A stretch of DNA of 28,484 nucleotides. It comes from a virus (taxonomy: Duplodnaviria; Heunggongvirae; Uroviricota; Caudoviricetes). Made by a program: the position numbers and the translations under genes. Below the pieces are notes generated by a model. That model was given only the letters and a program-made list of their open reading frames with translations, made no database searches and was not told the origin of the DNA. The stretch's first letter is position 1; the number at the start of each line of letters is the position of its first letter. The stretch is taken from the IMG/VR virus record IMGVR_UViG_3300009614_000107. The stretch is one strand, 5' to 3'. Below are positions 1 to 28,484 of this stretch, piece after piece.

Positions 1-320
1 TGGGTTTTCTTGACCTCTTCCTCATCCTTGATTCTATAGGAGATTAGACCAGATTTCTTAGATGGTGCTGGCTGTTGGATTGCATCCTTCTTACCTTCCA
101 AAAGCTGTTGTTTCTGGAACTCGAAGAACTCCTTCTTCAGTCTCAACTCTTCCTGTTGAGTCTTGAGTTTTTCCATCTCGATATCGGCCATTGTTTTCTT
201 CACGTGGCGATCTGTTGCCATATCAGCGTGTTTGGCATCAAAGTTTGTGAAGAAGTAATAAATTGCTCCTATGAAAACAATTATGAGAATTGAGCCTACT
301 GCTGTGAGTGAACTGTCCAA
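1..320 (-). CDS. Membrane-anchored coiled-coil protein (3' partial)
   Basis: Manual translation from TTG at 320: MDSSLTAVGSILIIVFIGAIYYFF...EMEKLKTQQEELRLKKEF..., open to the window edge; TATA (tttataaa) at 351-358. Confidence 0.7.
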   Translation of the reverse strand, partial: MDSSLTAVGSILIIVFIGAIYYFFTNFDAKHADMATDRHVKKTMADIEMEKLKTQQEELRLKKEFFEFQKQQLLEGKKDAIQQPAPSKKSGLISYRIKDEEEVKKT

Positions 321-369
321 GACAAGTCAGTAGGAGTATAAGTGTGTTGATTTATAAAACTTATCTATA

Positions 370-1341
370 TCACTGCTGTTGGAGTGGAATTATTGTCTCA
401 AAACGCCTCATTGTATTTCGGATTGAGACAGGTGTAACATTGAAAATGTAGCCAACATCATCCTGTGTGATATTGGTGTTCTGATTGCGGTGTAAGTAAA
501 ATGATGCTGCTGAGACAACAAATGGATTCTTGCCAATCATTTCCCTTTTGACTGCTTCGAGCTTAGTGAAGTCTATGGACTTAGACATAATGTCACGTAT
601 TTCGTCTTGTGGGATTTTCTTCTCTTCTGCATACTTGAGAAGTGCATCCTTCTTAGATGTGATTACCATCTCACACGTGATTTTGCAGGATTGAACCCCA
701 GCTTCCTTGGCATCCTTGACAGCATCGTAGAGGCATCTAATCTGATCGTGTCCATCGACTTTGCTGTATCGAGTATAAACATCTTTGAACTGGAGTGGTG
801 TTTCTGAGTTTGCTGGACACTTAGAGAGCAGATAGATTAGGGCAGCTATGGTAACATGGTATGCTCTTCCACGGAAGTTGGCAAGACCGATCTTCTCACC
901 AATCTCGTGCTTTAGGAACATCTTGTCCGACTCTGAGAAGTCATAGCATATTATATCAACAACATTTGAGATGTTGTCTGTCACGTGCCTAATTCGCTTG
1001 CGCTCTCTGCTCTTTTGGCTGTACTTAGGAAGCCTTGCTTTTTGCCTATCTCTGGTTTCTGTAAGCATTCTTTCTCTAGTTGCACGAAGTTCATCGTATC
1101 GATCAAGAATTGTCTGTCGCATTCCATCTTCAAGTTCTATGATGCACTTACCATTTATGAAATGGATTTTGATGCCTGGAATCTTGTTTACTGCTGTCCT
1201 TCGATGAAGTGTCTTGGACATATATTCTGGATCGTTGCAAACGACCTCATTCATTTTCTTGTTACCACGTACAAACTTTAAGATAATCTCGTCACGTGGT
1301 GTAATTCTCGGTGGTACTACTCCTTTTGGCATATTAGTCAA
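370..1341 (-). CDS. Transcription factor B (TFB/TFIIB)-like protein, two cyclin repeats, no N-terminal Zn ribbon
   Basis: FRGRAYHVTIAALIYLLSK resembles TFB repeat 1 (RGRS...AA.LY); GKNPFVVSAASFY...ITQDDVGYIFNVTPVSIRN resembles repeat 2 and its HTH (GK.P...AAA.Y...TQ.EVA....VTEVTIRN). Confidence 0.8.
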   Translation of the reverse strand: MTNMPKGVVPPRITPRDEIILKFVRGNKKMNEVVCNDPEYMSKTLHRRTAVNKIPGIKIHFINGKCIIELEDGMRQTILDRYDELRATRERMLTETRDRQKARLPKYSQKSRERKRIRHVTDNISNVVDIICYDFSESDKMFLKHEIGEKIGLANFRGRAYHVTIAALIYLLSKCPANSETPLQFKDVYTRYSKVDGHDQIRCLYDAVKDAKEAGVQSCKITCEMVITSKKDALLKYAEEKKIPQDEIRDIMSKSIDFTKLEAVKREMIGKNPFVVSAASFYLHRNQNTNITQDDVGYIFNVTPVSIRNTMRRFETIIPLQQQ

Positions 1342-1379
1342 AAGGAAGTACTACAAAATTAGCTTATAAATATTGTGAA

Positions 1380-2270
1380 TTATTGTTTCTTACTAGTGGT
1401 CTTTCCGAACTGTGTTTTGAGAGTGTCTTTCCAGTCCTTGTTGTCCTGTTCCTTTTTCTTTTTAATACGCTTGTCGATGAGTGTGGTCCAGTTGTACATT
1501 CCATCACGGACATACTTTGGAATCTTGTACTCTTCACGGTATATTTTTGGTGGACCACCATCTATCTCGATTACAGTAGCACCGATGCTTGGTGTGATGT
1601 TTGCTGATTTCTTTGCCATAAATGGAGTAGTATATTGCCAGCAACCATTTAGGATTCCCCAGACACCATTATCATCTTGGACGGAATAGAACCTGTGCTG
1701 GTGGCCACGAATGATAATATCTGGTCCATCAATTTTGTTTTTAGCAGCGTCCTTCTCAGACTGAAGCATTTCACGAATAATGTAGGAAGATGGATTGACA
1801 ATTGATACCGAGCCACCGTGTGTAGCCTGGATTTTTACAGTGCCTCTTCCATTGTTGTTGACATCAAACTCGAAGATATCTCCCATATATTGACCACCCA
1901 TACCTTCGAGAACCCTGCGATCTATGTTTGTCGCTTGACCAAGACCACCGTGATAGCCACTGCCATTCACACCAAAAACTGTGGTCTTGTTTGTAATCAT
2001 CTTGTCAAATAGTTCAATGACCATTTGGACTTGCTCATCTGTGTCTGTGACAAGTGCGTCTACACCTAAGTTTTTGGCTTGTGAACCGTCAGCTAAGTCA
2101 CCCATTGTTAAAATATAATCGGGTCCATTGTGTCGCTTACAAAGGTCAAGCCAGCATACGTGAATCCACTTTAAAAATTCGTTATTCCTGTCACGTGGCA
2201 CGGATGATGGTGATGCTAAACCATAGATTGAGCCAATATGTGTATCGCCAATGGCGATAATTTTTACCAA
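1380..2270 (-). CDS. Calcineurin-like metallophosphoesterase
   Basis: Motifs GDTHIG, MGDLADG, GSGYH (GNH variant), ATHG, RGHQH in canonical order. Confidence 0.85.
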   Translation of the reverse strand: MVKIIAIGDTHIGSIYGLASPSSVPRDRNNEFLKWIHVCWLDLCKRHNGPDYILTMGDLADGSQAKNLGVDALVTDTDEQVQMVIELFDKMITNKTTVFGVNGSGYHGGLGQATNIDRRVLEGMGGQYMGDIFEFDVNNNGRGTVKIQATHGGSVSIVNPSSYIIREMLQSEKDAAKNKIDGPDIIIRGHQHRFYSVQDDNGVWGILNGCWQYTTPFMAKKSANITPSIGATVIEIDGGPPKIYREEYKIPKYVRDGMYNWTTLIDKRIKKKKEQDNKDWKDTLKTQFGKTTSKKQ

Positions 2271-2327
2271 GAGAACATCCCTTTAGCTGGATAGTATTGG
2301 TAATTGGCTTATAAATATTTTCGGATT

Positions 2328-2921
2328 TTACACGAAAATCCACATTAAATATCCGATAAGTTTGGTTGCTAACCAGAGATAAGGCACATTGTAACGAATT
2401 GCTTCTGGGGACCAATCTAATGCTAAGAGTCCTTGAACTAGGAATGCTATGATAAAAATTGTGAGCAGTGCAATGAATGCTGTCACGTGGTTGAACTTCA
2501 TTTTATTTATCTTATTGTGAATGATTAAAAATATTATAGCTATAATAGTAAGAATTTGGAAGCCACTGATTAGATCATTAAAATTTAACCACCATTGCCA
2601 GGTGAAAATATACATATTTCCAATCTTGATTCCATTTGCAAAGTGCCAGATTACTTCATAAAAACAGACTGCACAGAATGAACGAATTGAGACTGCTTCA
2701 ATTCTAAGAATTACATTATTAAATTTACTGGTGAACCAGAGAAGTAGAACCATAATAGATAAAATGAAAAGTGTCATATTGTGGACTTTTGGAGCTCCAA
2801 CAAATAGGAAAGAAGTCTGCTCTATTGCCCAAGGATCTTTGGCTAGTACTACTGCCTGTTCAACAATGAATGGTATTAATAGGATTAGAAGAAACCAGCC
2901 AATGATTTTGTTGGGATTCAC
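2328..2921 (-). CDS. Multi-pass membrane protein
   Basis: 197 aa with about 6 hydrophobic segments; TATA-like tttataa at 2944-2950. Confidence 0.7.
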   Translation of the reverse strand: MNPNKIIGWFLLILLIPFIVEQAVVLAKDPWAIEQTSFLFVGAPKVHNMTLFILSIMVLLLWFTSKFNNVILRIEAVSIRSFCAVCFYEVIWHFANGIKIGNMYIFTWQWWLNFNDLISGFQILTIIAIIFLIIHNKINKMKFNHVTAFIALLTIFIIAFLVQGLLALDWSPEAIRYNVPYLWLATKLIGYLMWIFV

Positions 2922-2959
2922 AATATATAAAGAAAGGGGTGCGTTTATAAGTGTTTGTG

Positions 2960-3105
2960 GCTTTACTGCACTTTACTTAACTGTACTTTACACCACTGTA
3001 CTCCACTGTACTGCACTATACTATTCTGCTTTGCTTTACTTTACTATACTTGACGTAACTTCACAGAACGATACTACACTCAACTTCACTAAACTTCTCT
3101 GCTTT
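2960..3105 (-). ncRNA. Two tandem 73-bp pentamer-repeat guide-like RNA units (putative VIPR-like guides A and B)
   Basis: Each unit on the minus strand is AAAGCAGA-(NN-AGT)x12-AAAGC (A 2960-3032, B 3033-3105). The array starts within the stop codon of the RAMP gene. Confidence 0.8.
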
Positions 3106-3670
3106 AAGACTTCTTTTTAACTGGCTCGAATTTGGCAACCTCAAACCTACCGTATTTTGGGCGATAAGTTCCGATGCCCTTCTCCTTGCCAGCTATCTCA
3201 AGAAGTTCCTTCAATGTTTCACCCTCTATCAAACTTTCGTCTGCTACTCTAAGGATGAAATCGAACTCCCAATCATTCCAAATTGGTCGAGCAATCGGTA
3301 CTCGGCCACGAGTTGCAGGAATTACTCCAAGACGAACATCCGTCTGGAAATCCTTCCCATTTTTGAACGGGATCTCGATTGGGAGAACTACAACGTTGGT
3401 TTTCATCATATCCTTGTAGGTTTTCTTTCCTCTGCCTGGGATAGTTTTGGAACTGCCAACATTGATCAGTGCGCCTTCGATATGATCTGAAGGCTGGTAA
3501 ATATCTCCTTTTACATTTTTATAGAGGCACTTTTGAACCTCTTCTGCTGGGTCAAAAACAGAACCACGAACCTTCTTTTTTGTGATGCTTAAAGCATCAA
3601 GAGGGTATCGGTTGTGCATAAGGGGAACGACTCCCCTTATCTTTACTGCATAGTCTAACAAATTATACAC
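3104..3670 (-). CDS. Stand-alone RAMP/Cas7-like protein (putative Vipr-like guide-binding effector)
   Basis: N-terminal strand VKIRGVVPLMH, central IYQPSDHIEGAL (cf. RAMP PYIPGSSLKGAL), C-terminal Gly-rich loop GIGTYRPKYGRF; flanked on both sides by pentamer arrays; no other cas genes in the window. Confidence 0.75.
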   Translation of the reverse strand: MYNLLDYAVKIRGVVPLMHNRYPLDALSITKKKVRGSVFDPAEEVQKCLYKNVKGDIYQPSDHIEGALINVGSSKTIPGRGKKTYKDMMKTNVVVLPIEIPFKNGKDFQTDVRLGVIPATRGRVPIARPIWNDWEFDFILRVADESLIEGETLKELLEIAGKEKGIGTYRPKYGRFEVAKFEPVKKKS

Positions 3671-3697
3671 CTATGTAGTGAGTACATAGATTTAGAA

Positions 3698-3709
3698 TTT
3701 ATAAATATT
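3698..3709 (-). promoter_or_regulatory. AATATTTATAAA promoter of the RAMP gene and guide A/B transcript
   Basis: Exact motif 28 nt upstream of the GTG start. Confidence 0.75.
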
Positions 3710-3720
3710 AGCGAAAATTT

Positions 3721-3822
3721 GGTGGCTTCAAGTTTTGTTCAGCCACCCTTTACTTAACTTTACTTTACAGGACTTTACTCTACTCGACATTACTTAACAG
3801 CACATTACTATACTTGAGCAAG
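3721..3822 (-). ncRNA. Stand-alone pentamer-repeat guide-like RNA C with own promoter and 3' hairpin
   Basis: Minus strand TTGCT-(NN-WGT)x13 (pentamers 3752-3816)-AAAGG, then stem GGTGGCT/AGCCACC (3721-3727 and 3741-3747); promoter AATATTTATAAA at 3844-3855. 5' end estimated. Confidence 0.8.
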
Positions 3823-3843
3823 ATATGTTTTTCTTTTAACTTG

Positions 3844-3855
3844 TTTATAAATATT
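3844..3855 (-). promoter_or_regulatory. AATATTTATAAA promoter of guide-like RNA C
   Basis: Same motif about 23 nt upstream of the TTGCT leader, with no ORF following. Confidence 0.75.
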
Positions 3856-3928
3856 ATGATTTAAAAACTAACTAAGATGGGCTTTGCTTGATTGTGGTTA
3901 CAGAAAAACTGGAACCTATAGCGTTAGG

Positions 3929-4015
3929 CTACTTTTTCGCCTTTCGCCTATTATACGACTTGACATGAACGACCTTATTTTTTTGGTGTCGTGTGTACGA
4001 TTTTACGTGTGGCAT
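3929..4015 (-). CDS. 28-aa basic peptide, putative virion DNA-binding protein (missed by ORF track)
   Basis: MPHVKSYTRHQKNKVVHVKSYNRRKAKK*; internal HVKSY repeat; same AGGAGGGTAG RBS (4023-4032) as the capsid-like genes. Confidence 0.75.
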   Translation of the reverse strand: MPHVKSYTRHQKNKVVHVKSYNRRKAKK

Positions 4016-4064
4016 TTATTTTCTACCCTCCTTTACTAGCTGTCAGTCTAAATTAGAAACTTGT

Positions 4065-4080
4065 GGGGGATTTCTCCCCC
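4065..4080 (-). terminator. GC-rich hairpin downstream of capsid-like gene
   Basis: GGGGGA-TTTC-TCCCCC inverted repeat; role as terminator or processing site is inferred. Confidence 0.35.
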
Positions 4081-4100
4081 CGTCAGGCTATCTTTCAAGA

Positions 4101-4307
4101 TTAAATCTTGTCAGATGACCTTGCAGCAACTGATATACCTACAAGTAAAGCTATAAGTACCAATATGCTGGCCATTACGTTGGCAGCCGATGTGAGGTTA
4201 GTTGAAGCAGCAGCCATAAATCCTAATGTAGCGATTAGAAGTACTACAGCTATAGCTACGACATATCCCAATATTGGTCGAGTTGTATCGAGCAGACCTT
4301 CTCCCAT
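4101..4307 (-). CDS. Putative major capsid protein of spindle-shaped virus type, copy 2
   Basis: 68 aa, two long hydrophobic helices joined by a short polar loop with an NLT sequon; RBS AGGAGGGTAG at 4315-4324. Confidence 0.65.
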   Translation of the reverse strand: MGEGLLDTTRPILGYVVAIAVVLLIATLGFMAAASTNLTSAANVMASILVLIALLVGISVAARSSDKI

Positions 4308-4410
4308 TTTTTAACTACCCTCCTAACGACTGTAAGGTGATGCGTTGTTGCCTCACCTGGGAACGATGTCTGGAGTTCTTCACTCCAGAGAGATTAATGG
4401 CTTGACAGGC

Positions 4411-4617
4411 TTAAACCTTGTCTGCGCTGCGTGCAGCGACAGAGATCCCTATGAGTAGGGCAATCAATACCAAGATGCTCGCCATTACGTTGGCAGCAGA
4501 GGTAAGGTTTGCACTTGTTGCAGCCATAAAGCCTAGGGTAGCGATTAGCAGTACCACGGCAATTGCCACAACATAACCCAATATGGGACGTGTAGTGTCA
4601 AGTAGACCTTCACCCAA
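4411..4617 (-). CDS. Putative major capsid protein of spindle-shaped virus type, copy 1
   Basis: 63/68 aa identical to 4101-4307; TTG start; RBS AGGAGGGTAG at 4625-4634; TTTATAT box near 4698-4704. Confidence 0.65.
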   Translation of the reverse strand: MGEGLLDTTRPILGYVVAIAVVLLIATLGFMAATSANLTSAANVMASILVLIALLIGISVAARSADKV

Positions 4618-4763
4618 AACTATTCTACCCTCCTAACAGGCTGAGATGATAGGGGCATCACTTTTGATAGCTCCAAGCGTAGAATATGCGCTTTGAAATA
4701 TAAACTTATCCACTTTGATTCGAGCTGATCTCGTTTCTAAATGCTCACACTATAAAAAAAGAG

Positions 4764-4886
4764 CTAATTCTTACGATTAACAACATCAGCAAATCTCTGT
4801 CGATGTGCTCCCAATAGTTGTGAGCAGGGATACTTGTTACACTTCTGTTTCTTACAGTACTCTCCATAGAAATCCGATGAGGACAT
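4764..4886 (-). CDS. Small hypothetical protein (40 aa)
   Basis: Manual ORF MSSSDFYGEYCKKQKCNKYPC..., starts right after the stop of the upstream ORF. Confidence 0.4.
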   Translation of the reverse strand: MSSSDFYGEYCKKQKCNKYPCSQLLGAHRQRFADVVNRKN

Positions 4887-4887
4887 A

Positions 4888-5058
4888 TTACACTTCATCT
4901 CGTTCAACCTTCTTAGCAACTGTTTTCTGACCGTCTACATTCTTGGCGTGTTTTCTCCAGCACTCCATACAACATTCACCAACATCTGGAATGTAGATTG
5001 AAAAAACATTTAGTGGTTTATGGCATTGAGCACATTCATTCTTCGTCTTTTTCATCAT
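4888..5058 (-). CDS. Small Zn-finger-like protein (56 aa)
   Basis: Manual ORF MMKKTKNECAQCHKP...CCMECWRKH; two CxxC motifs. Confidence 0.6.
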   Translation of the reverse strand: MMKKTKNECAQCHKPLNVFSIYIPDVGECCMECWRKHAKNVDGQKTVAKKVERDEV

Positions 5059-5248
5059 CTTCTATTACACCGTATTCTTTTGCTATTGGACACTTACTAC
5101 AGTCTGCTTCTGGTGCTAAAACATTGCCCAATCTATCCCAAAATGGGACACATTCACAGGGATACCTTGAATTATCAAATTTTAATGAACAGATTGGGGT
5201 CATCCACTTGAACTCATCTTTTTTTACATTGCTATGTTTTCGAACCAA
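5036..5248 (-). CDS. Small Cys-rich hypothetical protein
   Basis: ORF track; tiles with neighbours. Confidence 0.55.
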   Translation of the reverse strand: MVRKHSNVKKDEFKWMTPICSLKFDNSRYPCECVPFWDRLGNVLAPEADCSKCPIAKEYGVIEDDEKDEE

Positions 5249-5253
5249 GTGTG

Positions 5254-5541
5254 TTACTCCCTATAATCATCATATATCTCTAGGCTATTATCTTTGGCAT
5301 TAACTATGATTTCTCCGAACTTTTTGGAGAGTTCAAGCAACTCCTGGAGATTACGAATCTCGATGTAGAGTTCCCACCAGTACATTTTCTCTCTTATACC
5401 TTCGTTATTGAGTATTAAATCTGACCTTCCATCATTGTCAATGAATACATAAAATCCATTGTATTGTGAGAGATCCCAGTCTGGTTTTATCGGGGACCAC
5501 GTTCCACCCCAACTTGACGTTCTATAAATTCTGAATTTCAT
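5254..5541 (-). CDS. Hypothetical viral protein
   Basis: ORF track; ends ...LEIYDDYRE; tiles with neighbours. Confidence 0.7.
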   Translation of the reverse strand: MKFRIYRTSSWGGTWSPIKPDWDLSQYNGFYVFIDNDGRSDLILNNEGIREKMYWWELYIEIRNLQELLELSKKFGEIIVNAKDNSLEIYDDYRE

Positions 5542-5547
5542 TATGTA

Positions 5548-5841
5548 TCAATCCTTAGTTTGACCAAATGTCTTTTCTTTGTATTCTAATATATATTTGA
5601 GAAAGTCGGGTGTACCCTCACCAGCAATAACATATCGCCTCTCCCAACGGTTATCGTTGTCCTTGTTCTGCACCCAATTACCACGAATCATACCAAGGAT
5701 TTCTAACTCACCAAGTGCTTTAGCGATATGTTGTTTTGGCTGAGTGGGAAATTCTAATGCTAGTTTAGACAAAGTGAAGCCATTCTCCTTGTCTGTGTTA
5801 ATCTTCAAAAGAACATCATATTCAAACTTCATTATAATCAC
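5548..5841 (-). CDS. Winged-HTH-like protein
   Basis: TLSKLA...IAKALGELEILGMI followed by a beta-hairpin (RWERRYVI). Confidence 0.55.
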   Translation of the reverse strand: MIIMKFEYDVLLKINTDKENGFTLSKLALEFPTQPKQHIAKALGELEILGMIRGNWVQNKDNDNRWERRYVIAGEGTPDFLKYILEYKEKTFGQTKD

Positions 5842-6215
5842 CTATTAGATATCACCCAAGTCCCGTTTTCTGTGTTTATGTGGTAGTCGGGATCCCACAC
5901 GTATGCCACGTTGCTGTTTTCCCTGATTATGTAGAACGAGAGGTTGTAGTAGTACACTTTCCCATCGGAGAAGTGGGTGCGGAATTCACCAAGGGTTGCA
6001 ATCTTTACGGTGACTGTCGGTGCTTTAACGTAGGCATCGACTGCACCGAGTTCCTTGGAAAGGGACTTCATCGTTTCTACCCGTATGTCCCAGTACCTGT
6101 CCCAGTTCTCTTGGCTAGTCTTAAACTGGTAAGCGAAGAACACCACGACAGCGAATATGGCGCATATGGCTAGAATGGAGAATATGAACTTCGTGTTGTT
6201 TTCGTTTTTAGACAT
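5838..6215 (-). CDS. Membrane-anchored hypothetical protein
   Basis: N-terminal TM helix; NLS and NGT sequons. Confidence 0.7.
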   Translation of the reverse strand: MSKNENNTKFIFSILAICAIFAVVVFFAYQFKTSQENWDRYWDIRVETMKSLSKELGAVDAYVKAPTVTVKIATLGEFRTHFSDGKVYYYNLSFYIIRENSNVAYVWDPDYHINTENGTWVISNR

Positions 6216-6249
6216 CAGATCACCAGTCTACATATATCTTCAAAATTCA

Positions 6250-6516
6250 TTATGGACCACCATACTTCAAACTTTCGTAGAATGAATATGCTACATTTAT
6301 TGTTATAATTATAACAGCCACTAATATTAATCCCCAGAATGCAAAGTCCCAGAAACTTGGCATAACATTTGGTGGAACAGCATCTATATTAGATAAAAAT
6401 GCCTGTGGATACAGGTAAGCGTGAATGCTCATAATTCCAAGAATTACCAGCATAGCTAGAAGTGGCAGTGGATTTGGGGGCAAGTTGCCTCTGTGTTTGG
6501 TGATTTTAAATCTCAT
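6250..6516 (-). CDS. Two-TM membrane protein
   Basis: Two hydrophobic segments; ATGA overlap with upstream gene. Confidence 0.65.
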   Translation of the reverse strand: MRFKITKHRGNLPPNPLPLLAMLVILGIMSIHAYLYPQAFLSNIDAVPPNVMPSFWDFAFWGLILVAVIIITINVAYSFYESLKYGGP

Positions 6517-7199
6517 TTCTGGTCAACAACATTTAGCTTGACATAATCCCAATTCCAATAGGTGACATTGAATGTTGTGCCACCAAAACTGAACTCATAG
6601 TTCAATGGTAGCATAGCATTTGATGGAAGATCGTGTGTAAGTGTGAAAAATAGCCAGTTGCCTTTATTATCATTCAGATGAATGTCTTGACCAGTGTAAC
6701 TAAGTGTGATATCTTTATATTGTGTCTGTTCGAGTCCTCTGCCTAGAACTATGGTTGTAATCTCGACTGGTTGGATATCTGGGACTTTGACTACAATAAG
6801 GGCAACATAATCTGAGTTCCAGGCTCTAACCTTGAAAACGTATCCACAGAACGTGACGTTTGTAATGGGTGTTGAGACAGGATCGATTGGGTTACGTATT
6901 GCCTCATCGTGATCACCACAATATAGATACAGGTATTTTCCTTCATATTTCATATAGACGGTTCTGTATCGAACCATACCCATATCTCGACCAAGCATTA
7001 TGTCAGACTCTGTAACTATGTTCTGCCTTGAGGTGATTTCTGTGCTCTGTGGGGGAACAAGTTCCCATCCAGTGGAGAACGAAACTGCTGGGATGTAGAC
7101 TTTTGTTGGATTGACTGGGAATTGTGTACCAAGTAAGAACGAACCAACCATAACTATGGAAATTCCAATAACCAGAAGGACACGTTCTGCGCCATTCAT
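6513..7199 (-). CDS. Membrane-anchored beta-rich surface protein with internal duplication
   Basis: N-terminal TM; repeated motif NVTFCGYVFKVRAWNSDYVALIVV / EFSFGGTTFNVTYWNWDYVKLNVV; promoter at 7229-7240. Confidence 0.7.
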   Translation of the reverse strand: MNGAERVLLVIGISIVMVGSFLLGTQFPVNPTKVYIPAVSFSTGWELVPPQSTEITSRQNIVTESDIMLGRDMGMVRYRTVYMKYEGKYLYLYCGDHDEAIRNPIDPVSTPITNVTFCGYVFKVRAWNSDYVALIVVKVPDIQPVEITTIVLGRGLEQTQYKDITLSYTGQDIHLNDNKGNWLFFTLTHDLPSNAMLPLNYEFSFGGTTFNVTYWNWDYVKLNVVDQK

Positions 7200-7244
7200 T
7201 CTTATCCCTGAATTAATAGGTGCGATTATTTATAAATATTCTGA

Positions 7245-7472
7245 TTAAGGACGTTTTGGAATCTCCTTCCCTGTGATTATGTAGTTTATCAACTCTGCCT
7301 TGTCTCTGGCCGTAGTGAGTTGAAATACATAACCTAAATCCATAGAGAATGGAAGTTCATCCATTTCTCTTACAAGTTCGTTGAACATAAACTCTGCTCT
7401 TTGGACAATTTGATCCTTCGAGCCATAGTTGCTTTTTACCATCTTTTCTGCAAATGCTTGTTTGCTTTTCAT
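7245..7472 (-). CDS. Hypothetical protein
   Basis: ORF track; abuts upstream gene. Confidence 0.65.
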   Translation of the reverse strand: MKSKQAFAEKMVKSNYGSKDQIVQRAEFMFNELVREMDELPFSMDLGYVFQLTTARDKAELINYIITGKEIPKRP

Positions 7473-7775
7473 TTAAACCACCTGTTTTTTCTTCCTTTGT
7501 TCTTGTGTAAGTCTCTTGCAAAAGTTTACGATATCTGTAAGGCAATCTTCTTCAAACCAAATATCACTGAGTATTCTCATCCTCTCTCCATCTGCTTTTG
7601 CTGTAGACCTGAAAGCATATTTTCTCCATTGTGGGAACCAAGAAATTACACCCAACCAATCATTTGTTTGTGTGTTGGTTACGTGCCATACCTGAGTTTT
7701 TGGCTTATCTTCTTTTGGATCACGCCAGAAGTAAACCCATTTTCCATCATATCTATATTCAAATTTATTTTCCAA
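7473..7775 (-). CDS. Hypothetical protein
   Basis: ORF 7473-7823; likely start is TTG at 7775, just after the upstream stop, with a GAGG RBS. Confidence 0.6.
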   Translation of the reverse strand: MENKFEYRYDGKWVYFWRDPKEDKPKTQVWHVTNTQTNDWLGVISWFPQWRKYAFRSTAKADGERMRILSDIWFEEDCLTDIVNFCKRLTQEQRKKKQVV

Positions 7776-7776
7776 T

Positions 7777-8448
7777 TTATGAAACCTCTTCTTTTTTATC
7801 TTCCAGTTCAGGTAGACGGTCAACAGATAGTTGATCCTTGAGTTTTTCTAAACCAAGAGCCTTGAGTCTTTCTTCGATTAGGTGTGAGACTTCGTTCTTT
7901 GCCTCAATGACTGTCTGATCCATCTGCTCTGTGAAACTCTTTTTAATGTATGGAATATTTGAAGCGATTTGCATCCTAATCATATCTATCTGTTGCAGGA
8001 TTTCTTCTCTATCTTTCTTGCCGATGTTTGGCTTTGCTAAGATCTCCTTGATTTTTGTGATGAACTCGTTTGTTTCAGATGCTGTATCCTCTAATTTTTT
8101 CTTGAATTCCTCATCAAACTGGACACGTTTGCTCTCAAATGGTGGTGCTTCAATATTTTCACCATTAAACCACTCGATTGTGCAGGGTACTCCAGTTGTG
8201 TTGAGCGAAGTGATTGCGTCTGCCCACTGTGAGGGTGACATATAGACACTTATTAGAGGTGGAGAGATTGGGAAATAATCATCGTGGTAGATATCTCTAT
8301 TCAGTATGGCTCTTGAAATTTCGAGTTTTATGAATGCTTGCTGCTGGATACTGCTACCGAACAGGTTTTGTTTGCCAGATGATGTGCCTCTGACGATATC
8401 TATCATACCGAATGATGGGTGTTTCTTTTGATTGGCAAACATTTTCAT
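7777..8448 (-). CDS. Conserved-looking viral hypothetical protein with C-terminal coiled coil
   Basis: 223 aa; HPSFGMI...LFGSSI...MSPSQWA...GVPCTI pattern that I recognise from phage hypothetical proteins. Confidence 0.75.
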   Translation of the reverse strand: MKMFANQKKHPSFGMIDIVRGTSSGKQNLFGSSIQQQAFIKLEISRAILNRDIYHDDYFPISPPLISVYMSPSQWADAITSLNTTGVPCTIEWFNGENIEAPPFESKRVQFDEEFKKKLEDTASETNEFITKIKEILAKPNIGKKDREEILQQIDMIRMQIASNIPYIKKSFTEQMDQTVIEAKNEVSHLIEERLKALGLEKLKDQLSVDRLPELEDKKEEVS

Positions 8449-8717
8449 TTTTTCACCTTAAATATATTATCGAGTTCATCTGCACATTTATTGCGTATAT
8501 CCTCATCGTGCGGAATATAGTAATTTTTTTTATCTAAAGGATCATAAGTAGTTACACGTTTTCGCCAATTGTCTGGTAGAATATATATTTTTATTAATTG
8601 TGGGCAGTTGGATAGTGGTTTTTTAAGTATGCAACCATCTTCATCTTGACTACTTTCAGCACGATAATAGTTTATACATTTTTCACAGATTTCAGCCATA
8701 TCATCTATATCTATCAT
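8445..8717 (-). CDS. Cys-containing hypothetical protein
   Basis: CEKC...C...C; ATGA overlaps. Confidence 0.6.
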   Translation of the reverse strand: MIDIDDMAEICEKCINYYRAESSQDEDGCILKKPLSNCPQLIKIYILPDNWRKRVTTYDPLDKKNYYIPHDEDIRNKCADELDNIFKVKK

Positions 8718-8860
8718 TCTTTATTTTCCTCCTGATGATACTCAGGATGTGATGCTCGGCAATGTAATTCCACGAGATCCATACCACCCGTTTTATAACC
8801 CCAAGAAGCACCTTGAAGTTCTAAACAATGTTTATAATCTGGACATTTTTTGCAGATCAT
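8714..8860 (-). CDS. Small hypothetical protein (48 aa)
   Basis: Manual ORF MICKKCPDYKHC...; ATGA overlaps at both ends. Confidence 0.55.
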   Translation of the reverse strand: MICKKCPDYKHCLELQGASWGYKTGGMDLVELHCRASHPEYHQEENKE

Positions 8861-9114
8861 ATTGTGAACTTCCTGTGTAAAGTCTCATAGCTGGGTGTGT
8901 GACTGTGAACATTTCTGCACTCCGTGTGACACCAGCAATCAGAATCTGAGCATAGTCTTTTTGTGCCAAAACACCCTGGAATTTCTTTCTCCTTCTTTGG
9001 ATTAGGATAAAGTCTGCAATCGTTTCCATCATCTATCTCGAATGAGCAATGCAGAACGCCACCTGACGGACAGGATGGACACACAAACCCATTTCTATAA
9101 CAGTTCTCAGGCAT
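8857..9114 (-). CDS. Cys-rich hypothetical protein
   Basis: ORF track; multiple Cys clusters. Confidence 0.6.
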   Translation of the reverse strand: MPENCYRNGFVCPSCPSGGVLHCSFEIDDGNDCRLYPNPKKEKEIPGCFGTKRLCSDSDCWCHTECRNVHSHTPSYETLHRKFTI

Positions 9115-9352
9115 TTTTAACCAACTCTCTTTTCTTTGTCTTTGGATCGTAAATCTCTTTATCTGTTGCTCCCTCTGAGATCATAGTCCCATCATATAGA
9201 ACTTTCCAGCCTCTGCCACAGTTTGGGCAATCCCAATATCCATAGGGATATGCCCATTTAGCATATCCATTATCATTTTTGAAATTTTGAAGATGCTTCA
9301 CTCTGTCTACCAGTTTGCCTTTACCACAGTGAGGACACTTCAATGCACCCAC
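9107..9352 (-). CDS. Zn-ribbon protein
   Basis: CPHCG...CPNCG. Confidence 0.7.
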   Translation of the reverse strand: MGALKCPHCGKGKLVDRVKHLQNFKNDNGYAKWAYPYGYWDCPNCGRGWKVLYDGTMISEGATDKEIYDPKTKKRELVKNA

Positions 9353-9495
9353 ACCTCATATCCACAGTGGTGGCAAACAAACCATTGCCTGTCCATACCG
9401 TCAAAGACGGGAAATTCTGTCTCTGTTGATTTGCACTCAGGACATTGTGCAACAACTTTGCCGTCATCTTTTTTAACATATTTTAGGTCAACCAT
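9340..9495 (-). CDS. Zn-ribbon protein (51 aa)
   Basis: Manual ORF MVDLKYVKK...CPECK...CHHCGY. Confidence 0.6.
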   Translation of the reverse strand: MVDLKYVKKDDGKVVAQCPECKSTETEFPVFDGMDRQWFVCHHCGYEVWVH

Positions 9496-9796
9496 TTCTA
9501 TCACTTTCCATCATCTGGAGATATTTATATCCACCTTTTGGAAGTGTTTTACGATCTTCTGCACGTTGATTACATTGGCCATCTATCAAGCCTGGACGAA
9601 GCGTTATTCTGTAATCATTCCATAATTTGCCATATTTAAAGGCTTGAATCATCTCGTCAATCATAATATGAAATTCTGGGATTGATGTTTTTTGTTGATA
9701 GTTTATCTCGTGATAAAAATTACAAAGTGCTGACCACGATGTGTTTTTATTGCGTGTTGTCAAGTAACAGGCGTAAATTTGATCTGGTGGCATCAT
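9488..9796 (-). CDS. Hypothetical protein
   Basis: ORF track; tiles with neighbours. Confidence 0.55.
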   Translation of the reverse strand: MMPPDQIYACYLTTRNKNTSWSALCNFYHEINYQQKTSIPEFHIMIDEMIQAFKYGKLWNDYRITLRPGLIDGQCNQRAEDRKTLPKGGYKYLQMMESDRNG

Positions 9797-10125
9797 TTGG
9801 GATCCCTGTTTTCTAGTTTGTAAACTTCCGCTTCGTCTATACCAAACTCAAAGTCTTTTGAATCGTCAACTCTGCAAAGTGTGCAGTAATCATCCCAATC
9901 CATGCAGACCATTTGTCCATTTTCACCCATAAACCAACCTTCCTTGTTAGTCCAGCCTATGAAAAATGGGCATCTTACTTTTTCAAAACCATTTTTGACC
10001 ATATATTGTCTATATTCTTCTCTGTAGTTGGCATCTTCATCTGATGTTATCTTGGAAATATCTATATCTTTAATGCCTTTGACTTCTCGAAGCCAACCAG
10101 AGTAAGTATAGTTTACAGGTTTCAT
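9793..10125 (-). CDS. Hypothetical protein
   Basis: ORF track; GAGGATGA RBS-like sequence upstream. Confidence 0.65.
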   Translation of the reverse strand: MKPVNYTYSGWLREVKGIKDIDISKITSDEDANYREEYRQYMVKNGFEKVRCPFFIGWTNKEGWFMGENGQMVCMDWDDYCTLCRVDDSKDFEFGIDEAEVYKLENRDPK

Positions 10126-10135
10126 TTTATCATCC

Positions 10136-10372
10136 TCAAATTGATTTTATGAGAGAAGTTCCTTTTCTCTCGGACTCAGGTGGTGTCAGTTCATTAAAAC
10201 ATTTTGGAAATATCCAAAAAACTTCACCAATACAAAGAGCAAAGTTGACACCCCACATAGCAACCATAATCCAATTTTGTGTGATAGTGATATTAATGAC
10301 TAAGAATGATACTGCCATTGATATATGTAATGGTATCCAGAACATCTCGAAATATGCAAATTTATGTCCCAT
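10136..10372 (-). CDS. Two-TM membrane protein
   Basis: Two hydrophobic segments. Confidence 0.6.
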   Translation of the reverse strand: MGHKFAYFEMFWIPLHISMAVSFLVINITITQNWIMVAMWGVNFALCIGEVFWIFPKCFNELTPPESERKGTSLIKSI

Positions 10373-10805
10373 TGAGTTTCGCCTGTTCCTCTTGAATTAT
10401 TCCAAACAACTTCTCCTCATCATCCTTAGAGATTACGTCTGCTAGATGAAGAAGATATCTGAAATTATCGATGAGATTCCAGAGATCATTACCGTAATTA
10501 TCTGGGTCGAGTGCCTTCTGCTTGTGTTCGTCAAAGTTCTCCATAGAGTCACGCCAGTAGATTGGGAATGTCATTATGTGGCTTCTAAGTTGCTCGTTGT
10601 CCTTTATTCTATGAGAAACATTCCAGGCTAGACTGTGCTCTTTAAGTGCCTTGATTTCATCTGGGAATAGGTCACAAGCACCCTTGAGTTTTCCTAGAAA
10701 GACGTTAATATCTCCGAGTTCGGATGAACCAAGTGAGTGCATTGAGTATAGGATAGCATAGGTGTACACTTCACTGTTCATTTCTAGGATTTTTTTAAGA
10801 CTCAA
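10362..10805 (-). CDS. Hypothetical protein
   Basis: ORF track; short overlaps with neighbours. Confidence 0.65.
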   Translation of the reverse strand: MSLKKILEMNSEVYTYAILYSMHSLGSSELGDINVFLGKLKGACDLFPDEIKALKEHSLAWNVSHRIKDNEQLRSHIMTFPIYWRDSMENFDEHKQKALDPDNYGNDLWNLIDNFRYLLHLADVISKDDEEKLFGIIQEEQAKLNGT

Positions 10806-11139
10806 TTTTTTTTACCTTCTTACTATCTATTAAGATAAATATTATAGCAGATATACTACCAAAAACAACTACCCAGTTAATAAGAGGTGTGCCATCAACT
10901 CCTATTGGATAGTTAAATATATTCATATATTCACCCATAAGATTTTTAGACCAATCGAGATAACCAAGTGAATATGAAGGAACTAAGATATAAAATGGTA
11001 AACCAACTATTTCCATTAAAGCAATAAAGAAAGAGATACCTAAGAATACGAAGGTAAAAATTACTGGTATAAAAACGATTTTTTGTGATAGTCTGGTGCT
11101 CTTCCACCAATTACTTACAAATTCAAGGCTCATTTCCAT
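10795..11139 (-). CDS. Membrane protein
   Basis: Two to three hydrophobic segments. Confidence 0.6.
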   Translation of the reverse strand: MEMSLEFVSNWWKSTRLSQKIVFIPVIFTFVFLGISFFIALMEIVGLPFYILVPSYSLGYLDWSKNLMGEYMNIFNYPIGVDGTPLINWVVVFGSISAIIFILIDSKKVKKIES

Positions 11140-11408
11140 ATTTGCTCCTTTGTGGCTTTAACTGTAACGTAAATATTATCCCACTTGACGTTGAGATAAT
11201 CCTTCCAGTGGGAAGAATCTTCACCTGTACTCTGCATCTCCAAGTCTTGACTGTCCTCTGTTATGAGGTTTTGGTATTCATCAACTATGACAAATTTGGG
11301 GATTTTTTTGCTGACTATCTCGCAGCAGGAGCGTCCATAACAGTTTGCCCAACCATTAAGATATCCTTGACAGGTCTTTGTGCAGTTGTACATCATCCAG
11401 ACTTTCAT
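11130..11408 (-). CDS. Hypothetical protein
   Basis: ORF track; ATGA overlap. Confidence 0.6.
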   Translation of the reverse strand: MKVWMMYNCTKTCQGYLNGWANCYGRSCCEIVSKKIPKFVIVDEYQNLITEDSQDLEMQSTGEDSSHWKDYLNVKWDNIYVTVKATKEQIWK

Positions 11409-11710
11409 TGACCAAGCTCTCCTAGTTGTTTATTGAAATATTCTATAATTTGCTCTGGGGTTTTGCCTACTAGTTCTTTCTCAATCATATCTATCTGCTT
11501 TTCCATATGCTCTGTTGTGCATTTCTTTGAATGTGCATCTAGAACTTTCTTATAAGAAGCAAAGTCTGGATATTTCTCAGCTTTAACAACATAACCACAC
11601 CAAATGCACTTCCAGGGCATCTTCTTATAATATCCAATCTCCTGTATATCGAGTAGTTTGCCCCTAAGAATTTCTGTTGTATTATCCAGTTCGGTCATTA
11701 TGTCCTTCAT
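11405..11710 (-). CDS. Zn-finger-like protein
   Basis: CIWCG...H...C; ATGA overlap. Confidence 0.6.
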   Translation of the reverse strand: MKDIMTELDNTTEILRGKLLDIQEIGYYKKMPWKCIWCGYVVKAEKYPDFASYKKVLDAHSKKCTTEHMEKQIDMIEKELVGKTPEQIIEYFNKQLGELGQ

Positions 11711-11955
11711 CTTGTGTCACCTAACTTGTTAAACGTCAATATAATTCCATTATATATTAGATAGATTATTGCTAAAACTGTTATTATTGCTACAATTGCC
11801 ATTATACAAGCAACTATCCAAAGTAAATAGTAGTTGTCTCTCACAAGGAAGGCTAATCCAATTAACCCAAGAATGCCTAACCCCCATAGGAATGCTATGA
11901 AAGCACCTTGTTTTTTGTTCATTAATTTATCTGTTTTATTTGGTTCTTCACTCAT
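11707..11955 (-). CDS. Two-TM membrane protein
   Basis: ORF 11707-11979; likely start is ATG at 11955 (MSEEPN), after the upstream stop. Confidence 0.6.
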   Translation of the reverse strand: MSEEPNKTDKLMNKKQGAFIAFLWGLGILGLIGLAFLVRDNYYLLWIVACIMAIVAIITVLAIIYLIYNGIILTFNKLGDTR

Positions 11956-11956
11956 T

Positions 11957-12742
11957 TTACATATCCCCCAGTTTCTCATCCCATTCCAACATTTTATCTC
12001 TAAATGTTTTTAAAGAATCATAATCTGCAATGGCTGGTATTGTTGGAATAGATGATATTGCAGTTCTCCACTTTTTATTTTCTTCCTGAATCTTCTCAAG
12101 ACGAGACTCTGCTTGTATGGCTCTATCTTTCCAAGTGAGTTTGTTTATGAACATTAGAGCATCTGTTCTATTATATTCTGAAATCAAACTTGCTATCCAG
12201 TTTTCATAATGCCTATTTTCTTCCTGAACCTTTTTTAGATCTTCTTCAGTGTCAGCTACACCTCTTGAATAGCCACTTAATTCAGCCTCATCATAGATTT
12301 GTTGGCTTCTCTCAGTTTGGGCTTTATTGATTGCAAATACCGCCTCTCGTCTGACATTGGATAGTTCATCTGTAAGTTGATTGTTTTTGAACTCAGCATC
12401 CTTTATTCGTTTTTCCATATGTTTGATGAACTCCACAACATATTCACCATCAGGATTGATAACATCATTCCCAACATAATCCATAATAATTTTAAATTCA
12501 GTCTTTTCTATCTCCAACCTCTTCTTTATCTGATATAATTCTTTGCTTATTCTCTCGATAGCATCATCTTCCATTGATTTATCAGATTCTATCTGTTGTT
12601 TGAGTGTAACAATATCAGCTTCAATGTTTTTCTTATATCTGAAAAGAGAATCAACATCAGTTCTGGTTAAAGTCACCTTGGCTCTTGGTGCTTCAAGATA
12701 TTTCCATAAGTTCTCTACAGGATCGATTCGTTTTTCATTCAT
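11957..12742 (-). CDS. Coiled-coil protein
   Basis: 261 aa, heptad-rich E/K/Q segments. Confidence 0.7.
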   Translation of the reverse strand: MNEKRIDPVENLWKYLEAPRAKVTLTRTDVDSLFRYKKNIEADIVTLKQQIESDKSMEDDAIERISKELYQIKKRLEIEKTEFKIIMDYVGNDVINPDGEYVVEFIKHMEKRIKDAEFKNNQLTDELSNVRREAVFAINKAQTERSQQIYDEAELSGYSRGVADTEEDLKKVQEENRHYENWIASLISEYNRTDALMFINKLTWKDRAIQAESRLEKIQEENKKWRTAISSIPTIPAIADYDSLKTFRDKMLEWDEKLGDM

Positions 12743-13236
12743 TTCTTTGATTCCACCTCAAGTTCATCGGGTTCATCTCTGTATGATTTTAATAAACGAA
12801 GTTCTTCCTGAACCTTCACCAGTGTATTATGCTCGTCTTTATTATTTTGAATACATAAGTCACAAGAGTCGTTAATTCGCTTGATTTCAGCCTTAGCAAT
12901 ATCATATTTCACTTTTAATTCCCTATAAGAATCAAAAAGTTCTTTCCACCATCTAATTGATGTTTGTTCATCTATTGTTAGTGAGTTATACATATCTGTA
13001 AGTCGCTTGACATCATCCTCAAGAGATTTCTTTTCATCCCAGATCTGTTTCAGCCAGATATGCCAACACTCTTTGTGAACAGGTTCGTTATCAAAACCAA
13101 TAATCACCGTGTTAATATCAGTGAACTCTTTTTTACAGACAGGACAAACTTTTCCATCTGTTACATTATGGAAAGCGTTTCCTATAATTAATCGGTAGAT
13201 CTCCTCTGATTCTTTCTCATTTAGCTTCTCATTCAA
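12739..13236 (-). CDS. Zn-finger plus coiled-coil protein
   Basis: CPVC...HKEC then heptads; shares a KVQEE motif with the downstream gene. Confidence 0.7.
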   Translation of the reverse strand: MNEKLNEKESEEIYRLIIGNAFHNVTDGKVCPVCKKEFTDINTVIIGFDNEPVHKECWHIWLKQIWDEKKSLEDDVKRLTDMYNSLTIDEQTSIRWWKELFDSYRELKVKYDIAKAEIKRINDSCDLCIQNNKDEHNTLVKVQEELRLLKSYRDEPDELEVESKK

Positions 13237-13388
13237 TGATATTCACACTCACAATCGTCCTCTGGCTGACCACAATCAGCACAGATATATTGGTCTTTTT
13301 CTGCATCTAAGTGTAAGAACGAGCCACACCAACATCTCATTCCAGCAAGTTTGTCAAGTTCGGTTAGTTCTATTTTTTGTTTATCCAA
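13233..13388 (-). CDS. Small Zn-binding protein (51 aa)
   Basis: Manual ORF (TTG) MDKQKIEL...CWCG...CADCG...CEC. Confidence 0.55.
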   Translation of the reverse strand: MDKQKIELTELDKLAGMRCWCGSFLHLDAEKDQYICADCGQPEDDCECEYH

Positions 13389-13391
13389 ATT

Positions 13392-13850
13392 TTACCACTC
13401 CGAAATTTTTACAATGTCACGAATCTGCATTATCATCTTTCCGAGCTTGTCCTGACCTTTAAAACCCCAGTATGGATGGCTTGTGTTTTCGTGGAGAACA
13501 GCATCACCAGTGAGTACAAGTTGCTCCTTTAAGCCTTCGTTCTTTACAAACTTTGCCTTTAATCCAGCCATCATAACTGTGTCCTTGACCCTATCCCAAT
13601 CTTTGCGAATTTTCTCGACTGAGAAGGATTGGCCAGCTTTCATAGCTGAAAATGGTGTGGGTGAGTTGATTATCCACTGAACTAGTTCAGGATCTGTGTA
13701 TTTTGCACTTTGATAGAAATGTTCTACTGAACCATATTTTCTTGGTGTTTTATCTAGAGACACTGGGTTGACAACCGTTATTTCAACTGGGTAGAGATTA
13801 GATAGGAAATTGTACTTCTCAGACCTATAGTTGAAATAGATTTCGTTCAT
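13392..13850 (-). CDS. NADAR (YbiA-like) family protein
   Basis: FLSNLYP, SVEHFYQSAKY, DWDRVK..VM...LKAKF, LVLTGDAVLHE, YWG, LGKMIMQIR; promoter at 13879-13890. Confidence 0.9.
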   Translation of the reverse strand: MNEIYFNYRSEKYNFLSNLYPVEITVVNPVSLDKTPRKYGSVEHFYQSAKYTDPELVQWIINSPTPFSAMKAGQSFSVEKIRKDWDRVKDTVMMAGLKAKFVKNEGLKEQLVLTGDAVLHENTSHPYWGFKGQDKLGKMIMQIRDIVKISEW

Positions 13851-13894
13851 TTAGTTCGTTATGTATAAGGTGTTTGTGTTTATAAATATTCTGG

Positions 13895-14203
13895 TTATGG
13901 ACGAATTAAGTTCTCAAACCTATGTGTAACAGTACTCAGAGGAGCACCCATACTTGAACCCGTTCCAACCCAACCACGATGAGGCGTTTCTACGGCTATA
14001 TCGTAGAGCATTCCTTGGTAGGCTGGACTTGACATTTTTCTCTGCCAATCGACAAGTTCACCCCACTCGATTAGGGCTACTCTTATTGGGTGCTGTTTTG
14101 AGGCTATATATCCAGGTTGGCTTCTTGTTATAAGACCAAATCTCACAACATTTCTTCTTCTCTTTTTGAGTGATTTTCGAGTCTCGACCCAGATAGTGAC
14201 CAA
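13895..14203 (-). CDS. Hypothetical protein
   Basis: ORF track; first gene of the leftward arm at a divergent intergenic region. Confidence 0.5.
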   Translation of the reverse strand: MVTIWVETRKSLKKRRRNVVRFGLITRSQPGYIASKQHPIRVALIEWGELVDWQRKMSSPAYQGMLYDIAVETPHRGWVGTGSSMGAPLSTVTHRFENLIRP

Positions 14204-14310
14204 GGATGTTCTATATGATAATTCAATATTAGACGTTTAAACTTTGTGTATATGCCGTTATGATAATAAAGATTTAATAGCCGTTTATAAATACATATGA
14301 TAGAAATAGC

Positions 14311-14811
14311 TTGTCATCTTTAAGAAAAAAGACTTGGGATGACTTTACTAATTACCTCAGAGAACAATGGACAGGTTTTCCACCAGAAATCCAAGAGGGA
14401 GCAAGTAGAGTTTACAGACGAGTTGGTCCAGTTGCTAATAAGACAGCACAGTACTATGCAAACTCTGGAAAAGAACAAGGCAAGAGAGCAATTATGGAAA
14501 ATCTTAAAAAAGTTCCTTTGAGAACACCATATACTGGTCCTAATGCTTTCAAACCAAAACCAAAACCCGATCCAAATAAAAGAAAGGGAAGTTGGTGGGA
14601 TATAGTACTTTCTCCGAAAGAACAGGATGATATTAAAGCAGCTAGAGAAAAATTAAGAAATGGTTATAATTCAGTTACAGATACAAGTACAGTAAATCAG
14701 ACTGTTGTTGTGAATAAACCAACAAGAAAATCTAGTAAAAATGTAGCTGTTTCTAAAAGTTCAATTCCAAGTTATTTACAGCCAGATGATAAGAAAAAGG
14801 TGAAGAAGTAA
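14311..14811 (+). CDS. Basic hypothetical protein
   Basis: 166 aa, Lys/Pro-rich; TTTATAAA at 14284-14291. Confidence 0.7.
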   Translation: MSSLRKKTWDDFTNYLREQWTGFPPEIQEGASRVYRRVGPVANKTAQYYANSGKEQGKRAIMENLKKVPLRTPYTGPNAFKPKPKPDPNKRKGSWWDIVLSPKEQDDIKAAREKLRNGYNSVTDTSTVNQTVVVNKPTRKSSKNVAVSKSSIPSYLQPDDKKKVKK

Positions 14812-14812
14812 A

Positions 14813-15505
14813 ATGTCATTCTTTGGATTAGGTCCATTCGAACTAATACTAGGTGCTGGTGCAATTGTCGCTGTTGGAGCAGTTGTTTGGACAATGCGTG
14901 GCTCTGGTGGCAAAATCAGAAAAACAGTCACTTTCTTGATGCCTGGAGAAAGGAGAGGTGTAGAACTTAGGGTTACTAAAGAAACCGACTATGGGCTATA
15001 CACAAAGAAATCAGAGGGTGTAAGTAGAAGATTCATTAAATTGGCTCGTGGATATGCCATTAAGAGAGGAAGTAGCAATGTTGTTACTTTCTTCGGTCTT
15101 GAAGGCACTATCTTCACTGCTGCACCTGGAAAAATCTCTATGAGGAGAAACTTGGCTGAAACGCTCAAGTTCCTCTGGGGAGAACCTTTCTACGATCAAA
15201 TTCCAGAACCTGAGAGGAAGATTGTTGAGGCTGGCACTATTGGTGTAACAGTTGAAGTTGATCCATCGGACTTAGAGCAATTAGGTATCACTGAGGATGA
15301 TGAGTCTGAAGAAGGCAGAAAGATCCTAAGAATGTCCTCTGTTGATGTGAATGCTGAGACAGATGCACAAGTTCTAGAGACAATTGCAAATGCCAACAAG
15401 CCAAAGGTAGAGAATAGAAGGGAACTATATCAGATGCTTATTGGTATGGGTCTTGGCTTCGGACTTTGCCTATTCCTTGCATCTCAGGGCTGGATTAAGA
15501 TATGA
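14813..15505 (+). CDS. Membrane protein with N- and C-terminal TM helices (putative morphogenesis module)
   Basis: Terminal hydrophobic helices; in an operon with the ATPase. Confidence 0.75.
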   Translation: MSFFGLGPFELILGAGAIVAVGAVVWTMRGSGGKIRKTVTFLMPGERRGVELRVTKETDYGLYTKKSEGVSRRFIKLARGYAIKRGSSNVVTFFGLEGTIFTAAPGKISMRRNLAETLKFLWGEPFYDQIPEPERKIVEAGTIGVTVEVDPSDLEQLGITEDDESEEGRKILRMSSVDVNAETDAQVLETIANANKPKVENRRELYQMLIGMGLGFGLCLFLASQGWIKI

Positions 15506-15765
15506 CCGAAAAAAGAAAGTTTGTTGATATTTTAAAGAATATCAATCCTTCATATCACATTAATTTGTTCATTCGTTGCTTGATACCAACACTATCAATT
15601 GTACTAGCAATCGCAATTATGCTTATTGCTATACCATCATCAGTAACAGATATATTTATGTTTGATTTGTCATATGTACAGTTCCTAGCAAGAATACTAG
15701 TTATAATCTTTATGTATAATATTGGTAACTTCATCATAAGAGAAATAGTCTTAGGAGTAACTTAA
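15502..15765 (+). CDS. Two-TM membrane protein
   Basis: Hydrophobic; ATGA overlap. Confidence 0.65.
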   Translation: MTEKRKFVDILKNINPSYHINLFIRCLIPTLSIVLAIAIMLIAIPSSVTDIFMFDLSYVQFLARILVIIFMYNIGNFIIREIVLGVT

Positions 15766-15767
15766 AA

Positions 15768-16166
15768 ATGTCTGCTGAAGATATGGGTCCACCGCCAGAT
15801 ATGGTCGGTCAGAGTCTAGCACCACAACTTGGTACAGACTCTATGGACTTAGGTATGGGCAAGACGGATATGCGTAGACTTACGATAATTCCGAGAGAAC
15901 TGCTTATGCCTGTTATGTATGGAGAGATCAGGTCACAGAAAAGCCAGACTTGGGTGACTGTTCTTGATGTCATAAAGAATTGGTCTGTGGCCATTGGTGG
16001 CAGAGGACGTAGAGACATCATCCGTATGGAACAGGTTTCCAGAGGTGGTGGTGGTGTCAACGTTGAGGCAGAGATAGAGGCTAACAAGCCTAACTGGGTT
16101 GCCAGAAACGTTTACGACAGAGACTGGAAGGATACCAAGCTCAGGGAAGCTGGGGAAATCGTCTAA
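15768..16166 (+). CDS. Hypothetical protein
   Basis: 132 aa; GGAG RBS. Confidence 0.75.
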   Translation: MSAEDMGPPPDMVGQSLAPQLGTDSMDLGMGKTDMRRLTIIPRELLMPVMYGEIRSQKSQTWVTVLDVIKNWSVAIGGRGRRDIIRMEQVSRGGGGVNVEAEIEANKPNWVARNVYDRDWKDTKLREAGEIV

Positions 16167-16177
16167 GGTGAAATCAC

Positions 16178-16414
16178 TTGAAATGCCCAAAATGTGGTTC
16201 TGATATGATCAAATATGAATGTCCAGTCTGTGGTTACATATCCAATACTTGGATCAAAGTCCTCAAACTAATAAAAGAATTGCCAAATAATGTTGGCAAA
16301 AAGGGTGGTAGAGATATTATACAATGCCATATATGGAATGATGAAGAGGACAAATCTATTTATGATAGAGATTGGAAATCCGACAAACCCAAGGAAGCTG
16401 GGGAGATTGTTTAG
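16178..16414 (+). CDS. Zn-ribbon protein, partial paralog of 15768-16166
   Basis: CPKCG...CPVCG then RDII...YDRDWK...EAGEIV; GGTGA RBS. Confidence 0.65.
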   Translation: MKCPKCGSDMIKYECPVCGYISNTWIKVLKLIKELPNNVGKKGGRDIIQCHIWNDEEDKSIYDRDWKSDKPKEAGEIV

Positions 16415-16534
16415 ACAACTGGTGAGACTGTCAAGCACAAACACAGTCATTTCTGATAATTTTTTGGTTCCTTTCTTTTTCCTGATTATAATAATATTTG
16501 TGATTGATTGGTTATCGTGGAGGGATACTAAGAG

Positions 16535-17302
16535 TTGGCACAAAACACAAGAGAACAAAATAGAGAAGCAGTAGCCAAGAAGTACAGTCTGCCAGATGCA
16601 GACATTCGTGATACAGTAACTATTTCACAGTTACTTTACAGACAAATTGAGAGATGTAACCAGGCTGGTTCGAGTAATGAAAATCTGAACTTTGAGGGAA
16701 CAGTTGATGTCCTTTTCCAGATGGTTCCAAACCACGTTAGACAGTCTGTTGTTGGTCGTGTAAAAGAGTATAAACAAACCACGGAGAAACCAGTCTACAG
16801 ATACAATGCTGGCACACCGATTGGATCTCCAGAGCACCCAGTAAGATTGCCAGACGGGACAATTTGGAGTCCGATTATGGAGAAGTCTGAATTCATAGAC
16901 TATAGGTTGCTCTTCAACATCATAATGCAGGAACTTGAAAATTCTAAGATTACTTGGCGTTATGATTCAATGACTATGGAGCTCGGAAAAGTAGATGTTG
17001 TTGAAGTTGAAATTCCAATCGAGACTCAGGAGAAAGCCAAAATATATCTAGAGAAACTTATCGAAGAAGATAAGAAGGCTGGATATGATTACGCAGAAAT
17101 CAGTGCAGAAAGTGCATATTACAATCTATGTAAGAAGATAACACCTGAGATTCCTCCACCATCACCTGTGTTCAAGGAAACTAACGCAGACTTTGATGTA
17201 GATGATACTGAGGATACAAAGGAGGGAACACAGGCTCTTCCTGAAGCAGAAGAGGGAGAAGAAGTAGAGGGAGAAGGTGAGGGAGAAGAAGATGAGTCGT
17301 AG
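16535..17302 (+). CDS. Hypothetical protein with acidic C-terminal tail
   Basis: 255 aa; GGAGG RBS; E/G-rich tail. Confidence 0.75.
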   Translation: MAQNTREQNREAVAKKYSLPDADIRDTVTISQLLYRQIERCNQAGSSNENLNFEGTVDVLFQMVPNHVRQSVVGRVKEYKQTTEKPVYRYNAGTPIGSPEHPVRLPDGTIWSPIMEKSEFIDYRLLFNIIMQELENSKITWRYDSMTMELGKVDVVEVEIPIETQEKAKIYLEKLIEEDKKAGYDYAEISAESAYYNLCKKITPEIPPPSPVFKETNADFDVDDTEDTKEGTQALPEAEEGEEVEGEGEGEEDES

Positions 17303-18542
17303 CAATAAATCTCTTGTAGATGTCGCAAAAATCAAAGATGATAGGTCTAAGAAGAAAAAAGAGAAAACATCAGATCACGCTATAGATGTTCTCTCGACTC
17401 CTGGCACGACAGAATATGTTGAAAATCATAAGCCAAAAGAGGAACTAAAAACTCCAGACCAATTATTTCCGTCAAAGTACAAAAACCTAAGACCAGGGGC
17501 TAATGTTCTCGAAGAGGGTATTCAAAATTGGAATGGATTTAAAGTTCCTGTGTCTGGTGGAAAAACAGCAGAGTTCTTCAATCTGATTGAGAGCAGGAGA
17601 AAGAAAAACCAGTCGTGTATGATTATTATCACTGGTGATCCAGGTGGCGGTAAAACTTACGCTGCCCTCAGACTTGGAGAAATTTTCGACTCTCGATTTA
17701 ATGTTGAAGTTACTCCATACGATGAGCCTGGAAGATCACAGGTTACTTTCGGCAGAAAGCAACTTATGCACTTAATCGGAAATGACACTCCACTACAGAG
17801 AGAGCAAGTGATAGTCATAGATGAAGCTCAGTTTGCTATGGGTTCAAGACGCTGGTACGAAGATGTACAGAAAGACCTGATAGAGCAGATTGAAGCTGTA
17901 CGTTCCAGAGGCTTTGTGATAATTATTGTTTCGCTACACCTAAACCTTCTGGACAATATTATCAGACGTTACGTCCTAACCTTTATGATTCATATGGAGG
18001 ATAGAGGACGTGGAGTCGTTTACAGACTTTATACTCCCAGATTCGAATCTGAGATGAGGAAGAAGAGGCTTGGTTCCATTCAGTTGAATTTGCCGAACTA
18101 TGAGTACTGTAAACACCCAGACTGTTTGAGATGCCCATACCTCTATCCAGAGGATCCCAAAAAAGAGTGCATTCTTTTGAGAGCAACCTATGAGAGAAGC
18201 AAGAAGGCTTTCATCGGTAACAAGAACATAGAGAAAGAGGCACAACACGAAGCAAGGGAGAGAAAGAGAAGCGGTGCTCCACCAGTGGCAAGGCAACTAG
18301 AGAAGGCAACAGCCAAGATTACACAGGATATTGAGAAGGTTGCCCAGAGAGAAACCGCAGAGGCAGAGATAGCCAACAAAATTATAGATCATCAGGACGA
18401 ATTAAGGGTGGACGAGCGTTCTGGAGCCTACGAAGCCAGTTCAGCCCAGGAAATCCTGAACAAGTACTATAGTCTTGTAATCAGTCGTGAGAGAACGAAG
18501 AGAATCCTCAAAATAATTCAAAAAAGGCTAAAATCTCGTTAA
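17292..18542 (+). CDS. P-loop ATPase (Zot/AAA-like; putative packaging or assembly ATPase)
   Basis: Walker A IIITGDPGGGKT, Walker B VIVIDEAQ, Cys cluster CKHPDCLRC; likely start ATG 17292 (track start 17277). Confidence 0.85.
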   Translation: MSRSNKSLVDVAKIKDDRSKKKKEKTSDHAIDVLSTPGTTEYVENHKPKEELKTPDQLFPSKYKNLRPGANVLEEGIQNWNGFKVPVSGGKTAEFFNLIESRRKKNQSCMIIITGDPGGGKTYAALRLGEIFDSRFNVEVTPYDEPGRSQVTFGRKQLMHLIGNDTPLQREQVIVIDEAQFAMGSRRWYEDVQKDLIEQIEAVRSRGFVIIIVSLHLNLLDNIIRRYVLTFMIHMEDRGRGVVYRLYTPRFESEMRKKRLGSIQLNLPNYEYCKHPDCLRCPYLYPEDPKKECILLRATYERSKKAFIGNKNIEKEAQHEARERKRSGAPPVARQLEKATAKITQDIEKVAQRETAEAEIANKIIDHQDELRVDERSGAYEASSAQEILNKYYSLVISRERTKRILKIIQKRLKSR

Positions 18543-18544
18543 AA

Positions 18545-18800
18545 TACGAAATTTCCAGCCCTAATTTTTGGCATCCCCCTGTCACGGAAAGCTAAGTTTG
18601 GCTATTAATGATCCGTAACCCCCAGAGCCCCTAGGGGCGATTTTCGGCAGACTATTTGGCGCAATAAAAGTTTATATTTTATTGGGGGGGTATATAGGGT
18701 GGGGGCATCCCCCCAGGGCGAATAAAATTAAATATACTTCCGTTGGGGAAACGGGGCAGAAATAAAAGAGATCGGGATCTAGGGTGTATGGGCATAGAAC
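18545..18800. other. Non-coding G/C-run and palindrome-rich region (candidate origin or packaging signal)
   Basis: GGCATCCCCC at 18570 and 18704, palindrome GCCCCTAGGGGC at 18627-18638, inverted repeat CAATAAAA/TTTTATTG near 18662-18684, long G runs; function inferred. Confidence 0.35.
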
Positions 18801-18840
18801 AAAGTTATAGTACCAGAGAACAATGTTGTAGGTGTTGGAA

Positions 18841-19005
18841 ATGACGAAAGGAGTAGCATTGGGAAAGTATGACTGCCAACTGTGTGAGCATTATGGCGGT
18901 TCCTGTGAGAATACGTACAATAATCCAGGCACTGTGATCTTCTGTAAAAAGCAAAGATGCCTCATAAAGAGGCGATCCAGTCCTATGAAGGGGTGGCGTT
19001 CATAA
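18841..19005 (+). CDS. Small Cys-rich protein (54 aa)
   Basis: Manual ORF MTKGVALGKYDCQLCEHYGGSC...; overlaps the next ORF. Confidence 0.35.
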   Translation: MTKGVALGKYDCQLCEHYGGSCENTYNNPGTVIFCKKQRCLIKRRSSPMKGWRS

Positions 19006-19382
19006 ACAATTATATTCCAGAGACACAGTATATCATCTTAGACGGTTCTTTGAGGAAAACGAAGCCAGAAGCTACTTTAGAGGCATCTTTTGAGAGGTTT
19101 GGGATACCCTACACGCCTCAGAAATCTATTGCAGGGACTGTATTGGTGGATATCTTCTTGGAACCAAACATTTGTGTCTTTGTTGATGGGGATTACTGGC
19201 ATAACTATCCTTTGGGTTTGGACAAGGACAAGCGTCAAACGGAGTTATTGGAGTCTTGGGGCTATAAAGTATTCAGATTCTGGGAGCACGATATATTAAA
19301 TAATCCAGATTTAATTACCCAGAAATTAATTGAGGAAAATAATATTAAAATAAATAATAACTTGGAGGAGTATTTTAATTGA
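18957..19382 (+). CDS. Vsr/DUF559-like PD-(D/E)xK endonuclease
   Basis: VDIFL...VFVDGDYWH...DK....LESWGYKVFRFWEHDI. Confidence 0.85.
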   Translation: MPHKEAIQSYEGVAFINNYIPETQYIILDGSLRKTKPEATLEASFERFGIPYTPQKSIAGTVLVDIFLEPNICVFVDGDYWHNYPLGLDKDKRQTELLESWGYKVFRFWEHDILNNPDLITQKLIEENNIKINNNLEEYFN

Positions 19383-20089
19383 ATATTCGGGGAACTAGTT
19401 TATTGGTTATTGCTATAGTATTTTCTTTGACAACTACTGTTATTAGCCAAAGCCTTGGTACACCAGGAATTATTGGTTTATTCTGGGGTATATTGCCTAA
19501 GAAAGAATTCAGGATATTATTTTTGTTAAATTTAATATCCTTGGGTTGGGGATTAATTGTTATGCAAAATTTCCTGTCCAGTACATATTCTGGAATGAAT
19601 ATTCAAAATATATCTGGGTCAACAAATAATAATTATTTGCCAGATAATACTCAGTCAGGAAATATTCAAGTTAGTAGCAGTGGTATTTCTGCCACAATTG
19701 AGAATATTATATTGGGAATTATTAAATTGCCTCAGACTGTAAAAAATATATTCCCAACGAGTATTAATTATATTGGTGAATTTATTGGGGCTGGATTATA
19801 TTCTGCTTTAGTATTTTTCGGTTTATTCGCTGTGGTGGCTGGATTATTTATTAGCCTAGCAATTTCTATTATTTATATTTCCAATTATTATTTATTGAGG
19901 AGTTTATTATATCCATATTTACCAAATATTGTTACAGTATCTAATGGGCAATATCCTATGGAATACGGAAATATTATGGCCACGACTGGACTGTCACTCT
20001 ACGTAATATATTTCCTAGGATCAATTGTTTTGACACATTTGCTGTTAAAGAGGATAGGCTTTTACAGTAGGGTACGTGGTTTAGTGTGA
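19379..20089 (+). CDS. Multi-pass membrane protein
   Basis: 236 aa, several hydrophobic segments, very AT-rich codons. Confidence 0.65.
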   Translation: MNIRGTSLLVIAIVFSLTTTVISQSLGTPGIIGLFWGILPKKEFRILFLLNLISLGWGLIVMQNFLSSTYSGMNIQNISGSTNNNYLPDNTQSGNIQVSSSGISATIENIILGIIKLPQTVKNIFPTSINYIGEFIGAGLYSALVFFGLFAVVAGLFISLAISIIYISNYYLLRSLLYPYLPNIVTVSNGQYPMEYGNIMATTGLSLYVIYFLGSIVLTHLLLKRIGFYSRVRGLV

Positions 20090-20184
20090 GCGAAAGAGAA
20101 GGTTGTGTGATATGAGCTTTGATAATTATATACTGTGGGGCAAGAGCGAAGTTTCGCTTTTCGCTCTTATCGATTTTCGCTCTT
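20088..20184. repeat. GAGCGAA/TTCGCTC motif cluster upstream of the recombinase
   Basis: GAGCGAAA 20088, AAGAGCGAA 20142, TTTCGCT 20152, TTTTCGCTCTT 20158 and 20174. Confidence 0.55.
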
Positions 20185-20202
20185 CATCAAAGGTGATATG
20201 GT

Positions 20203-21060
20203 ATGGGTGTTAGACAAGGCGGTTGGGCTCCACGTCAGCCTCTATTGAGTAAAGACGTTTTGAACGCATTGAAGGAAGATCTCATTCCATTGTGGGATGA
20301 GGGATTGAGTGCAGAAGAAATAGCAGACAGACTGGAGTTCGGTAAGTACCCATATGAAGATTTGAAAACTTATCACGTTTGGTACTATAGAAAACAATTT
20401 GGTTGTCAGAAAAGAAAGGGTGGAATTGAGAAAGGAAAGCCACGTTATAATGTCAAGCCTGATGTTATTGAACCACCAACCATTCAGGAAATTGAAGCCA
20501 AATTGAATGAAGTCTATCCACTATTGAAAAACAATGCTGGTGCAACTGACCTCAACACATTGATGGTTAGAGCATACATCTGGTTGCACAGATACAGTCC
20601 ACTGAGAAAAAGTGAGATATATGAGAGGGAACTAGGTGACTTCTACATTGATGAGAAAGCAAAAATACTAACACTTCAGAACTTTATCAGGAAAAAGAAA
20701 TTAAAGGGTAAAGCAAAAGAAGCACCTTTCCTTATCCCCTTGGATTATCCACACGTGATGGATGAAATTGTCACCTATCTTGTAAGAAGGATTGAACGTA
20801 CACAGGATTCGAGTGCCAAGGCATTTCCAATGTCGGGTTGGGTTGCCTGGAACAGAATGAAGAAAGCCTTCCCAGATATGTACCCACACTACTGGAGATT
20901 CAAATATATCACAGAGTCTGCCAGTGACCCAAACGTCCCTATTGAAGATTTACTAGCAGATACTGATCTAAATTTACTGACTTTGAGGCGTTATATGATG
21001 ACGGGTGAAAGACAACGTTTGGCTTCATTACAGAGAAGGAAACAGAGAGAACTTGTTTAA
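20203..21060 (+). CDS. Tyrosine recombinase/integrase with N-terminal HTH
   Basis: Catalytic pattern R (PLRKSEI), K, HxxR (PHYWR), Y (TLRRY); N-terminal GLSAEEIADRL; GGTGA RBS. Confidence 0.8.
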   Translation: MGVRQGGWAPRQPLLSKDVLNALKEDLIPLWDEGLSAEEIADRLEFGKYPYEDLKTYHVWYYRKQFGCQKRKGGIEKGKPRYNVKPDVIEPPTIQEIEAKLNEVYPLLKNNAGATDLNTLMVRAYIWLHRYSPLRKSEIYERELGDFYIDEKAKILTLQNFIRKKKLKGKAKEAPFLIPLDYPHVMDEIVTYLVRRIERTQDSSAKAFPMSGWVAWNRMKKAFPDMYPHYWRFKYITESASDPNVPIEDLLADTDLNLLTLRRYMMTGERQRLASLQRRKQRELV

Positions 21061-21140
21061 AGTTCTCTTGTTTCGCTTTAGTTCACACCACTGTACTATA
21101 CTATACTTAACTTTACTCGACTAAACAGTACTAAAGCAAT
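21039..21140 (-). ncRNA. Orphan pentamer-repeat guide-like RNA D with own promoter and 3' hairpin
   Basis: Minus strand TTGCT-(NN-AGT-type)x11 (21080-21134)-AAAGC; hairpin 21039-21053 / 21061-21074 spanning the recombinase stop; promoter AATATTTATAA at 21161-21171. Confidence 0.8.
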
Positions 21141-21160
21141 ATTGAAAATGCTCTAGTGAG

Positions 21161-21171
21161 TTATAAATATT
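21161..21171 (-). promoter_or_regulatory. AATATTTATAA promoter of guide-like RNA D
   Basis: Same motif about 22 nt upstream of the TTGCT leader. Confidence 0.75.
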
Positions 21172-21177
21172 AGTATT

Positions 21178-21543
21178 TTATCCCCACACGTCTACTATTT
21201 TTCTTCCAACTCTATCCATAAAGCCATAACACTTTGGCTTTGGACACTGTTTGAATTGTAGTTTTTCATCTGTAGTGGTGTAACCGCAGCGATTGCATTT
21301 GTACTTTACTTTTGTTTCATTTTTCCAGACTTTACCGTCTGGTGTTGTAATCTCTTGGATTCTATTTTTGTTGATATGACCTCTTACATTTGGACTATCA
21401 ATTTTGATATAGCTTTCCCATCCATCCGAGCTCGGAACTACAATGCCTTCACTGTGATGCCTTGTGGTTGTCGAGAGGTGGACTATCTTTATCTTTTGAC
21501 CCATATAGTTTTTCTTAATTTCATCAAGTGTTGTCTGATTCAT
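21178..21543 (-). CDS. Hypothetical protein with C-terminal Zn ribbon
   Basis: CNRCG...CPKPKC. Confidence 0.7.
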   Translation of the reverse strand: MNQTTLDEIKKNYMGQKIKIVHLSTTTRHHSEGIVVPSSDGWESYIKIDSPNVRGHINKNRIQEITTPDGKVWKNETKVKYKCNRCGYTTTDEKLQFKQCPKPKCYGFMDRVGRKIVDVWG

Positions 21544-21551
21544 AAAAACAC

Positions 21552-22907
21552 CTAAGTCTGTTTCTCAGAGGCGTAGACTGTGCCTTTGGCTGTTAGCTTC
21601 CATCTAGCGTGACCACCTTCGTCAACTTTTGAAATATAGCCTTCGTCTGTGTACTGGTTGAGCCTTCTGGCCAATGTTGCAGATGGAATTCCTGTCTTTG
21701 ACTGTAGATCATTGAATGAGTAGGAATGCTCCATTAGCCTTCCGAAGATCAGTGAATCTCCAATTCTTGGTCTTTTTACTGGTGGAACAATTGTGCTATC
21801 CATAGCCTCATTAACCCAACTTCTATTAATTGATTCATATCTTCGTCTTGAGTTCTGCTGTGTTCCGAGTGTGCCAAACATATCCCTGTAGATATCTGAT
21901 ATTGGGGATATTGGCTGACCCATCTCAGGTGCTGGATATTTCTCATCTCTTCGAGTGATCACGATGTGGATACAGTCTTTGTTGAGGTTTGTGTACTCAC
22001 AGGTGACTAACTTTGTGTTTATAGCGTGTGTTCCATCTTCTAGGTGGAAGATTGACTCGTTGAGTTCCTTCAGGAAGGAACGTATCTTGTCCTTGACCGC
22101 TTCCATATTGATTGTGAAGAGATCGGCTACAGCATCGTCTTGGTGGAAGATTTCCGAGAAGGATTTGACTACCTCTTTGCCCAGTGCTTTCCAGCTCTCT
22201 GGGGAATCAAAGAGTTCAAGTCCCTGTACACCGTCTACATTGATTATGGCTACACCTACCTGATCCTCATAGTCTGGGACTTTGGATAGGGCATCCATTA
22301 TTTTGTCACTGAAGTCTGTTCGGTTCTTTGAGTTGACATCTAGGGTTGCTGCAAGATCAGGATCCTGAGACATACTTGCGTGAGCAACAACAGAGTCAAA
22401 TCCACGATCCATTAGTCTGCTTGCTGACTTCATACTGTAGCTTTGAACCTCTCCCCAGACTCTATGCTGGTCACGAGATTGCAGGGCTGAGTAGACTTTC
22501 TGTGGTGCTAGGTCATTCATTATCTTGAATCCACCACCTGAGACTATGCCTCTGTGTGCGTGAACACACTTGACTTCGATGGGTTCACCGTTTGCCTGTG
22601 GAAGGATTATGACTCCTTGAACTACAGCACGATCCTGACCTGACATACCCTTGAACACTGTTCCTCCACGAATAAAGACTGAGGAACCAGATTTGTTGTC
22701 CACTTTGAGTTTGTCAATCTGACCTGTGTCCGTGATTTTTACTTTGTCCTTGTCCTCTGAGGCAAGGATATAACTGCGTTTTGGAGGTGCATTGCACCTA
22801 ACTGGGACTAATATGGTTAGCCCCTTTTCACCCAATCTCCAGGGATCGCCTAAGTAATAGGTTCCGTTCAGAGACTGGATGCTTTCGATTACTTTATTGA
22901 AGAGCAA
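21552..22907 (-). CDS. ARPP-1 (DUF6569)-like domain protein with C-terminal winged HTH
   Basis: LKVDNKS...VFIRGG.VFKG...QDR...IEVKCV...QHRVW...QVGVAI...LELFDSP matches my recollection of ARPP-1; C-terminal SFNDLQSKTGIPSATLARRL...GYI...WKLTAKG wHTH. Confidence 0.7.
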   Translation of the reverse strand: MLFNKVIESIQSLNGTYYLGDPWRLGEKGLTILVPVRCNAPPKRSYILASEDKDKVKITDTGQIDKLKVDNKSGSSVFIRGGTVFKGMSGQDRAVVQGVIILPQANGEPIEVKCVHAHRGIVSGGGFKIMNDLAPQKVYSALQSRDQHRVWGEVQSYSMKSASRLMDRGFDSVVAHASMSQDPDLAATLDVNSKNRTDFSDKIMDALSKVPDYEDQVGVAIINVDGVQGLELFDSPESWKALGKEVVKSFSEIFHQDDAVADLFTINMEAVKDKIRSFLKELNESIFHLEDGTHAINTKLVTCEYTNLNKDCIHIVITRRDEKYPAPEMGQPISPISDIYRDMFGTLGTQQNSRRRYESINRSWVNEAMDSTIVPPVKRPRIGDSLIFGRLMEHSYSFNDLQSKTGIPSATLARRLNQYTDEGYISKVDEGGHARWKLTAKGTVYASEKQT

Positions 22908-22970
22908 CTATCAACACTCTCAAGAGTATTGAGAGTGAAGATGTGCTTATAAACATTTGCCGTTTTTTGG

Positions 22971-23171
22971 CTATCCGATGAAAGAAATCCAGTTTCCACC
23001 GTCCACTAGATCGGGACTGGCTGGGGTATCATCTGATGTGCTGTTGTTATGTATTGTAGTGGAATTAGATGGTTCGGGTATAGTAAATGTAGTGACTATA
23101 GCAATGCCAACACTCAGCATAATACCCATAATGAGAAGGCTGAGTATTAGTTCCTTTTTAGCCTGTTTCAT
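22971..23171 (-). CDS. Small membrane-anchored protein
   Basis: ORF 22971-23234; likely start MKQAKK at 23171; TM plus Ser/Thr/Asn-rich tail with sequons. Confidence 0.55.
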   Translation of the reverse strand: MKQAKKELILSLLIMGIMLSVGIAIVTTFTIPEPSNSTTIHNNSTSDDTPASPDLVDGGNWISFIG

Positions 23172-23343
23172 TATCTGAATATCCCCAAGCATAACCAACA
23201 GGTAATATATTACCAGCACATAAAAATACCACATTATAGTTATAAAATGGTGTGAGTATCAATACAAACCCGATAAAATTTAAAACTAACCAATAGATAA
23301 AAAATGGCTTTTTTGTGAATGACTTGATTTCCTGTTTGTTCAT
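23158..23343 (-). CDS. Small membrane protein
   Basis: ORF track; hydrophobic. Confidence 0.5.
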   Translation of the reverse strand: MNKQEIKSFTKKPFFIYWLVLNFIGFVLILTPFYNYNVVFLCAGNILPVGYAWGYSDNETG

Positions 23344-23383
23344 TCTTTAAACCTTCTATTTTTTTTGGTTCACTAATTGCATA

Positions 23384-23503
23384 TTAACTGTAACGTCTTG
23401 CTTTTCTGCTTGGCTTCATTGCTTCACGGAGAATATCATCAAATTTCTCATACTTATTTGGCTCTCTGTAGCCGTCCTTCTTTTTCTCGGTGTTTGGCTT
23501 CAT
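23384..23503 (-). CDS. Small basic protein (39 aa)
   Basis: MKPNTEKKKDG...; true start lies downstream of the promoter at 23534-23545. Confidence 0.5.
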   Translation of the reverse strand: MKPNTEKKKDGYREPNKYEKFDDILREAMKPSRKARRYS

Positions 23504-23533
23504 ATTGCATCGAAGTAGTAGAGGTGTGATAAG

Positions 23534-23580
23534 TTTATAAATATTTACAGCTAATCTGAGTGATTGTGAATATTTATAAA
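23534..23580. promoter_or_regulatory. Divergent pair of AATATTTATAAA promoters
   Basis: tttataaatatt 23534-23545 (minus) and aatatttataaa 23569-23580 (plus), each about 30 nt from a start codon. Confidence 0.75.
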
Positions 23581-23609
23581 TCGTGAATGTGAGGTGGCTA
23601 TTGATATAG

Positions 23610-24200
23610 ATGGGATTGGAAAAGCTATTCAATGATCTACCGCACGAAGCTATGGCATTGGATTTCTTTGCTGGCACTGGGGAGAGTATGAGCAAATATT
23701 TGGACTGGTTTGATGATGCCACATATTGGGAGATTGATGAGGAAAAGGCTAAGATATTTGATAAGTTGAGGCCAGAGGCTAATATAATCATTGGGGATAG
23801 CTATGAGATGGCACTGGAGGACGAGTGGGAATATAACCTGATTTTGGTTGAGAACTATGTTGGAATATTTGGGACACACTGTGAACATTTTGATGCGCTG
23901 AATTGCATCCCCAGGTTGATCAGCGCAGAGGGTGGGTATGTGGTGTCTCAGGTTTGCACGAATCCGAAGCTGTTCCTGATTGGTCAGTTCTTCAAGGATA
24001 GATGGATGACTAGGGAATATATGAATAGATGGTTCAAACTCAGGGAGATATTCTATGGGAAGAACATTATGAGAAGAGATGAGTTGACGAGCCATTATAT
24101 TGTAACATTCAACCATCTTGGACTCAGATTAAAAGAAGTAAAGTATATGAGAAGATGTGCTGGTCTGATGGCTGTTAGATGGAAGCTAGAGTGGATCTAG
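23610..24200 (+). CDS. Class I SAM-dependent methyltransferase-like protein
   Basis: ALDFFAGTG (motif I), WEIDEEK, IIIGDSY. Confidence 0.65.
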   Translation: MGLEKLFNDLPHEAMALDFFAGTGESMSKYLDWFDDATYWEIDEEKAKIFDKLRPEANIIIGDSYEMALEDEWEYNLILVENYVGIFGTHCEHFDALNCIPRLISAEGGYVVSQVCTNPKLFLIGQFFKDRWMTREYMNRWFKLREIFYGKNIMRRDELTSHYIVTFNHLGLRLKEVKYMRRCAGLMAVRWKLEWI

Positions 24201-24202
24201 AT

Positions 24203-24634
24203 CTATATAGGGTGCTGAGATTTATCTTCAAGTTCTTTCTTTTTGGCTGTCTCTTTATTGACGTAAATCATACGGCTGTATGCAATCAGCATAGCAATAA
24301 ATGCTGCAAGTGGAGCAGATAGAATTGCTATACTATAACTTTCAAGATTTATGTAATAACTTGGAGAAAGTGCATCAACAACCATTGTGATTGCAAGACC
24401 ACATATAAAACCACCAGCCCAAGGAGATTCATTAAATTGTTTGTATAGATTCTCCCTAGTTATCCAGAGAACTCTACAGAGCATAATCATAACCATAAAT
24501 GCTGAGATGTAACTGATAATTTGTATTTGTATTGATGTTATTCCTCTATCTAGAGCAATCAATGCACCAATGAAGATCAGCATAAAAACTAACAAAAGTT
24601 TACCAAAAATCCTATCATAGGACACTGTAGCCAA
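24203..24634 (-). CDS. Four-TM membrane protein
   Basis: Hydrophobic segments; promoter at 24664-24675. Confidence 0.7.
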   Translation of the reverse strand: MATVSYDRIFGKLLLVFMLIFIGALIALDRGITSIQIQIISYISAFMVMIMLCRVLWITRENLYKQFNESPWAGGFICGLAITMVVDALSPSYYINLESYSIAILSAPLAAFIAMLIAYSRMIYVNKETAKKKELEDKSQHPI

Positions 24635-24677
24635 GTTGAATCAAGTATGGATAAGGATTAGTGTTTATAAATATTAT

Positions 24678-24998
24678 TTAAAAAAGACCTGTAAAGAGTG
24701 TATCTGGTAGAGTAAAGAAAGCTGTTTCACCTTGACCATTCACGTGAAAGTTAATTGGTATTGTGTGAAATTTCTTGTAACCCATTAGTACCGTGAAGAG
24801 CATCGGGATATCTTTTGCCTTTGATTTCTTCATTAGGATTGTGATATCAACCATTCGCCTGTCACCGACAGATTTAGACATCTGAGCGTTTGTATTGATA
24901 ATGGCTTCCATAAGGTGAATCATATCCCACTTGTCCTCAGAGTTAAGGGAAGTGATTAGATGATTCTGACTGAGCTTGAGTGCTACTTCAGATAACAT
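24678..24998 (-). CDS. Hypothetical protein
   Basis: ORF track; abuts upstream gene. Confidence 0.6.
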   Translation of the reverse strand: MLSEVALKLSQNHLITSLNSEDKWDMIHLMEAIINTNAQMSKSVGDRRMVDITILMKKSKAKDIPMLFTVLMGYKKFHTIPINFHVNGQGETAFFTLPDTLFTGLF

Positions 24999-25193
24999 CT
25001 ATGCCACCAGCCCAGCCTCTCTAAGGATGAGCTTGAGATCGTTTGCCATATCGTGATACATTTCGGCATTGTGAGATGCCATAAGTATCTTAGAGGTGCT
25101 ACCAGACTTGTAGTGGTTCCACCTTGATTCCTCTTCTTCGTACTGCACGATTCTCTGCCTGATTATAGTTTCGAGCGTGTCCATATCTGTCAA
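24999..25193 (-). CDS. Hypothetical protein
   Basis: ORF track; promoter at 25215-25226. Confidence 0.6.
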   Translation of the reverse strand: MTDMDTLETIIRQRIVQYEEEESRWNHYKSGSTSKILMASHNAEMYHDMANDLKLILREAGLVA

Positions 25194-25232
25194 AGGGGAT
25201 ATAGTATGTAGCCATTTATAAATATTGTGGAT

Positions 25233-25541
25233 TTATGGTATCTCTGTAACATTCATTATATCTGCTACATCATTGAAGTCATAACGATATGTAAATGAAT
25301 ATTTGTGACCAACTTTTAGATCAGAATGATTACCATATGCTAAAATGGTAAAATCTGTTGCTATAAATCGAATCCTAGTACATTCAAACTGAAGGAAACC
25401 ACCAGGCGTGTATGTTGTAGATGATATTGTCCCTGAAGATTCATAAATTATTGAGTATTTTGAACTAATCAAAGCATAACCAAAGAAGGCAATTATAGCA
25501 CAAACAATTATTACAGATGCTATTTCTGATTTTGCACCCAT
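25233..25541 (-). CDS. Membrane-anchored small beta-rich protein
   Basis: N-terminal TM; promoter at 25571-25582. Confidence 0.65.
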   Translation of the reverse strand: MGAKSEIASVIIVCAIIAFFGYALISSKYSIIYESSGTISSTTYTPGGFLQFECTRIRFIATDFTILAYGNHSDLKVGHKYSFTYRYDFNDVADIMNVTEIP

Positions 25542-25589
25542 TTCAGATCGTGTGTAAGTATGAGTTAGAATTTATAAATATTTGGAAAG

Positions 25590-25674
25590 TGGCGGTGAGA
25601 GTGGGGATCGAACCCACGAACACCGAAGTGTACTGGTTTAGCGAACCAGCCCCTTACCGCTAGGGAATCTCACC
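25590..25674 (-). tRNA. tRNA-Ser(GCT) with encoded CCA
   Basis: Acceptor GGTGAGA/TCTCACC, discriminator G, CCA; anticodon stem CTGGT/ACCAG with loop TC-GCT-AA; long variable arm ACAC-TTCG-GTGT; T arm GTGGG-TTCGATC-CCCAC. Confidence 0.9.
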
Positions 25675-25895
25675 ACTCTTCTTTTTCTACGCATCTTCCT
25701 TTTATTACTTGCTATACTGTAGACGTAAACCAATCCAAATACAAGTGTGAAAAAACCCCCCACGAGATGCAAAGGACGTACAGGTAACGAGTATCCCATT
25801 TCTTCGGGTATATGATCCAAATCGAGCACGATCCCAGCACACCCACCAAGAAGTGCCACCCTAAATCCCATATAATCAAAGAGATTGGCCACATT
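25638..25895 (-). CDS. Small membrane protein with DLDH...R..H motif (metal-dependent hydrolase-like); frame ambiguous, possibly a pseudogene
   Basis: One frame gives GIVLDLDHIP...RPLH but runs into the tRNA; an overlapping frame gives MWPISLIIWDLGWHFLVG. Confidence 0.35.
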   Translation of the reverse strand, partial: NVANLFDYMGFRVALLGGCAGIVLDLDHIPEEMGYSLPVRPLHLVGGFFTLVFGLVYVYSIASNKRKMRRKRRVVRFPSGKGLVR

Positions 25896-26814
25896 ACATC
25901 CACTCCTTTGGGACTTTGGATAAATTGCTCTTGGATGAATCATAGACCTGAGTTCCAAGTTTACGCCTCTTGAGTGTCCCATCAAGAGCCTGTAATATTC
26001 TAATCTTGGCTAAGTCTACATACTCTTTTTCCTTATCAATTCCTATTGCTTTTCTGTTATGGAGTACTGCTACTATCAGGGAAGAGCCAACACCCATAAA
26101 TGGGTCGAGAACTATGTCACCTTCATTTGTTAGAGCAAGAACCAGTCGCTCGACAAGTTCAATTGGATATTGACAAGGATGAGTTGTTTTCTCTGGGTGG
26201 TTGGACTTTACATTTGGAATATCCCAGACTTCATTCTCCCAATCTTCAACAAGAACATCCCAGATATCTGATGGATTTTTGCCAAGTGGATTGCCTGAGA
26301 GTTGACCAGCCTTTGCACCATCAAAGTACTTTTTGCCTGGGTATTTCTGTGGGACTCTGATGCTGTCTAAATTGAAAATATAATCATCTGTCTTTGTGAA
26401 CCAGAGAATGGTTTCATATCGACCAGAGAAGCGGTATGTGCAATGGAGTCCGTGACCAAATTTCCAAATTATTCGGTTACGGAGCTTGAGTCCAAGTCTC
26501 TCTCTAAGTATCTGGTAGAAGAAGATGTCGAGTGGATAGACTTCACGATCTGAGATATAGTTGCCAGTCTGCCAACAGATTGAGCCATTGGGCTTCAGGA
26601 TCCTTATGCACTCTGTGAGAATTTCCTGTTGCCAGTCAAGATATTTTCCGAGCTCGGTTCTCTGTTCATATGGCTTGCCTATGTTGTAAGGGGGAGATGT
26701 AACTATCAGGGTCGCTAAGTCTGATGGTGTTGACTTGAGAAATTCTAAACTGTCCGACTGGGATAGCAGAATATCAGATGGCGTGTAGGTGCTGGAGAGA
26801 GTGATATTCATCAT
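25894..26814 (-). CDS. Site-specific DNA methyltransferase (N4-C/N6-A, beta class)
   Basis: TSPPYN precedes HPCQYP and VLDPFMGVGS; no adjacent restriction endonuclease. Confidence 0.92.
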   Translation of the reverse strand: MMNITLSSTYTPSDILLSQSDSLEFLKSTPSDLATLIVTSPPYNIGKPYEQRTELGKYLDWQQEILTECIRILKPNGSICWQTGNYISDREVYPLDIFFYQILRERLGLKLRNRIIWKFGHGLHCTYRFSGRYETILWFTKTDDYIFNLDSIRVPQKYPGKKYFDGAKAGQLSGNPLGKNPSDIWDVLVEDWENEVWDIPNVKSNHPEKTTHPCQYPIELVERLVLALTNEGDIVLDPFMGVGSSLIVAVLHNRKAIGIDKEKEYVDLAKIRILQALDGTLKRRKLGTQVYDSSKSNLSKVPKEWM

Positions 26815-27038
26815 TCTTTCATCTTTTTGTAGTTCGGTGGGAGTTTGTAGAAAGCACTGTAAGTTGCCTCACACCACACCCTGTAGTGGAAGAAGCAGAG
26901 GTCAATCTTTCTGACTGTTGGTTTTTGGAATGGTTTGAAGTGCTCGTTACCACTTGAATCAAGCCAGCCCATACAGGAATCAACCTCATTAAAGGCTTCT
27001 TCACCACAGCCCTTTACATCACAGTATGTCTTTTTCAT
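26811..27038 (-). CDS. Small Zn-binding-like protein
   Basis: YCDVKGC...DLCFFH; ATGA overlap. Confidence 0.6.
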   Translation of the reverse strand: MKKTYCDVKGCGEEAFNEVDSCMGWLDSSGNEHFKPFQKPTVRKIDLCFFHYRVWCEATYSAFYKLPPNYKKMKE

Positions 27039-27560
27039 TTAACCATCACCTAGATTGTTATTTGGTGTGTATGATACCACTGTGAAGATTGCTGTTTGTG
27101 AGTCTAAGTGAATACATTTGATTTTCAGGTCATATATTGTGACTATATCATTCTCGTGGAAATAGAGTGGTTGGAAGGCACTGGTTGAACTGTATGTGTT
27201 CTCCTTTATGGTTATCAGCCCTACTGGGTAGACATTCCAGTTGGCTGACTCAGTTGTGCCACTGAAAAAGCAGACAAATCCACCACGTGCAGCTTTGTAA
27301 TATTCCTGATAGAACATACTTGTGTAAAATTTATCACCAAGACTTAGTTCGAGAGTTTGACCGACTTTGTAATAATTATCGAGTATCTGTGTTCCGTTTG
27401 AAGTGGAAGCGTTAGCGACTGGTGTTGTTGCTGTTGGGTTAGGGAATAAAATAAATACAAATATTCCTAATGTTGCAAACACGGCTATAGTGACAGCAAT
27501 CCATCTAACCATTATTGATTTATTATTTGGTTGTGGATCATCCTTGAGCATATCAATCAA
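27039..27560 (-). CDS. Membrane-anchored beta-rich surface protein
   Basis: N-terminal TM, Thr/Pro linker, NAS and NGT sequons; promoter at 27579-27590. Confidence 0.7.
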   Translation of the reverse strand: MIDMLKDDPQPNNKSIMVRWIAVTIAVFATLGIFVFILFPNPTATTPVANASTSNGTQILDNYYKVGQTLELSLGDKFYTSMFYQEYYKAARGGFVCFFSGTTESANWNVYPVGLITIKENTYSSTSAFQPLYFHENDIVTIYDLKIKCIHLDSQTAIFTVVSYTPNNNLGDG

Positions 27561-27596
27561 AAAGAGATGGATTGTGAATTTATAAATATTTGGAAA

Positions 27597-27767
27597 TTAA
27601 CCGTTTACCCATTCCTCATAGTAGTAGGGTTCACCGTCATAATCTCGACCAGTCTCGAAGGTATGCTTGTGCTGTCGAGCATTACATTGCTGGCAGTATC
27701 TACAGTCCTGACCCAGTTCCTTCCATTCGTGGTAGTGGAAAAACCTCTCGAAGAAAGAGGTGTCCAT
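27597..27767 (-). CDS. Small hypothetical protein (56 aa)
   Basis: Manual ORF MDTSFFERFFHYHEW...CRYCQQC; TATA at about 27790. Confidence 0.55.
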   Translation of the reverse strand: MDTSFFERFFHYHEWKELGQDCRYCQQCNARQHKHTFETGRDYDGEPYYYEEWVNG

Positions 27768-27896
27768 AGGTAGATAGGGAATATAGAATTTTATAAACGT
27801 TTATGAATTTTTGGCTGACCCTTTATCCTTTGTCGTAAAAATTCCTATAATTAATATAAATATAAGTTACCCACACCTTATAATCAGTGAAAAACA

Positions 27897-28064
27897 ATGA
27901 TAGAAGCCTACGAAAGAAAGATTGAAGGAAAAAGAGTCTGGGAAGTCAGGGAAGGAAACGCAACCTTCTACGAGACAAGCATTCAGCGATTGATGAAATA
28001 CGCTGAGTCCGTCAGTGAAACTCTTCACACTCACACACTTGAGGGTGAAACCTTTGTGTTGTAG
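27897..28064 (+). CDS. Small hypothetical protein (55 aa)
   Basis: Manual ORF MIEAYERKIEGKRVWEV... Confidence 0.5.
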   Translation: MIEAYERKIEGKRVWEVREGNATFYETSIQRLMKYAESVSETLHTHTLEGETFVL

Positions 28065-28160
28065 AAGTCTGTGGAAGTCTGACTCAATTAAGACGGTGAA
28101 GGCAGAGGAAGATAAGTAAAATATTTATAAACTCTGAGGCAGAGCTGATAGGGATACAAA

Positions 28161-28484
28161 ATGAGGTTGTTTGGTGAGAAGAAGGCTGTCCCTGTCCCAG
28201 AGGATGTCACATTGAATGTAGGGGAGAAATATATGATTAGGCTGAATAACACTGATGTTGCCTATATCGTGAATTCGGGAAAAAATAATGTGGTCATGCT
28301 GTCTATCATTTACAGTCAGTGGACGTATGGGAATGGAAGGGTAACTAATTTCGGGTATCCCATTTATCTGGATACTGGGATTGAGGAATTTTTTTTCGGA
28401 AATAAGAAGATATCCATTGTGGGCAGGGACGAGAGGTACGTGAGGTTCACTGCCGTGGATGTTGTTGAGGAAAAGAAGGATTAA
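28161..28484 (+). CDS. Beta-rich hypothetical protein
   Basis: ORF track; promoter aatatttataaa at 28120-28131. Confidence 0.7.
   Translation: MRLFGEKKAVPVPEDVTLNVGEKYMIRLNNTDVAYIVNSGKNNVVMLSIIYSQWTYGNGRVTNFGYPIYLDTGIEEFFFGNKKISIVGRDERYVRFTAVDVVEEKKD

What the first reader, a model, noticed from the sequence alone, without database searches (positions are those of the whole stretch)
2960..3855. Stand-alone Cas7-like gene with (NN-AGU)n pentamer guide RNAs: candidate RNA-guided system using a gapped, wobble-skipping code
Seen: a 188-aa RAMP-motif protein with no other cas genes or CRISPR array, flanked by units of constant triplet plus variable dinucleotide. There are 48 pentamers over 4 units (37 AGT, 8 TGT, 2 CGT, 1 ACT) with fixed ends (AAAGCAGA or TTGCT leader, AAAGC/AAAGG tail). 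Joining the NN pairs with one skipped base gives protein-coding motifs in all four units. Established: RAMP proteins polymerise along guide RNAs with fixed periodicity. Recalled, not checkable here: VIPR systems with GGY/NN repeats that skip every third target base. Inference: this is an archaeal-virus version with an AGU scaffold, one protomer per pentamer.
Basis: partly seen in the sequence, partly recalled or inferred. Interest (0 to 1): 0.97.

Follow-up and report, generated by a model that had tools for sequence, protein, structure and literature searches.

The report
VIPR guide-RNA system, AGU-scaffold archaeal-virus member
This is a VIPR system, the CRISPR-related viral gene-silencing system described in 2026 preprints: one Cas7-like protein plus four guide RNAs built from five-base repeats, here in a probable archaeal virus that uses A-G-U instead of G-G-pyrimidine as the fixed part of each repeat.

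Summary
There are 48 pentamers in four minus-strand units (37 AGT, 8 TGT, 2 CGT, 1 ACT) around a 188-aa gene. The protein matches the solved SUSP1 Vipr protein by sequence (profile E 6e-17) and folds like Cas7 (Csm3/Cmr4). No CRISPR array or cas gene was seen.

VIPR is already published (bioRxiv 10.64898/2026.04.26.720920, .720927, 2026.10.15.759431). Those papers include non-GGY repeat variants (YNNNG) and archaeal viruses, and this scan has noted VIPR loci in more than 230 other genomes. I therefore file this as a new member of a known kind.

- The Asp that reads the first G in SUSP1 Vipr is Thr here. Thr/Ser goes with non-GG scaffolds and Asp/Glu with GGN scaffolds in about 60 relatives.
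- Array units abut without structured tails, at an AAAGC+AGA junction. Stand-alone units have archaeal-type promoters and end in hairpins.
- Under the 1-nt skip rule, guide A hits motif I of type I restriction hsdR genes in frame, in 28 genomes (23/24 bases). A shuffled control gave 2 hits.
- Guides C and D near-match adjacent own genes. Guide B has no target.
- A metallophosphoesterase gene is a recurrent vipr neighbour.

The host, RNA expression and binding remain untested.

The parts
3104..3670 (-). vipr gene (188 aa, GTG start, probably leaderless): a stand-alone RAMP/Cas7-like protein
   Evidence: PDB 36pp SUSP1 Vipr, E 9.5e-8 and profile E 6e-17. AF2 pLDDT 85.6. Foldseek top hits are Csm3/Cmr4/type VII Cas7, E 2.5e-8. 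PHROG 4652, E 1e-15.
3699..3710 (-). TATA/BRE-like promoter motif 29 nt upstream of the vipr start codon
   Evidence: The 12-mer occurs 15 times in the window against 0.57 expected, mostly just upstream of gene starts.
3714..3856 (-). Stand-alone vrRNA gene U1 (guide C). Promoter 3845-3856, TTGCT leader 3817-3821, 13 pentamers 3752-3816, AAAGG 3747-3751, 7-bp hairpin 3721-3747, then a T-run.
3025..3105 (-). vrRNA U2 (guide B), first unit of the array co-transcribed with vipr. AAAGC (overlaps the stop codon) + AGA, 12 pentamers 3038-3097, then AAAGC AAAGC + AGA junction.
   Evidence: No promoter motif lies between vipr and the array. The tract is unstructured.
2960..3024 (-). vrRNA U3 (guide A): 12 pentamers 2965-3024 plus terminal AAAGC 2960-2964
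   Evidence: Its NN series matches hsdR motif I at 23/24 bases under the 1-nt skip rule.
21039..21172 (-). Detached stand-alone vrRNA gene U4 (guide D), 17 kb from vipr. Promoter 21161-21172, TTGCT 21135-21139, 10 NNNGT + GAACT 21080-21134, AAAGC 21075-21079, 15-bp hairpin 21040-21074.
   Evidence: hairpin fold z -3.3
1380..2270 (-). Metallophosphoesterase (296 aa): candidate vipr-accessory (vap) gene
   Evidence: Pfam Metallophos E 1e-8. Local match to the archaeal PolD small subunit. A homologue lies next to vipr in L005, L008, L129, L006, L010, L009 and in the GGT-type loci L021, L011 and L068.
3930..3967 (-). Near-cognate site of guide C (21/26 NN bases, in codon register) in the 28-aa basic ORF 3929-4015
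   Evidence: (1 of 1000 pair-order shuffles reaches 21 within the window)
20977..21008 (+). Near-cognate site of guide D (18/22 NN bases, in codon register) near the C-terminus of the 285-aa ORF 20203-21060
   Evidence: (2 of 1000 shuffles)

Best explanation
This is a VIPR (Viral Interference Programmable Repeat) system carried by a probable archaeal virus or mobile element.

Shown here:
- The 188-aa gene is a Vipr-family RAMP protein.
- It is flanked by, and 17 kb away accompanied by, four same-strand units of 11-13 pentamers. Each pentamer has a constant A-G-U (the published G1-G2-Y3) and two hypervariable bases.
- Two units are independent promoter-to-hairpin cassettes. Two directly follow the vipr stop codon.

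Inferred from the SUSP1 work:
- One Vipr protomer binds each pentamer, buries the constant triplet and presents the NN pairs.
- The filament reads double-stranded DNA as NN-x-NN-x, with one target base skipped, usually the codon wobble base.
- Binding blocks transcription of the bound gene.

Inferred from the comparison made here: the change of scaffold from G to A at the first constant base goes with replacement of the G-loop Asp that reads G1 in SUSP1 (D177) by Thr (T168). The residues that hold G2 and Y3 are kept (R128 for R138, Y169 for W178, R170 for R179).

Likely targets:
- Guide A: motif I (Walker A) of EcoEI-like type I restriction hsdR genes.
- Guides C and D: relatives' alleles of the neighbouring small basic-protein gene and the 285-aa gene.
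- Guide B: unknown.
For: Protein:
- Sequence match to solved SUSP1 Vipr and full-length match to Felixounavirus Viprs.
- Cas7 fold.
- The family has 5,206 representative clusters.

RNA genes:
- Exact pentamer counts and entropy contrast.
- The same NN-A-G-Y arrays lie beside every close relative, with different NN content: L005-L010 and L129, and L142, L143 and L146.
- Guides are identical in four independent samples of the same virus.
- The promoter motif lies upstream of vipr, U1 and U4.
- The repeat tracts are unstructured and the stand-alone units end in hairpins.

Scaffold and protein covary:
- Asp/Glu goes with GGN in about 40 loci.
- Thr goes with AGY in the window clade plus L142, L143 and L146.
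- Thr goes with [G/U]GU in L144.
- Ser goes with UGU in L032/L033.

Code:
- Guide A pairs 1-10 with a 1-nt skip give 28 exact hits in 185,579 genomes. All are in frame and all lie in one HsdR family; the one ORF checked, L085, has ResIII + EcoEI_R_C + HSDR_N domains.
- A shuffled pair order gives 2 hits, and two guide B patterns of the same length give 0.
- Guides C and D have their best in-window matches only under skip 1. The matches are in codon register and lie next to the guides.

Description of VIPR.
Against: - No transcript, RNA-protein or DNA-binding data exist for this clade.
- No 24/24 target was found for any guide.
- Guide B has no candidate at all.
- In a 1-Mb pool of related loci, skip 1 did no better than skips 0, 2 and 3 or shuffles for 28 clade guides.
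- The in-window hits of guides C and D are only 81-82% matches. They fall within the shuffle range once the search space is enlarged.
- Array units lack the conserved structured 3' tail that caps SUSP1 vrRNAs, so how their ends are made is unknown.
- The Thr-AGY link rests on few independent lineages. Thr also occurs with [G/U]GU, so it may relax specificity rather than re-specify it.
- An hsdR motif match could reflect how guides arise rather than what they silence.
Confidence: 0.9

Rival explanations
1. It is a VIPR system, but the outcome is target destruction rather than silencing. The conserved neighbouring metallophosphoesterase (an Mre11/PolD-DP1-like fold class) would act as a nuclease recruited to Vipr-bound DNA, as proposed in print for the VIPR types that carry nuclease or helicase vap genes.
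For: A Metallophos gene lies beside vipr in nine further loci. Three of them (L021, L011, L068) have GGT- or GGC-type repeats and Viprs only 25-41% identical to this one, with the gene directly upstream of vipr. There is a local match to the PolD small subunit exonuclease family. The preprint says types III-V carry predicted nucleases or helicases.
Against: In this window the gene is separated from vipr by the array and a membrane-protein gene. No nuclease activity can be read from the sequence, and the profile finds no solved relative. The phosphoesterase superfamily has many non-nuclease members. A virus that keeps 81-82% self-matches to guides C and D would be at risk if the effector cut DNA.
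Confidence: 0.25
2. The Vipr-RNA filament targets RNA rather than DNA, as the Cas7 backbones of type III and type VII CRISPR do.
For: The closest solved folds apart from Vipr are the RNA-targeting Csm3, Cmr4 and type VII Cas7.
Against: All matched sites (28 hsdR hits, guide C, guide D) have the same sense as the guide, so the guides cannot pair with those mRNAs. The homologous SUSP1 complex binds double-stranded DNA.
Confidence: 0.04
3. The pentamer tracts are not guides. They would be protein-binding or decoy repeats (TRAP-like triplet-repeat RNA sites), or plain tandem repeats or spurious ORFs.
For: Gene callers placed ORFs over the arrays on the opposite strand. Triplet repeats at 5-nt spacing bind TRAP in Bacillus; this is my own recollection and was not tested.
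Against: The arrays always accompany a Vipr gene on its strand. The constant triplet tracks a Vipr G-loop residue. The NN pairs are hypervariable between relatives while the frame and unit length are kept. One NN series spells a conserved protein motif in frame in 28 genomes. No Rfam family matches.
Confidence: 0.02

Closest known systems
Type II VIPR of Escherichia phage SUSP1 (Vipr + vap1 + vrRNA1-4; bioRxiv 10.64898/2026.04.26.720920 and .720927)
   Same: - A single small RAMP protein homologous over its whole length.
- One vrRNA upstream and an array downstream of the gene, on the same strand.
- 11-13 pentamers per RNA, each a constant triplet plus NN.
- G-loop motif kept, with the Arg and aromatic residues conserved.
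- Guides that fit coding sequence with the skipped base at the wobble position.
   Different: - The constant triplet is A-G-U, not G-G-Y, and the G1-reading Asp is Thr.
- There is no conserved pseudoknot tail. Array units abut at an AAAGC+AGA junction, and stand-alone units end in unrelated hairpins.
- Promoters are archaeal TATA-type and vipr is probably leaderless.
- There is no small DNA-binding vap next to vipr.
- Two guides have 81-82% matches on the element itself. The preprint reports no self hits of 80% or more.
VIPR types with alternative repeats (NNNGG, YNNNG, NNNNG) and staggered arrays, mentioned in the Methods and fig. S17-S18 of the same preprint
   Same: Read in the published register, the repeat here is U-NN-A-G, which is a YNNNG repeat. 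Units directly abut, as in the 'staggered' arrays. The preprint also reports VIPR in archaeal viruses.
   Different: The preprint text available here gives no sequences, type assignment or protein determinants for these variants. I could not tell whether this clade is among its 667 systems or which of the seven types it belongs to.
Class 1 CRISPR Cas7 backbone proteins (Csm3, Cmr4, type VII Cas7)
   Same: RRM core, thumb hairpin and glycine-rich loop. Foldseek gives probability 1.0 and TM about 0.6. In these systems protomers polymerise along a guide with a fixed period.
   Different: - No crRNA repeat handle, no CRISPR array, no other cas genes.
- A 5-nt rather than 6-nt period.
- Three guide bases buried per protomer.
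- A gapped code, and a double-stranded DNA target.

Membership tests
VIPR system | Vipr protein: a small single-RRM RAMP with thumb and G-loop, homologous to SUSP1 Vipr | tested here: met
   phmmer E 9.5e-8 and profile E 6e-17 to PDB 36pp. tblastn to 124 Felixounavirus-type phages. Cas7 fold. G-loop conserved.
VIPR system | Minimal locus: no CRISPR array and no other cas genes | tested here: met
   No CRISPR-like repeats. No cas domains in 20 larger ORFs. Not every small ORF was scanned.
VIPR system | vrRNA genes beside vipr: tandem pentamers with a conserved triplet alternating with hypervariable NN, 9-16 repeats per RNA | tested here: met
   Units have 11-13 repeats. Entropy is 1.8-1.9 bits at the NN positions against 0-0.9 bits at the constant positions. 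The pattern holds in relatives with different NN content.
VIPR system | Constant triplet is GGY (canonical form) | tested here: not met
   The triplet is AGU in 37 of 48 pentamers and never GGU. The preprint allows 'a related consensus', including YNNNG, so this marks a variant and does not exclude membership.
VIPR system | Invariable structured 3' tail after the repeat tract (pseudoknot in the SUSP1 clade) | tested here: not met
   U2 and U3 have no tail. U1 and U4 end in hairpins of unrelated sequence. This feature is described for type II only.
VIPR system | Guides match natural targets under the 1-nt skip rule, mostly in coding sequence with the skip at the wobble position | tested here: inconclusive
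   Guide A: 28 in-frame hsdR hits against 2 for a shuffle, best 23/24. Guides C and D: 81-82% matches in register. Guide B: none. The pooled test on 28 clade guides showed no skip-1 excess.
VIPR system | An accessory vap gene with a DNA-related function | tested here: inconclusive
   A recurrent metallophosphoesterase neighbour. It is not adjacent in this window, and its function was not established.
VIPR system | Viral or proviral carrier | tested here: inconclusive
   The same element occurs on contigs of 62.7 kb and about 122 kb. Archaeal-type promoters and a TFB-like gene are present. Vipr matches a PHROG family. No capsid or terminase was seen in the window.
VIPR system | vrRNAs are expressed, co-purify with Vipr, and direct binding to double-stranded DNA | not testable with these tools
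   This needs RNA sequencing and biochemistry.

The most novel reading that the evidence does not exclude
Guide A is an RNA-guided anti-restriction device. By reading only codon positions 1-2 of the near-universal Walker A motif of EcoEI-like HsdR, the virus's Vipr filament would silence type I restriction genes of its host, and of many possible hosts, whatever their codon usage. This target class does not appear in the text of the three VIPR preprints I could read. A second new point would be that a single G-loop residue (Asp versus Thr/Ser) sets which constant triplet a Vipr accepts, which would give orthogonal scaffolds.
Probability: 0.3. Interest if true: 0.72.

Novelty: new member of a known kind. 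Interest (0 to 1): 0.5.

Why it matters
- It extends a system described only months ago into an uncultivated archaeal-virus lineage with archaeal transcription signals.
- It gives a concrete natural example of a non-GGY scaffold, together with the protein change that probably permits it. That is a testable rule for making mutually orthogonal Vipr/vrRNA pairs.
- It shows arrays that work without a structured tail.
- If the hsdR reading holds, VIPR is used against host defence genes as well as against rival mobile elements.
- None of this changes the basic picture already in print.

Tried and rejected
- Pfam and NCBIfam give no family for the Vipr protein.
- Rfam finds only a tRNA.
- Megablast of 25 kb against GenBank phages finds nothing.
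- Exact gapped patterns in IMG/VR gave 0 hits for full guide A, full guide B, guide D pairs 1-10, guide C pairs 3-13 and guide A pairs 1-10.
- Guide B in genome contigs gave 0 hits with pairs 1-10 and with pairs 3-12, so the receiver-domain reading is unsupported.
- The metagenome scan with guide A pairs 3-12 gave 21 hits but no 24/24. Two are HsdR-like at 23/24; most of the rest are other helicases, at 22/24 or fewer.
- An all-against-all test of 28 clade guides on about 1 Mb of related loci showed no skip-1 excess over other skips or shuffles. The real targets are evidently not among the loci fetched.
- The host was not identified. No genome is held for the window. The only close Vipr in genome contigs is a 3.4-kb contig binned to a gammaproteobacterial MAG, which I regard as probably mis-binned.
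- The downstream 197-aa gene was considered as a vap and rejected. It is hydrophobic and looks like a membrane protein (read from the alignment; no topology tool was run), and it is conserved only in close relatives.
- The His17 equivalent was considered as a second determinant of the scaffold and rejected, because Asn occurs there with GGU scaffolds too.
- The profile of the metallophosphoesterase finds no solved structure.
- The 285-aa ORF has no family or PDB match, so 'recombinase' is unverified here.
- No complex prediction was run.

Full report
**What is there**

On the minus strand, a 188-aa ORF (3104-3670, GTG start) is preceded by one pentamer unit and followed directly by two. A fourth unit lies 17 kb away. 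The units are:
- U1: 3752-3816, 13 pentamers.
- U2: 3038-3097, 12 pentamers.
- U3: 2965-3024, 12 pentamers.
- U4: 21080-21134, 11 pentamers.

Positions 1-2 carry 1.8-1.9 bits of entropy. Positions 3, 4 and 5 carry 0.9, 0.15 and 0 bits. In 200 shuffles of the window the longest NNNGT run is 6, against 13 observed. The window holds no CRISPR-like repeat. No cas domain was found in 20 larger ORFs.

**The protein**

Pfam gives nothing. PHROGs gives an unannotated family, phrog_4652, at E 1e-15. Against PDB sequences the protein hits 36pp 'SUSP1 Vipr protein' at E 9.5e-8. A profile of 25 homologues hits it at E 6e-17 over residues 30-188 of 202. tblastn finds the Vipr genes of 124 phage records, mostly Felixounavirus-type, at about 29% identity over 90% of the length.

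The AlphaFold model (pLDDT 85.6) has a beta-alpha-beta-beta-alpha-beta core with a beta-hairpin thumb. Its best solved matches are Csm3, Cmr4 and type VII Cas7, at E 2.5e-8, probability 1.0 and TM about 0.6. The family is large: 5,206 clusters at 50% identity with E up to 0.001.

**What is known**

VIPR was described in three 2026 preprints. They report the following:
- A stand-alone Vipr RAMP polymerises with one protomer per pentamer along vrRNAs made of 9-16 GGY/NN repeats.
- The GGY bases are buried and the NN pairs are presented.
- The complex binds double-stranded DNA in which every third base is skipped, usually the wobble base.
- Binding silences transcription of competing mobile elements.
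- There are seven types, alternative repeats (NNNGG, YNNNG, NNNNG), staggered arrays and ribozyme-spaced arrays, and systems in archaeal viruses.

Read in that register, the repeat here is U-NN-A-G, a YNNNG repeat. This scan has also noted VIPR loci on other DNA many times: 341 findings in at least 234 genomes.

**Anatomy specific to this locus**

- A 12-nt TATA/BRE-like motif occurs 15 times in the window, against 0.57 expected, mostly just upstream of gene starts. Exact copies sit 29 nt before the vipr start codon and 23 and 21 nt before the TTGCT leaders of U1 and U4 (spacings read).
- U1 and U4 are therefore independent transcription units. They end in hairpins of unrelated sequence, with stems of 7 bp and 15 bp.
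- U2 and U3 have no promoter of their own. They begin inside the vipr stop codon and abut at an AAAGC + AGA junction.
- The repeat tracts themselves are unstructured (z -0.6 to -0.9).
- The same junction, NNAGC followed by AGA (sometimes ATA or TGA), separates units in L005, L006, L007, L008 and L010.
- At the junction two constant triplets lie 3 nt apart instead of 5. I infer that this breaks the protomer register and so delimits filaments. This is untested.
- No conserved pseudoknot-like tail exists.

**Relatives**

- The same virus, with a Vipr 99% identical, was assembled in at least four independent samples with identical guides.
- Relatives with Viprs 55-77% identical carry the same NN-A-G-Y arrays, with 3 to more than 10 units and entirely different NN content.
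- Their 321 pentamers show the same entropy pattern.

**Scaffold-protein covariation**

In SUSP1, G1 is read by H17 and D177, G2 by R138 and W178, and Y3 by R179 and neighbouring residues. VpaE1 Vipr has the same numbering, and I aligned it with 63 other Viprs. In the window protein:
- R138 corresponds to R128.
- W178 corresponds to Y169.
- R179 corresponds to R170.
- D177 corresponds to T168.

Across loci the pattern is:
- Asp or Glu at this site goes with GGU, GGC or GGA repeats (about 40 loci).
- Thr goes with AGU/AGC in the window clade (7 loci) and in the more distant L142, L143 and L146.
- Thr goes with [G/U]GU in the GC-richer L144.
- Ser goes with UGU in L032/L033, and in L145 with a 'GA'-constant repeat that has three variable bases.

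Among the best 150 family representatives, 87 have Asp, 12 Thr and 3 Ser. The H17 equivalent does not discriminate. I read Thr/Ser as relaxing or re-specifying recognition of the first constant base. The number of independent lineages is small, so this is a hypothesis.

**Targets**

Within the window, only the 1-nt skip gives outliers:
- Guide C matches 21/26 bases at 3930-3967, in frame in the adjacent 28-aa basic ORF. One of 1000 pair-order shuffles reaches this score.
- Guide D matches 18/22 bases at 20977-21008, in frame near the end of the adjacent 285-aa ORF. Two of 1000 shuffles reach this score.

These are 81-82% matches. They lose significance in a larger search space.

Guide A, pairs 1-10, searched exactly with a 1-nt skip in one genome per species (185,579 genomes), gives 28 hits. 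All are in frame and in sense orientation. All lie in the same motif I context of one protein family. The one ORF checked (L085) carries ResIII + EcoEI_R_C + HSDR_N domains, which mark a type I restriction R subunit. With the full guide the match is 23/24.

Controls and further scans:
- A shuffled pair order gives 2 hits.
- Guide B patterns of the same length give 0.
- The metagenome scan with guide A pairs 3-12 finds two more HsdR-like genes at 23/24, with a different mismatch, and no 24/24.
- IMG/VR has no hit for any guide.

Guide A therefore spells the hsdR Walker A motif at codon positions 1-2. Whether it silences a host hsdR, an hsdR on a rival element, or merely derives from such a gene is open. 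Pre-existing restriction enzyme would not be removed by silencing. The preprint text I could read names satellites, prophages, other VIPR loci and host REP elements as targets, not restriction genes.

**Context**

- The 323-aa gene at 370-1341 has a TFIIB/TFB cyclin repeat: Pfam E 1e-3, NCBIfam E 2e-4, and a profile against PDB TFIIB/TFB at E 3e-5 to 1e-4. Together with the promoter motif this points to an archaeal host.
- The host itself was not identified.
- The 296-aa metallophosphoesterase at 1380-2270 has homologues next to vipr in nine further loci. These include loci with GGT- or GGC-type repeats whose Viprs are only 25-41% identical. It is a candidate accessory gene, possibly a nuclease.
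- The 197-aa gene between it and the array is hydrophobic and looks like a membrane protein. It is conserved only in close relatives.

**Verdict**

The system is a new member of a known kind, and interest is moderate. The leads worth following are:
- the Asp-to-Thr scaffold rule;
- the tail-less junction architecture;
- the hsdR-motif guide;
- the metallophosphoesterase association.

Noticed in passing
window 1380-2270 (-); L006 5131-5985; L009 4035-4898; L010 3885-4739; L129 405-1217; L021 8956-9684; L011 1811-2518: A metallophosphoesterase gene recurs beside vipr across Viprs that are only 25-60% identical and use different repeat scaffolds. In most of these loci it lies directly upstream of vipr. 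It has a local match to the archaeal PolD small (exonuclease) subunit.
   Followed up: partly
window 370-1341 (-): A virus-encoded TFB/TFIIB-like protein. Only the C-terminal cyclin repeat is detectable (PDB TFIIB/TFB E 3e-5 to 1e-4). It is conserved in L005 and L008.
   Followed up: partly
window, 15 sites, e.g. 1364-1375, 2309-2320, 3699-3710, 7230-7241, 13880-13891, 24665-24676: A 12-nt TATA/BRE-like promoter consensus occurs 15 times (0.57 expected), mostly 20-40 nt upstream of start codons. This implies short or absent 5' leaders.
   Followed up: partly
window 4096-4327 and 4406-4637: A tandem duplication of 232 nt (74% identical), each copy carrying a 68-aa ORF on the minus strand.
   Followed up: no
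L010 5300-6100; window 21080-21084, 3817-3821 and 21135-21139: Odd in-frame pentamers ending ACT or GCT (gaact, ggact, ctgct, gcgct) punctuate the long L010 array. They resemble the TTGCT leaders and the GAACT unit of the window's stand-alone guides, and may be a second kind of unit boundary.
   Followed up: no
window 21075-21139 (-): In U4 the leader plus the first pentamer is complementary to the last pentamer plus the AAAGC tail (8 bp). In the predicted fold this closes the whole repeat tract into a loop. U1 has no such pairing.
   Followed up: no
L145 260-460 and 1047-1110; L144 1614-1700: A Ser-type Vipr (L145) sits beside repeats whose only constant bases are 'GA', leaving three variable positions. 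A Thr-type Vipr in a GC-richer contig (L144) has NN[G/T]GT repeats.
   Followed up: no
window 13392-13850 (-), 18957-19382 (+), 21552-22907 (-), 25590-25674 (-), 25894-26814 (-): Other cargo in the window: a NADAR-domain protein, a Vsr/DUF559-type endonuclease, an ARPP-1 protein with a C-terminal winged helix, tRNA-Ser(GCU), and an N6/N4 DNA methyltransferase.
   Followed up: no

Follow-up and report, generated by a model that had tools for sequence, protein, structure and literature searches.

A wobble-skipping guide of a VIPR system in a probable archaeal virus from peat matches the Walker A motif of restriction-type helicases

In VIPR systems, pairs of variable bases (NN) in the guide read DNA with a skip of one base, usually at the wobble base, and the resulting complex acts as a repressor of transcription (10.64898/2026.04.26.720920). 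In the type II systems of phage SUSP1 and of a P. fulva prophage (10.64898/2026.04.26.720920, 10.64898/2026.04.26.720927), a stand-alone RAMP protein of about 20 kDa is combined with guides of 9-16 five-nucleotide repeat units, and residue D177 of the SUSP1 protein reads the G that opens the repeat (10.64898/2026.04.26.720927). WGT/NN repeats are a reported, non-canonical VIPR-like variant (10.64898/2026.10.21.760802); in the accessible part of that source, they adjoin a Vipr-like fold, as does the repeat class described here, and neither targets nor a link between residue and scaffold are given. The published VIPR targets are satellites, prophages, other VIPR loci and REP decoys. In one of these cases, guide vrRNA4 of SUSP1 is directed at the active site of a satellite recombinase, and the escape-limiting logic of such a choice has been shown (10.64898/2026.10.15.759431). 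The VIPR system, its skip rule, the WGT/NN repeat variant and active-site targeting are thus already published. Searches of the main texts (as distinct from the data tables) of VIPR papers turned up no restriction gene as a target, and the October preprint on VIPR does not contain the string "methyl" in its main text.

The window analysed here is the whole 28,484-nucleotide stretch of IMG/VR virus record IMGVR_UViG_3300009614_000107. Its parent contig of about 197 kb comes from peat (JAFMOA010002524.1, deposited by PMC8626947), 53 kb of it (27%) were seen, and the virus occurs in seven sequencing runs from peat or wetland. Peat assemblies that contain it include JGI 3300018005 and 3300038450 as well as SRR5824233, SRR13021855 and SRR7028477. 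The features of the window are listed in Table 1. The vipr open reading frame has no match in Pfam or PADLOC. Its structure model (pLDDT 85.5) contains the RRM, thumb and G-loop of a RAMP protein and has Csm3/Cas7 as its top Foldseek matches (E 7e-8); no CRISPR-type repeats are present in the window and the gene stands without cas genes. Vipr is 28-30% identical, over 90% of its length, to Felixounavirus open reading frames that are flanked by runs of GGY pentamers and have GVGDWRP as their G-loop.

Table 1. Position and strand of the VIPR features in the window
Feature	Position	Strand	Description
TATA-like box just past guide A	2944..2951	minus	bounds the array
Guide A	2960..3027	minus	12 variable dinucleotides on AGT scaffold; last unit of array
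Separator with register shift between guides B and A	3028..3037	minus	same kind of junction across the clade
Guide B	3033..3100	minus	directly after vipr stop; decodes to receiver-domain-like string
vipr	3104..3670	minus	188 aa; stand-alone RAMP fold; G-loop GIGTYRP
TATA-like box upstream of vipr	3698..3705	minus	consensus match only
Guide C and 3' hairpin	3721..3819	minus	pentamer unit 3819-3747
Self allele of guide D site	20977..21009	plus	inside recombinase-like ORF 20203-21060
Orphan guide D and 3' hairpin	21030..21137	minus	pentamer unit 21137-21070

When the locus is compared with type II VIPR, the stand-alone RAMP of about 20 kDa, the one-base wobble skip, the presence of guides both upstream and downstream of vipr, the viral location and the lack of a nuclease are shared, and the guide loci in the window, with 11-13 AGT/NN units each, fall within the range of 9-16 pentamers. 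The scaffold is AGT/TGT rather than GGY, and the AGT/NN repeat is a class related to, but outside, the strict GGY/NN consensus. The G-loop contains a threonine instead of the aspartate that reads the first G, the guides end in a hairpin or have no tail instead of a pseudoknot, the virus appears to be archaeal, and the motif predicted to be targeted is that of restriction-type helicases. A vap DNA-binding accessory gene was not recognised; the neighbourhood of vipr encodes a membrane protein and a metallophosphoesterase and includes a TFIIB-like open reading frame. The metallophosphoesterase gene (window 1380-2270) adjoins vipr or lies near it in many loci of the clade (L031, L033, L035, L038) and is a candidate accessory gene.

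The residue equivalent to SUSP1 D177 is threonine in 18 of 18 scored clade loci with an A-first scaffold and aspartate in 71 G-first loci, a split which, since these loci are related, counts as about one event and not as many. Five further AGT loci have threonine (three) or serine (two) at this position. It is likely that the aspartate-to-threonine change in the G-loop tracks the G-to-A change in the scaffold, as a co-change of protein and RNA, which suggests an orthogonal Vipr/guide pair.

The skip of one base, on the wobble position, holds at this locus. The 1,189 dinucleotides taken from about 99 guides of the AGT-scaffold clade correlate with sense codon positions 1-2 with r=0.92, and with the antisense ones with r=0.21. 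Searches with skip lengths of 0, 2 and 3 gave no match beyond the guide itself. Guide D matches the recombinase allele of a sister element (L142:933-965) in frame with 21 of 22 bases; the two recombinase genes are 87% identical. To the virus's own recombinase-like gene it matches with 18 of 22 (82%), slightly over the 80% cut used for published natural targets, and its exact pattern has no match in IMG/VR. The SUSP1 guide vrRNA4 likewise matches its own element less well than it matches rivals. The 21/22 match of guide D and the codon-position correlation make sense, in-frame decoding of guide A legitimate; read in this way, guide A RNA could pair only with the DNA template strand.

The dinucleotides of guide A, on the minus strand from 3027 to 2960, are AT AT GC AC GG AC GG AA AC TA AA GC. 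Taken as codon positions 1-2 they spell [IM][IM]ATGTG[KN]T[Y*][KN]A, which reproduces the decoding of the initial annotation, (I/M)(I/M)-A-T-G-T-G-(K/N)-T-Y-(K/N)-A, made from the sequence alone. The constant triplets, with a period of five bases, are mostly AGT, with one AGA and one TGT, and the guide finishes in a scaffold-like AGT-AA-AGC. Pair 1 falls in an AGCAG-Axx junction that does not vary among several related arrays, and may be scaffold instead of reading the target. No stable hairpin is found 3' of the guide (fold z-score 0.83), and the TATA-like box that follows probably serves the next gene as its promoter. The guide A sequence is identical in four other assemblies, and no variants of the array were seen among the contigs examined. 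An isoleucine or methionine, and not a glycine, before ATGTG fits motif I of SF2 helicases better than it does a GxxGxGKT P-loop.

Allowing up to three mismatches, guide A finds a match in 8 of 401 small bacterial genomes and in 5 of 101 Verrucomicrobiae genomes, or 13 of 502 unrelated bacterial genomes. Eight of these matches were translated; all lie in frame on motif I of a DExH helicase, and identical codons are seen in the remaining five. In the 101 Verrucomicrobiae genomes, reversed controls, guide B and a guide of a sister virus all gave zero. The nine central pairs of guide A have 92 matches in IMG/VR, of which 80 were scored; 79 of these are SF2 Walker A motifs, 77 of HsdR type as judged from motif context and two in phage helicases. 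The best score, 22 of 24 bases, is reached by 68 of the 80 loci, in which the three pairs left out of the search match four of six bases. This score (92%) is also the highest in any of the collections searched, is nearly always found at VMATGTGKTYTA, and exceeds the 80% match cut for natural VIPR targets (10.64898/2026.04.26.720920). The same VMATGTGKTYTA is the motif I consensus of the EcoAI/FtnUII family of HsdR proteins (NF046051), matched by guide A in frame and in sense. Four matches that were tested pass the NF046051 cut-off. The recurrent mismatches are at pair 1 (AT in the guide, GT in the gene) and at pair 11 (AA in the guide, AC in the gene); if pair 1 belongs to the scaffold, the score becomes 21/22.

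No contig of the viral, genome and metagenome collections matches all 24 bases of the pattern exactly. For the peat community the metagenome part of this null is weak, as the virus's own Vipr was not recovered from the same collection (best 72%). The ten-pair pattern ending at pair 11 has no viral match. In agreement with the initial annotation, which had placed no gene with the motif in the window, the best score is 16/24, both there and across the 53 kb seen of the parent contig. The Walker A motif of the AAA ATPase encoded in the window was considered as a self allele and rejected, nothing in the window scoring above 16/24. A random 12-pair guide with the composition of the clade would reach 22/24 against this one motif with a probability of about 6e-11; once millions of similar motif windows and four guides are taken into account, we estimate the chance to be near or below 1e-3.

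Guide A is a genuine VIPR guide whose match to the motif is convincing; its target is a prediction. The reading of the initial annotation as a Walker A motif of SF2 or HsdR type is borne out, since the best gapped matches are in-frame, sense copies of SF2 motif I, mostly in EcoAI/FtnUII-family HsdR genes, and not out-of-frame or non-helicase sites. That the guide is directed at an SF2 helicase motif is probable. The narrower assignment, to the Walker A codons of an EcoAI-family hsdR gene on the chromosome of the archaeal host or on a mobile island resident in it, has in our view an even chance of being correct. The putative target gene is not part of the virus locus. The proposal that the virus silences a host restriction or defence helicase, or the helicase of a competitor, stands as regards the motif family; the HsdR evidence is evidence for a family and not for a particular target gene, and the HsdR matches of known source are all bacterial, with no archaeal allele among them. 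HsdR genes are also common, so they would head the match lists whatever the true target.

On the preferred reading, vipr and guides B and A would be co-transcribed from the box at 3705, and the transcript would then be cut at the separators. Vipr subunits would polymerise on the AGU triplets and present the dinucleotides. Those of guide A would then pair with the template strand where an hsdR-type gene encodes its Walker A motif, skipping each wobble base. By analogy with SUSP1 (10.64898/2026.04.26.720927), the bound filament would block transcription, leading to less restriction of the virus. Escape of the target would require a change in a near-invariant motif. In this respect guide A resembles vrRNA4 of SUSP1, which is also wobble-aligned on an essential catalytic stretch, thereby limiting escape; the target of vrRNA4 is a satellite gene and its silencing was tested, whereas that of guide A is a predicted defence-gene family (10.64898/2026.10.15.759431). 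We infer an anti-restriction role for guide A. The virus encodes an N6/N4 DNA methylase, a usual anti-restriction trait that would be in line with the targeting of HsdR. The wider picture, of an archaeal virus using VIPR for RNA-programmed anti-restriction, with guide A silencing the HsdR family of the host and the other guides attacking sister viruses, is put forward tentatively and falls somewhat short of an even chance.

Guide A could instead be directed at an SF2 helicase (ResIII/DEAH type) encoded by a rival virus or mobile element, perhaps one related to this virus, in keeping with the role between viruses published for VIPR; we consider this rather unlikely. Two phage helicases (L148/L204) tie with HsdR at 22/24, and stand-alone phage helicases with IMATGTGKT score 19-21/24 and, like guide A, have isoleucine at pair 1. 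Published natural VIPR targets are mostly rival elements, and guides C and D, and less securely those of L063 and L038, match homologues of genes of their own element. A self allele may lie in the part of the parent genome beyond the 27% seen, but the 53 kb seen contain no such helicase, no viral helicase scores better than HsdR, and 77 of the 79 SF2 core matches in IMG/VR are of HsdR type by motif context. The resemblance to a helicase may also be coincidental, the guide being read as I[IM]ATGTGNTY[KN]A and directed at the gene of a Thr/Gly/Asn-rich virion or surface protein of a rival element. An AA pair cannot separate lysine from asparagine, and all nine IMG/VR matches to pairs 3-11 are non-helicase reading frames with ATGTGNTY. 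These score 18-20/24, one of them 21/24, below HsdR, with several base mismatches at the flanks, and the low chance probability per motif window of the HsdR score makes this explanation improbable. That guide A is a relic or an unexpressed unit, drifted from a former target and now silencing nothing, is very improbable: it has two fixed mismatches to the family consensus and lacks the 3' hairpin of guides C and D and of the L260 guide, but internal array guides of relatives also lack hairpins, its scaffold is intact over 12 units, its sequence is identical across samples, and it is predicted to lie in the vipr transcript.

The other guides of the virus and its clade have varied readings. Guide B has no match in any of 101 bacterial genomes. 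Guide C resembles the end of a short basic reading frame of the virus itself (3929-3967) with 21 of 26 bases. A similar pattern of self-resemblance, at C-terminal gene ends and not above shuffles, is seen for the guide at L063:2286-2368, against L063:248 on the same contig (21/30), and for that at L038:2033-2105, against the reading frame L038 2134-3420 (21/28). A fifth AGT guide, also an orphan, is located outside the window (L260:23370-23465, plus strand), directly before a tRNA-Pro gene, and has a TATA-like box to itself as well as a hairpin resembling that of guide C. In a 77%-identical sister virus, the guide at L005:9547-9609 decodes to VLDSACGTG, a string like the SAM-binding motif I of methylases, with no exact viral match and none in 101 genomes. 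Three further guides of the clade (L074:1159-1206, L062:5-72 and L067:4663-4740) give, by eye only, a radical-SAM-like TGGEP string and P-loop-like strings. The motifs of the panel used for shuffle tests were chosen after the guides had been seen, and the resulting P-values are not blind.

The TATA-like boxes and the TFIIB-like reading frame point to an archaeal host. The TFIIB-like frame (window 370-1341) has a weak Pfam match and a homologue at the same place in the sister virus L005; atlas look-ups with this frame hint at Archaea and Thermoproteota, with scores under 0.9, and Bathyarchaeia would be a guess. The tRNA genes of the virus, two for Gln and one each for Pro and Ser (L260:22318-22475, 23468-23541; L236:11878-11962), are useful for assigning the host. 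The window also contains tandem, near-identical 68-residue hydrophobic proteins of two helices (4101-4307 and 4411-4617) and a Zot-like ATPase (17277-18542); in combination with this ATPase, the tandem proteins could be those of the capsid of a spindle-shaped or filamentous virus, which would be unusual for a genome of 197 kb. A locus with a 60% identical Vipr and AGT guides (L038/L049, CAZALZ010000057.1) occurs in a bacterial genome bin without a TFB gene and is probably a mis-binned contig of an archaeal virus.

If the assignment is true, a guide against a restriction motif would extend VIPR from conflict between viruses to conflict between virus and host defence. It would also show why a gapped code pays: by reading just the first two positions of each codon in a near-invariant motif, one guide would cover most alleles of a family. 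Among 79 distinct sites retrieved, a single gapped guide covers 69 and the best contiguous 36-mer 7, a comparison that is partly circular, as the sites were selected with the core of guide A.

Follow-up and report, generated by a model that had tools for sequence, protein, structure and literature searches.

The window, i.e., the whole stretch of 28,484 nucleotides analyzed here, lies on a 197-kb contig of a large archaeal virus from peat and wetland metagenomes. Among its genes are one for a recombinase, one resembling TFIIB, and a duplicated pair for 68-aa capsid-like proteins. The peat data sets containing this virus are JGI 3300018005, 3300018015, 3300018018, 3300038425, and 3300038450, and the runs SRR5824233, SRR7028477, and SRR13021855. 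A small gene, vipr, is accompanied by four short repetitive units, referred to here as guides A to D, and the features of the window are as follows.

1380..2270, minus strand: metallophosphoesterase gene, repeatedly adjoining vipr in relatives; candidate accessory gene
2960..3032, minus strand: guide A, second 73-bp unit of the array
3033..3105, minus strand: guide B, a vrRNA unit of 73 bp, composed of an AAAGC leader, 13 triplet+NN pentamers, and AGC
3105-3101, minus strand: AAAGC leader of guide B
3100-3036, minus strand: the 13 pentamers of guide B, each a constant triplet and a variable pair
3061..3062, minus strand: pair 8 (GA) of guide B, read as codon positions 1-2 of the phosphoacceptor Asp of a receiver (REC) domain
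3041..3042, minus strand: pair 12 (AA) of guide B, the apparent misfit, which agrees with Asn in a single Bathyarchaeia REC-PAS gene cluster
3035-3033, minus strand: terminal AGC of guide B
3104..3670, minus strand: Vipr protein, a stand-alone RAMP of 188 aa with a glycine-rich loop
~3748..3821, minus strand: guide C, a unit standing alone upstream of vipr, with a hairpin behind it
3927..3967, minus strand: 3' end of a small basic ORF, the virus's own allele imperfectly matched by guide C
4101..4617, minus strand: two 68-aa capsid-like genes, used as a host marker
20203..21060, plus strand: tyrosine-recombinase-like gene, used as a host marker
21078..21137, minus strand: guide D, a stand-alone unit behind the recombinase gene, followed by a hairpin
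25590-25674, minus strand: tRNA-Ser(GCT) found by ARAGORN, overlapping a spurious ORF

Over 90% of its length, the Vipr protein shared 29-30% identity with 124 phage proteins, most of them Felixounavirus-type, and the loci of these Felixounavirus-type homologues carry GGY/NN tracts and a second small gene. The top Foldseek matches of its AlphaFold model (pLDDT 85.5) were Csm/Cas7-type RAMPs (E 6.6e-8), and an invariant Gly cluster was located at 161-174. Many of the 34 close homologues were associated with arrays. The guide tracts in the window contain 13-14 pentamers with the consensus AGT, not GGY, and the same holds for the relatives. A repeat search of positions 1-8000 returned nothing besides the pentamer tracts and the duplicated capsid genes, with no CRISPR array at the locus, and none of the neighbors of vipr was assigned to a cas family. 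Judging from these computational features, namely, a RAMP fold of ~20 kDa, homology to Vipr, tracts of 9-16 pentamers, skipping of the wobble base, and no cas genes, ORF 3104-3670 and the pentamer arrays are classified as a VIPR system. In such systems, Vipr polymerizes on RNA, and the variable pairs bind the target DNA with every third base skipped; in most cases it is the wobble base that is left out, and transcription is repressed upon binding (bioRxiv 10.64898/2026.04.26.720920).

In most close relatives, a metallophosphoesterase-like gene (~285-300 aa) is either the immediate upstream neighbor of vipr or located two genes downstream, and this pairing was seen in nine loci (L005, L006, L008, L033, and L157-L161), including small integrated elements (L157); the gene is a candidate for a new accessory gene of VIPR. 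Short AGT/NN tracts were also observed 3' of the metallophosphoesterase gene in two related viruses (L005:7492-7521 and L158:8317-8356). Elsewhere on the 197-kb genome, far from vipr, there is a fifth AGT/NN tract of at least 9 units (L186:23384-23429, plus strand), and in an Aminicenantes chromosome, a distant Vipr homologue is surrounded by numerous AGC/NN tracts, located on both strands (L040:4225-6171). A diverged copy of the capsid-gene region (window 4356-4391) was found on a second contig of one peat run, which represents a related virus in the same sample as this one.

The guide B unit begins at the vipr stop codon, as the first unit of a two-unit array downstream of the gene. Its constant triplets are AGT nine times, CGT twice, and AGA and TGT once each, and its pairs are, in order, GA TT GA TG GT AT TC GA TA CA AT AA AA. 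The 12 pairs listed in a previous sequence-only reading of this DNA were all exact, and a 13th pair, AA (3037-3036), had been left out there. Because guides A, B, and C all end in AGT-AA-AG(C/G), and related arrays close with AA more often than with any other pair (11/39), this 13th pair is probably scaffold. The start of a guide is marked by an AGC-AGA junction, which is found in related loci as well. The unit was identical in four assembled loci, these assemblies being near-clonal, and no variant was found in the three sequencing runs that cover it. Its folding was no better than that of shuffled sequences (z -0.22), the hairpins being located instead 3' of guides C and D. The pairs TG, TC, TT, and CA, all of which occur in guide B, are rare among the guides of the related Vipr clade.

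The sister guides determined how the pairs of guide B should be read. Guide C matched the neighboring small basic ORF at 21/26 bases (81%). Guide D corresponds, in codon terms, to T-L-R-K-Y-M-M-T-G-E, a peptide present letter for letter in four recombinase homologues (P0038, P0039, P0045, and P0046, compared at the protein level only), and its exact pattern had zero matches in IMG/VR. The virus's own recombinase allele (20980-21008) has Arg in place of guide D's Lys and matches 8 of the 10 pairs; thus, guide D reads as a kin-directed guide placed just behind the gene that it spares. Against own and related genes, guides C and D both run in the coding sense and skip the wobble base. Because they obey this rule, reading the pairs of guide B as codon positions 1-2 follows the rule of the locus itself. 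The previous caution that such a reading was one choice among several no longer applies to the codon positions, and it still holds for the residue, as each pair remains degenerate. A skip of 1 nt gave 19 REC sites at >=18/24 bases for guide B, while skips of 0, 2, and 3 gave 0, 1, and 2, respectively, and were discarded for lack of REC enrichment. The opposite-strand reading of guide B, with no recognizable motif, was also discarded.

Guide A can be read in the same way as I/M-I/M-A-T-G-T-G-K-T-Y-K/N-A, which is a superfamily-2 helicase Walker A motif; the helicase class is presumably restriction-type or DUF3427-like. Zero matches to guide A were found in IMG/VR or in the 71 genomes of the Bathyarchaeia family that best matched guide B, and the single match with 2 mismatches among 256 Bathyarchaeia genomes, in a helicase Walker A motif, was not above chance.

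In codon terms, pairs 1-12 of guide B give (D/E)-F-D-C-V-I-S-D-Y-Q-M-N/K. In an alignment with receiver domains of solved structure, the Asp matched by pair 8 falls on the conserved Asp that closes strand beta-3, namely, the phosphoacceptor (Asp57 in CheY). The sequence-only reading had proposed that the guide spells an archaeal REC motif around this residue, and the database scans agreed with it: the best matches in all collections were archaeal REC genes, in frame and over the Asp. The exact 11-pair pattern had 0 matches, in REC genes or in any unrelated gene, in GTDB, IMG/VR, and JGI metagenomes; REC genes with 9-10 of the 11 pairs were plentiful. With pairs 2-11, there was no 10/10 REC match in GTDB, and the one match obtained was out of frame in a Clostridia gene, with ~1 expected by chance. 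The one match to pairs 1-9 in IMG/VR was likewise set aside as chance, a stop codon following directly in that frame.

When pair 4 and half of pair 5 were freed, 31 of 33 matches in GTDB were located in receiver domains, all in the sense direction and in frame; 28 of these 31 came from archaeal-labelled genomes, nine reached 10/11, and four were confirmed as PF00072. When the Cys pair was kept and pairs 2, 5, and 6 were loosened, all 25 matches were REC, and 24 of them were archaeal. In the case of Bathyarchaeia, 401 genomes were scanned with <=3 mismatches and with the reversed pattern as a control. Guide B gave 41 sites and the control 5; 36 of the 41 were in REC genes, the kind of enrichment that the sequence-only reading had proposed as a check, and the 5 non-REC sites equalled the control count. 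One family of 71 genomes, centered on isolate UBA8941 and taken by us to be GTDB family TCS64, accounted for 33 sites in 19 genomes (control 0), i.e., 0.46 matches per genome compared with ~0.012 for the control. By a Markov bound based on one control pattern, the chance of such a concentration is ~3% or less per family considered. A shuffled-order test on REC loci chosen by Pfam alone gave a p of about 0.013, and this test is the weaker one because such loci belong mostly to other REC subfamilies. Among 59 Bathyarchaeia REC sites, a set partly ascertained by the guide, the pair of guide B was the commonest at 10 of positions 1-11. In Methanoregulaceae, 35 sites were found in 28 of 121 genomes (control 0), mostly with Ala or Val at the Cys pair. 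The Bathyarchaeia counts, 41 sites compared with 5 for the control, place the REC reading of guide B far above chance. The REC orthologues were only 60-75% identical, and in a non-exhaustive comparison with the full-length guides of nine related loci, no other guide was conspicuous when scored at the REC site of REC loci.

Pair 12 had been regarded as a misfit, as AA does not encode the expected Pro. Pro is indeed the usual residue after Met, occurring in 44 of the 59 Bathyarchaeia REC sites, and AA was found at this position in 1 of the 59. Asn, Asp, Glu, Ser, Gly, Thr, Ala, and Arg also occur after Met, and the concern is weakened because some Bathyarchaeia REC genes carry Asn, Asp, Ser, Glu, or Gly there. 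A metagenome scan requiring AA at pair 12 returned three contigs, all with one REC-PAS gene, which reads S-Y-D-C-V-I-S-D-Y-Q-M-N and matches guide B perfectly over pairs 3-12 (21/24 bases overall). The relatives of this gene are named Bathyarchaeota PAS proteins, and its neighbors are cellular genes. These contigs come from samples other than that of the virus, and the gene is not claimed as the target; from its sequence, AA at pair 12 is compatible with the REC reading, although rare.

The sequence-only reading had also suggested that several paralogues might be addressed at once. Each genome of the family that matches best contains 14-25 REC genes; five REC genes in one genome (G080) scored 19/24 against guide B, and the best REC genes of two others (G224 and G266) scored 19-21/24. 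These scores correspond to about 79-88%, at or near the cut-off of 80% used for published target calls (VIPR paper, bioRxiv 10.64898/2026.04.26.720920). Similar levels are reached by the sister guides on alleles of their own virus that are presumably spared (81% for guide C), and the best guide B score anywhere, 21/24 (88%), is little above that of guide C against its own presumably spared allele (21/26). Accordingly, in terms of strength, the best REC site is no better than what sister guides reach against alleles they spare. Silencing of multiple genes by guide B would depend on mismatch tolerance and seems rather unlikely from these scores. Of the proposal that a viral guide acts on host two-component genes, possibly several paralogues, the parts concerning a VIPR guide and REC genes as its best match stand, while a target on the host chromosome and not on another mobile element, the identity of the host, and the action on multiple paralogues are tentative.

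Three observations point to Bathyarchaeia as the likely host class. The capsid-like protein of the virus shared 72% identity with that of a small integrated element on a Bathyarchaeia contig; the recombinase family was present in 13 of 401 Bathyarchaeia genomes (best E 8e-52), Bathyarchaeia being the only class searched; and the nearest Atlas cluster of the recombinase is archaeal, mostly Bathyarchaeota. The integrated element, inserted between methionine aminopeptidase and aminoacyl-tRNA synthetase-like genes, spans ~4 kb (L190:12927-16870, G126:C33) with capsid-like, integrase-like, and replication-type genes, and it is a candidate satellite of this virus family. The motif of guide B by itself does not name the host because it is also common in Methanoregulaceae (28/121). 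Moreover, the evidence on the host points to a different family than the best REC matches: the family with the capsid-bearing element showed weak REC matches (5 sites in 4 of 131 genomes, none with Cys), and a capsid homologue was found in 0 of the 71 genomes of the best-matching REC family. A DNA search of these 71 genomes for spacers or proviral remnants returned nothing credible. ARPP-1 homologues (31-35% identity, 7/71 genomes) were considered as a host link and rejected as too weak. A homologue of the ARPP-1 gene of the window (21552-22907) was observed next to, and divergent from, a REC-PAS gene with a 19/24 match to guide B (L119 / G140:C19:28770-30073), and this adjacency is probably due to chance.

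Taken with modest confidence, slightly above an even chance, the explanation we favor is that guide B directs a Vipr filament to a REC gene of the archaeal host, on the template strand over the phosphoacceptor codons, so that transcription would be blocked. The target would most likely be a REC-PAS(-kinase) or stand-alone REC gene on a Bathyarchaeia host chromosome. In the sequence itself, guide B is placed right after the vipr stop codon, in an array of two units. By homology to the VIPR of SUSP1, Vipr would polymerize on the RNA, hiding the constant triplets and presenting the pairs. According to the computational results, the pairs would read codon positions 1-2 in the coding sense with the wobble base skipped, and the RNA would then pair with the template strand over 12 codons centered on the phosphoacceptor Asp. 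Escape from guide B would need a non-synonymous change in the active site. Binding is expected to block transcription without cutting, and one signaling protein, perhaps a few paralogues, may be lowered during infection.

The same REC motif might instead be addressed on a competing mobile element, such as a large virus, a plasmid, or an integrated element, as part of the usual conflict between elements. Guides C and D find their matches in related elements, among homologues of genes that the virus itself carries; they aim at viral-type genes, and this counts against a host-gene target for guide B. The targets given in the main texts of the VIPR papers are almost all mobile elements, the absence of the exact target from the genome collections is as expected of a rare element, and the REC search covered 56 kb of the 197-kb genome. 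However, zero matches to the relaxed REC pattern were found in IMG/VR, no REC gene or motif match was found in these 56 kb of the virus, and the matching REC genes that were examined lie among cellular genes; we regard a mobile-element target as unlikely. As for a self-target, the best score in the same 56 kb was 17/24, and this option was rejected.

It is also improbable, in our judgment, that the REC reading is coincidental and that guide B is directed to a viral gene not yet sampled, whose degenerate peptide resembles this one. The absence of a perfect match, the degeneracy of every pair, the rarity of pair 12 in REC genes, and the number of conserved motifs that a random guide could approach all speak for coincidence. 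These have to be set against the match rate in one family relative to the control and its Markov bound, against the finding that all top GTDB matches fall in one domain family and one register, and against the presence of TG, TC, TT, and CA, pairs rarely used in the guides of this clade. Finally, guide B could have been copied from an abundant host REC motif without useful regulation, being outdated, accidental, or a sink that parks Vipr, and this is quite improbable: REC genes are multi-copy in Bathyarchaeia, a decoy role of multi-copy host targets has been published for REP-directed solo guides, and the matches are all imperfect, but guide B heads the array belonging to its cognate vipr, a place in which a decoy would be harmful to the carrier, it is wobble-aligned and centered on a catalytic Asp like the selected recombinase guide of SUSP1, and it is unchanged in all assemblies seen, though these are near-clonal.

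If the host REC gene is the target, a known system has been put to a new use, and VIPR would extend from conflict between viruses to control of the host. The wobble-skipping code could address a protein family through its motif, and, in an archaeal class that is abundant and uncultured, a two-component pathway would be marked as relevant to infection. A broader reading, in which the virus uses its VIPR array against host chromosomal regulators, with REC-PAS genes as the target of guide B and a helicase or restriction-type gene as that of guide A, is tentative, and we would give it less than an even chance; if it is true, VIPR would be a programmable tool for host takeover, acting on an unstudied Bathyarchaeia signaling pathway. 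Guides could be used for host prediction in the manner of CRISPR spacers, and the AGT-type archaeal Vipr is available for tests in E. coli.

Several known systems are comparable to this locus. Bathyarchaeia viruses carry CRISPR components, type IV-B in 'Fuxiviridae' and mini-arrays in 'Chiyouviridae' (PMC10848311), which share the host class, are likewise RNA-guided, and were proposed to act on the host or rival elements; they differ in having CRISPR repeats and contiguous spacers, and a host target was not identified for them. The spindle-shaped 'Huangdivirus' (PMC10848311) resembles the present virus in the type of its capsid gene, by description only. The matched genes share the architectures of archaeal REC-(PAS)n, REC-PAS-GAF, and REC-PAS-kinase proteins and their beta-3 Asp motif (PF00072; PMC5847659), and such REC-PAS proteins would be the predicted target, not a component of VIPR. 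The REP-directed solo vrRNAs (bioRxiv 10.64898/2026.10.15.759431) are alike in having a multi-copy target on the host chromosome. Unlike guide B, which lies in the array of its cognate vipr and reads a protein-coding phosphoacceptor motif, they have non-coding decoy targets and are encoded by satellites without vipr. In SUSP1, vrRNA4 against the F5 satellite recombinase (bioRxiv 10.64898/2026.10.15.759431) has a footprint on active-site codons, like guides B and D.

The natural VIPR targets given in the main texts of the published papers are satellites, prophages, other VIPR loci, and non-coding REP decoys (bioRxiv 10.64898/2026.04.26.720920,.720927; 10.64898/2026.10.15.759431). Those main texts contain no natural guide against a cellular signaling gene, and the term 'response regulator' is absent from the main text of the VIPR competition paper. 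Looser repeat consensuses, archaeal viruses included, and types with other array layouts have been described along with VIPR itself (bioRxiv 10.64898/2026.04.26.720920). The present locus shares with VIPR (bioRxiv 10.64898/2026.04.26.720920,.720927) the ~20-kDa RAMP, tracts of 9-16 units, one guide upstream and an array downstream, the wobble-aligned gapped code with a 1-nt skip, the viral location, and homology to Felixounavirus/SUSP1-type proteins. It differs in that the constant triplet is AGT instead of GGY, within the looser YNNNG class of that paper, and in that the units are packed at 73-bp intervals, are joined by AAAGC-AGA, and, in the case of guide B, show no evident structured tail. 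A further difference would be the archaeal host and the predicted target, a cellular signaling gene, which suggests that guides of this type may be aimed at the signaling genes of cells, beyond rival viruses.

What the first reader, a model, noticed from the sequence alone, without database searches (positions are those of the whole stretch)
3752..3967. Guide C decodes to a variant of the adjacent 28-aa basic gene (21/26 nt gapped match)
Seen: NN series on the minus strand is CA AT AA GC TA AA CG AG AA CC AA AA TA. Codon positions 1-2 of the last 13 codons of ORF 3929-4015 (CAT GTC AAG TCG TAT AAT AGG CGA AAG GCG AAA AAG TAG) are CA GT AA TC TA AA AG CG AA GC AA AA TA. All 13 second positions match, and the stop codon is included. 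The guide reads H-I-K-A-Y-N-R-R-K-P-K-K-stop versus own HVKSYNRRKAKK-stop. This validates the NN-skip-1 code from within the window. Inference: the real target is the homologous structural gene of a related competing virus; autoregulation is an alternative.
Basis: partly seen in the sequence, partly recalled or inferred. Interest (0 to 1): 0.93.

Follow-up and report, generated by a model that had tools for sequence, protein, structure and literature searches.

The report
Archaeal-virus VIPR guide near-matching neighbouring gene
A peat-dwelling, probably archaeal virus carries a guide RNA of the already described VIPR gene-silencing system whose code nearly matches its own tiny 28-residue gene next door; it is most likely aimed at that gene's version in a rival relative, but that exact target was not found.

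Summary
Guide C (3755-3819, minus strand) matches the last 13 codons of ORF 3929-4015 at 21/26 under the skip-one rule (next best 17; p 0.0002-0.002 in four nulls). All five mismatches fall on first codon positions. The code is not new: ORF 3104-3670 is a Vipr protein (E 1e-17 to SUSP1 Vipr), and the rule is the published VIPR rule, here with an AGU/UGU anchor in place of GGY.

The 28-aa ORF is a real gene, conserved in two related viruses. Their alleles score 17 and 19/26, so no allele closer than self was found, although both carry the guide's Pro where self has Ala. Sister guide D does show the predicted pattern: 21/22 on two relatives' recombinase genes against 18/22 on self.

Best reading (0.7): a guide against a related virus's orthologue, with an imperfect own copy. 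Self-damping and a relic guide remain open. 'Structural gene' is unproven. The scan earlier noted the same guide-beside-near-target pattern in two other phages (unchecked notes).

The parts
3755..3819 (-). vrRNA C guide tract: 13 pentamer units (first unit GCT-NN, then AGT/TGT-NN)
   Evidence: identical in 7 other assemblies of this virus
3750..3754 (-). last AGT-AA unit, probably a fixed junction to the tail (does not match the site)
   Evidence: all four window guides end in AA; AA is the commonest last NN in the family; role inferred
3721..3747 (-). 3' tail hairpin, 7-bp stem; loop shared with the relative L005, whose stem differs in sequence but still pairs
   Evidence: two sequences only; z -1.9
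3844..3851 (-). archaeal-type TATA box for vrRNA C; likely start at G3819
   Evidence: sequence; spacing 32 nt here, 30 nt in guide D and L005; transcription not shown
3929..3967 (-). near-target site, last 13 codons incl. stop of the 28-aa ORF; 21/26 NN match
3929..4015 (-). 28-aa basic protein gene with two H-V-K-x-Y-x-R repeats; mostly missed by gene callers
   Evidence: homologues in L005 and L010; differences concentrated at third positions; RBS at 4023-4032 shared with the two upstream genes
4101..4307 (-). 68-aa hydrophobic protein, copy 2 (capsid-like by layout only)
   Evidence: conserved family; no PDB sequence or fold hit
4411..4617 (-). 68-aa hydrophobic protein, copy 1
3104..3670 (-). 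vipr gene (188-aa RAMP effector)
   Evidence: SUSP1 Vipr PDB 36pp, E 9.5e-8 single sequence, 1.2e-17 family profile
3031..3095 (-). vrRNA B tract (downstream array); no significant self match
2963..3022 (-). vrRNA A tract (downstream array); no significant self match
21078..21137 (-). solo vrRNA D tract, 17 kb from vipr; internal control for the model
20977..21009 (+). near-target of guide D (18/22) in the probable tyrosine recombinase 20203-21060
   Evidence: recombinase call inferred from invariant R/H/R/Y residues, no Pfam hit

Best explanation
Guide C is a VIPR RNA made from its own TATA promoter just upstream of vipr. Vipr subunits coat it, one per 5-nt unit, and present the NN pairs to double-stranded DNA, skipping every third target base (published mechanism; inferred here by homology). 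Its NN series was taken from the 3' end of the small basic gene of a related virus whose allele differs from this virus's allele. The complex would silence that late/structural-type operon in a co-infecting relative. The resident copy matches at 81% because it is an orthologue of the true target, and five mismatches presumably weaken binding to self. Shown: code, register, statistics, Vipr homology, gene reality, the pattern for guide D. Inferred: expression, binding, silencing, the existence of the closer allele for C, self-resistance, and a virion role for the peptide.
For: Match significant in four nulls. The orthologous site in L010 is also the best hit in that 17.7-kb locus (19/26, same register, stop included). 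Both relatives carry CC (Pro) at unit 10 like the guide, while self alone has GC (Ala); this is the mismatch nearest the tail among the scored units, the end from which the SUSP1 filament appears to assemble (10.64898/2026.04.26.720927). Sister guide D scores 21/22 on recombinase genes of two relatives (87% and 76% protein identity) against 18/22 on self, and no guide array was seen after those genes, one flank being only 114 nt. A related virus with the 68-aa gene occurs in the same peat run at about twice the depth (18.3-kb contig). Published VIPR guides target competing elements and match self less well than rivals.
Against: No allele better than self was found for C: relatives score 17 and 19/26; exact or relaxed patterns gave nothing or only chance hits of 20/26 or less in viral, metagenome and genome scans. 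Three of the five mismatches (units 2, 7, 8) are shared by self and both relatives, so they are not self-escape changes; the source must be a more distant lineage. 21/26 = 80.8% passes the 80% cut-off used to call natural targets in the VIPR paper, so self may be bound. Only two orthologues were sampled.
Confidence: 0.7

Rival explanations
1. Self-regulation: the imperfect guide damps or times the virus's own operon (two 68-aa genes plus the basic peptide), and guide D damps its own recombinase.
For: Two of four guides hit own genes at 80% or more, whereas the VIPR paper found no self hit at that level in three sets. Guide and site are unchanged across assemblies from several peat samples. Self is the best allele found for C.
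Against: For D, relatives match better than self. The site is at the very end of the operon, a poor place to regulate the upstream genes (inference). A self-regulator has no reason to decode to a different protein variant with family-type residues such as Pro at unit 10. None of 28 guides from seven other loci shows a comparable self match at this length.
Confidence: 0.13
2. Relic: the guide was acquired against an allele that is now extinct or rare (or against this lineage's ancestor before a gene swap) and has no present target.
For: No better target found in any collection. Guides A and B also lack targets in the loci held.
Against: Promoter, anchors and tail are intact; all mismatches spare second codon positions (chance about 0.02 given five mismatches), which random decay of the guide would not do. 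Sampling of this virus family is very thin.
Confidence: 0.11
3. The true target is an unrelated element or host gene with a similar basic V-K-x-Y-x-R repeat, and the self match is incidental.
For: Such repeats are widespread in unrelated proteins.
Against: The guide also matches the terminal Lys-Lys-stop spacing of this gene family; the unrelated proteins do not end that way.
Confidence: 0.04
4. Chance match of an A-rich guide to an A-rich gene end.
For: With other boundaries p rises to 0.02-0.17; AA is enriched in the last units of family guides.
Against: Nulls that keep the A-rich end still give p below 0.001; codon register, nearness, the independent hit on the L010 orthologue and the parallel case of guide D all agree.
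Confidence: 0.02

Closest known systems
VIPR systems (Vipr + vrRNA), exemplar Escherichia phage SUSP1 type II; 10.64898/2026.04.26.720920 and 10.64898/2026.04.26.720927; PDB 36pp
   Same: Homologous single RAMP protein; 9-16 pentamer units with variable NN; structured 3' tail; one guide upstream and an array downstream of vipr; 1-nt skip aligned to the wobble position; virus-encoded.
   Different: Anchor is AGU/UGU, not GGY (it fits the paper's alternative YNNNG consensus). The G-loop has Thr-Tyr-Arg where SUSP1 has Asp-Trp-Arg, whose Asp reads G1. Archaeal TATA promoters; 197-kb virus contig; no recognisable vap. Two guides reach 80% or more on own protein genes, which the paper did not see in the sets it tested.
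Solo and relative-directed vrRNAs of SUSP1-family phages; 10.64898/2026.10.15.759431
   Same: Guides aimed at close relatives, with self-match lower than rival match; recombinase targeted at near-invariant codon positions (as guide D).
   Different: There the self-versus-rival contrast concerns guides against vrRNA loci; here it concerns protein genes the virus itself carries, one of them a 28-codon gene. For guide C the better rival allele is not yet in hand.
Virus-borne mini-CRISPR arrays of archaeal viruses used in inter-viral conflict (Medvedeva et al. 2019, cited in PMC10541130; details from own knowledge)
   Same: Archaeal virus uses RNA guides against related viruses.
   Different: Contiguous spacers and host Cas proteins there; own effector and gapped code here.
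Fusellovirus VP1/VP3/VP2 module (SSV1; Huangdivirus in PMC10541130)
   Same: Two paralogous small hydrophobic genes next to a small basic gene.
   Different: No sequence or fold homology detected; peptide is only 28 aa; the genome contig is 197 kb.

Membership tests
VIPR | Vipr RAMP protein homologous to known Vipr | tested here: met
   only significant PDB hit is SUSP1 Vipr, covering thumb and G-loop
VIPR | RRM fold with thumb and G-loop in a structural model | tested here: inconclusive
   model from a shallow alignment failed (pLDDT 33)
VIPR | vrRNA of 9-16 pentamers with fixed triplet and variable NN (GGY or a related consensus) | tested here: met
   14 units in guide C; AGT dominates in the family; fits the YNNNG alternative
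VIPR type II (SUSP1-like) | GGY anchor and vap1-type partner gene | tested here: not met
   anchor AGT/TGT; neighbours are a membrane protein and a metallophosphoesterase
VIPR | Conserved structured 3' tail | tested here: inconclusive
   hairpin with shared loop in two viruses; too few sequences, pseudoknot not tested
VIPR | 1-nt skip rule with skip on the wobble position | tested here: met
   guide C; guide D, 21/22 on relatives
VIPR | No CRISPR array or other cas genes at the locus | tested here: met
   none in the window or the 10-kb flanks; the rest of the 197-kb contig could not be read
VIPR | vrRNA expressed, bound by Vipr, represses the target | not testable with these tools
   needs sRNA-seq, RNP binding and reporter assays
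VIPR | Assignment to one of types I-VII | not tested
   reference alignment and tree not available here
Spindle-virus VP1/VP3/VP2 structural module | Capsid protein as two-helix hairpin homologous to SSV1 VP1; VP2-homologous basic protein | tested here: inconclusive
   model is one long helix; no Foldseek or PDB sequence hit; no Pfam hit for the peptide; layout only

The most novel reading that the evidence does not exclude
The virus uses deliberately imperfect VIPR guides on its own genes as a built-in regulator (or as linked guide-plus-resistant-allele units that exclude sister viruses), in an archaeal VIPR branch with a re-coded AGU anchor.
Probability: 0.2. Interest if true: 0.72.

Novelty: new member of a known kind. 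Interest (0 to 1): 0.42.

Why it matters
It extends the VIPR skip-one code to an AGU-anchored, probably archaeal branch and gives natural matched pairs (self versus relative alleles) for measuring how many mismatches VIPR tolerates and how such viruses avoid silencing themselves, which the published work has not measured. The guide also flags a 28-codon gene that annotation misses as worth attacking. The mechanism itself is already described.

Tried and rejected
Exact gapped target: none in viral contigs, metagenomes or fetched loci. Relaxed and half patterns: none or chance hits only, out of frame or unrelated, at most 20/26. The viral collection holds no relative of this Vipr or of the 68-aa gene, so those blanks say little. 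Eight metagenome loci with 68-aa homologues were more distant or too short and showed no close orthologue of the peptide; L030 ends before it. No RNA holder listed. No whole genome held. The co-occurring relative's 18.3-kb contig could not be read beyond the aligned part. Vipr fold failed. Rejected: skips 0, 2, 3 and reversed reading; the idea that the Arg codon swaps at units 7-8 are self-escape changes, since both relatives share them; adjacency as proof of a cassette for C, since the guide sits in the same upstream-of-vipr slot that holds unrelated guides in L005, where the small gene lies 1.7 kb away.

Full report
1. Observation. The minus strand at 3750-3819 holds 14 five-base units with a fixed AGT/TGT triplet and a variable pair. 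Joining the 13 pairs of 3755-3819 with a one-base skip gives 21/26 at 3930-3967, the last 13 codons of ORF 3929-4015 including its stop; the next best site scores 17. The five mismatches (units 2, 4, 7, 8, 10) are all first codon positions. Four nulls give p of 0.0002, 0.0018, 0.0006 and 0.00025. The score is boundary-sensitive: 21/28 (p about 0.02) with the final AGT-AA unit and 19/26 (p 0.13-0.17) without the non-canonical first unit.

2. What the system is. ORF 3104-3670 matches SUSP1 Vipr (E 9.5e-8; family profile 1.2e-17). The VIPR preprint already establishes the NN-skip-one rule, its wobble alignment, repression of DNA targets, and action against competing elements, and lists YNNNG as an alternative repeat. 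The layout here, one guide upstream and an array downstream of vipr, mirrors SUSP1. The anchor is AGU; 30 of 33 family members have Thr-Tyr-Arg in the G-loop where SUSP1 has the Asp that reads G1, a plausible but untested cause of the shift. The element is a 197-kb contig seen in peat and wetland runs. TATA boxes and a TFIIB-repeat protein point to an archaeal host; the host was not identified.

3. The small gene is real. Orthologues lie after the same 68-aa gene in two related Vipr-bearing viruses, L005 and L010. Differences fall mostly on third positions (11 of 21 and 21 of 39) and a ribosome-binding motif precedes each. Its role is unknown. Two paralogous hydrophobic genes followed by a basic gene recall fusellovirus VP1/VP3/VP2, but no sequence or fold hit supports this, so 'structural' is an inference.

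4. Is there a better target? Not found. L005 scores 17/26 and L010 19/26; database scans gave nothing above 20, though these collections barely hold this family. The relatives are still informative. Both have the guide's Pro codon at unit 10, where self alone has Ala. At units 2, 7 and 8 they agree with self, so those differences are not recent self-escape; the guide came from a more distant allele. In L010 the orthologous site is the best hit in 17.7 kb.

5. Internal control. Following a lead from note e1-5625097, I tested solo guide D. It matches the adjacent probable recombinase at 18/22 (p 0.002-0.004) but matches the orthologues in two relatives at 21/22. Self differs by a silent Leu first-position swap and a Lys-to-Arg change.

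6. Mechanism and rivals. Most likely (0.7) guide C silences the orthologous gene of a co-infecting relative while the own copy is bound weakly. Self-regulation (0.13) cannot be excluded: both self matches exceed the 80% cut-off at which the VIPR paper saw no self hits, and mismatch tolerance is unpublished in the papers read. A relic guide (0.11), an unrelated target (0.04) and chance (0.02) are weaker. Adjacency is not strong evidence for C, since the same slot upstream of vipr holds other guides with the same tail in L005.

7. Novelty. The code, the effector and relative-directed guides with lower self-match are published. Earlier notes of this scan report the same guide-beside-near-target pattern in two other phages (not checked by me and not counted as evidence). 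New here are the AGU-anchored archaeal-type example, a 28-codon target gene, and testable self/rival allele pairs. Verdict: real, a new member of a known kind, interest 0.42.

Noticed in passing
window 21078-21137(-) and 20977-21009(+); L031:162-1016, L032:233-784: Solo guide D matches two relatives' recombinase at 21/22 and its own at 18/22; the cleanest natural target in this window.
   Followed up: yes
window 1380-2270(-); next to or one gene from vipr in L005, L007, L009, L010, L028, L029: A metallophosphoesterase gene stays linked to vipr across this family, upstream or downstream; a candidate accessory gene not among the vap functions named in the paper's text.
   Followed up: no
L005:10806-10855 versus L007:9302: An L005 guide scores 16/20 in frame on the conserved motif of another element's metallophosphoesterase; could be a guide against a rival VIPR locus, or chance.
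   Followed up: no
window 3023-3030 and arrays in L005, L007, L008, L028, L029: Guides in arrays are separated by an 8-nt spacer starting AGCAG that shifts the 5-nt register; a candidate processing site.
   Followed up: partly
L028:5300-6090, L007:10575-11080: The same AGU-anchored Vipr branch occurs on other element types (one with integrase and D5 helicase, one near a Cas1-family gene) with long arrays, some guides of 16-19 units.
   Followed up: no
L005:12492-12541, L010:11392-11426: Further short guide-like tracts directly after the metallophosphoesterase gene in two relatives.
   Followed up: no
window 370-1341(-): Virus-encoded protein with a weak TFIIB-repeat hit (E 0.001), conserved in position in L005 and L010.
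   Followed up: no
L024 (JAFMOA010002524.1, 197,240 bp): The window is identical to part of a 197-kb contig with 1391-aa and 2459-aa (laminin G) genes; very large if it is a spindle-type archaeal virus.
   Followed up: partly
window 3985-4016(+): A 13-pair hairpin followed by a T-run lies inside the first half of the 28-aa gene on the opposite strand.
   Followed up: no

Follow-up and report, generated by a model that had tools for sequence, protein, structure and literature searches.

Guide RNA genes adjoin mismatched copies of the gene families they match in a large archaeal peat virus

A VIPR locus with four guides

The stretch of DNA analyzed here (28,484 nucleotides of IMG/VR record IMGVR_UViG_3300009614_000107, hereafter the window) comes from a large archaeal virus of peat, with a genome of ~197 kb, and encodes one Vipr protein and four guides built from AGT/NN repeats. 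The vipr gene (3104..3670, minus strand) specifies a stand-alone RAMP/Cas7-like protein of 188 amino acids with invariant G-loop residues, and a profile of 34 homologs searched against the PDB matched SUSP1 Vipr (PDB 36pp) at E=1.2e-17. From its sequence, this protein is the putative effector for all four guides. A TATA-box-like vipr promoter motif (3698..3705, minus strand) lies between the hairpin of the upstream guide, guide C, and the vipr start, and the same motif recurs 5' of many genes. Two arrayed guides lie downstream of vipr (2958..3100, minus strand); they had no near-self match across the 38 kb of the 197-kb genome covered by our guide screen. A PHROG search with the downstream gene (2328-2921) gave no match, and no vap gene was identified beside vipr. 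Searches of viral contigs with vipr and with the recombinase described below as single-sequence queries returned no matches, as did a strict promoter-plus-guide pattern.

The published VIPR system consists of Vipr and a vrRNA of GGY/NN repeats read by a 1-nt skip rule (bioRxiv 10.64898/2026.04.26.720920 and 10.64898/2026.04.26.720927; PDB 36pp). The system described here shares with it a homologous RAMP effector, guides on both sides of vipr, a structured 3' tail, a 1-nt skip that falls on the wobble base, and tandem 5-nt units of a fixed triplet plus NN, of which guides C and D carry 11 to 13, within the range of 9 to 16. It differs in its repeat, AGT/TGT-NN, and in its archaeal host. Noncanonical VIPR arrays, including WGT/NN, are a published variant beside Vipr-like folds (bioRxiv 10.64898/2026.10.21.760802); they share a repeat class with the AGT/TGT units here, and in the accessible text of that preprint they are described for their repeats, not for targets or linkage.

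Guides C and D and their neighboring genes

Guide C (3755..3819, minus strand; 13 NN units) ends 50 bp upstream of vipr. A candidate TATA-box-like promoter (3844..3851, minus strand) precedes it, and its 3' tail (3721..3747, minus strand) is predicted to fold into a hairpin; the upstream guides of the relative L011 have the same tail type and also lie 5' of vipr. The best 1-nt-skip match to guide C in the window (21/26; 3929..3967, minus strand) lies 110 bp from the 5' end of the guide and covers the stop and last 12 codons of a 28-amino-acid basic ORF (3929..4015, minus strand), which carries an HVKxY motif twice and is conserved in the relatives L011 and L148. Beside it lie two paralogous 68-amino-acid hydrophobic genes (4101..4617, minus strand) with homologs in Bathyarchaeia MAGs. 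The order of two hydrophobic paralogs and then a small basic ORF fits the VP1/VP3/VP2 module of spindle viruses. The paralogs are likely capsid proteins of the spindle-virus type and the basic ORF is likely a VP2-like DNA-binding virion protein; searches of the PDB, PHROG, and Atlas and fold searches returned nothing for a capsid or VP2 identity. A weak holin match of the 68-amino-acid genes was set aside as hydrophobicity similarity. Where guide C reads Pro, both relatives encode Pro and this virus encodes Ala, and among the sampled relatives we found no allele that fits guide C better than self. The three 3' units of guide C match self perfectly, and units 2, 7, and 8 differ from self and from every sampled relative. 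In L148, the slot held here by guide C is filled by a DUF559/HNH-like endonuclease gene.

Guide D (21083..21137, minus strand; 11 NN units) lies 17.4 kb from vipr and is convergent with a tyrosine recombinase gene (20203..21060, plus strand). It has its own candidate TATA-box-like promoter (21160..21167, minus strand) and a predicted 3' hairpin (21039..21074, minus strand), one arm of which consists of the last codons of the recombinase gene itself. Pfam, PHROG, and PDB sequence searches failed to identify the recombinase, but a fold search succeeded: Foldseek matched its structural model best to Tre/Cre, Tn1549 Int, and XerA, in keeping with a Cre/Xer fold, and residues R135, H229, R232, and Y264 are invariant, giving the R, H-x-x-R, Y set of the family. 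The best match to guide D (18/22; 20977..21009, plus strand) lies 73 bp from the guide, over codons 259-269, which include the invariant Tyr264, the putative catalytic residue. The six 3' units of guide D match self perfectly, and unit 4 differs from self and from every sampled relative. The recombinase alleles of the relatives L139 and L140 match guide D at 21/22, against 18/22 for self, and the Lys read by guide D is the state of deeper-branching recombinases. In the recombinase tree, a sister grouping of this virus with L013 is poorly supported (0.42), so we leave the order of events unclaimed. The slot 3' of the recombinase is variable across relatives. The nearest DUF559/Vsr-like nuclease lies 1.7 kb from guide D, and no link was seen between them.

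An assembly artifact was ruled out: the C region is identical in three further assemblies, and L001 carries an identical guide D. The initial annotation placed guides C and D about 110 and about 70 bp from their matched sites, each past the 3' end of the matched gene as a promoter-guide-hairpin cassette, and our measurements bear this out for this virus. Its description of both as stand-alone guides holds for guide D, whereas guide C belongs to the vipr locus as its usual upstream guide.

Matches were scored with the published 1-nt-skip code. Within 500 bp, the scores of guides C and D were each reached in 3/20,000 shuffles, and by chance the full 197 kb would be expected to hold 0.014 such sites for C and 0.031 for D. 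Only a skip of 1 was significant; skips of 0, 2, or 3 gave at most 16 matches, none of them significant. For both guides, the skipped base is the wobble position of the matched gene. All nine mismatches of the two guides are synonymous or conservative, and they preserve the sense of the codon much more often than expected of random changes (P=6e-4 for C and 2.5e-5 for D). Because the mismatches follow this pattern and relatives' alleles fit guide D better than self does, the guides look copied from genuine rival alleles. No perfect target for either guide was found in the viral and genome collections, and in a test of cross-targeting among the sampled relatives, guide D alone scored above the null.

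Guide-target linkage in other viral genomes

The linkage was replicated in a set of 312 independent guides and in 83 unrelated loci. A fixed 12-unit window missed long guides, and local scoring was used instead. Near-self matches drop sharply with distance: at P<0.01 they were found in 16/297 cases within 500 bp and in 15/1172 beyond that distance (Fisher p=8e-5); under the stricter limit of P<0.001, 11 lay within 500 bp and 4 beyond. For lone guides, the corresponding figures were 6/39 and 1/153 (p=3e-4). No near-self neighbor was found for 85% of lone guides and 96% of arrayed guides. The clear matches are sense, wobble aligned, and close to the guide, and they fall in diverse gene families; only 8/16 of the replication matches fall within the longest ORF at their locus. 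Mismatches in this set were more numerous at codon position 1 (25 versus 18), but not significantly so. The lone guides of L011 and L148 had no significant match to their neighbors, but the L148 guide is short and did not reach the cut-off score used in the main tests.

The nonrandom linkage proposed by the initial annotation therefore holds both in this virus and in the 312-guide set, and the random placement that would speak against it was not found. A position past the 3' end of the target gene fails as a general rule, since guides elsewhere lie on either side of the gene and in both orientations, with no fixed fold-back geometry. Both cassettes are absent from relatives, and cassette and allele state show no strict covariation: L013 and L015 carry a nonmatching Arg-CGN allele, and L139 and L140 a matching allele, all without cassette D.

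Allele exclusion by silencing and its alternatives

These data suggest joint inheritance, as a single unit, of a guide with a resistant copy of its target. The reading we prefer, to which we give a probability of roughly one-half, is that kin-silencing guides are kept linked to a resistant allele and bring about allele exclusion by silencing, without cutting. Guides C and D would be vrRNA genes of this virus's VIPR system, each transcribed from its own archaeal promoter and, as homology to SUSP1 Vipr suggests, loaded into a Vipr filament that would read DNA at two bases in three. Their aim would be the related viruses' version of a conserved gene, a small basic protein of virion type for C and the catalytic end of the recombinase for D, and the effect on the rival gene would be silencing or a roadblock; expression, Vipr binding, and target repression are predictions from sequence. 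The virus's own copy differs by conservative changes and by synonymous Leu/Arg swaps at the first codon position, through which it may escape. Coinfecting kin also recombine, and a guide parted from its resistant allele would presumably attack its own genome; this would explain why guide and resistant allele lie within ~100 bp of each other, and tightly linked pairs would persist as one unit. Allele exclusion, raised in the initial annotation together with homing, is supported by the fit of the guides to real non-self alleles, as it predicts.

Several observations temper this reading. Neither guide had a perfect target in the collections, most guides of the wider set have no near-self neighbor, half of the replication matches fall outside the longest local ORF, and for guide C synteny contributes, since the capsid module is close to vipr in relatives anyway. 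Relatives without the cassette also carry the nonmatching recombinase allele, so selection by guide D need not be its cause. The self matches of 81-82% exceed the 80% target-calling threshold of the discovery paper, so self-immunity is assumed. A virus that silences a rival gene could also supply a diffusible product in trans, such as a virion protein, which would blunt the benefit. Finally, selection maintains linkage but leaves the first arrival of a guide beside the gene unexplained.

A tentative extension, which we rate below the preferred reading, is that a ~130-bp cassette and the adjacent resistant allele form a minimal selfish element that draws on a shared Vipr and spreads through kin, either by RNA-guided exclusion of alleles or by homing without a nuclease, or else that the linkage is the footprint of guide acquisition writing from DNA beside the insertion site. 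Taken by itself, such local origin, in which guides are written from the DNA at the insertion point, is unlikely, though it is compatible with allele exclusion. The sharp fall of near-self matches with distance accords with it. So does the position of the gene-adjacent guide, which is the last of its array in several cases (L156, L173), as does the identity of one arm of the D hairpin with the last codons of the recombinase, so that part of the cassette formed in place; guide acquisition also goes undescribed in the accessible text of the VIPR literature. The occurrence of both sides and both orientations speaks against it. The initial annotation's version, a copy of the neighboring sequence, is disfavored where the present self allele is copied and then decays; a rival allele could have been the source. 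Unit 4 of guide D and units 2, 7, and 8 of guide C differ from all sampled relatives as well as from self, so neither guide is this lineage's reconstructed ancestor. The template may have been, for example, a rival allele in a recombination intermediate or an earlier self allele since swapped out.

Homing without a nuclease of the cassette's own is improbable. Here Vipr bound to the rival allele would stall replication or recruit a nuclease, repair would copy the resistant allele, and the adjacent guide would be coconverted and spread like a free-standing homing endonuclease gene. The layout is that of the T4 seg/mob genes, each located next to the gene that it cuts in relatives (PMC2988022), and homing accounts for target genes that are functionally unrelated yet adjacent; the endonuclease gene of L148 in the guide C slot is also in its favor. 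Against it, Vipr represses transcription in the accessible text of the published reports, where cutting is unreported, no accessory nuclease is linked to vipr, and the nonmatching allele occurs without a cassette. The homing part of the initial proposal thus lacks both a nuclease and evidence of gene conversion. The T-even free-standing homing endonucleases SegF, SegG, SegE, and MobE bring about marker exclusion (PMC2988022). Like guides C and D, they are intergenic, lie beside the gene attacked in relatives, of which their own genome has a differing allele, and act in coinfection. They are DNA-cutting proteins that drive gene conversion, whereas the cassettes are noncoding RNA genes whose specificity resides in ~100 nt of RNA and which rely on a shared RAMP effector that may be encoded far away. 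We know of no Vipr-guided system that cuts.

Cis-regulation, in which the virus would use a partial match to turn down its recombinase and basic-protein genes, is quite improbable. Self matches above 80%, the perfect 3' units of both guides on self, and the help that proximity would give an RNA acting near its site of synthesis all fit it, but non-self alleles are the better fit, the mismatches obey a codon logic of the homologous gene that autoregulation does not need, and close relatives have neither cassette. A chance association through synteny and intergenic slots that vary is very improbable, being largely refuted for guide D and for the general trend by the local and genome-wide chance values and by replication in 83 unrelated loci, and it explains guide C in part, because C holds the normal position upstream of vipr and relatives too have the capsid module 2-3 kb from vipr, with the variable post-recombinase slot and the unmatched lone guides of L011 and L148 also in its favor.

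Allele exclusion by linked guides can be set beside known RNA-guided systems. Guides of P. fulva, type III, and type V systems showed no self match of at least 80% where tested (10.64898/2026.04.26.720920 and 10.64898/2026.04.26.720927), whereas C and D match the gene next to them at 81-82%. Orphan vrRNAs have higher scores on rivals than on self, a recombinase of a satellite is among the genes silenced by SUSP1 VIPR, and vipr-targeting orphans sit at vipr deletion sites and thus occupy their target's locus (10.64898/2026.10.15.759431). Like guide D, the solo vrRNAs of SUSP1-family phages and F5 satellites lie away from vipr, are aimed at relatives, have a recombinase as a natural target, and score lower on self than on relatives. 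Unlike them, guide D lies next to a copy of an ordinary target gene that is intact but mismatched, in a genome with its own vipr, inside the 20-kb cut-off for "solo" (10.64898/2026.10.15.759431); neither C nor D is solo by the published definition, and D would work in a solo-like manner. A word search of the accessible text of that study found no discussion of homing or guide-target linkage.

Virus-borne mini-CRISPR arrays act in archaeal interviral conflict (Medvedeva 2019, cited in PMC10541130). They likewise equip archaeal viruses with RNA guides against other viruses, with contiguous spacers between repeats, unlike the gapped VIPR code. Such arrays depend on host Cas, and we know of none linked to its target's homolog.

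VIPR, solo guides, and self-mismatch are already published; linkage of a guide to a resistant allele is not reported in the accessible text of the VIPR papers, which there leave guide acquisition and the safety of kin-targeting guides after recombination unexplained. Both questions are touched by a rule that can be measured: a near-match lies within 500 bp of ~15% of lone guides and ~4% of arrayed ones, in most cases in the neighboring gene. Such linkage is a practical route to a guide's target family without a database match, and the natural matched and mismatched pairs can be used to gauge the mismatch tolerance of Vipr. If inheritance is biased, these cassettes would be a counterpart, made of RNA only, of free-standing homing endonucleases.

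Effector, guides and near-self matches

The window is dense in genes (GC, 33-45%), the promoter motif TTTATAAA recurs across it, and its proteins recur on ~197-kb contigs in many assemblies, a near-constant size which suggests that ~197 kb is the complete genome. The source samples are probably peat. Because Bathyarchaeia MAGs hold homologs of two 68-aa hydrophobic genes, the host is likely bathyarchaeal. Gene layout suggests a spindle-shaped virion; searches with the capsid-like genes returned no confirming match. Other genes encode a TFB-like protein (370-1341, minus strand) with a weak TFIIB repeat match, an ARPP-1 domain protein that ends in a winged helix (21552-22907, minus) and a tRNA (25593-25674, minus).

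The vipr gene (3104-3670, minus) encodes the RAMP/Cas7-like Vipr; a profile of its 34 homologs matched the solved structure of SUSP1 Vipr (E=1.2e-17). The guides are four minus-strand tracts built from AGT/TGT-NN pentamers: two just downstream of vipr (2958-3027 and 3021-3100), guide C just upstream (3755-3819) and guide D 17.4 kb away (21083-21137). Independent assemblies are identical at C and D, and extending the sequence to 38 kb with 10 kb of flank taken from further assemblies revealed no additional guide. Published work describes VIPR, its 1-nt-skip code, in which guide NN pairs read two target bases and skip the wobble base, and solo guides (10.64898/2026.04.26.720920,.720927, 10.64898/2026.10.15.759431), as well as a WGT/NN repeat variant (10.64898/2026.10.21.760802).

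Under the 1-nt skip, the best window match of guide C (21/26; 3929-3967, minus) lies 110 bp away, where a 28-aa basic ORF ends, and that of guide D (18/22) lies 73 bp away (20977-21009, plus), where it covers the invariant Tyr264 of a tyrosine recombinase whose structure model resembles Cre, Tn1549 integrase and XerA. Other skip lengths gave no significant match for C or D, and the two arrayed guides downstream of vipr are without a near-self match in the 38 kb. C and D are each preceded by a TATA-like box and are predicted to form a hairpin at the 3' end; these distances and this cassette architecture agree with the initial annotation. Its description of the guides as stand-alone is kept for D and withdrawn for C, which ends 50 bp from vipr; in a relative, L011, two guides with a tail similar to C's lie upstream of vipr.

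Putative source alleles and cassettes in relatives

Guide D fits the recombinases of two other loci, L139 and L140, at 21/22, versus 18/22 for self; these encode Lys where D reads Lys and self has Arg. The basic ORF is kept behind a capsid-like pair in L011 and L148, with Pro where C reads Pro and self has Ala. All mismatches of C and D to self (9/9) are conservative or synonymous Leu/Arg first-position swaps, and an equal number of random changes was equally conservative in just 6/10,000 trials for C and 2.5/100,000 for D. Both guides therefore seem to have been copied from genuine coding alleles, and do not look like decayed copies of the present self gene. No perfect target of either was found in viral and genome collections, and some guide positions are unlike every sampled allele, which places the true template outside the sample.

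The tight linkage of guide to resistant allele that was first proposed survives in part. No sampled relative combines a guide with a matching allele, and L139 and L140 carry the matching allele without a cassette; L013 and L015 (80% nucleotide identity) share the non-matching Arg-CGN codon of self and also lack the cassette. No guide follows the recombinase gene in the closest recombinase relatives (0/4), or the basic ORF in L011 or L148. In this small sample, the data fit a guide settling only where the allele already mismatches; recombinase tree support of 0.42 and the few relatives are too weak to order events. L011 and L148 have the capsid module and vipr 2-3 kb apart with other genes between; synteny thus accounts for some of the proximity of C to its match. 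In L148, C's place after the basic ORF is filled by a DUF559/HNH-like (Vsr-like) endonuclease gene (L148:6806-7606) with weak homing-endonuclease PHROG matches. A shorter DUF559/Vsr-like endonuclease gene lies in the window at 18957-19382, 0.8 kb upstream of the recombinase.

Guide-target linkage in other genomes

We scored the best local 1-nt-skip match per distance bin against shuffled guides, with P values from Gumbel fits to 30-50 shuffles. At P<0.01, a first set of at least 107 guides, drawn from loci with a Vipr homolog or the AGT pattern, gave seven matches within 500 bp (five without C and D) and 1, 1, 1 and 4 in farther bins. Near-self examples include the last guide of an array in L173, separated by 32 bp from where a convergent gene ends, others in L094, L156 and L162, and a weaker one in L055, where a lone cassette of archaeal type has the same layout as D. 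An independent set, scored identically in equal 500-bp bins, comprised at least 312 GGY-pattern guides from at least 83 loci picked by repeat pattern, with vipr confirmed in part of them. Among the matches listed, 16/297 fell within 500 bp versus 15/1172 at 500-2500 bp (Fisher p=8e-5), and 11 versus 4 at P<0.001 (p=1e-5); lone guides gave 6/39 near versus 1/153 farther (p=3e-4) and arrayed guides 10/258 versus 14/1019 (p=0.013). The 16 near matches among those listed represent 16 loci with target sequences all different. Eight fall within the longest local ORF, in its reading frame and on its sense strand, versus a 24% baseline (p=0.035); the remaining eight likely include chance matches and shadow frames. 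Guides flank the target gene on one side or the other, with both orientations represented. The random guide position that the initial annotation named as its refuting case is therefore not what other genomes show: near-self matches are enriched within 500 bp.

Related phages (L057, L062, L065, L117) carry AGT/NN guides with tRNA-like tails, some near-matching self 1-2 kb away (best 20/24, L117). In L156, L159 and L170, the last guide near-matches the next gene and a hammerhead-like sequence lies ~20-140 bp upstream of it, as in ribozyme-interspersed arrays described in the literature. A guide directly after vipr (L179:2088-2142) fits a variant form of that same vipr gene (16/20), resembling published vipr-targeting guides. 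Lone guide-like tracts between a phosphoesterase-slot gene and the next gene (L011:12487-12541, L148:11387-11426) gave no significant match to neighboring genes; the L148 tract is short and fell below the score cut-off of the main tests. Upstream of vipr in L148 (~8900-9030, plus), where relatives have upstream guides, a promoter precedes a long inverted repeat that lacks AGT/NN units and may represent a different small RNA or a cassette that has lost its guide. L173 (CAZALZ010000057.1), binned as Gammaproteobacteria but possibly mis-binned, has AGT/NN guides and a Vipr 60% identical to the window's. In L306 (4754-9409), a 72% identical Vipr and approximately nine guides belong to an element that also encodes an integrase and a D5-like primase-helicase; members of this Vipr clade thus move among unrelated elements. 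A Cas1-family gene (L145:2839-3987) that may bear on guide acquisition lies 6 kb away from a closely related Vipr with 15-22-unit guides.

Proposed kin silencing and its alternatives

Effector identity, code, adjacency, codon-logical mismatches, D's better fit to rivals and cross-virus enrichment are directly supported. In the mechanism we favor, the guides would be expressed and would silence the rival's gene while self stayed immune, and selection would remove recombinants joining a guide to a sensitive allele. We give kin silencing, with linkage kept in this way, a probability of roughly one half. Local origin of the guides is doubtful yet the strongest competitor: one arm of D's hairpin is the recombinase's last codons, and near-self signal drops sharply with distance; the allele-like mismatches of both guides disfavor the version in which they were copied from the present self gene and then decayed. 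Nuclease-free homing is unlikely: the layout of C and D beside their target genes parallels that of T4 free-standing endonucleases (PMC2988022), but cutting by this type of Vipr is not known. Autoregulation of the virus's own genes, slightly less probable still, keeps some weight because both self matches exceed the 80% target threshold of the discovery paper. Chance is very improbable: shuffles equalled the score within 500 bp in 3/20,000 cases for each guide, with 0.014 (C) and 0.031 (D) chance sites expected in 197 kb.

Earlier work already covers the VIPR system and its solo guides, as well as the targeting of kin and the mismatch to self. A word search of the discovery and competition papers found no treatment of guide-target linkage, nor did a search under VIPR and homing. 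The present analysis adds an example from an archaeal virus and tests guide-target linkage across genomes.

Follow-up and report, generated by a model that had tools for sequence, protein, structure and literature searches.

First-position Leu and Arg codon swaps at the self sites of two VIPR guides in a probable archaeal virus are consistent with ordinary divergence

When a virus encodes guides that almost match its own genes, do the differences between guide and self allele record escape from self-silencing, or divergence of the ordinary kind? The question is raised by two guides in the window (the whole 28,484-nt stretch of DNA analyzed here). VIPR consists of Vipr and vrRNA, with Escherichia phage SUSP1 as the type example (bioRxiv 10.64898/2026.04.26.720920, 10.64898/2026.04.26.720927); in published systems, a Vipr filament forms on constant triplets, the intervening NN pairs base pair with the target, and transcription is silenced. 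One base of the target is skipped, usually the wobble base, and the founding paper argues that this skip defeats synonymous third-position escape (bioRxiv 10.64898/2026.04.26.720920). The original prediction held that the self alleles in the window differ from their guides mainly by synonymous first-position swaps in Leu and Arg codons, as a mark of self-avoidance. If this were true, such swaps would be the only synonymous exit from a guide code whose published description makes it resistant to escape of this kind, and self-avoidance could be recognized from sequence; the data presented below show neither.

The source is likely a large archaeal virus, probably of Bathyarchaeia, since the proteins of the window recur on peat and wetland metagenome contigs as long as 197 kb, and a homolog of its capsid-like protein is annotated in a Bathyarchaeia MAG. 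The vipr gene (3104..3670, minus strand) encodes a stand-alone Cas7/RAMP-fold protein of 188 aa; its AlphaFold model (pLDDT 84) has Csm3/Cas7 as best Foldseek matches (E 7.5e-8, TM 0.5-0.63), and its homologs elsewhere have pentamer arrays on their flanks. A scan of the window revealed no CRISPR array and no other cas gene beside it. Period-5 AGT-NN arrays lie on the minus strand around this ORF and beside the ORF at 20203-21060; there are four, of 11 to 14 units each, and the same layout is found beside the 77%-identical Vipr homolog of a sister virus. The constant triplet is AGT/TGT, with GGY absent from this role, and Vipr homologs of 33 to 41% identity link both types, having GGT/GGC arrays, some with AGT and GGT mixed. 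The window carries a VIPR system composed of a Cas7-fold Vipr and AGT-NN guides with a 1-nt skip, an assignment made from the fold matches, the array layout, and the skip rule, set against the published Vipr by described features.

Several observations accompany this locus. The vipr gene is neighbored by an ORF for a 197-aa membrane-like protein and by a metallophosphoesterase gene, and a tRNA-Ser(GCT) gene is present at 25590-25674 on the minus strand. Four distant Vipr homologs (L037, L039, L041, and L042) have GGT, GGC, or mixed AGT/TGT/GGT scaffolds, forming a gradient between the GGY and AGT types.

The arrays were read as NN pairs, and the window was scanned with skips of 0 to 3. Guides A (2958..3022) and B (3026..3095), both on the minus strand, have no near-match in the window beyond chance (shuffled-guide P 0.5-0.8), whereas the self near-matches of guides C and D exceed chance (P 0.002-0.007). 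Guide C (3750..3821, minus strand) is a vrRNA-like array upstream of vipr in which a TTGCT leader is followed by 13 NN units and a 3′ hairpin. Guide D (21083..21139, minus strand) is a solo vrRNA-like array of 11 units with the same leader, an upstream TATA-like box, and a 3′ hairpin; it is convergent on the recombinase gene, whose stop codon the hairpin overlaps. The first units, CA and TT, were retained as guide, and the alternative of treating them as non-guide was dropped, because both follow the shared leader and match target codons. On the self site, guide D matches 18/22 read bases with a skip of 1 and 15 to 16 with other skips; in two homologs, it reads 21/22 with the wobble base skipped. 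An exact-pattern scan of viral_contigs with all four guides returned zero perfect targets, a result that carries little weight since none of the collections scanned contains this virus family. Guides A and B, which lack exact targets there, decode to helicase Walker-A-like and receiver-domain-like motifs. Guides C and D each adjoin their own self gene (3750-4015 and 20977-21139), at a distance from the self site of about 110 bp for C and about 75 bp for D, a linkage tight enough that it would hold guide and resistant allele together during recombination.

Guide C nearly matches (21/26) the last 13 codons, stop included (3929..3967, minus strand), of an ORF (3929..4015, minus strand) for a basic peptide of 28 aa in which an HVKSY motif is doubled; this ORF lies behind two capsid-like genes. 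All five mismatched codons differ at position 1: GTC versus AT (V/I), TCG versus GC (S/A), GCG versus CC (A/P), and the silent Arg pairs AGG versus CG and CGA versus AG. No perfect target for guide C was found. The homolog in the sister virus (L021:7694-7789) has a Val codon identical to that of the window, Arg codons with the same AG-then-CG first-position state, a Ser drawn from the alternative codon family, and the Pro that guide C encodes; the sole self-specific first-position change among the compared codons is the nonsilent A/P. This was the single peptide homolog obtained. Contigs with capsid homologs (L053-L059 and L061) stop short of the gene or lack it, and a relaxed peptide-pattern scan of viral_contigs gave zero matches. 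The two capsid-like paralogs themselves (4101-4617) are 91% identical in protein sequence, with 6 of their 12 read-position differences silent; the duplication is present in L053 and L061, and the sister virus shows a single copy.

The gene facing guide D (20203..21060, plus strand) encodes a 285-aa protein with a tyrosine recombinase fold. Its Foldseek matches to Cre/Tre, Tn1549 Int, and XerA are weak (E about 1e-4, TM 0.35-0.48) and it has no match in Pfam; its invariant residues R135, H229, R232, and Y264 correspond to the R-H-R-Y catalytic set. The self near-match of guide D (20977..21009, plus strand; 18/22) spans the invariant Tyr264 and contains three mismatched codons: CTG versus TT (silent Leu), AGG versus CG (silent Arg), and CGT versus AA (R/K), the last at both read bases. 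Relatives fit better, with 21/22 in L047 (87% amino acid identity) and L050 (76%) and 20/22 in L060; distant alleles L015-L017 match at 18/22 and the sister virus (L019/L048, 89% identity) at 17/22. No perfect target for guide D was found. Sampling of the family is thin: searches of viral_contigs and genome_contigs found no member, a metagenome scan yielded four distant loci, and a search of 1.84 billion proteins returned only distant proteins that came without DNA. Contigs from four peat runs, which drop rare variants, showed no alternative letters at site C or D among the matches listed.

How much does each site D mismatch say about self? The Arg codon is AGR in 8/8 alleles seen, including both 21/22 targets, which places the CG mismatch on the guide side or points to an unsampled target; this mismatch cannot tell self from the known guide D targets. 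The R/K codon is CGT in the window and CGG in the sister virus, and the residue flipped at least four to five times on a 15-protein tree, with clustering no greater than with shuffled labels. The CTG codon is self-specific among near relatives, yet a CT-type codon also occurs in L060. At the self CTG, the guide U would presumably stand opposite a template G as a wobble pair, and at the 5′ unit of the guide; SUSP1 structures assemble from the guide 3′ end, with the 5′ end engaged last, so of the candidate escape changes CTG is probably the weakest. Guide D encodes the Lys-type recombinase allele found in relatives, at which it is most likely aimed; self differs from this target mainly at a naturally variable Arg/Lys codon.

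Decoding of the arrays and scanning of the window reproduced the tally behind the original prediction exactly: guides C and D meet eight mismatched codons, four of them silent first-position Leu or Arg differences, and the remaining four are V/I, S/A, A/P, and R/K as listed. The swaps are thus present, but they make up half of the mismatches (4/8) rather than most of them. The further statement that six-fold codon swaps are the only silent escape is nearly right, but it leaves out the TCN/AGY families of Ser, the codon that differs between the window and the sister virus at site C. As an enriched signature of escape, the swaps did not hold up. Between the window and L047, 58 codons outside the site D footprint differ at read positions, 23 of them silently (40%), and the 4/8 at the two self sites is not significantly above this share (Fisher P = 0.71); the recombinase gene thus shows the same swap rate elsewhere along its length, the finding that the prediction had set against itself. 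Conserved Leu codons are swapped at 14/28 positions versus L047 (1/2 inside the footprint) and 14/24 versus L050 (50-58%), and conserved Arg codons at 5/19 versus L047 outside the footprint. Among the codons on which L047 and L050 agree, 2/11 inside and 21/183 outside differ in the window (P = 0.37); 9 of those 21 outside differences are silent, which is again comparable (4/8 versus 9/21, P = 1.0).

The silent share varies strongly with Leu/Arg content, from 1% in 12-codon windows with no conserved Leu/Arg to 35-52% in those with three or four. Swapping of four of five conserved Leu/Arg codons gives P = 0.016 at the lowest background (0.24-0.25, window versus sister virus over 12 genes), a figure that assumes all four swaps arose in this virus when three are in fact shared; at the recombinase's own background of 0.4-0.5, P is 0.09-0.19. 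The swaps fit the codon register of the guides but, by these comparisons, appear to be ordinary divergence under purifying selection in Arg/Leu-rich windows. The prediction had also offered the swap pattern as independent support for the guide code. The code does find support in homologs of the virus's own genes, through the guide D match to L047 and L050; the swap pattern supports it far more poorly.

The phylogenetic position of the changes also weakens the case for the swaps as a mark of self-avoidance. Three of the four are shared with the sister virus or, for the recombinase Arg, with every homolog seen, and only two of the eight mismatches, CTG (silent) and A/P (nonsilent), are peculiar to this virus. 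The sister virus encodes a Vipr of its own together with at least eight guides; over the 35 kb seen, none of these guides resembles C or D, and none scores above 15/26 on sites C and D. Given that span, the sister virus or the common ancestor may have had the guides. Taking the shared L047/L050 state as ancestral, the window and the sister virus together accumulated five read-base changes in the 11 codons of site D versus 2.0 expected (P = 0.056), in four codon events versus 1.7 (P = 0.09), two of them silent versus 0.58 (P = 0.12); L047 and L050 show no read-base change between them. This excess is a weak trend that leaves some escape possible, with the K-to-R codon carrying as much of it as the silent swaps. 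It is not decisive, since escape and the retention of guides with pre-existing self mismatches predict it equally well.

We therefore favor, with a probability of roughly 0.7, a reading in which guides C and D serve as VIPR guides against the alleles that related viruses have of two genes also present in this virus, the self differences are ordinary divergence, and selection, if any, acted on which guides were kept and not on silent swaps. Should the AGT-type system work like published VIPR, Vipr would bind the constant triplets, the NN pairs would read codon positions 1 and 2 on the template strand, and binding would silence the gene. Guide D would block expression of relatives' recombinase, and guide C that of a relative's basic, probably DNA-packaging, peptide. 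Self would be spared by several mismatches, chiefly the R/K codon of site D, which differs at two bases, and the five one-base mismatches of site C. The self alleles would have diverged from the guides largely before the guide arose or independently of it; with positions 1 and 2 under purifying selection, conservative amino acid changes and Leu/Arg/Ser codon-family swaps would be what is left, at about the gene-wide rate. Selection against self-silencing, if any, would most likely retain guides whose self site already differs, perhaps with the guide itself drifting or being tuned, for which the CG unit of guide D would be an example. On this evidence, the silent differences at the self sites appear to bear no special escape signature.

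Could the gene nonetheless have escaped? Site D may have changed after the guide was gained, before the window and the sister virus split, or under attack by guide-bearing kin; the steps would be Lys to a CGN Arg on the stem, CTG in the window, and ATG plus CTA in the sister virus, with silent swaps a part but not the main route. The inferred ancestral allele (L047 and L050, equal at all read bases) matches guide D at 21/22, the window and the sister virus group apart from L047 and L050 (bootstrap 72), and CGN at the R/K site produces two mismatches where AGR would produce one; these observations, with the excess described above, speak for escape. We nevertheless regard such escape as unlikely: that excess falls short of significance, the retention of mismatching guides predicts it equally, the R/K residue changes readily within the family, site C offers only the nonsilent A/P as a self-specific change among the codons compared, and CTG would amount to a wobble pair at the last-engaged end. 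Similarly doubtful is the broader proposal that solo guides next to the viral copy of their target gene are linked guide-plus-immune-allele cassettes that exclude close kin, the carrier lineage having actively changed the positions that its guide reads (Lys to a CGN Arg, swaps within the Leu family) so that six-fold codons evade the wobble-skip code.

It is quite improbable that the self sites are still bound, with the guides tuning the virus's own recombinase and basic-peptide genes and the mismatches only weakening binding. Both guides adjoin their self sites, and the self matches (81% and 82%) pass the 80% target cutoff of the founding paper, above which no self match was found in the clades tested there (bioRxiv 10.64898/2026.04.26.720920); natural targets average 89% (bioRxiv 10.64898/2026.10.15.759431). 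A guide kept for self-regulation, however, should follow the self allele, whereas guide D fits relatives better than self and guide C encodes Pro like the sister virus, not the self Ala. That the guides are old relics, gained against a past allele and drifting with the gene with no current target, is very improbable indeed: no perfect target was found for any of the four in viral_contigs and the CG unit of guide D matches none of the alleles seen, but the virus family is missing from those collections, guide D matches living relatives at 21/22, and the scaffold, leader, TATA-like box, and hairpins are intact.

Two further loci deserve mention. The sister virus (L021: 9489-9611, 10569-10855, and 12492-12546) has a Vipr of 77% identity, and its guides, at least eight in number, form an entirely different set, laid out in staggered arrays with an AGCAG motif plus three bases between them. 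Its guide b decodes like a methyltransferase SAM-binding motif (VLDSACGTG-like), and its solo array at 12492-12546, just before a TFB-like gene, decodes to RGRS...AA, like a TFB core motif; the best TFB match, 14/20 in L060, is not significant. In L052 (2839-3987 and 10001-11150), some 6 kb separate a Cas1-family gene, which may be of the casposon type, from a Vipr homolog that has a long guide array, a proximity that bears on the proposed VIPR-to-CRISPR route. No convincing target of the sister guides a-h or the L052 guides was found in the loci examined.

The preferred reading places this system close to published VIPR, with which it shares a stand-alone RAMP-fold gene, flanking pentamer arrays, a constant triplet plus NN, and a 1-nt skip on the wobble base; guides of published systems target rival mobile elements, and guide D likewise matches relatives' genes. 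It differs in its AGT/TGT triplet (published systems have GGY, with "a related consensus" allowed), in belonging to a probable Bathyarchaeia virus, in which no vap gene was identified, and in having two self sites above the cutoff, unlike the clades of the founding paper. The natural series of guide D alleles (21, 21, 20, 18, and 17 of 22) offers material for testing mismatch tolerance and self/nonself discrimination in an archaeal AGT-type system, measurements of which a term search did not find in the three VIPR reports (bioRxiv 10.64898/2026.04.26.720920, 10.64898/2026.04.26.720927, 10.64898/2026.10.15.759431). In the anti-recombinase and solo vrRNAs, guides read codon positions 1 and 2 of the active-site stretch of a rival recombinase and self scores are lower than nonself scores; a term search of that report found no mention of first-position Leu/Arg swaps (bioRxiv 10.64898/2026.10.15.759431). 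The window resembles these vrRNAs in having a guide over a recombinase active-site stretch, a solo guide away from vipr, and a self score below nonself. There, however, the target is a satellite's recombinase and self-avoidance was shown for vrRNA loci, while here solo guide D adjoins the homolog of the target gene that the virus itself carries. Silent escape mutations also occur in CRISPR protospacers, where escape is constrained by coding, and free-standing homing endonucleases of T-even phages are linked to an immune allele, the targeting element adjoining the resistant own allele. Both parallels are analogies only, as the targeting element here is a gapped RNA guide and involves no nuclease.

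Follow-up and report, generated by a model that had tools for sequence, protein, structure and literature searches.

By sequence comparison, one of the four guide tracts in the window (the whole stretch of 28,484 nucleotides analysed here), designated guide D, fits the recombinases of related elements better than it fits the recombinase gene behind which it lies. From the anatomy, code, homology and ranking of non-self above self computed here, we consider it probable that guide D acts in trans, after loading by Vipr, to silence the recombinases of related elements at their catalytic-Tyr codons, with the linked allele partly or wholly spared.

VIPR systems consist of Vipr and vrRNA, the type example being that of Escherichia phage SUSP1 (bioRxiv 10.64898/2026.04.26.720920 and.720927). 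VIPR itself, solo guides, the targeting of recombinases, self scores below non-self scores and WGT scaffolds are already known from the 2026 preprints. Not found in the VIPR preprints are a detached, kin-directed guide that sits on a vipr-positive element at the stop codon of a gene of its own target family, and a guide tail hairpin formed from an inverted copy of the end of the adjacent gene.

Table 1. Positions of the guides, effector and recombinase features in the window.
Feature	Position	Strand	Evidence
Xer-like tyrosine recombinase gene, 285 aa	20203-21060	+	Foldseek, VIA-align, archaeal XerA profile
Near-cognate site of guide D, codons 259-269, 18/22; Tyr264 codon at 20992-20994	20977-21009	+	
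Guide D 3' tail hairpin, 15 bp, one bulge	21039-21074	-	fold z -5.8
Guide D repeat tract: 11 variable NN units and a constant last unit, AGY-type scaffold	21075-21134	-	
TTGCT leader, common to guides D and C	21135-21139	-	sequence comparison
Guide D promoter motif (putative), archaeal TATA-like	21161-21170	-	14 copies against 0.18 expected
vipr effector gene, 188 aa, RAMP fold	3104-3670	-	profile match to SUSP1 Vipr 36pp, E 1.2e-17; Cas7/Csm3-like fold
Guide C, upstream of vipr, own promoter and hairpin	3752-3816	-	tract scan, fold, motif count
Two-guide array downstream of vipr	2960-3097	-	tract scan

The guide D cassette and its effector

When both strands of the window were scanned for pentamer tracts, four were found: guide D and three around the gene at 3104-3670. 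The tract of guide D (21134-21075, minus strand) has the pair series, register and coordinates originally predicted for it, and comprises 12 pentamers in which a variable pair is followed by AGT, TGT, ACT or AGC, mostly AGT (an NGY triplet in 11, ACT in one). Because the 12th unit, AA followed by AGC or AGG, is constant and closes all four guides of the window, guide D is read as 11 variable pairs.

The motif ATATTTATAA, at 21170-21161, recurs 14 times in the window (expectation, 0.18) and also precedes vipr and guide C, standing 28 nt ahead of each of these and 26 nt ahead of the first pair of guide D. It is a putative promoter, and no ORF of at least 60 aa in the ORF list begins on the minus strand directly behind it. 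The structured tail of guide D is locus-specific: its hairpin arm at 21060-21074 repeats, in inverted form, the last codons of the recombinase gene (21039-21054), and the tails of the other guides are not homologous to it. The original prediction of a guide with its own promoter, a leader shared with guide C and a 3' hairpin (fold z -5.8), lying 17.4 kb from the effector, is borne out on each of these points, with the promoter function remaining putative. Each of the 10 element copies fetched has the cassette unchanged, and the gene-guide junction is no mis-assembly, since contigs of an independent peat run cross it without difference.

The window system classifies as VIPR by the published definition, because the family profile of its 188-aa Cas7-like protein matches SUSP1 Vipr; a tblastn search matched 128 phage records, and no CRISPR-like repeat family is present in the window. 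The likeness to SUSP1 VIPR extends to a small stand-alone RAMP homologue, guides of 11-14 pentamers with a constant triplet and a variable NN pair, a structured 3' tail, a one-nucleotide skip at the wobble position, the lack of a CRISPR array and a mobile-element context. The differences are a scaffold of AGY/WGT rather than GGY, Thr in place of Asp177, an element that is probably archaeal-hosted and has TATA-type promoters, and one guide 17 kb from vipr. Additionally, no described vap gene was identified here, the recurring neighbour being a calcineurin-like phosphoesterase gene, and guide D has an 82% self match, of which the published clades have no counterpart. Published vrRNAs contain 9-16 pentamers with GGY/NN or a related consensus (bioRxiv 10.64898/2026.04.26.720920); guide D, with 12 units, falls within this range, and its consensus is of the related kind (AGY/WGT), not GGY.

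Degenerate WGT/NN scaffolds beside Vipr-fold proteins, as in the window, have been published (bioRxiv 10.64898/2026.10.21.760802), but targets, detached guides and a link between scaffold and effector residue are not described in the accessible part of that preprint. Asp177 of SUSP1 Vipr contacts the first G of GGY (bioRxiv 10.64898/2026.04.26.720920), and the G-loop of the window Vipr has Thr168 in its place. In a comparison of the window and 30 related loci, units beginning with G make up 57-100% at 22 loci with Asp, 0-19% at six loci with Thr, all of one clade, and 5% and 50% at two loci with Ala. Guide D has the same scaffold as the three vipr-linked guides (79% A-first) and, since A-first units accompany Thr or Ala at the Asp177 position, it carries the scaffold of its own effector. 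Such a link between Asp or Thr/Ala and the first scaffold base predicts orthogonal Vipr-guide pairs.

SUSP1 VIPR immobilises satellite F5 via the active-site codons of its excision recombinase, using vrRNA4, and solo vrRNAs with self scores below non-self scores were published in the same preprint (bioRxiv 10.64898/2026.10.15.759431). Guide D resembles these guides in standing alone, in reading recombinase active-site codons in codon register and in scoring lower on self than on non-self. The vrRNA4 target, however, is the serine-type recombinase of a satellite, whereas that of guide D is the orthologous tyrosine recombinase of its kin; and solo vrRNAs sit on vipr-null elements, whereas the element of guide D has vipr and the guide both abuts and overlaps the element's allele of the targeted gene. 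By the 20-kb rule guide D is detached rather than solo, vipr being 17.4 kb off on the same contig.

The recombinase and the ranking of its orthologues

The gene at 20203-21060 encodes a tyrosine recombinase, and the guide footprint covers its catalytic Tyr; both assignments follow from invariant residues, a Cre/Xer fold and a match to a XerA profile. Six residues (R135, E138, K165, H229, R232 and Y264) are invariant in an alignment of 63 homologues, and the modelled protein resembles Cre/Xer structures (Foldseek E 8e-5; VIA-align Z 14.5, rmsd 3.8, 181 aligned). The family profile matches archaeal XerA 4a8e (E 1.8e-8) with the invariant Y264 on the C-terminal Tyr motif, so the claim that guide D reads the catalytic-Tyr region stands. 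The closest solved sequence relatives are XerA and XerD. As in XerA, XerD and Cre, the fold and the R-K-H-R-Y catalytic residues are present, but the window protein has Leu for the usual His/Trp before the Tyr, and Pfam gives no match for it. Scans of GTDB and IMG/VR returned no relatives of this recombinase.

The target had been taken to be an integrase. The gene is indeed an Xer-like tyrosine recombinase, but dimer resolution would suit it as well as integration or excision, given its kinship with XerA and XerD, the ~197-kb contigs into which the element assembles in several data sets, and the lack of a host junction in any fetched locus. No tRNA adjoins the gene.

With one nucleotide skipped after each pair, the best match of guide D in the window scores 18/22 at 20977-21008 (plus strand), which reproduces the count first claimed for the adjacent recombinase; the runner-up scores 15. 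Skips of 0 and 2 gave no more than 15 matches in the window, and a skip of 3 recovered nothing but the guide itself. The skipped base falls on the third codon position, so that a skip of one alone matches, with the wobble position passed over, and orthologues reach 21/22 by the same rule. Because guide D is mRNA-sense, it can pair with the template strand only. Over its six tail-side units guide D pairs with self without a mismatch; the mismatches number four in all. Window-wide, a score of at least 18 was reached by 12 of 3000 shuffles of pair order and 17 of 3000 shuffles of bases; within about 600 nt of guide D, it was reached by four of 20000 shuffles.

Guide D scores 21/22 on the orthologues in L015, L016 and L063 (one lineage) and L017, evidence that amounts to two lineages (P0053/P0003 and P0002) whose genes are just 69% and 76% identical to the window recombinase. 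The peptide in these genes, LTLRKYMMTGE, is the reading of guide D itself. Lower scores are found in L050 (20), L064 (19), self and L018-L020 (18) and the sister element L011-L014 (17), and none of 1000 shuffles scored above 18 in the pooled relatives. Across seven orthologues, footprint identity at codon positions 1, 2 and 3 is 83%, 95% and 50%, and the footprint ranks 7th of 275 windows for conservation at positions 1 and 2. The suggested pattern search in homologous recombinases was thus successful as far as 21/22 in two lineages, but yielded no perfect match: no 22/22 target occurs among the fetched orthologues, the exact pattern has no match in viral_contigs, and the pattern relaxed at one base has none in genome_contigs. 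All 21/22 sites miss one and the same base, at a position where the distant orthologue in L064 has a CG-type codon.

Proposed silencing of kin and competing readings

Under the reading we favour, guide D would be transcribed separately as a vrRNA of about 100 nt, and the Vipr of the same element, whose gene is 17 kb off, would take it up in trans. With its AGY triplets gripped by Vipr subunits, the guide would read the template strand of the recombinase gene through its NN pairs, passing over third codon positions. The preprints are the source for filament assembly, binding of DNA and silencing; by analogy, the complex would occupy the DNA at the catalytic-Tyr codons, which are among the best conserved of the gene, and prevent transcription. 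The allele aimed at would be that of the Lys263 type, carried by related elements that compete for a shared host. A cassette sitting at the stop codon of the element's Arg263 allele, which has four mismatches, would be co-inherited with a less sensitive allele, so that self may be spared, while the rival would lose dimer resolution or integration/excision.

The original prediction of a trans-acting guide against a related element holds in that guide D is a detached guide of a Vipr system and scores 21/22 on relatives against 18/22 on self, but a sensitive co-resident was not encountered. The only co-resident relative found in the same sample is of the sister type (a loose end with 29/30 identity to L011), whose 17/22 lies below self; no target-site variants occur among contigs placed at 80% likeness, a filter that rivals at 69-76% mostly escape. 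This low-scoring sister, the lack of a 22/22 target in the collections searched, the limitation of 21/22 scores to two lineages and the perfect self pairing over six tail-side units all count against the silencing of kin.

The last of these points speaks for autoregulation, as a sole or second role, in which weak binding of the element's own gene via the tail-side units would damp its expression as long as Vipr is present. VIPR assembly proceeds from the tail (VIPR preprints), and for SUSP1 vrRNA4 a footprint of six units has been reported. Moreover, the self score of 18/22 (82%) exceeds the 80% cut-off for natural targets (bioRxiv 10.64898/2026.04.26.720920), and the cassette lies 66 nt from the site, a closeness that guide C shares, at about 115 nt from its 21/26 site. 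We nevertheless regard this as unlikely: a self-directed guide should fit self best, yet distant relatives fit better; trans action through Vipr gives adjacency no reason; and self matches of at least 80% are absent from the clades described in that preprint. Somewhat less likely again is that the guide is a relic, which once fitted an ancestral allele of its own gene or came from a rival, the gene then escaping by Leu/Arg swaps and a change of Lys to Arg. Lys263 is widespread in outgroups, and two of the three mismatched self codons are silent first-position swaps (Leu and Arg families), the third being a two-base change of Lys to Arg (CGN). However, Lys and Arg vary across the whole recombinase family, the sister has the same Arg-Arg codons and one extra mismatch in spite of having no linked guide, and footprint identity between self and relatives (19-20/22) is not below the gene-wide identity at positions 1 and 2 (80-91%). 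Self escape by special silent swaps was no better supported than ordinary divergence.

The convergent promoter, the overlap of the last 22 nt of the predicted RNA with the gene end, and a hairpin that scores as terminator-like on both strands would all suit a role in cis on the recombinase mRNA, as antisense or as terminator, with the pentamers incidental. We think this very improbable, since the hairpin shuts in the antisense part, the NN series, being mRNA-sense, is unable to pair with the mRNA, and the scaffold and the gapped match, both far beyond chance, do not require such a role to explain them. A chance match deserves hardly any credence: about 0.5% of shuffled guides do reach 18/22 somewhere in the window, but orthologues from other samples score 21/22 in codon register at the same site, where no shuffle in 1000 exceeds 18, and these orthologue matches already refute it.

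The history of the cassette can be followed by comparison with the sister element, which is syntenic and has vipr and about eight guides, but no cassette at the recombinase site; similarity between the two ends at 21061, one base past the stop codon. No guide follows the recombinase gene in any fetched relative, and the inverted hairpin arm is absent behind the gene in all of them. Three of the four self mismatches are common to the cassette-less sister, and the arm follows the window version at both positions that differ in the sister, which suggests that the cassette arrived behind an allele already different from the guide. The cassette may instead have been lost in the sister; the protein tree does not reliably root the close clade (stem length 1.3). 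On the minus strand the cassette reads as a collinear inverted gene end, with codons 259-269 in skip code and then a plain copy of the last codons. It is conceivable, if rather doubtful, that guides are written or put in place at the target gene itself and that guide and resistant allele then spread among kin as a selfish allele-exclusion unit; such spread might resemble that of homing elements, but through silencing. Both the placing of guide beside allele and a tail of local origin are relevant to how vrRNAs are acquired.

The silencing of kin would extend VIPR recombinase targeting from a contest of phage and satellite in E. coli to competition among related large, probably archaeal elements. 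Mismatch tolerance and self-discrimination were left open by the VIPR preprints, and could be measured in this PAM-less system on the natural targets of a single site, whose scores run through 17, 18, 19, 20 and 21 of 22.

Other guides, neighbouring genes and the host

The guide at 2960-3019 (minus strand), whose pairs spell the HsdR/ResIII helicase Walker A motif, matches an HsdR-type helicase gene in a Bacteroidales MAG (L062:5625-5656) exactly and in frame at 22/22, and serves as a positive control for the one-nucleotide-skip code. The match suggests that VIPR is used here for anti-defence, with a restriction enzyme of the host as the target, although the Bacteroidales MAG is unlikely to be the host. 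Guide C matches an adjacent 28-aa basic ORF (window 3929-4015, minus strand) at 21/26; the sister orthologue of this ORF (L022:3694-3790) has Pro where guide C reads CC and self has Ala, and scores 17/26. No perfect target of guide C was found, and its pattern has no match in viral_contigs. The guides of the sister and of other AGY-type loci have no strong match in any fetched locus. Guide-target adjacency is no rule in this clade, since the sister guide behind the phosphoesterase gene has no target nearby. Guides at L047:10580-11149 have 19-21 pentamers, beyond the published 9-16, and tracts in L023, L036 and L037 have 22-24 units.

A gene for a calcineurin-like phosphoesterase lies near vipr in four AGY-type loci (window 1380-2270, minus strand; L022:7582-8496; L047:9131-9985; L049:64-939). 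It is a candidate accessory gene, outside the vap functions listed in the preprint, and were its product a nuclease, the outcome of VIPR could exceed silencing. An AGY-type vipr in L047 is preceded, 6 kb upstream, by a cas1 gene (L047:2839-3987; TIGR00287 match above cut-off), and L047:1-6000 contains no CRISPR array. A VIPR-Cas1 coupling has been hypothesised in the VIPR preprint; chance proximity or a casposon may also account for the arrangement.

The element is large and probably archaeal. TFB-like proteins are encoded in these elements (window 370-1341, minus strand; L022:8589-9539; L050; L064), that of the window having a TFIIB repeat and no Zn-ribbon match. A feature-similar Atlas cluster, the TFB genes and the TATA-type promoters provide a lead, and only a lead, to Bathyarchaeota as host. 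An Rfam scan returned nothing but a tRNA; a tRNA-Ser (GCT) at 25593-25674 (minus strand) is also found in the sister (L013). Two near-identical hydrophobic proteins of 68 aa are encoded in tandem at 4101-4617 (minus strand; 74% DNA identity) and are possibly virion or pilin-like subunits.
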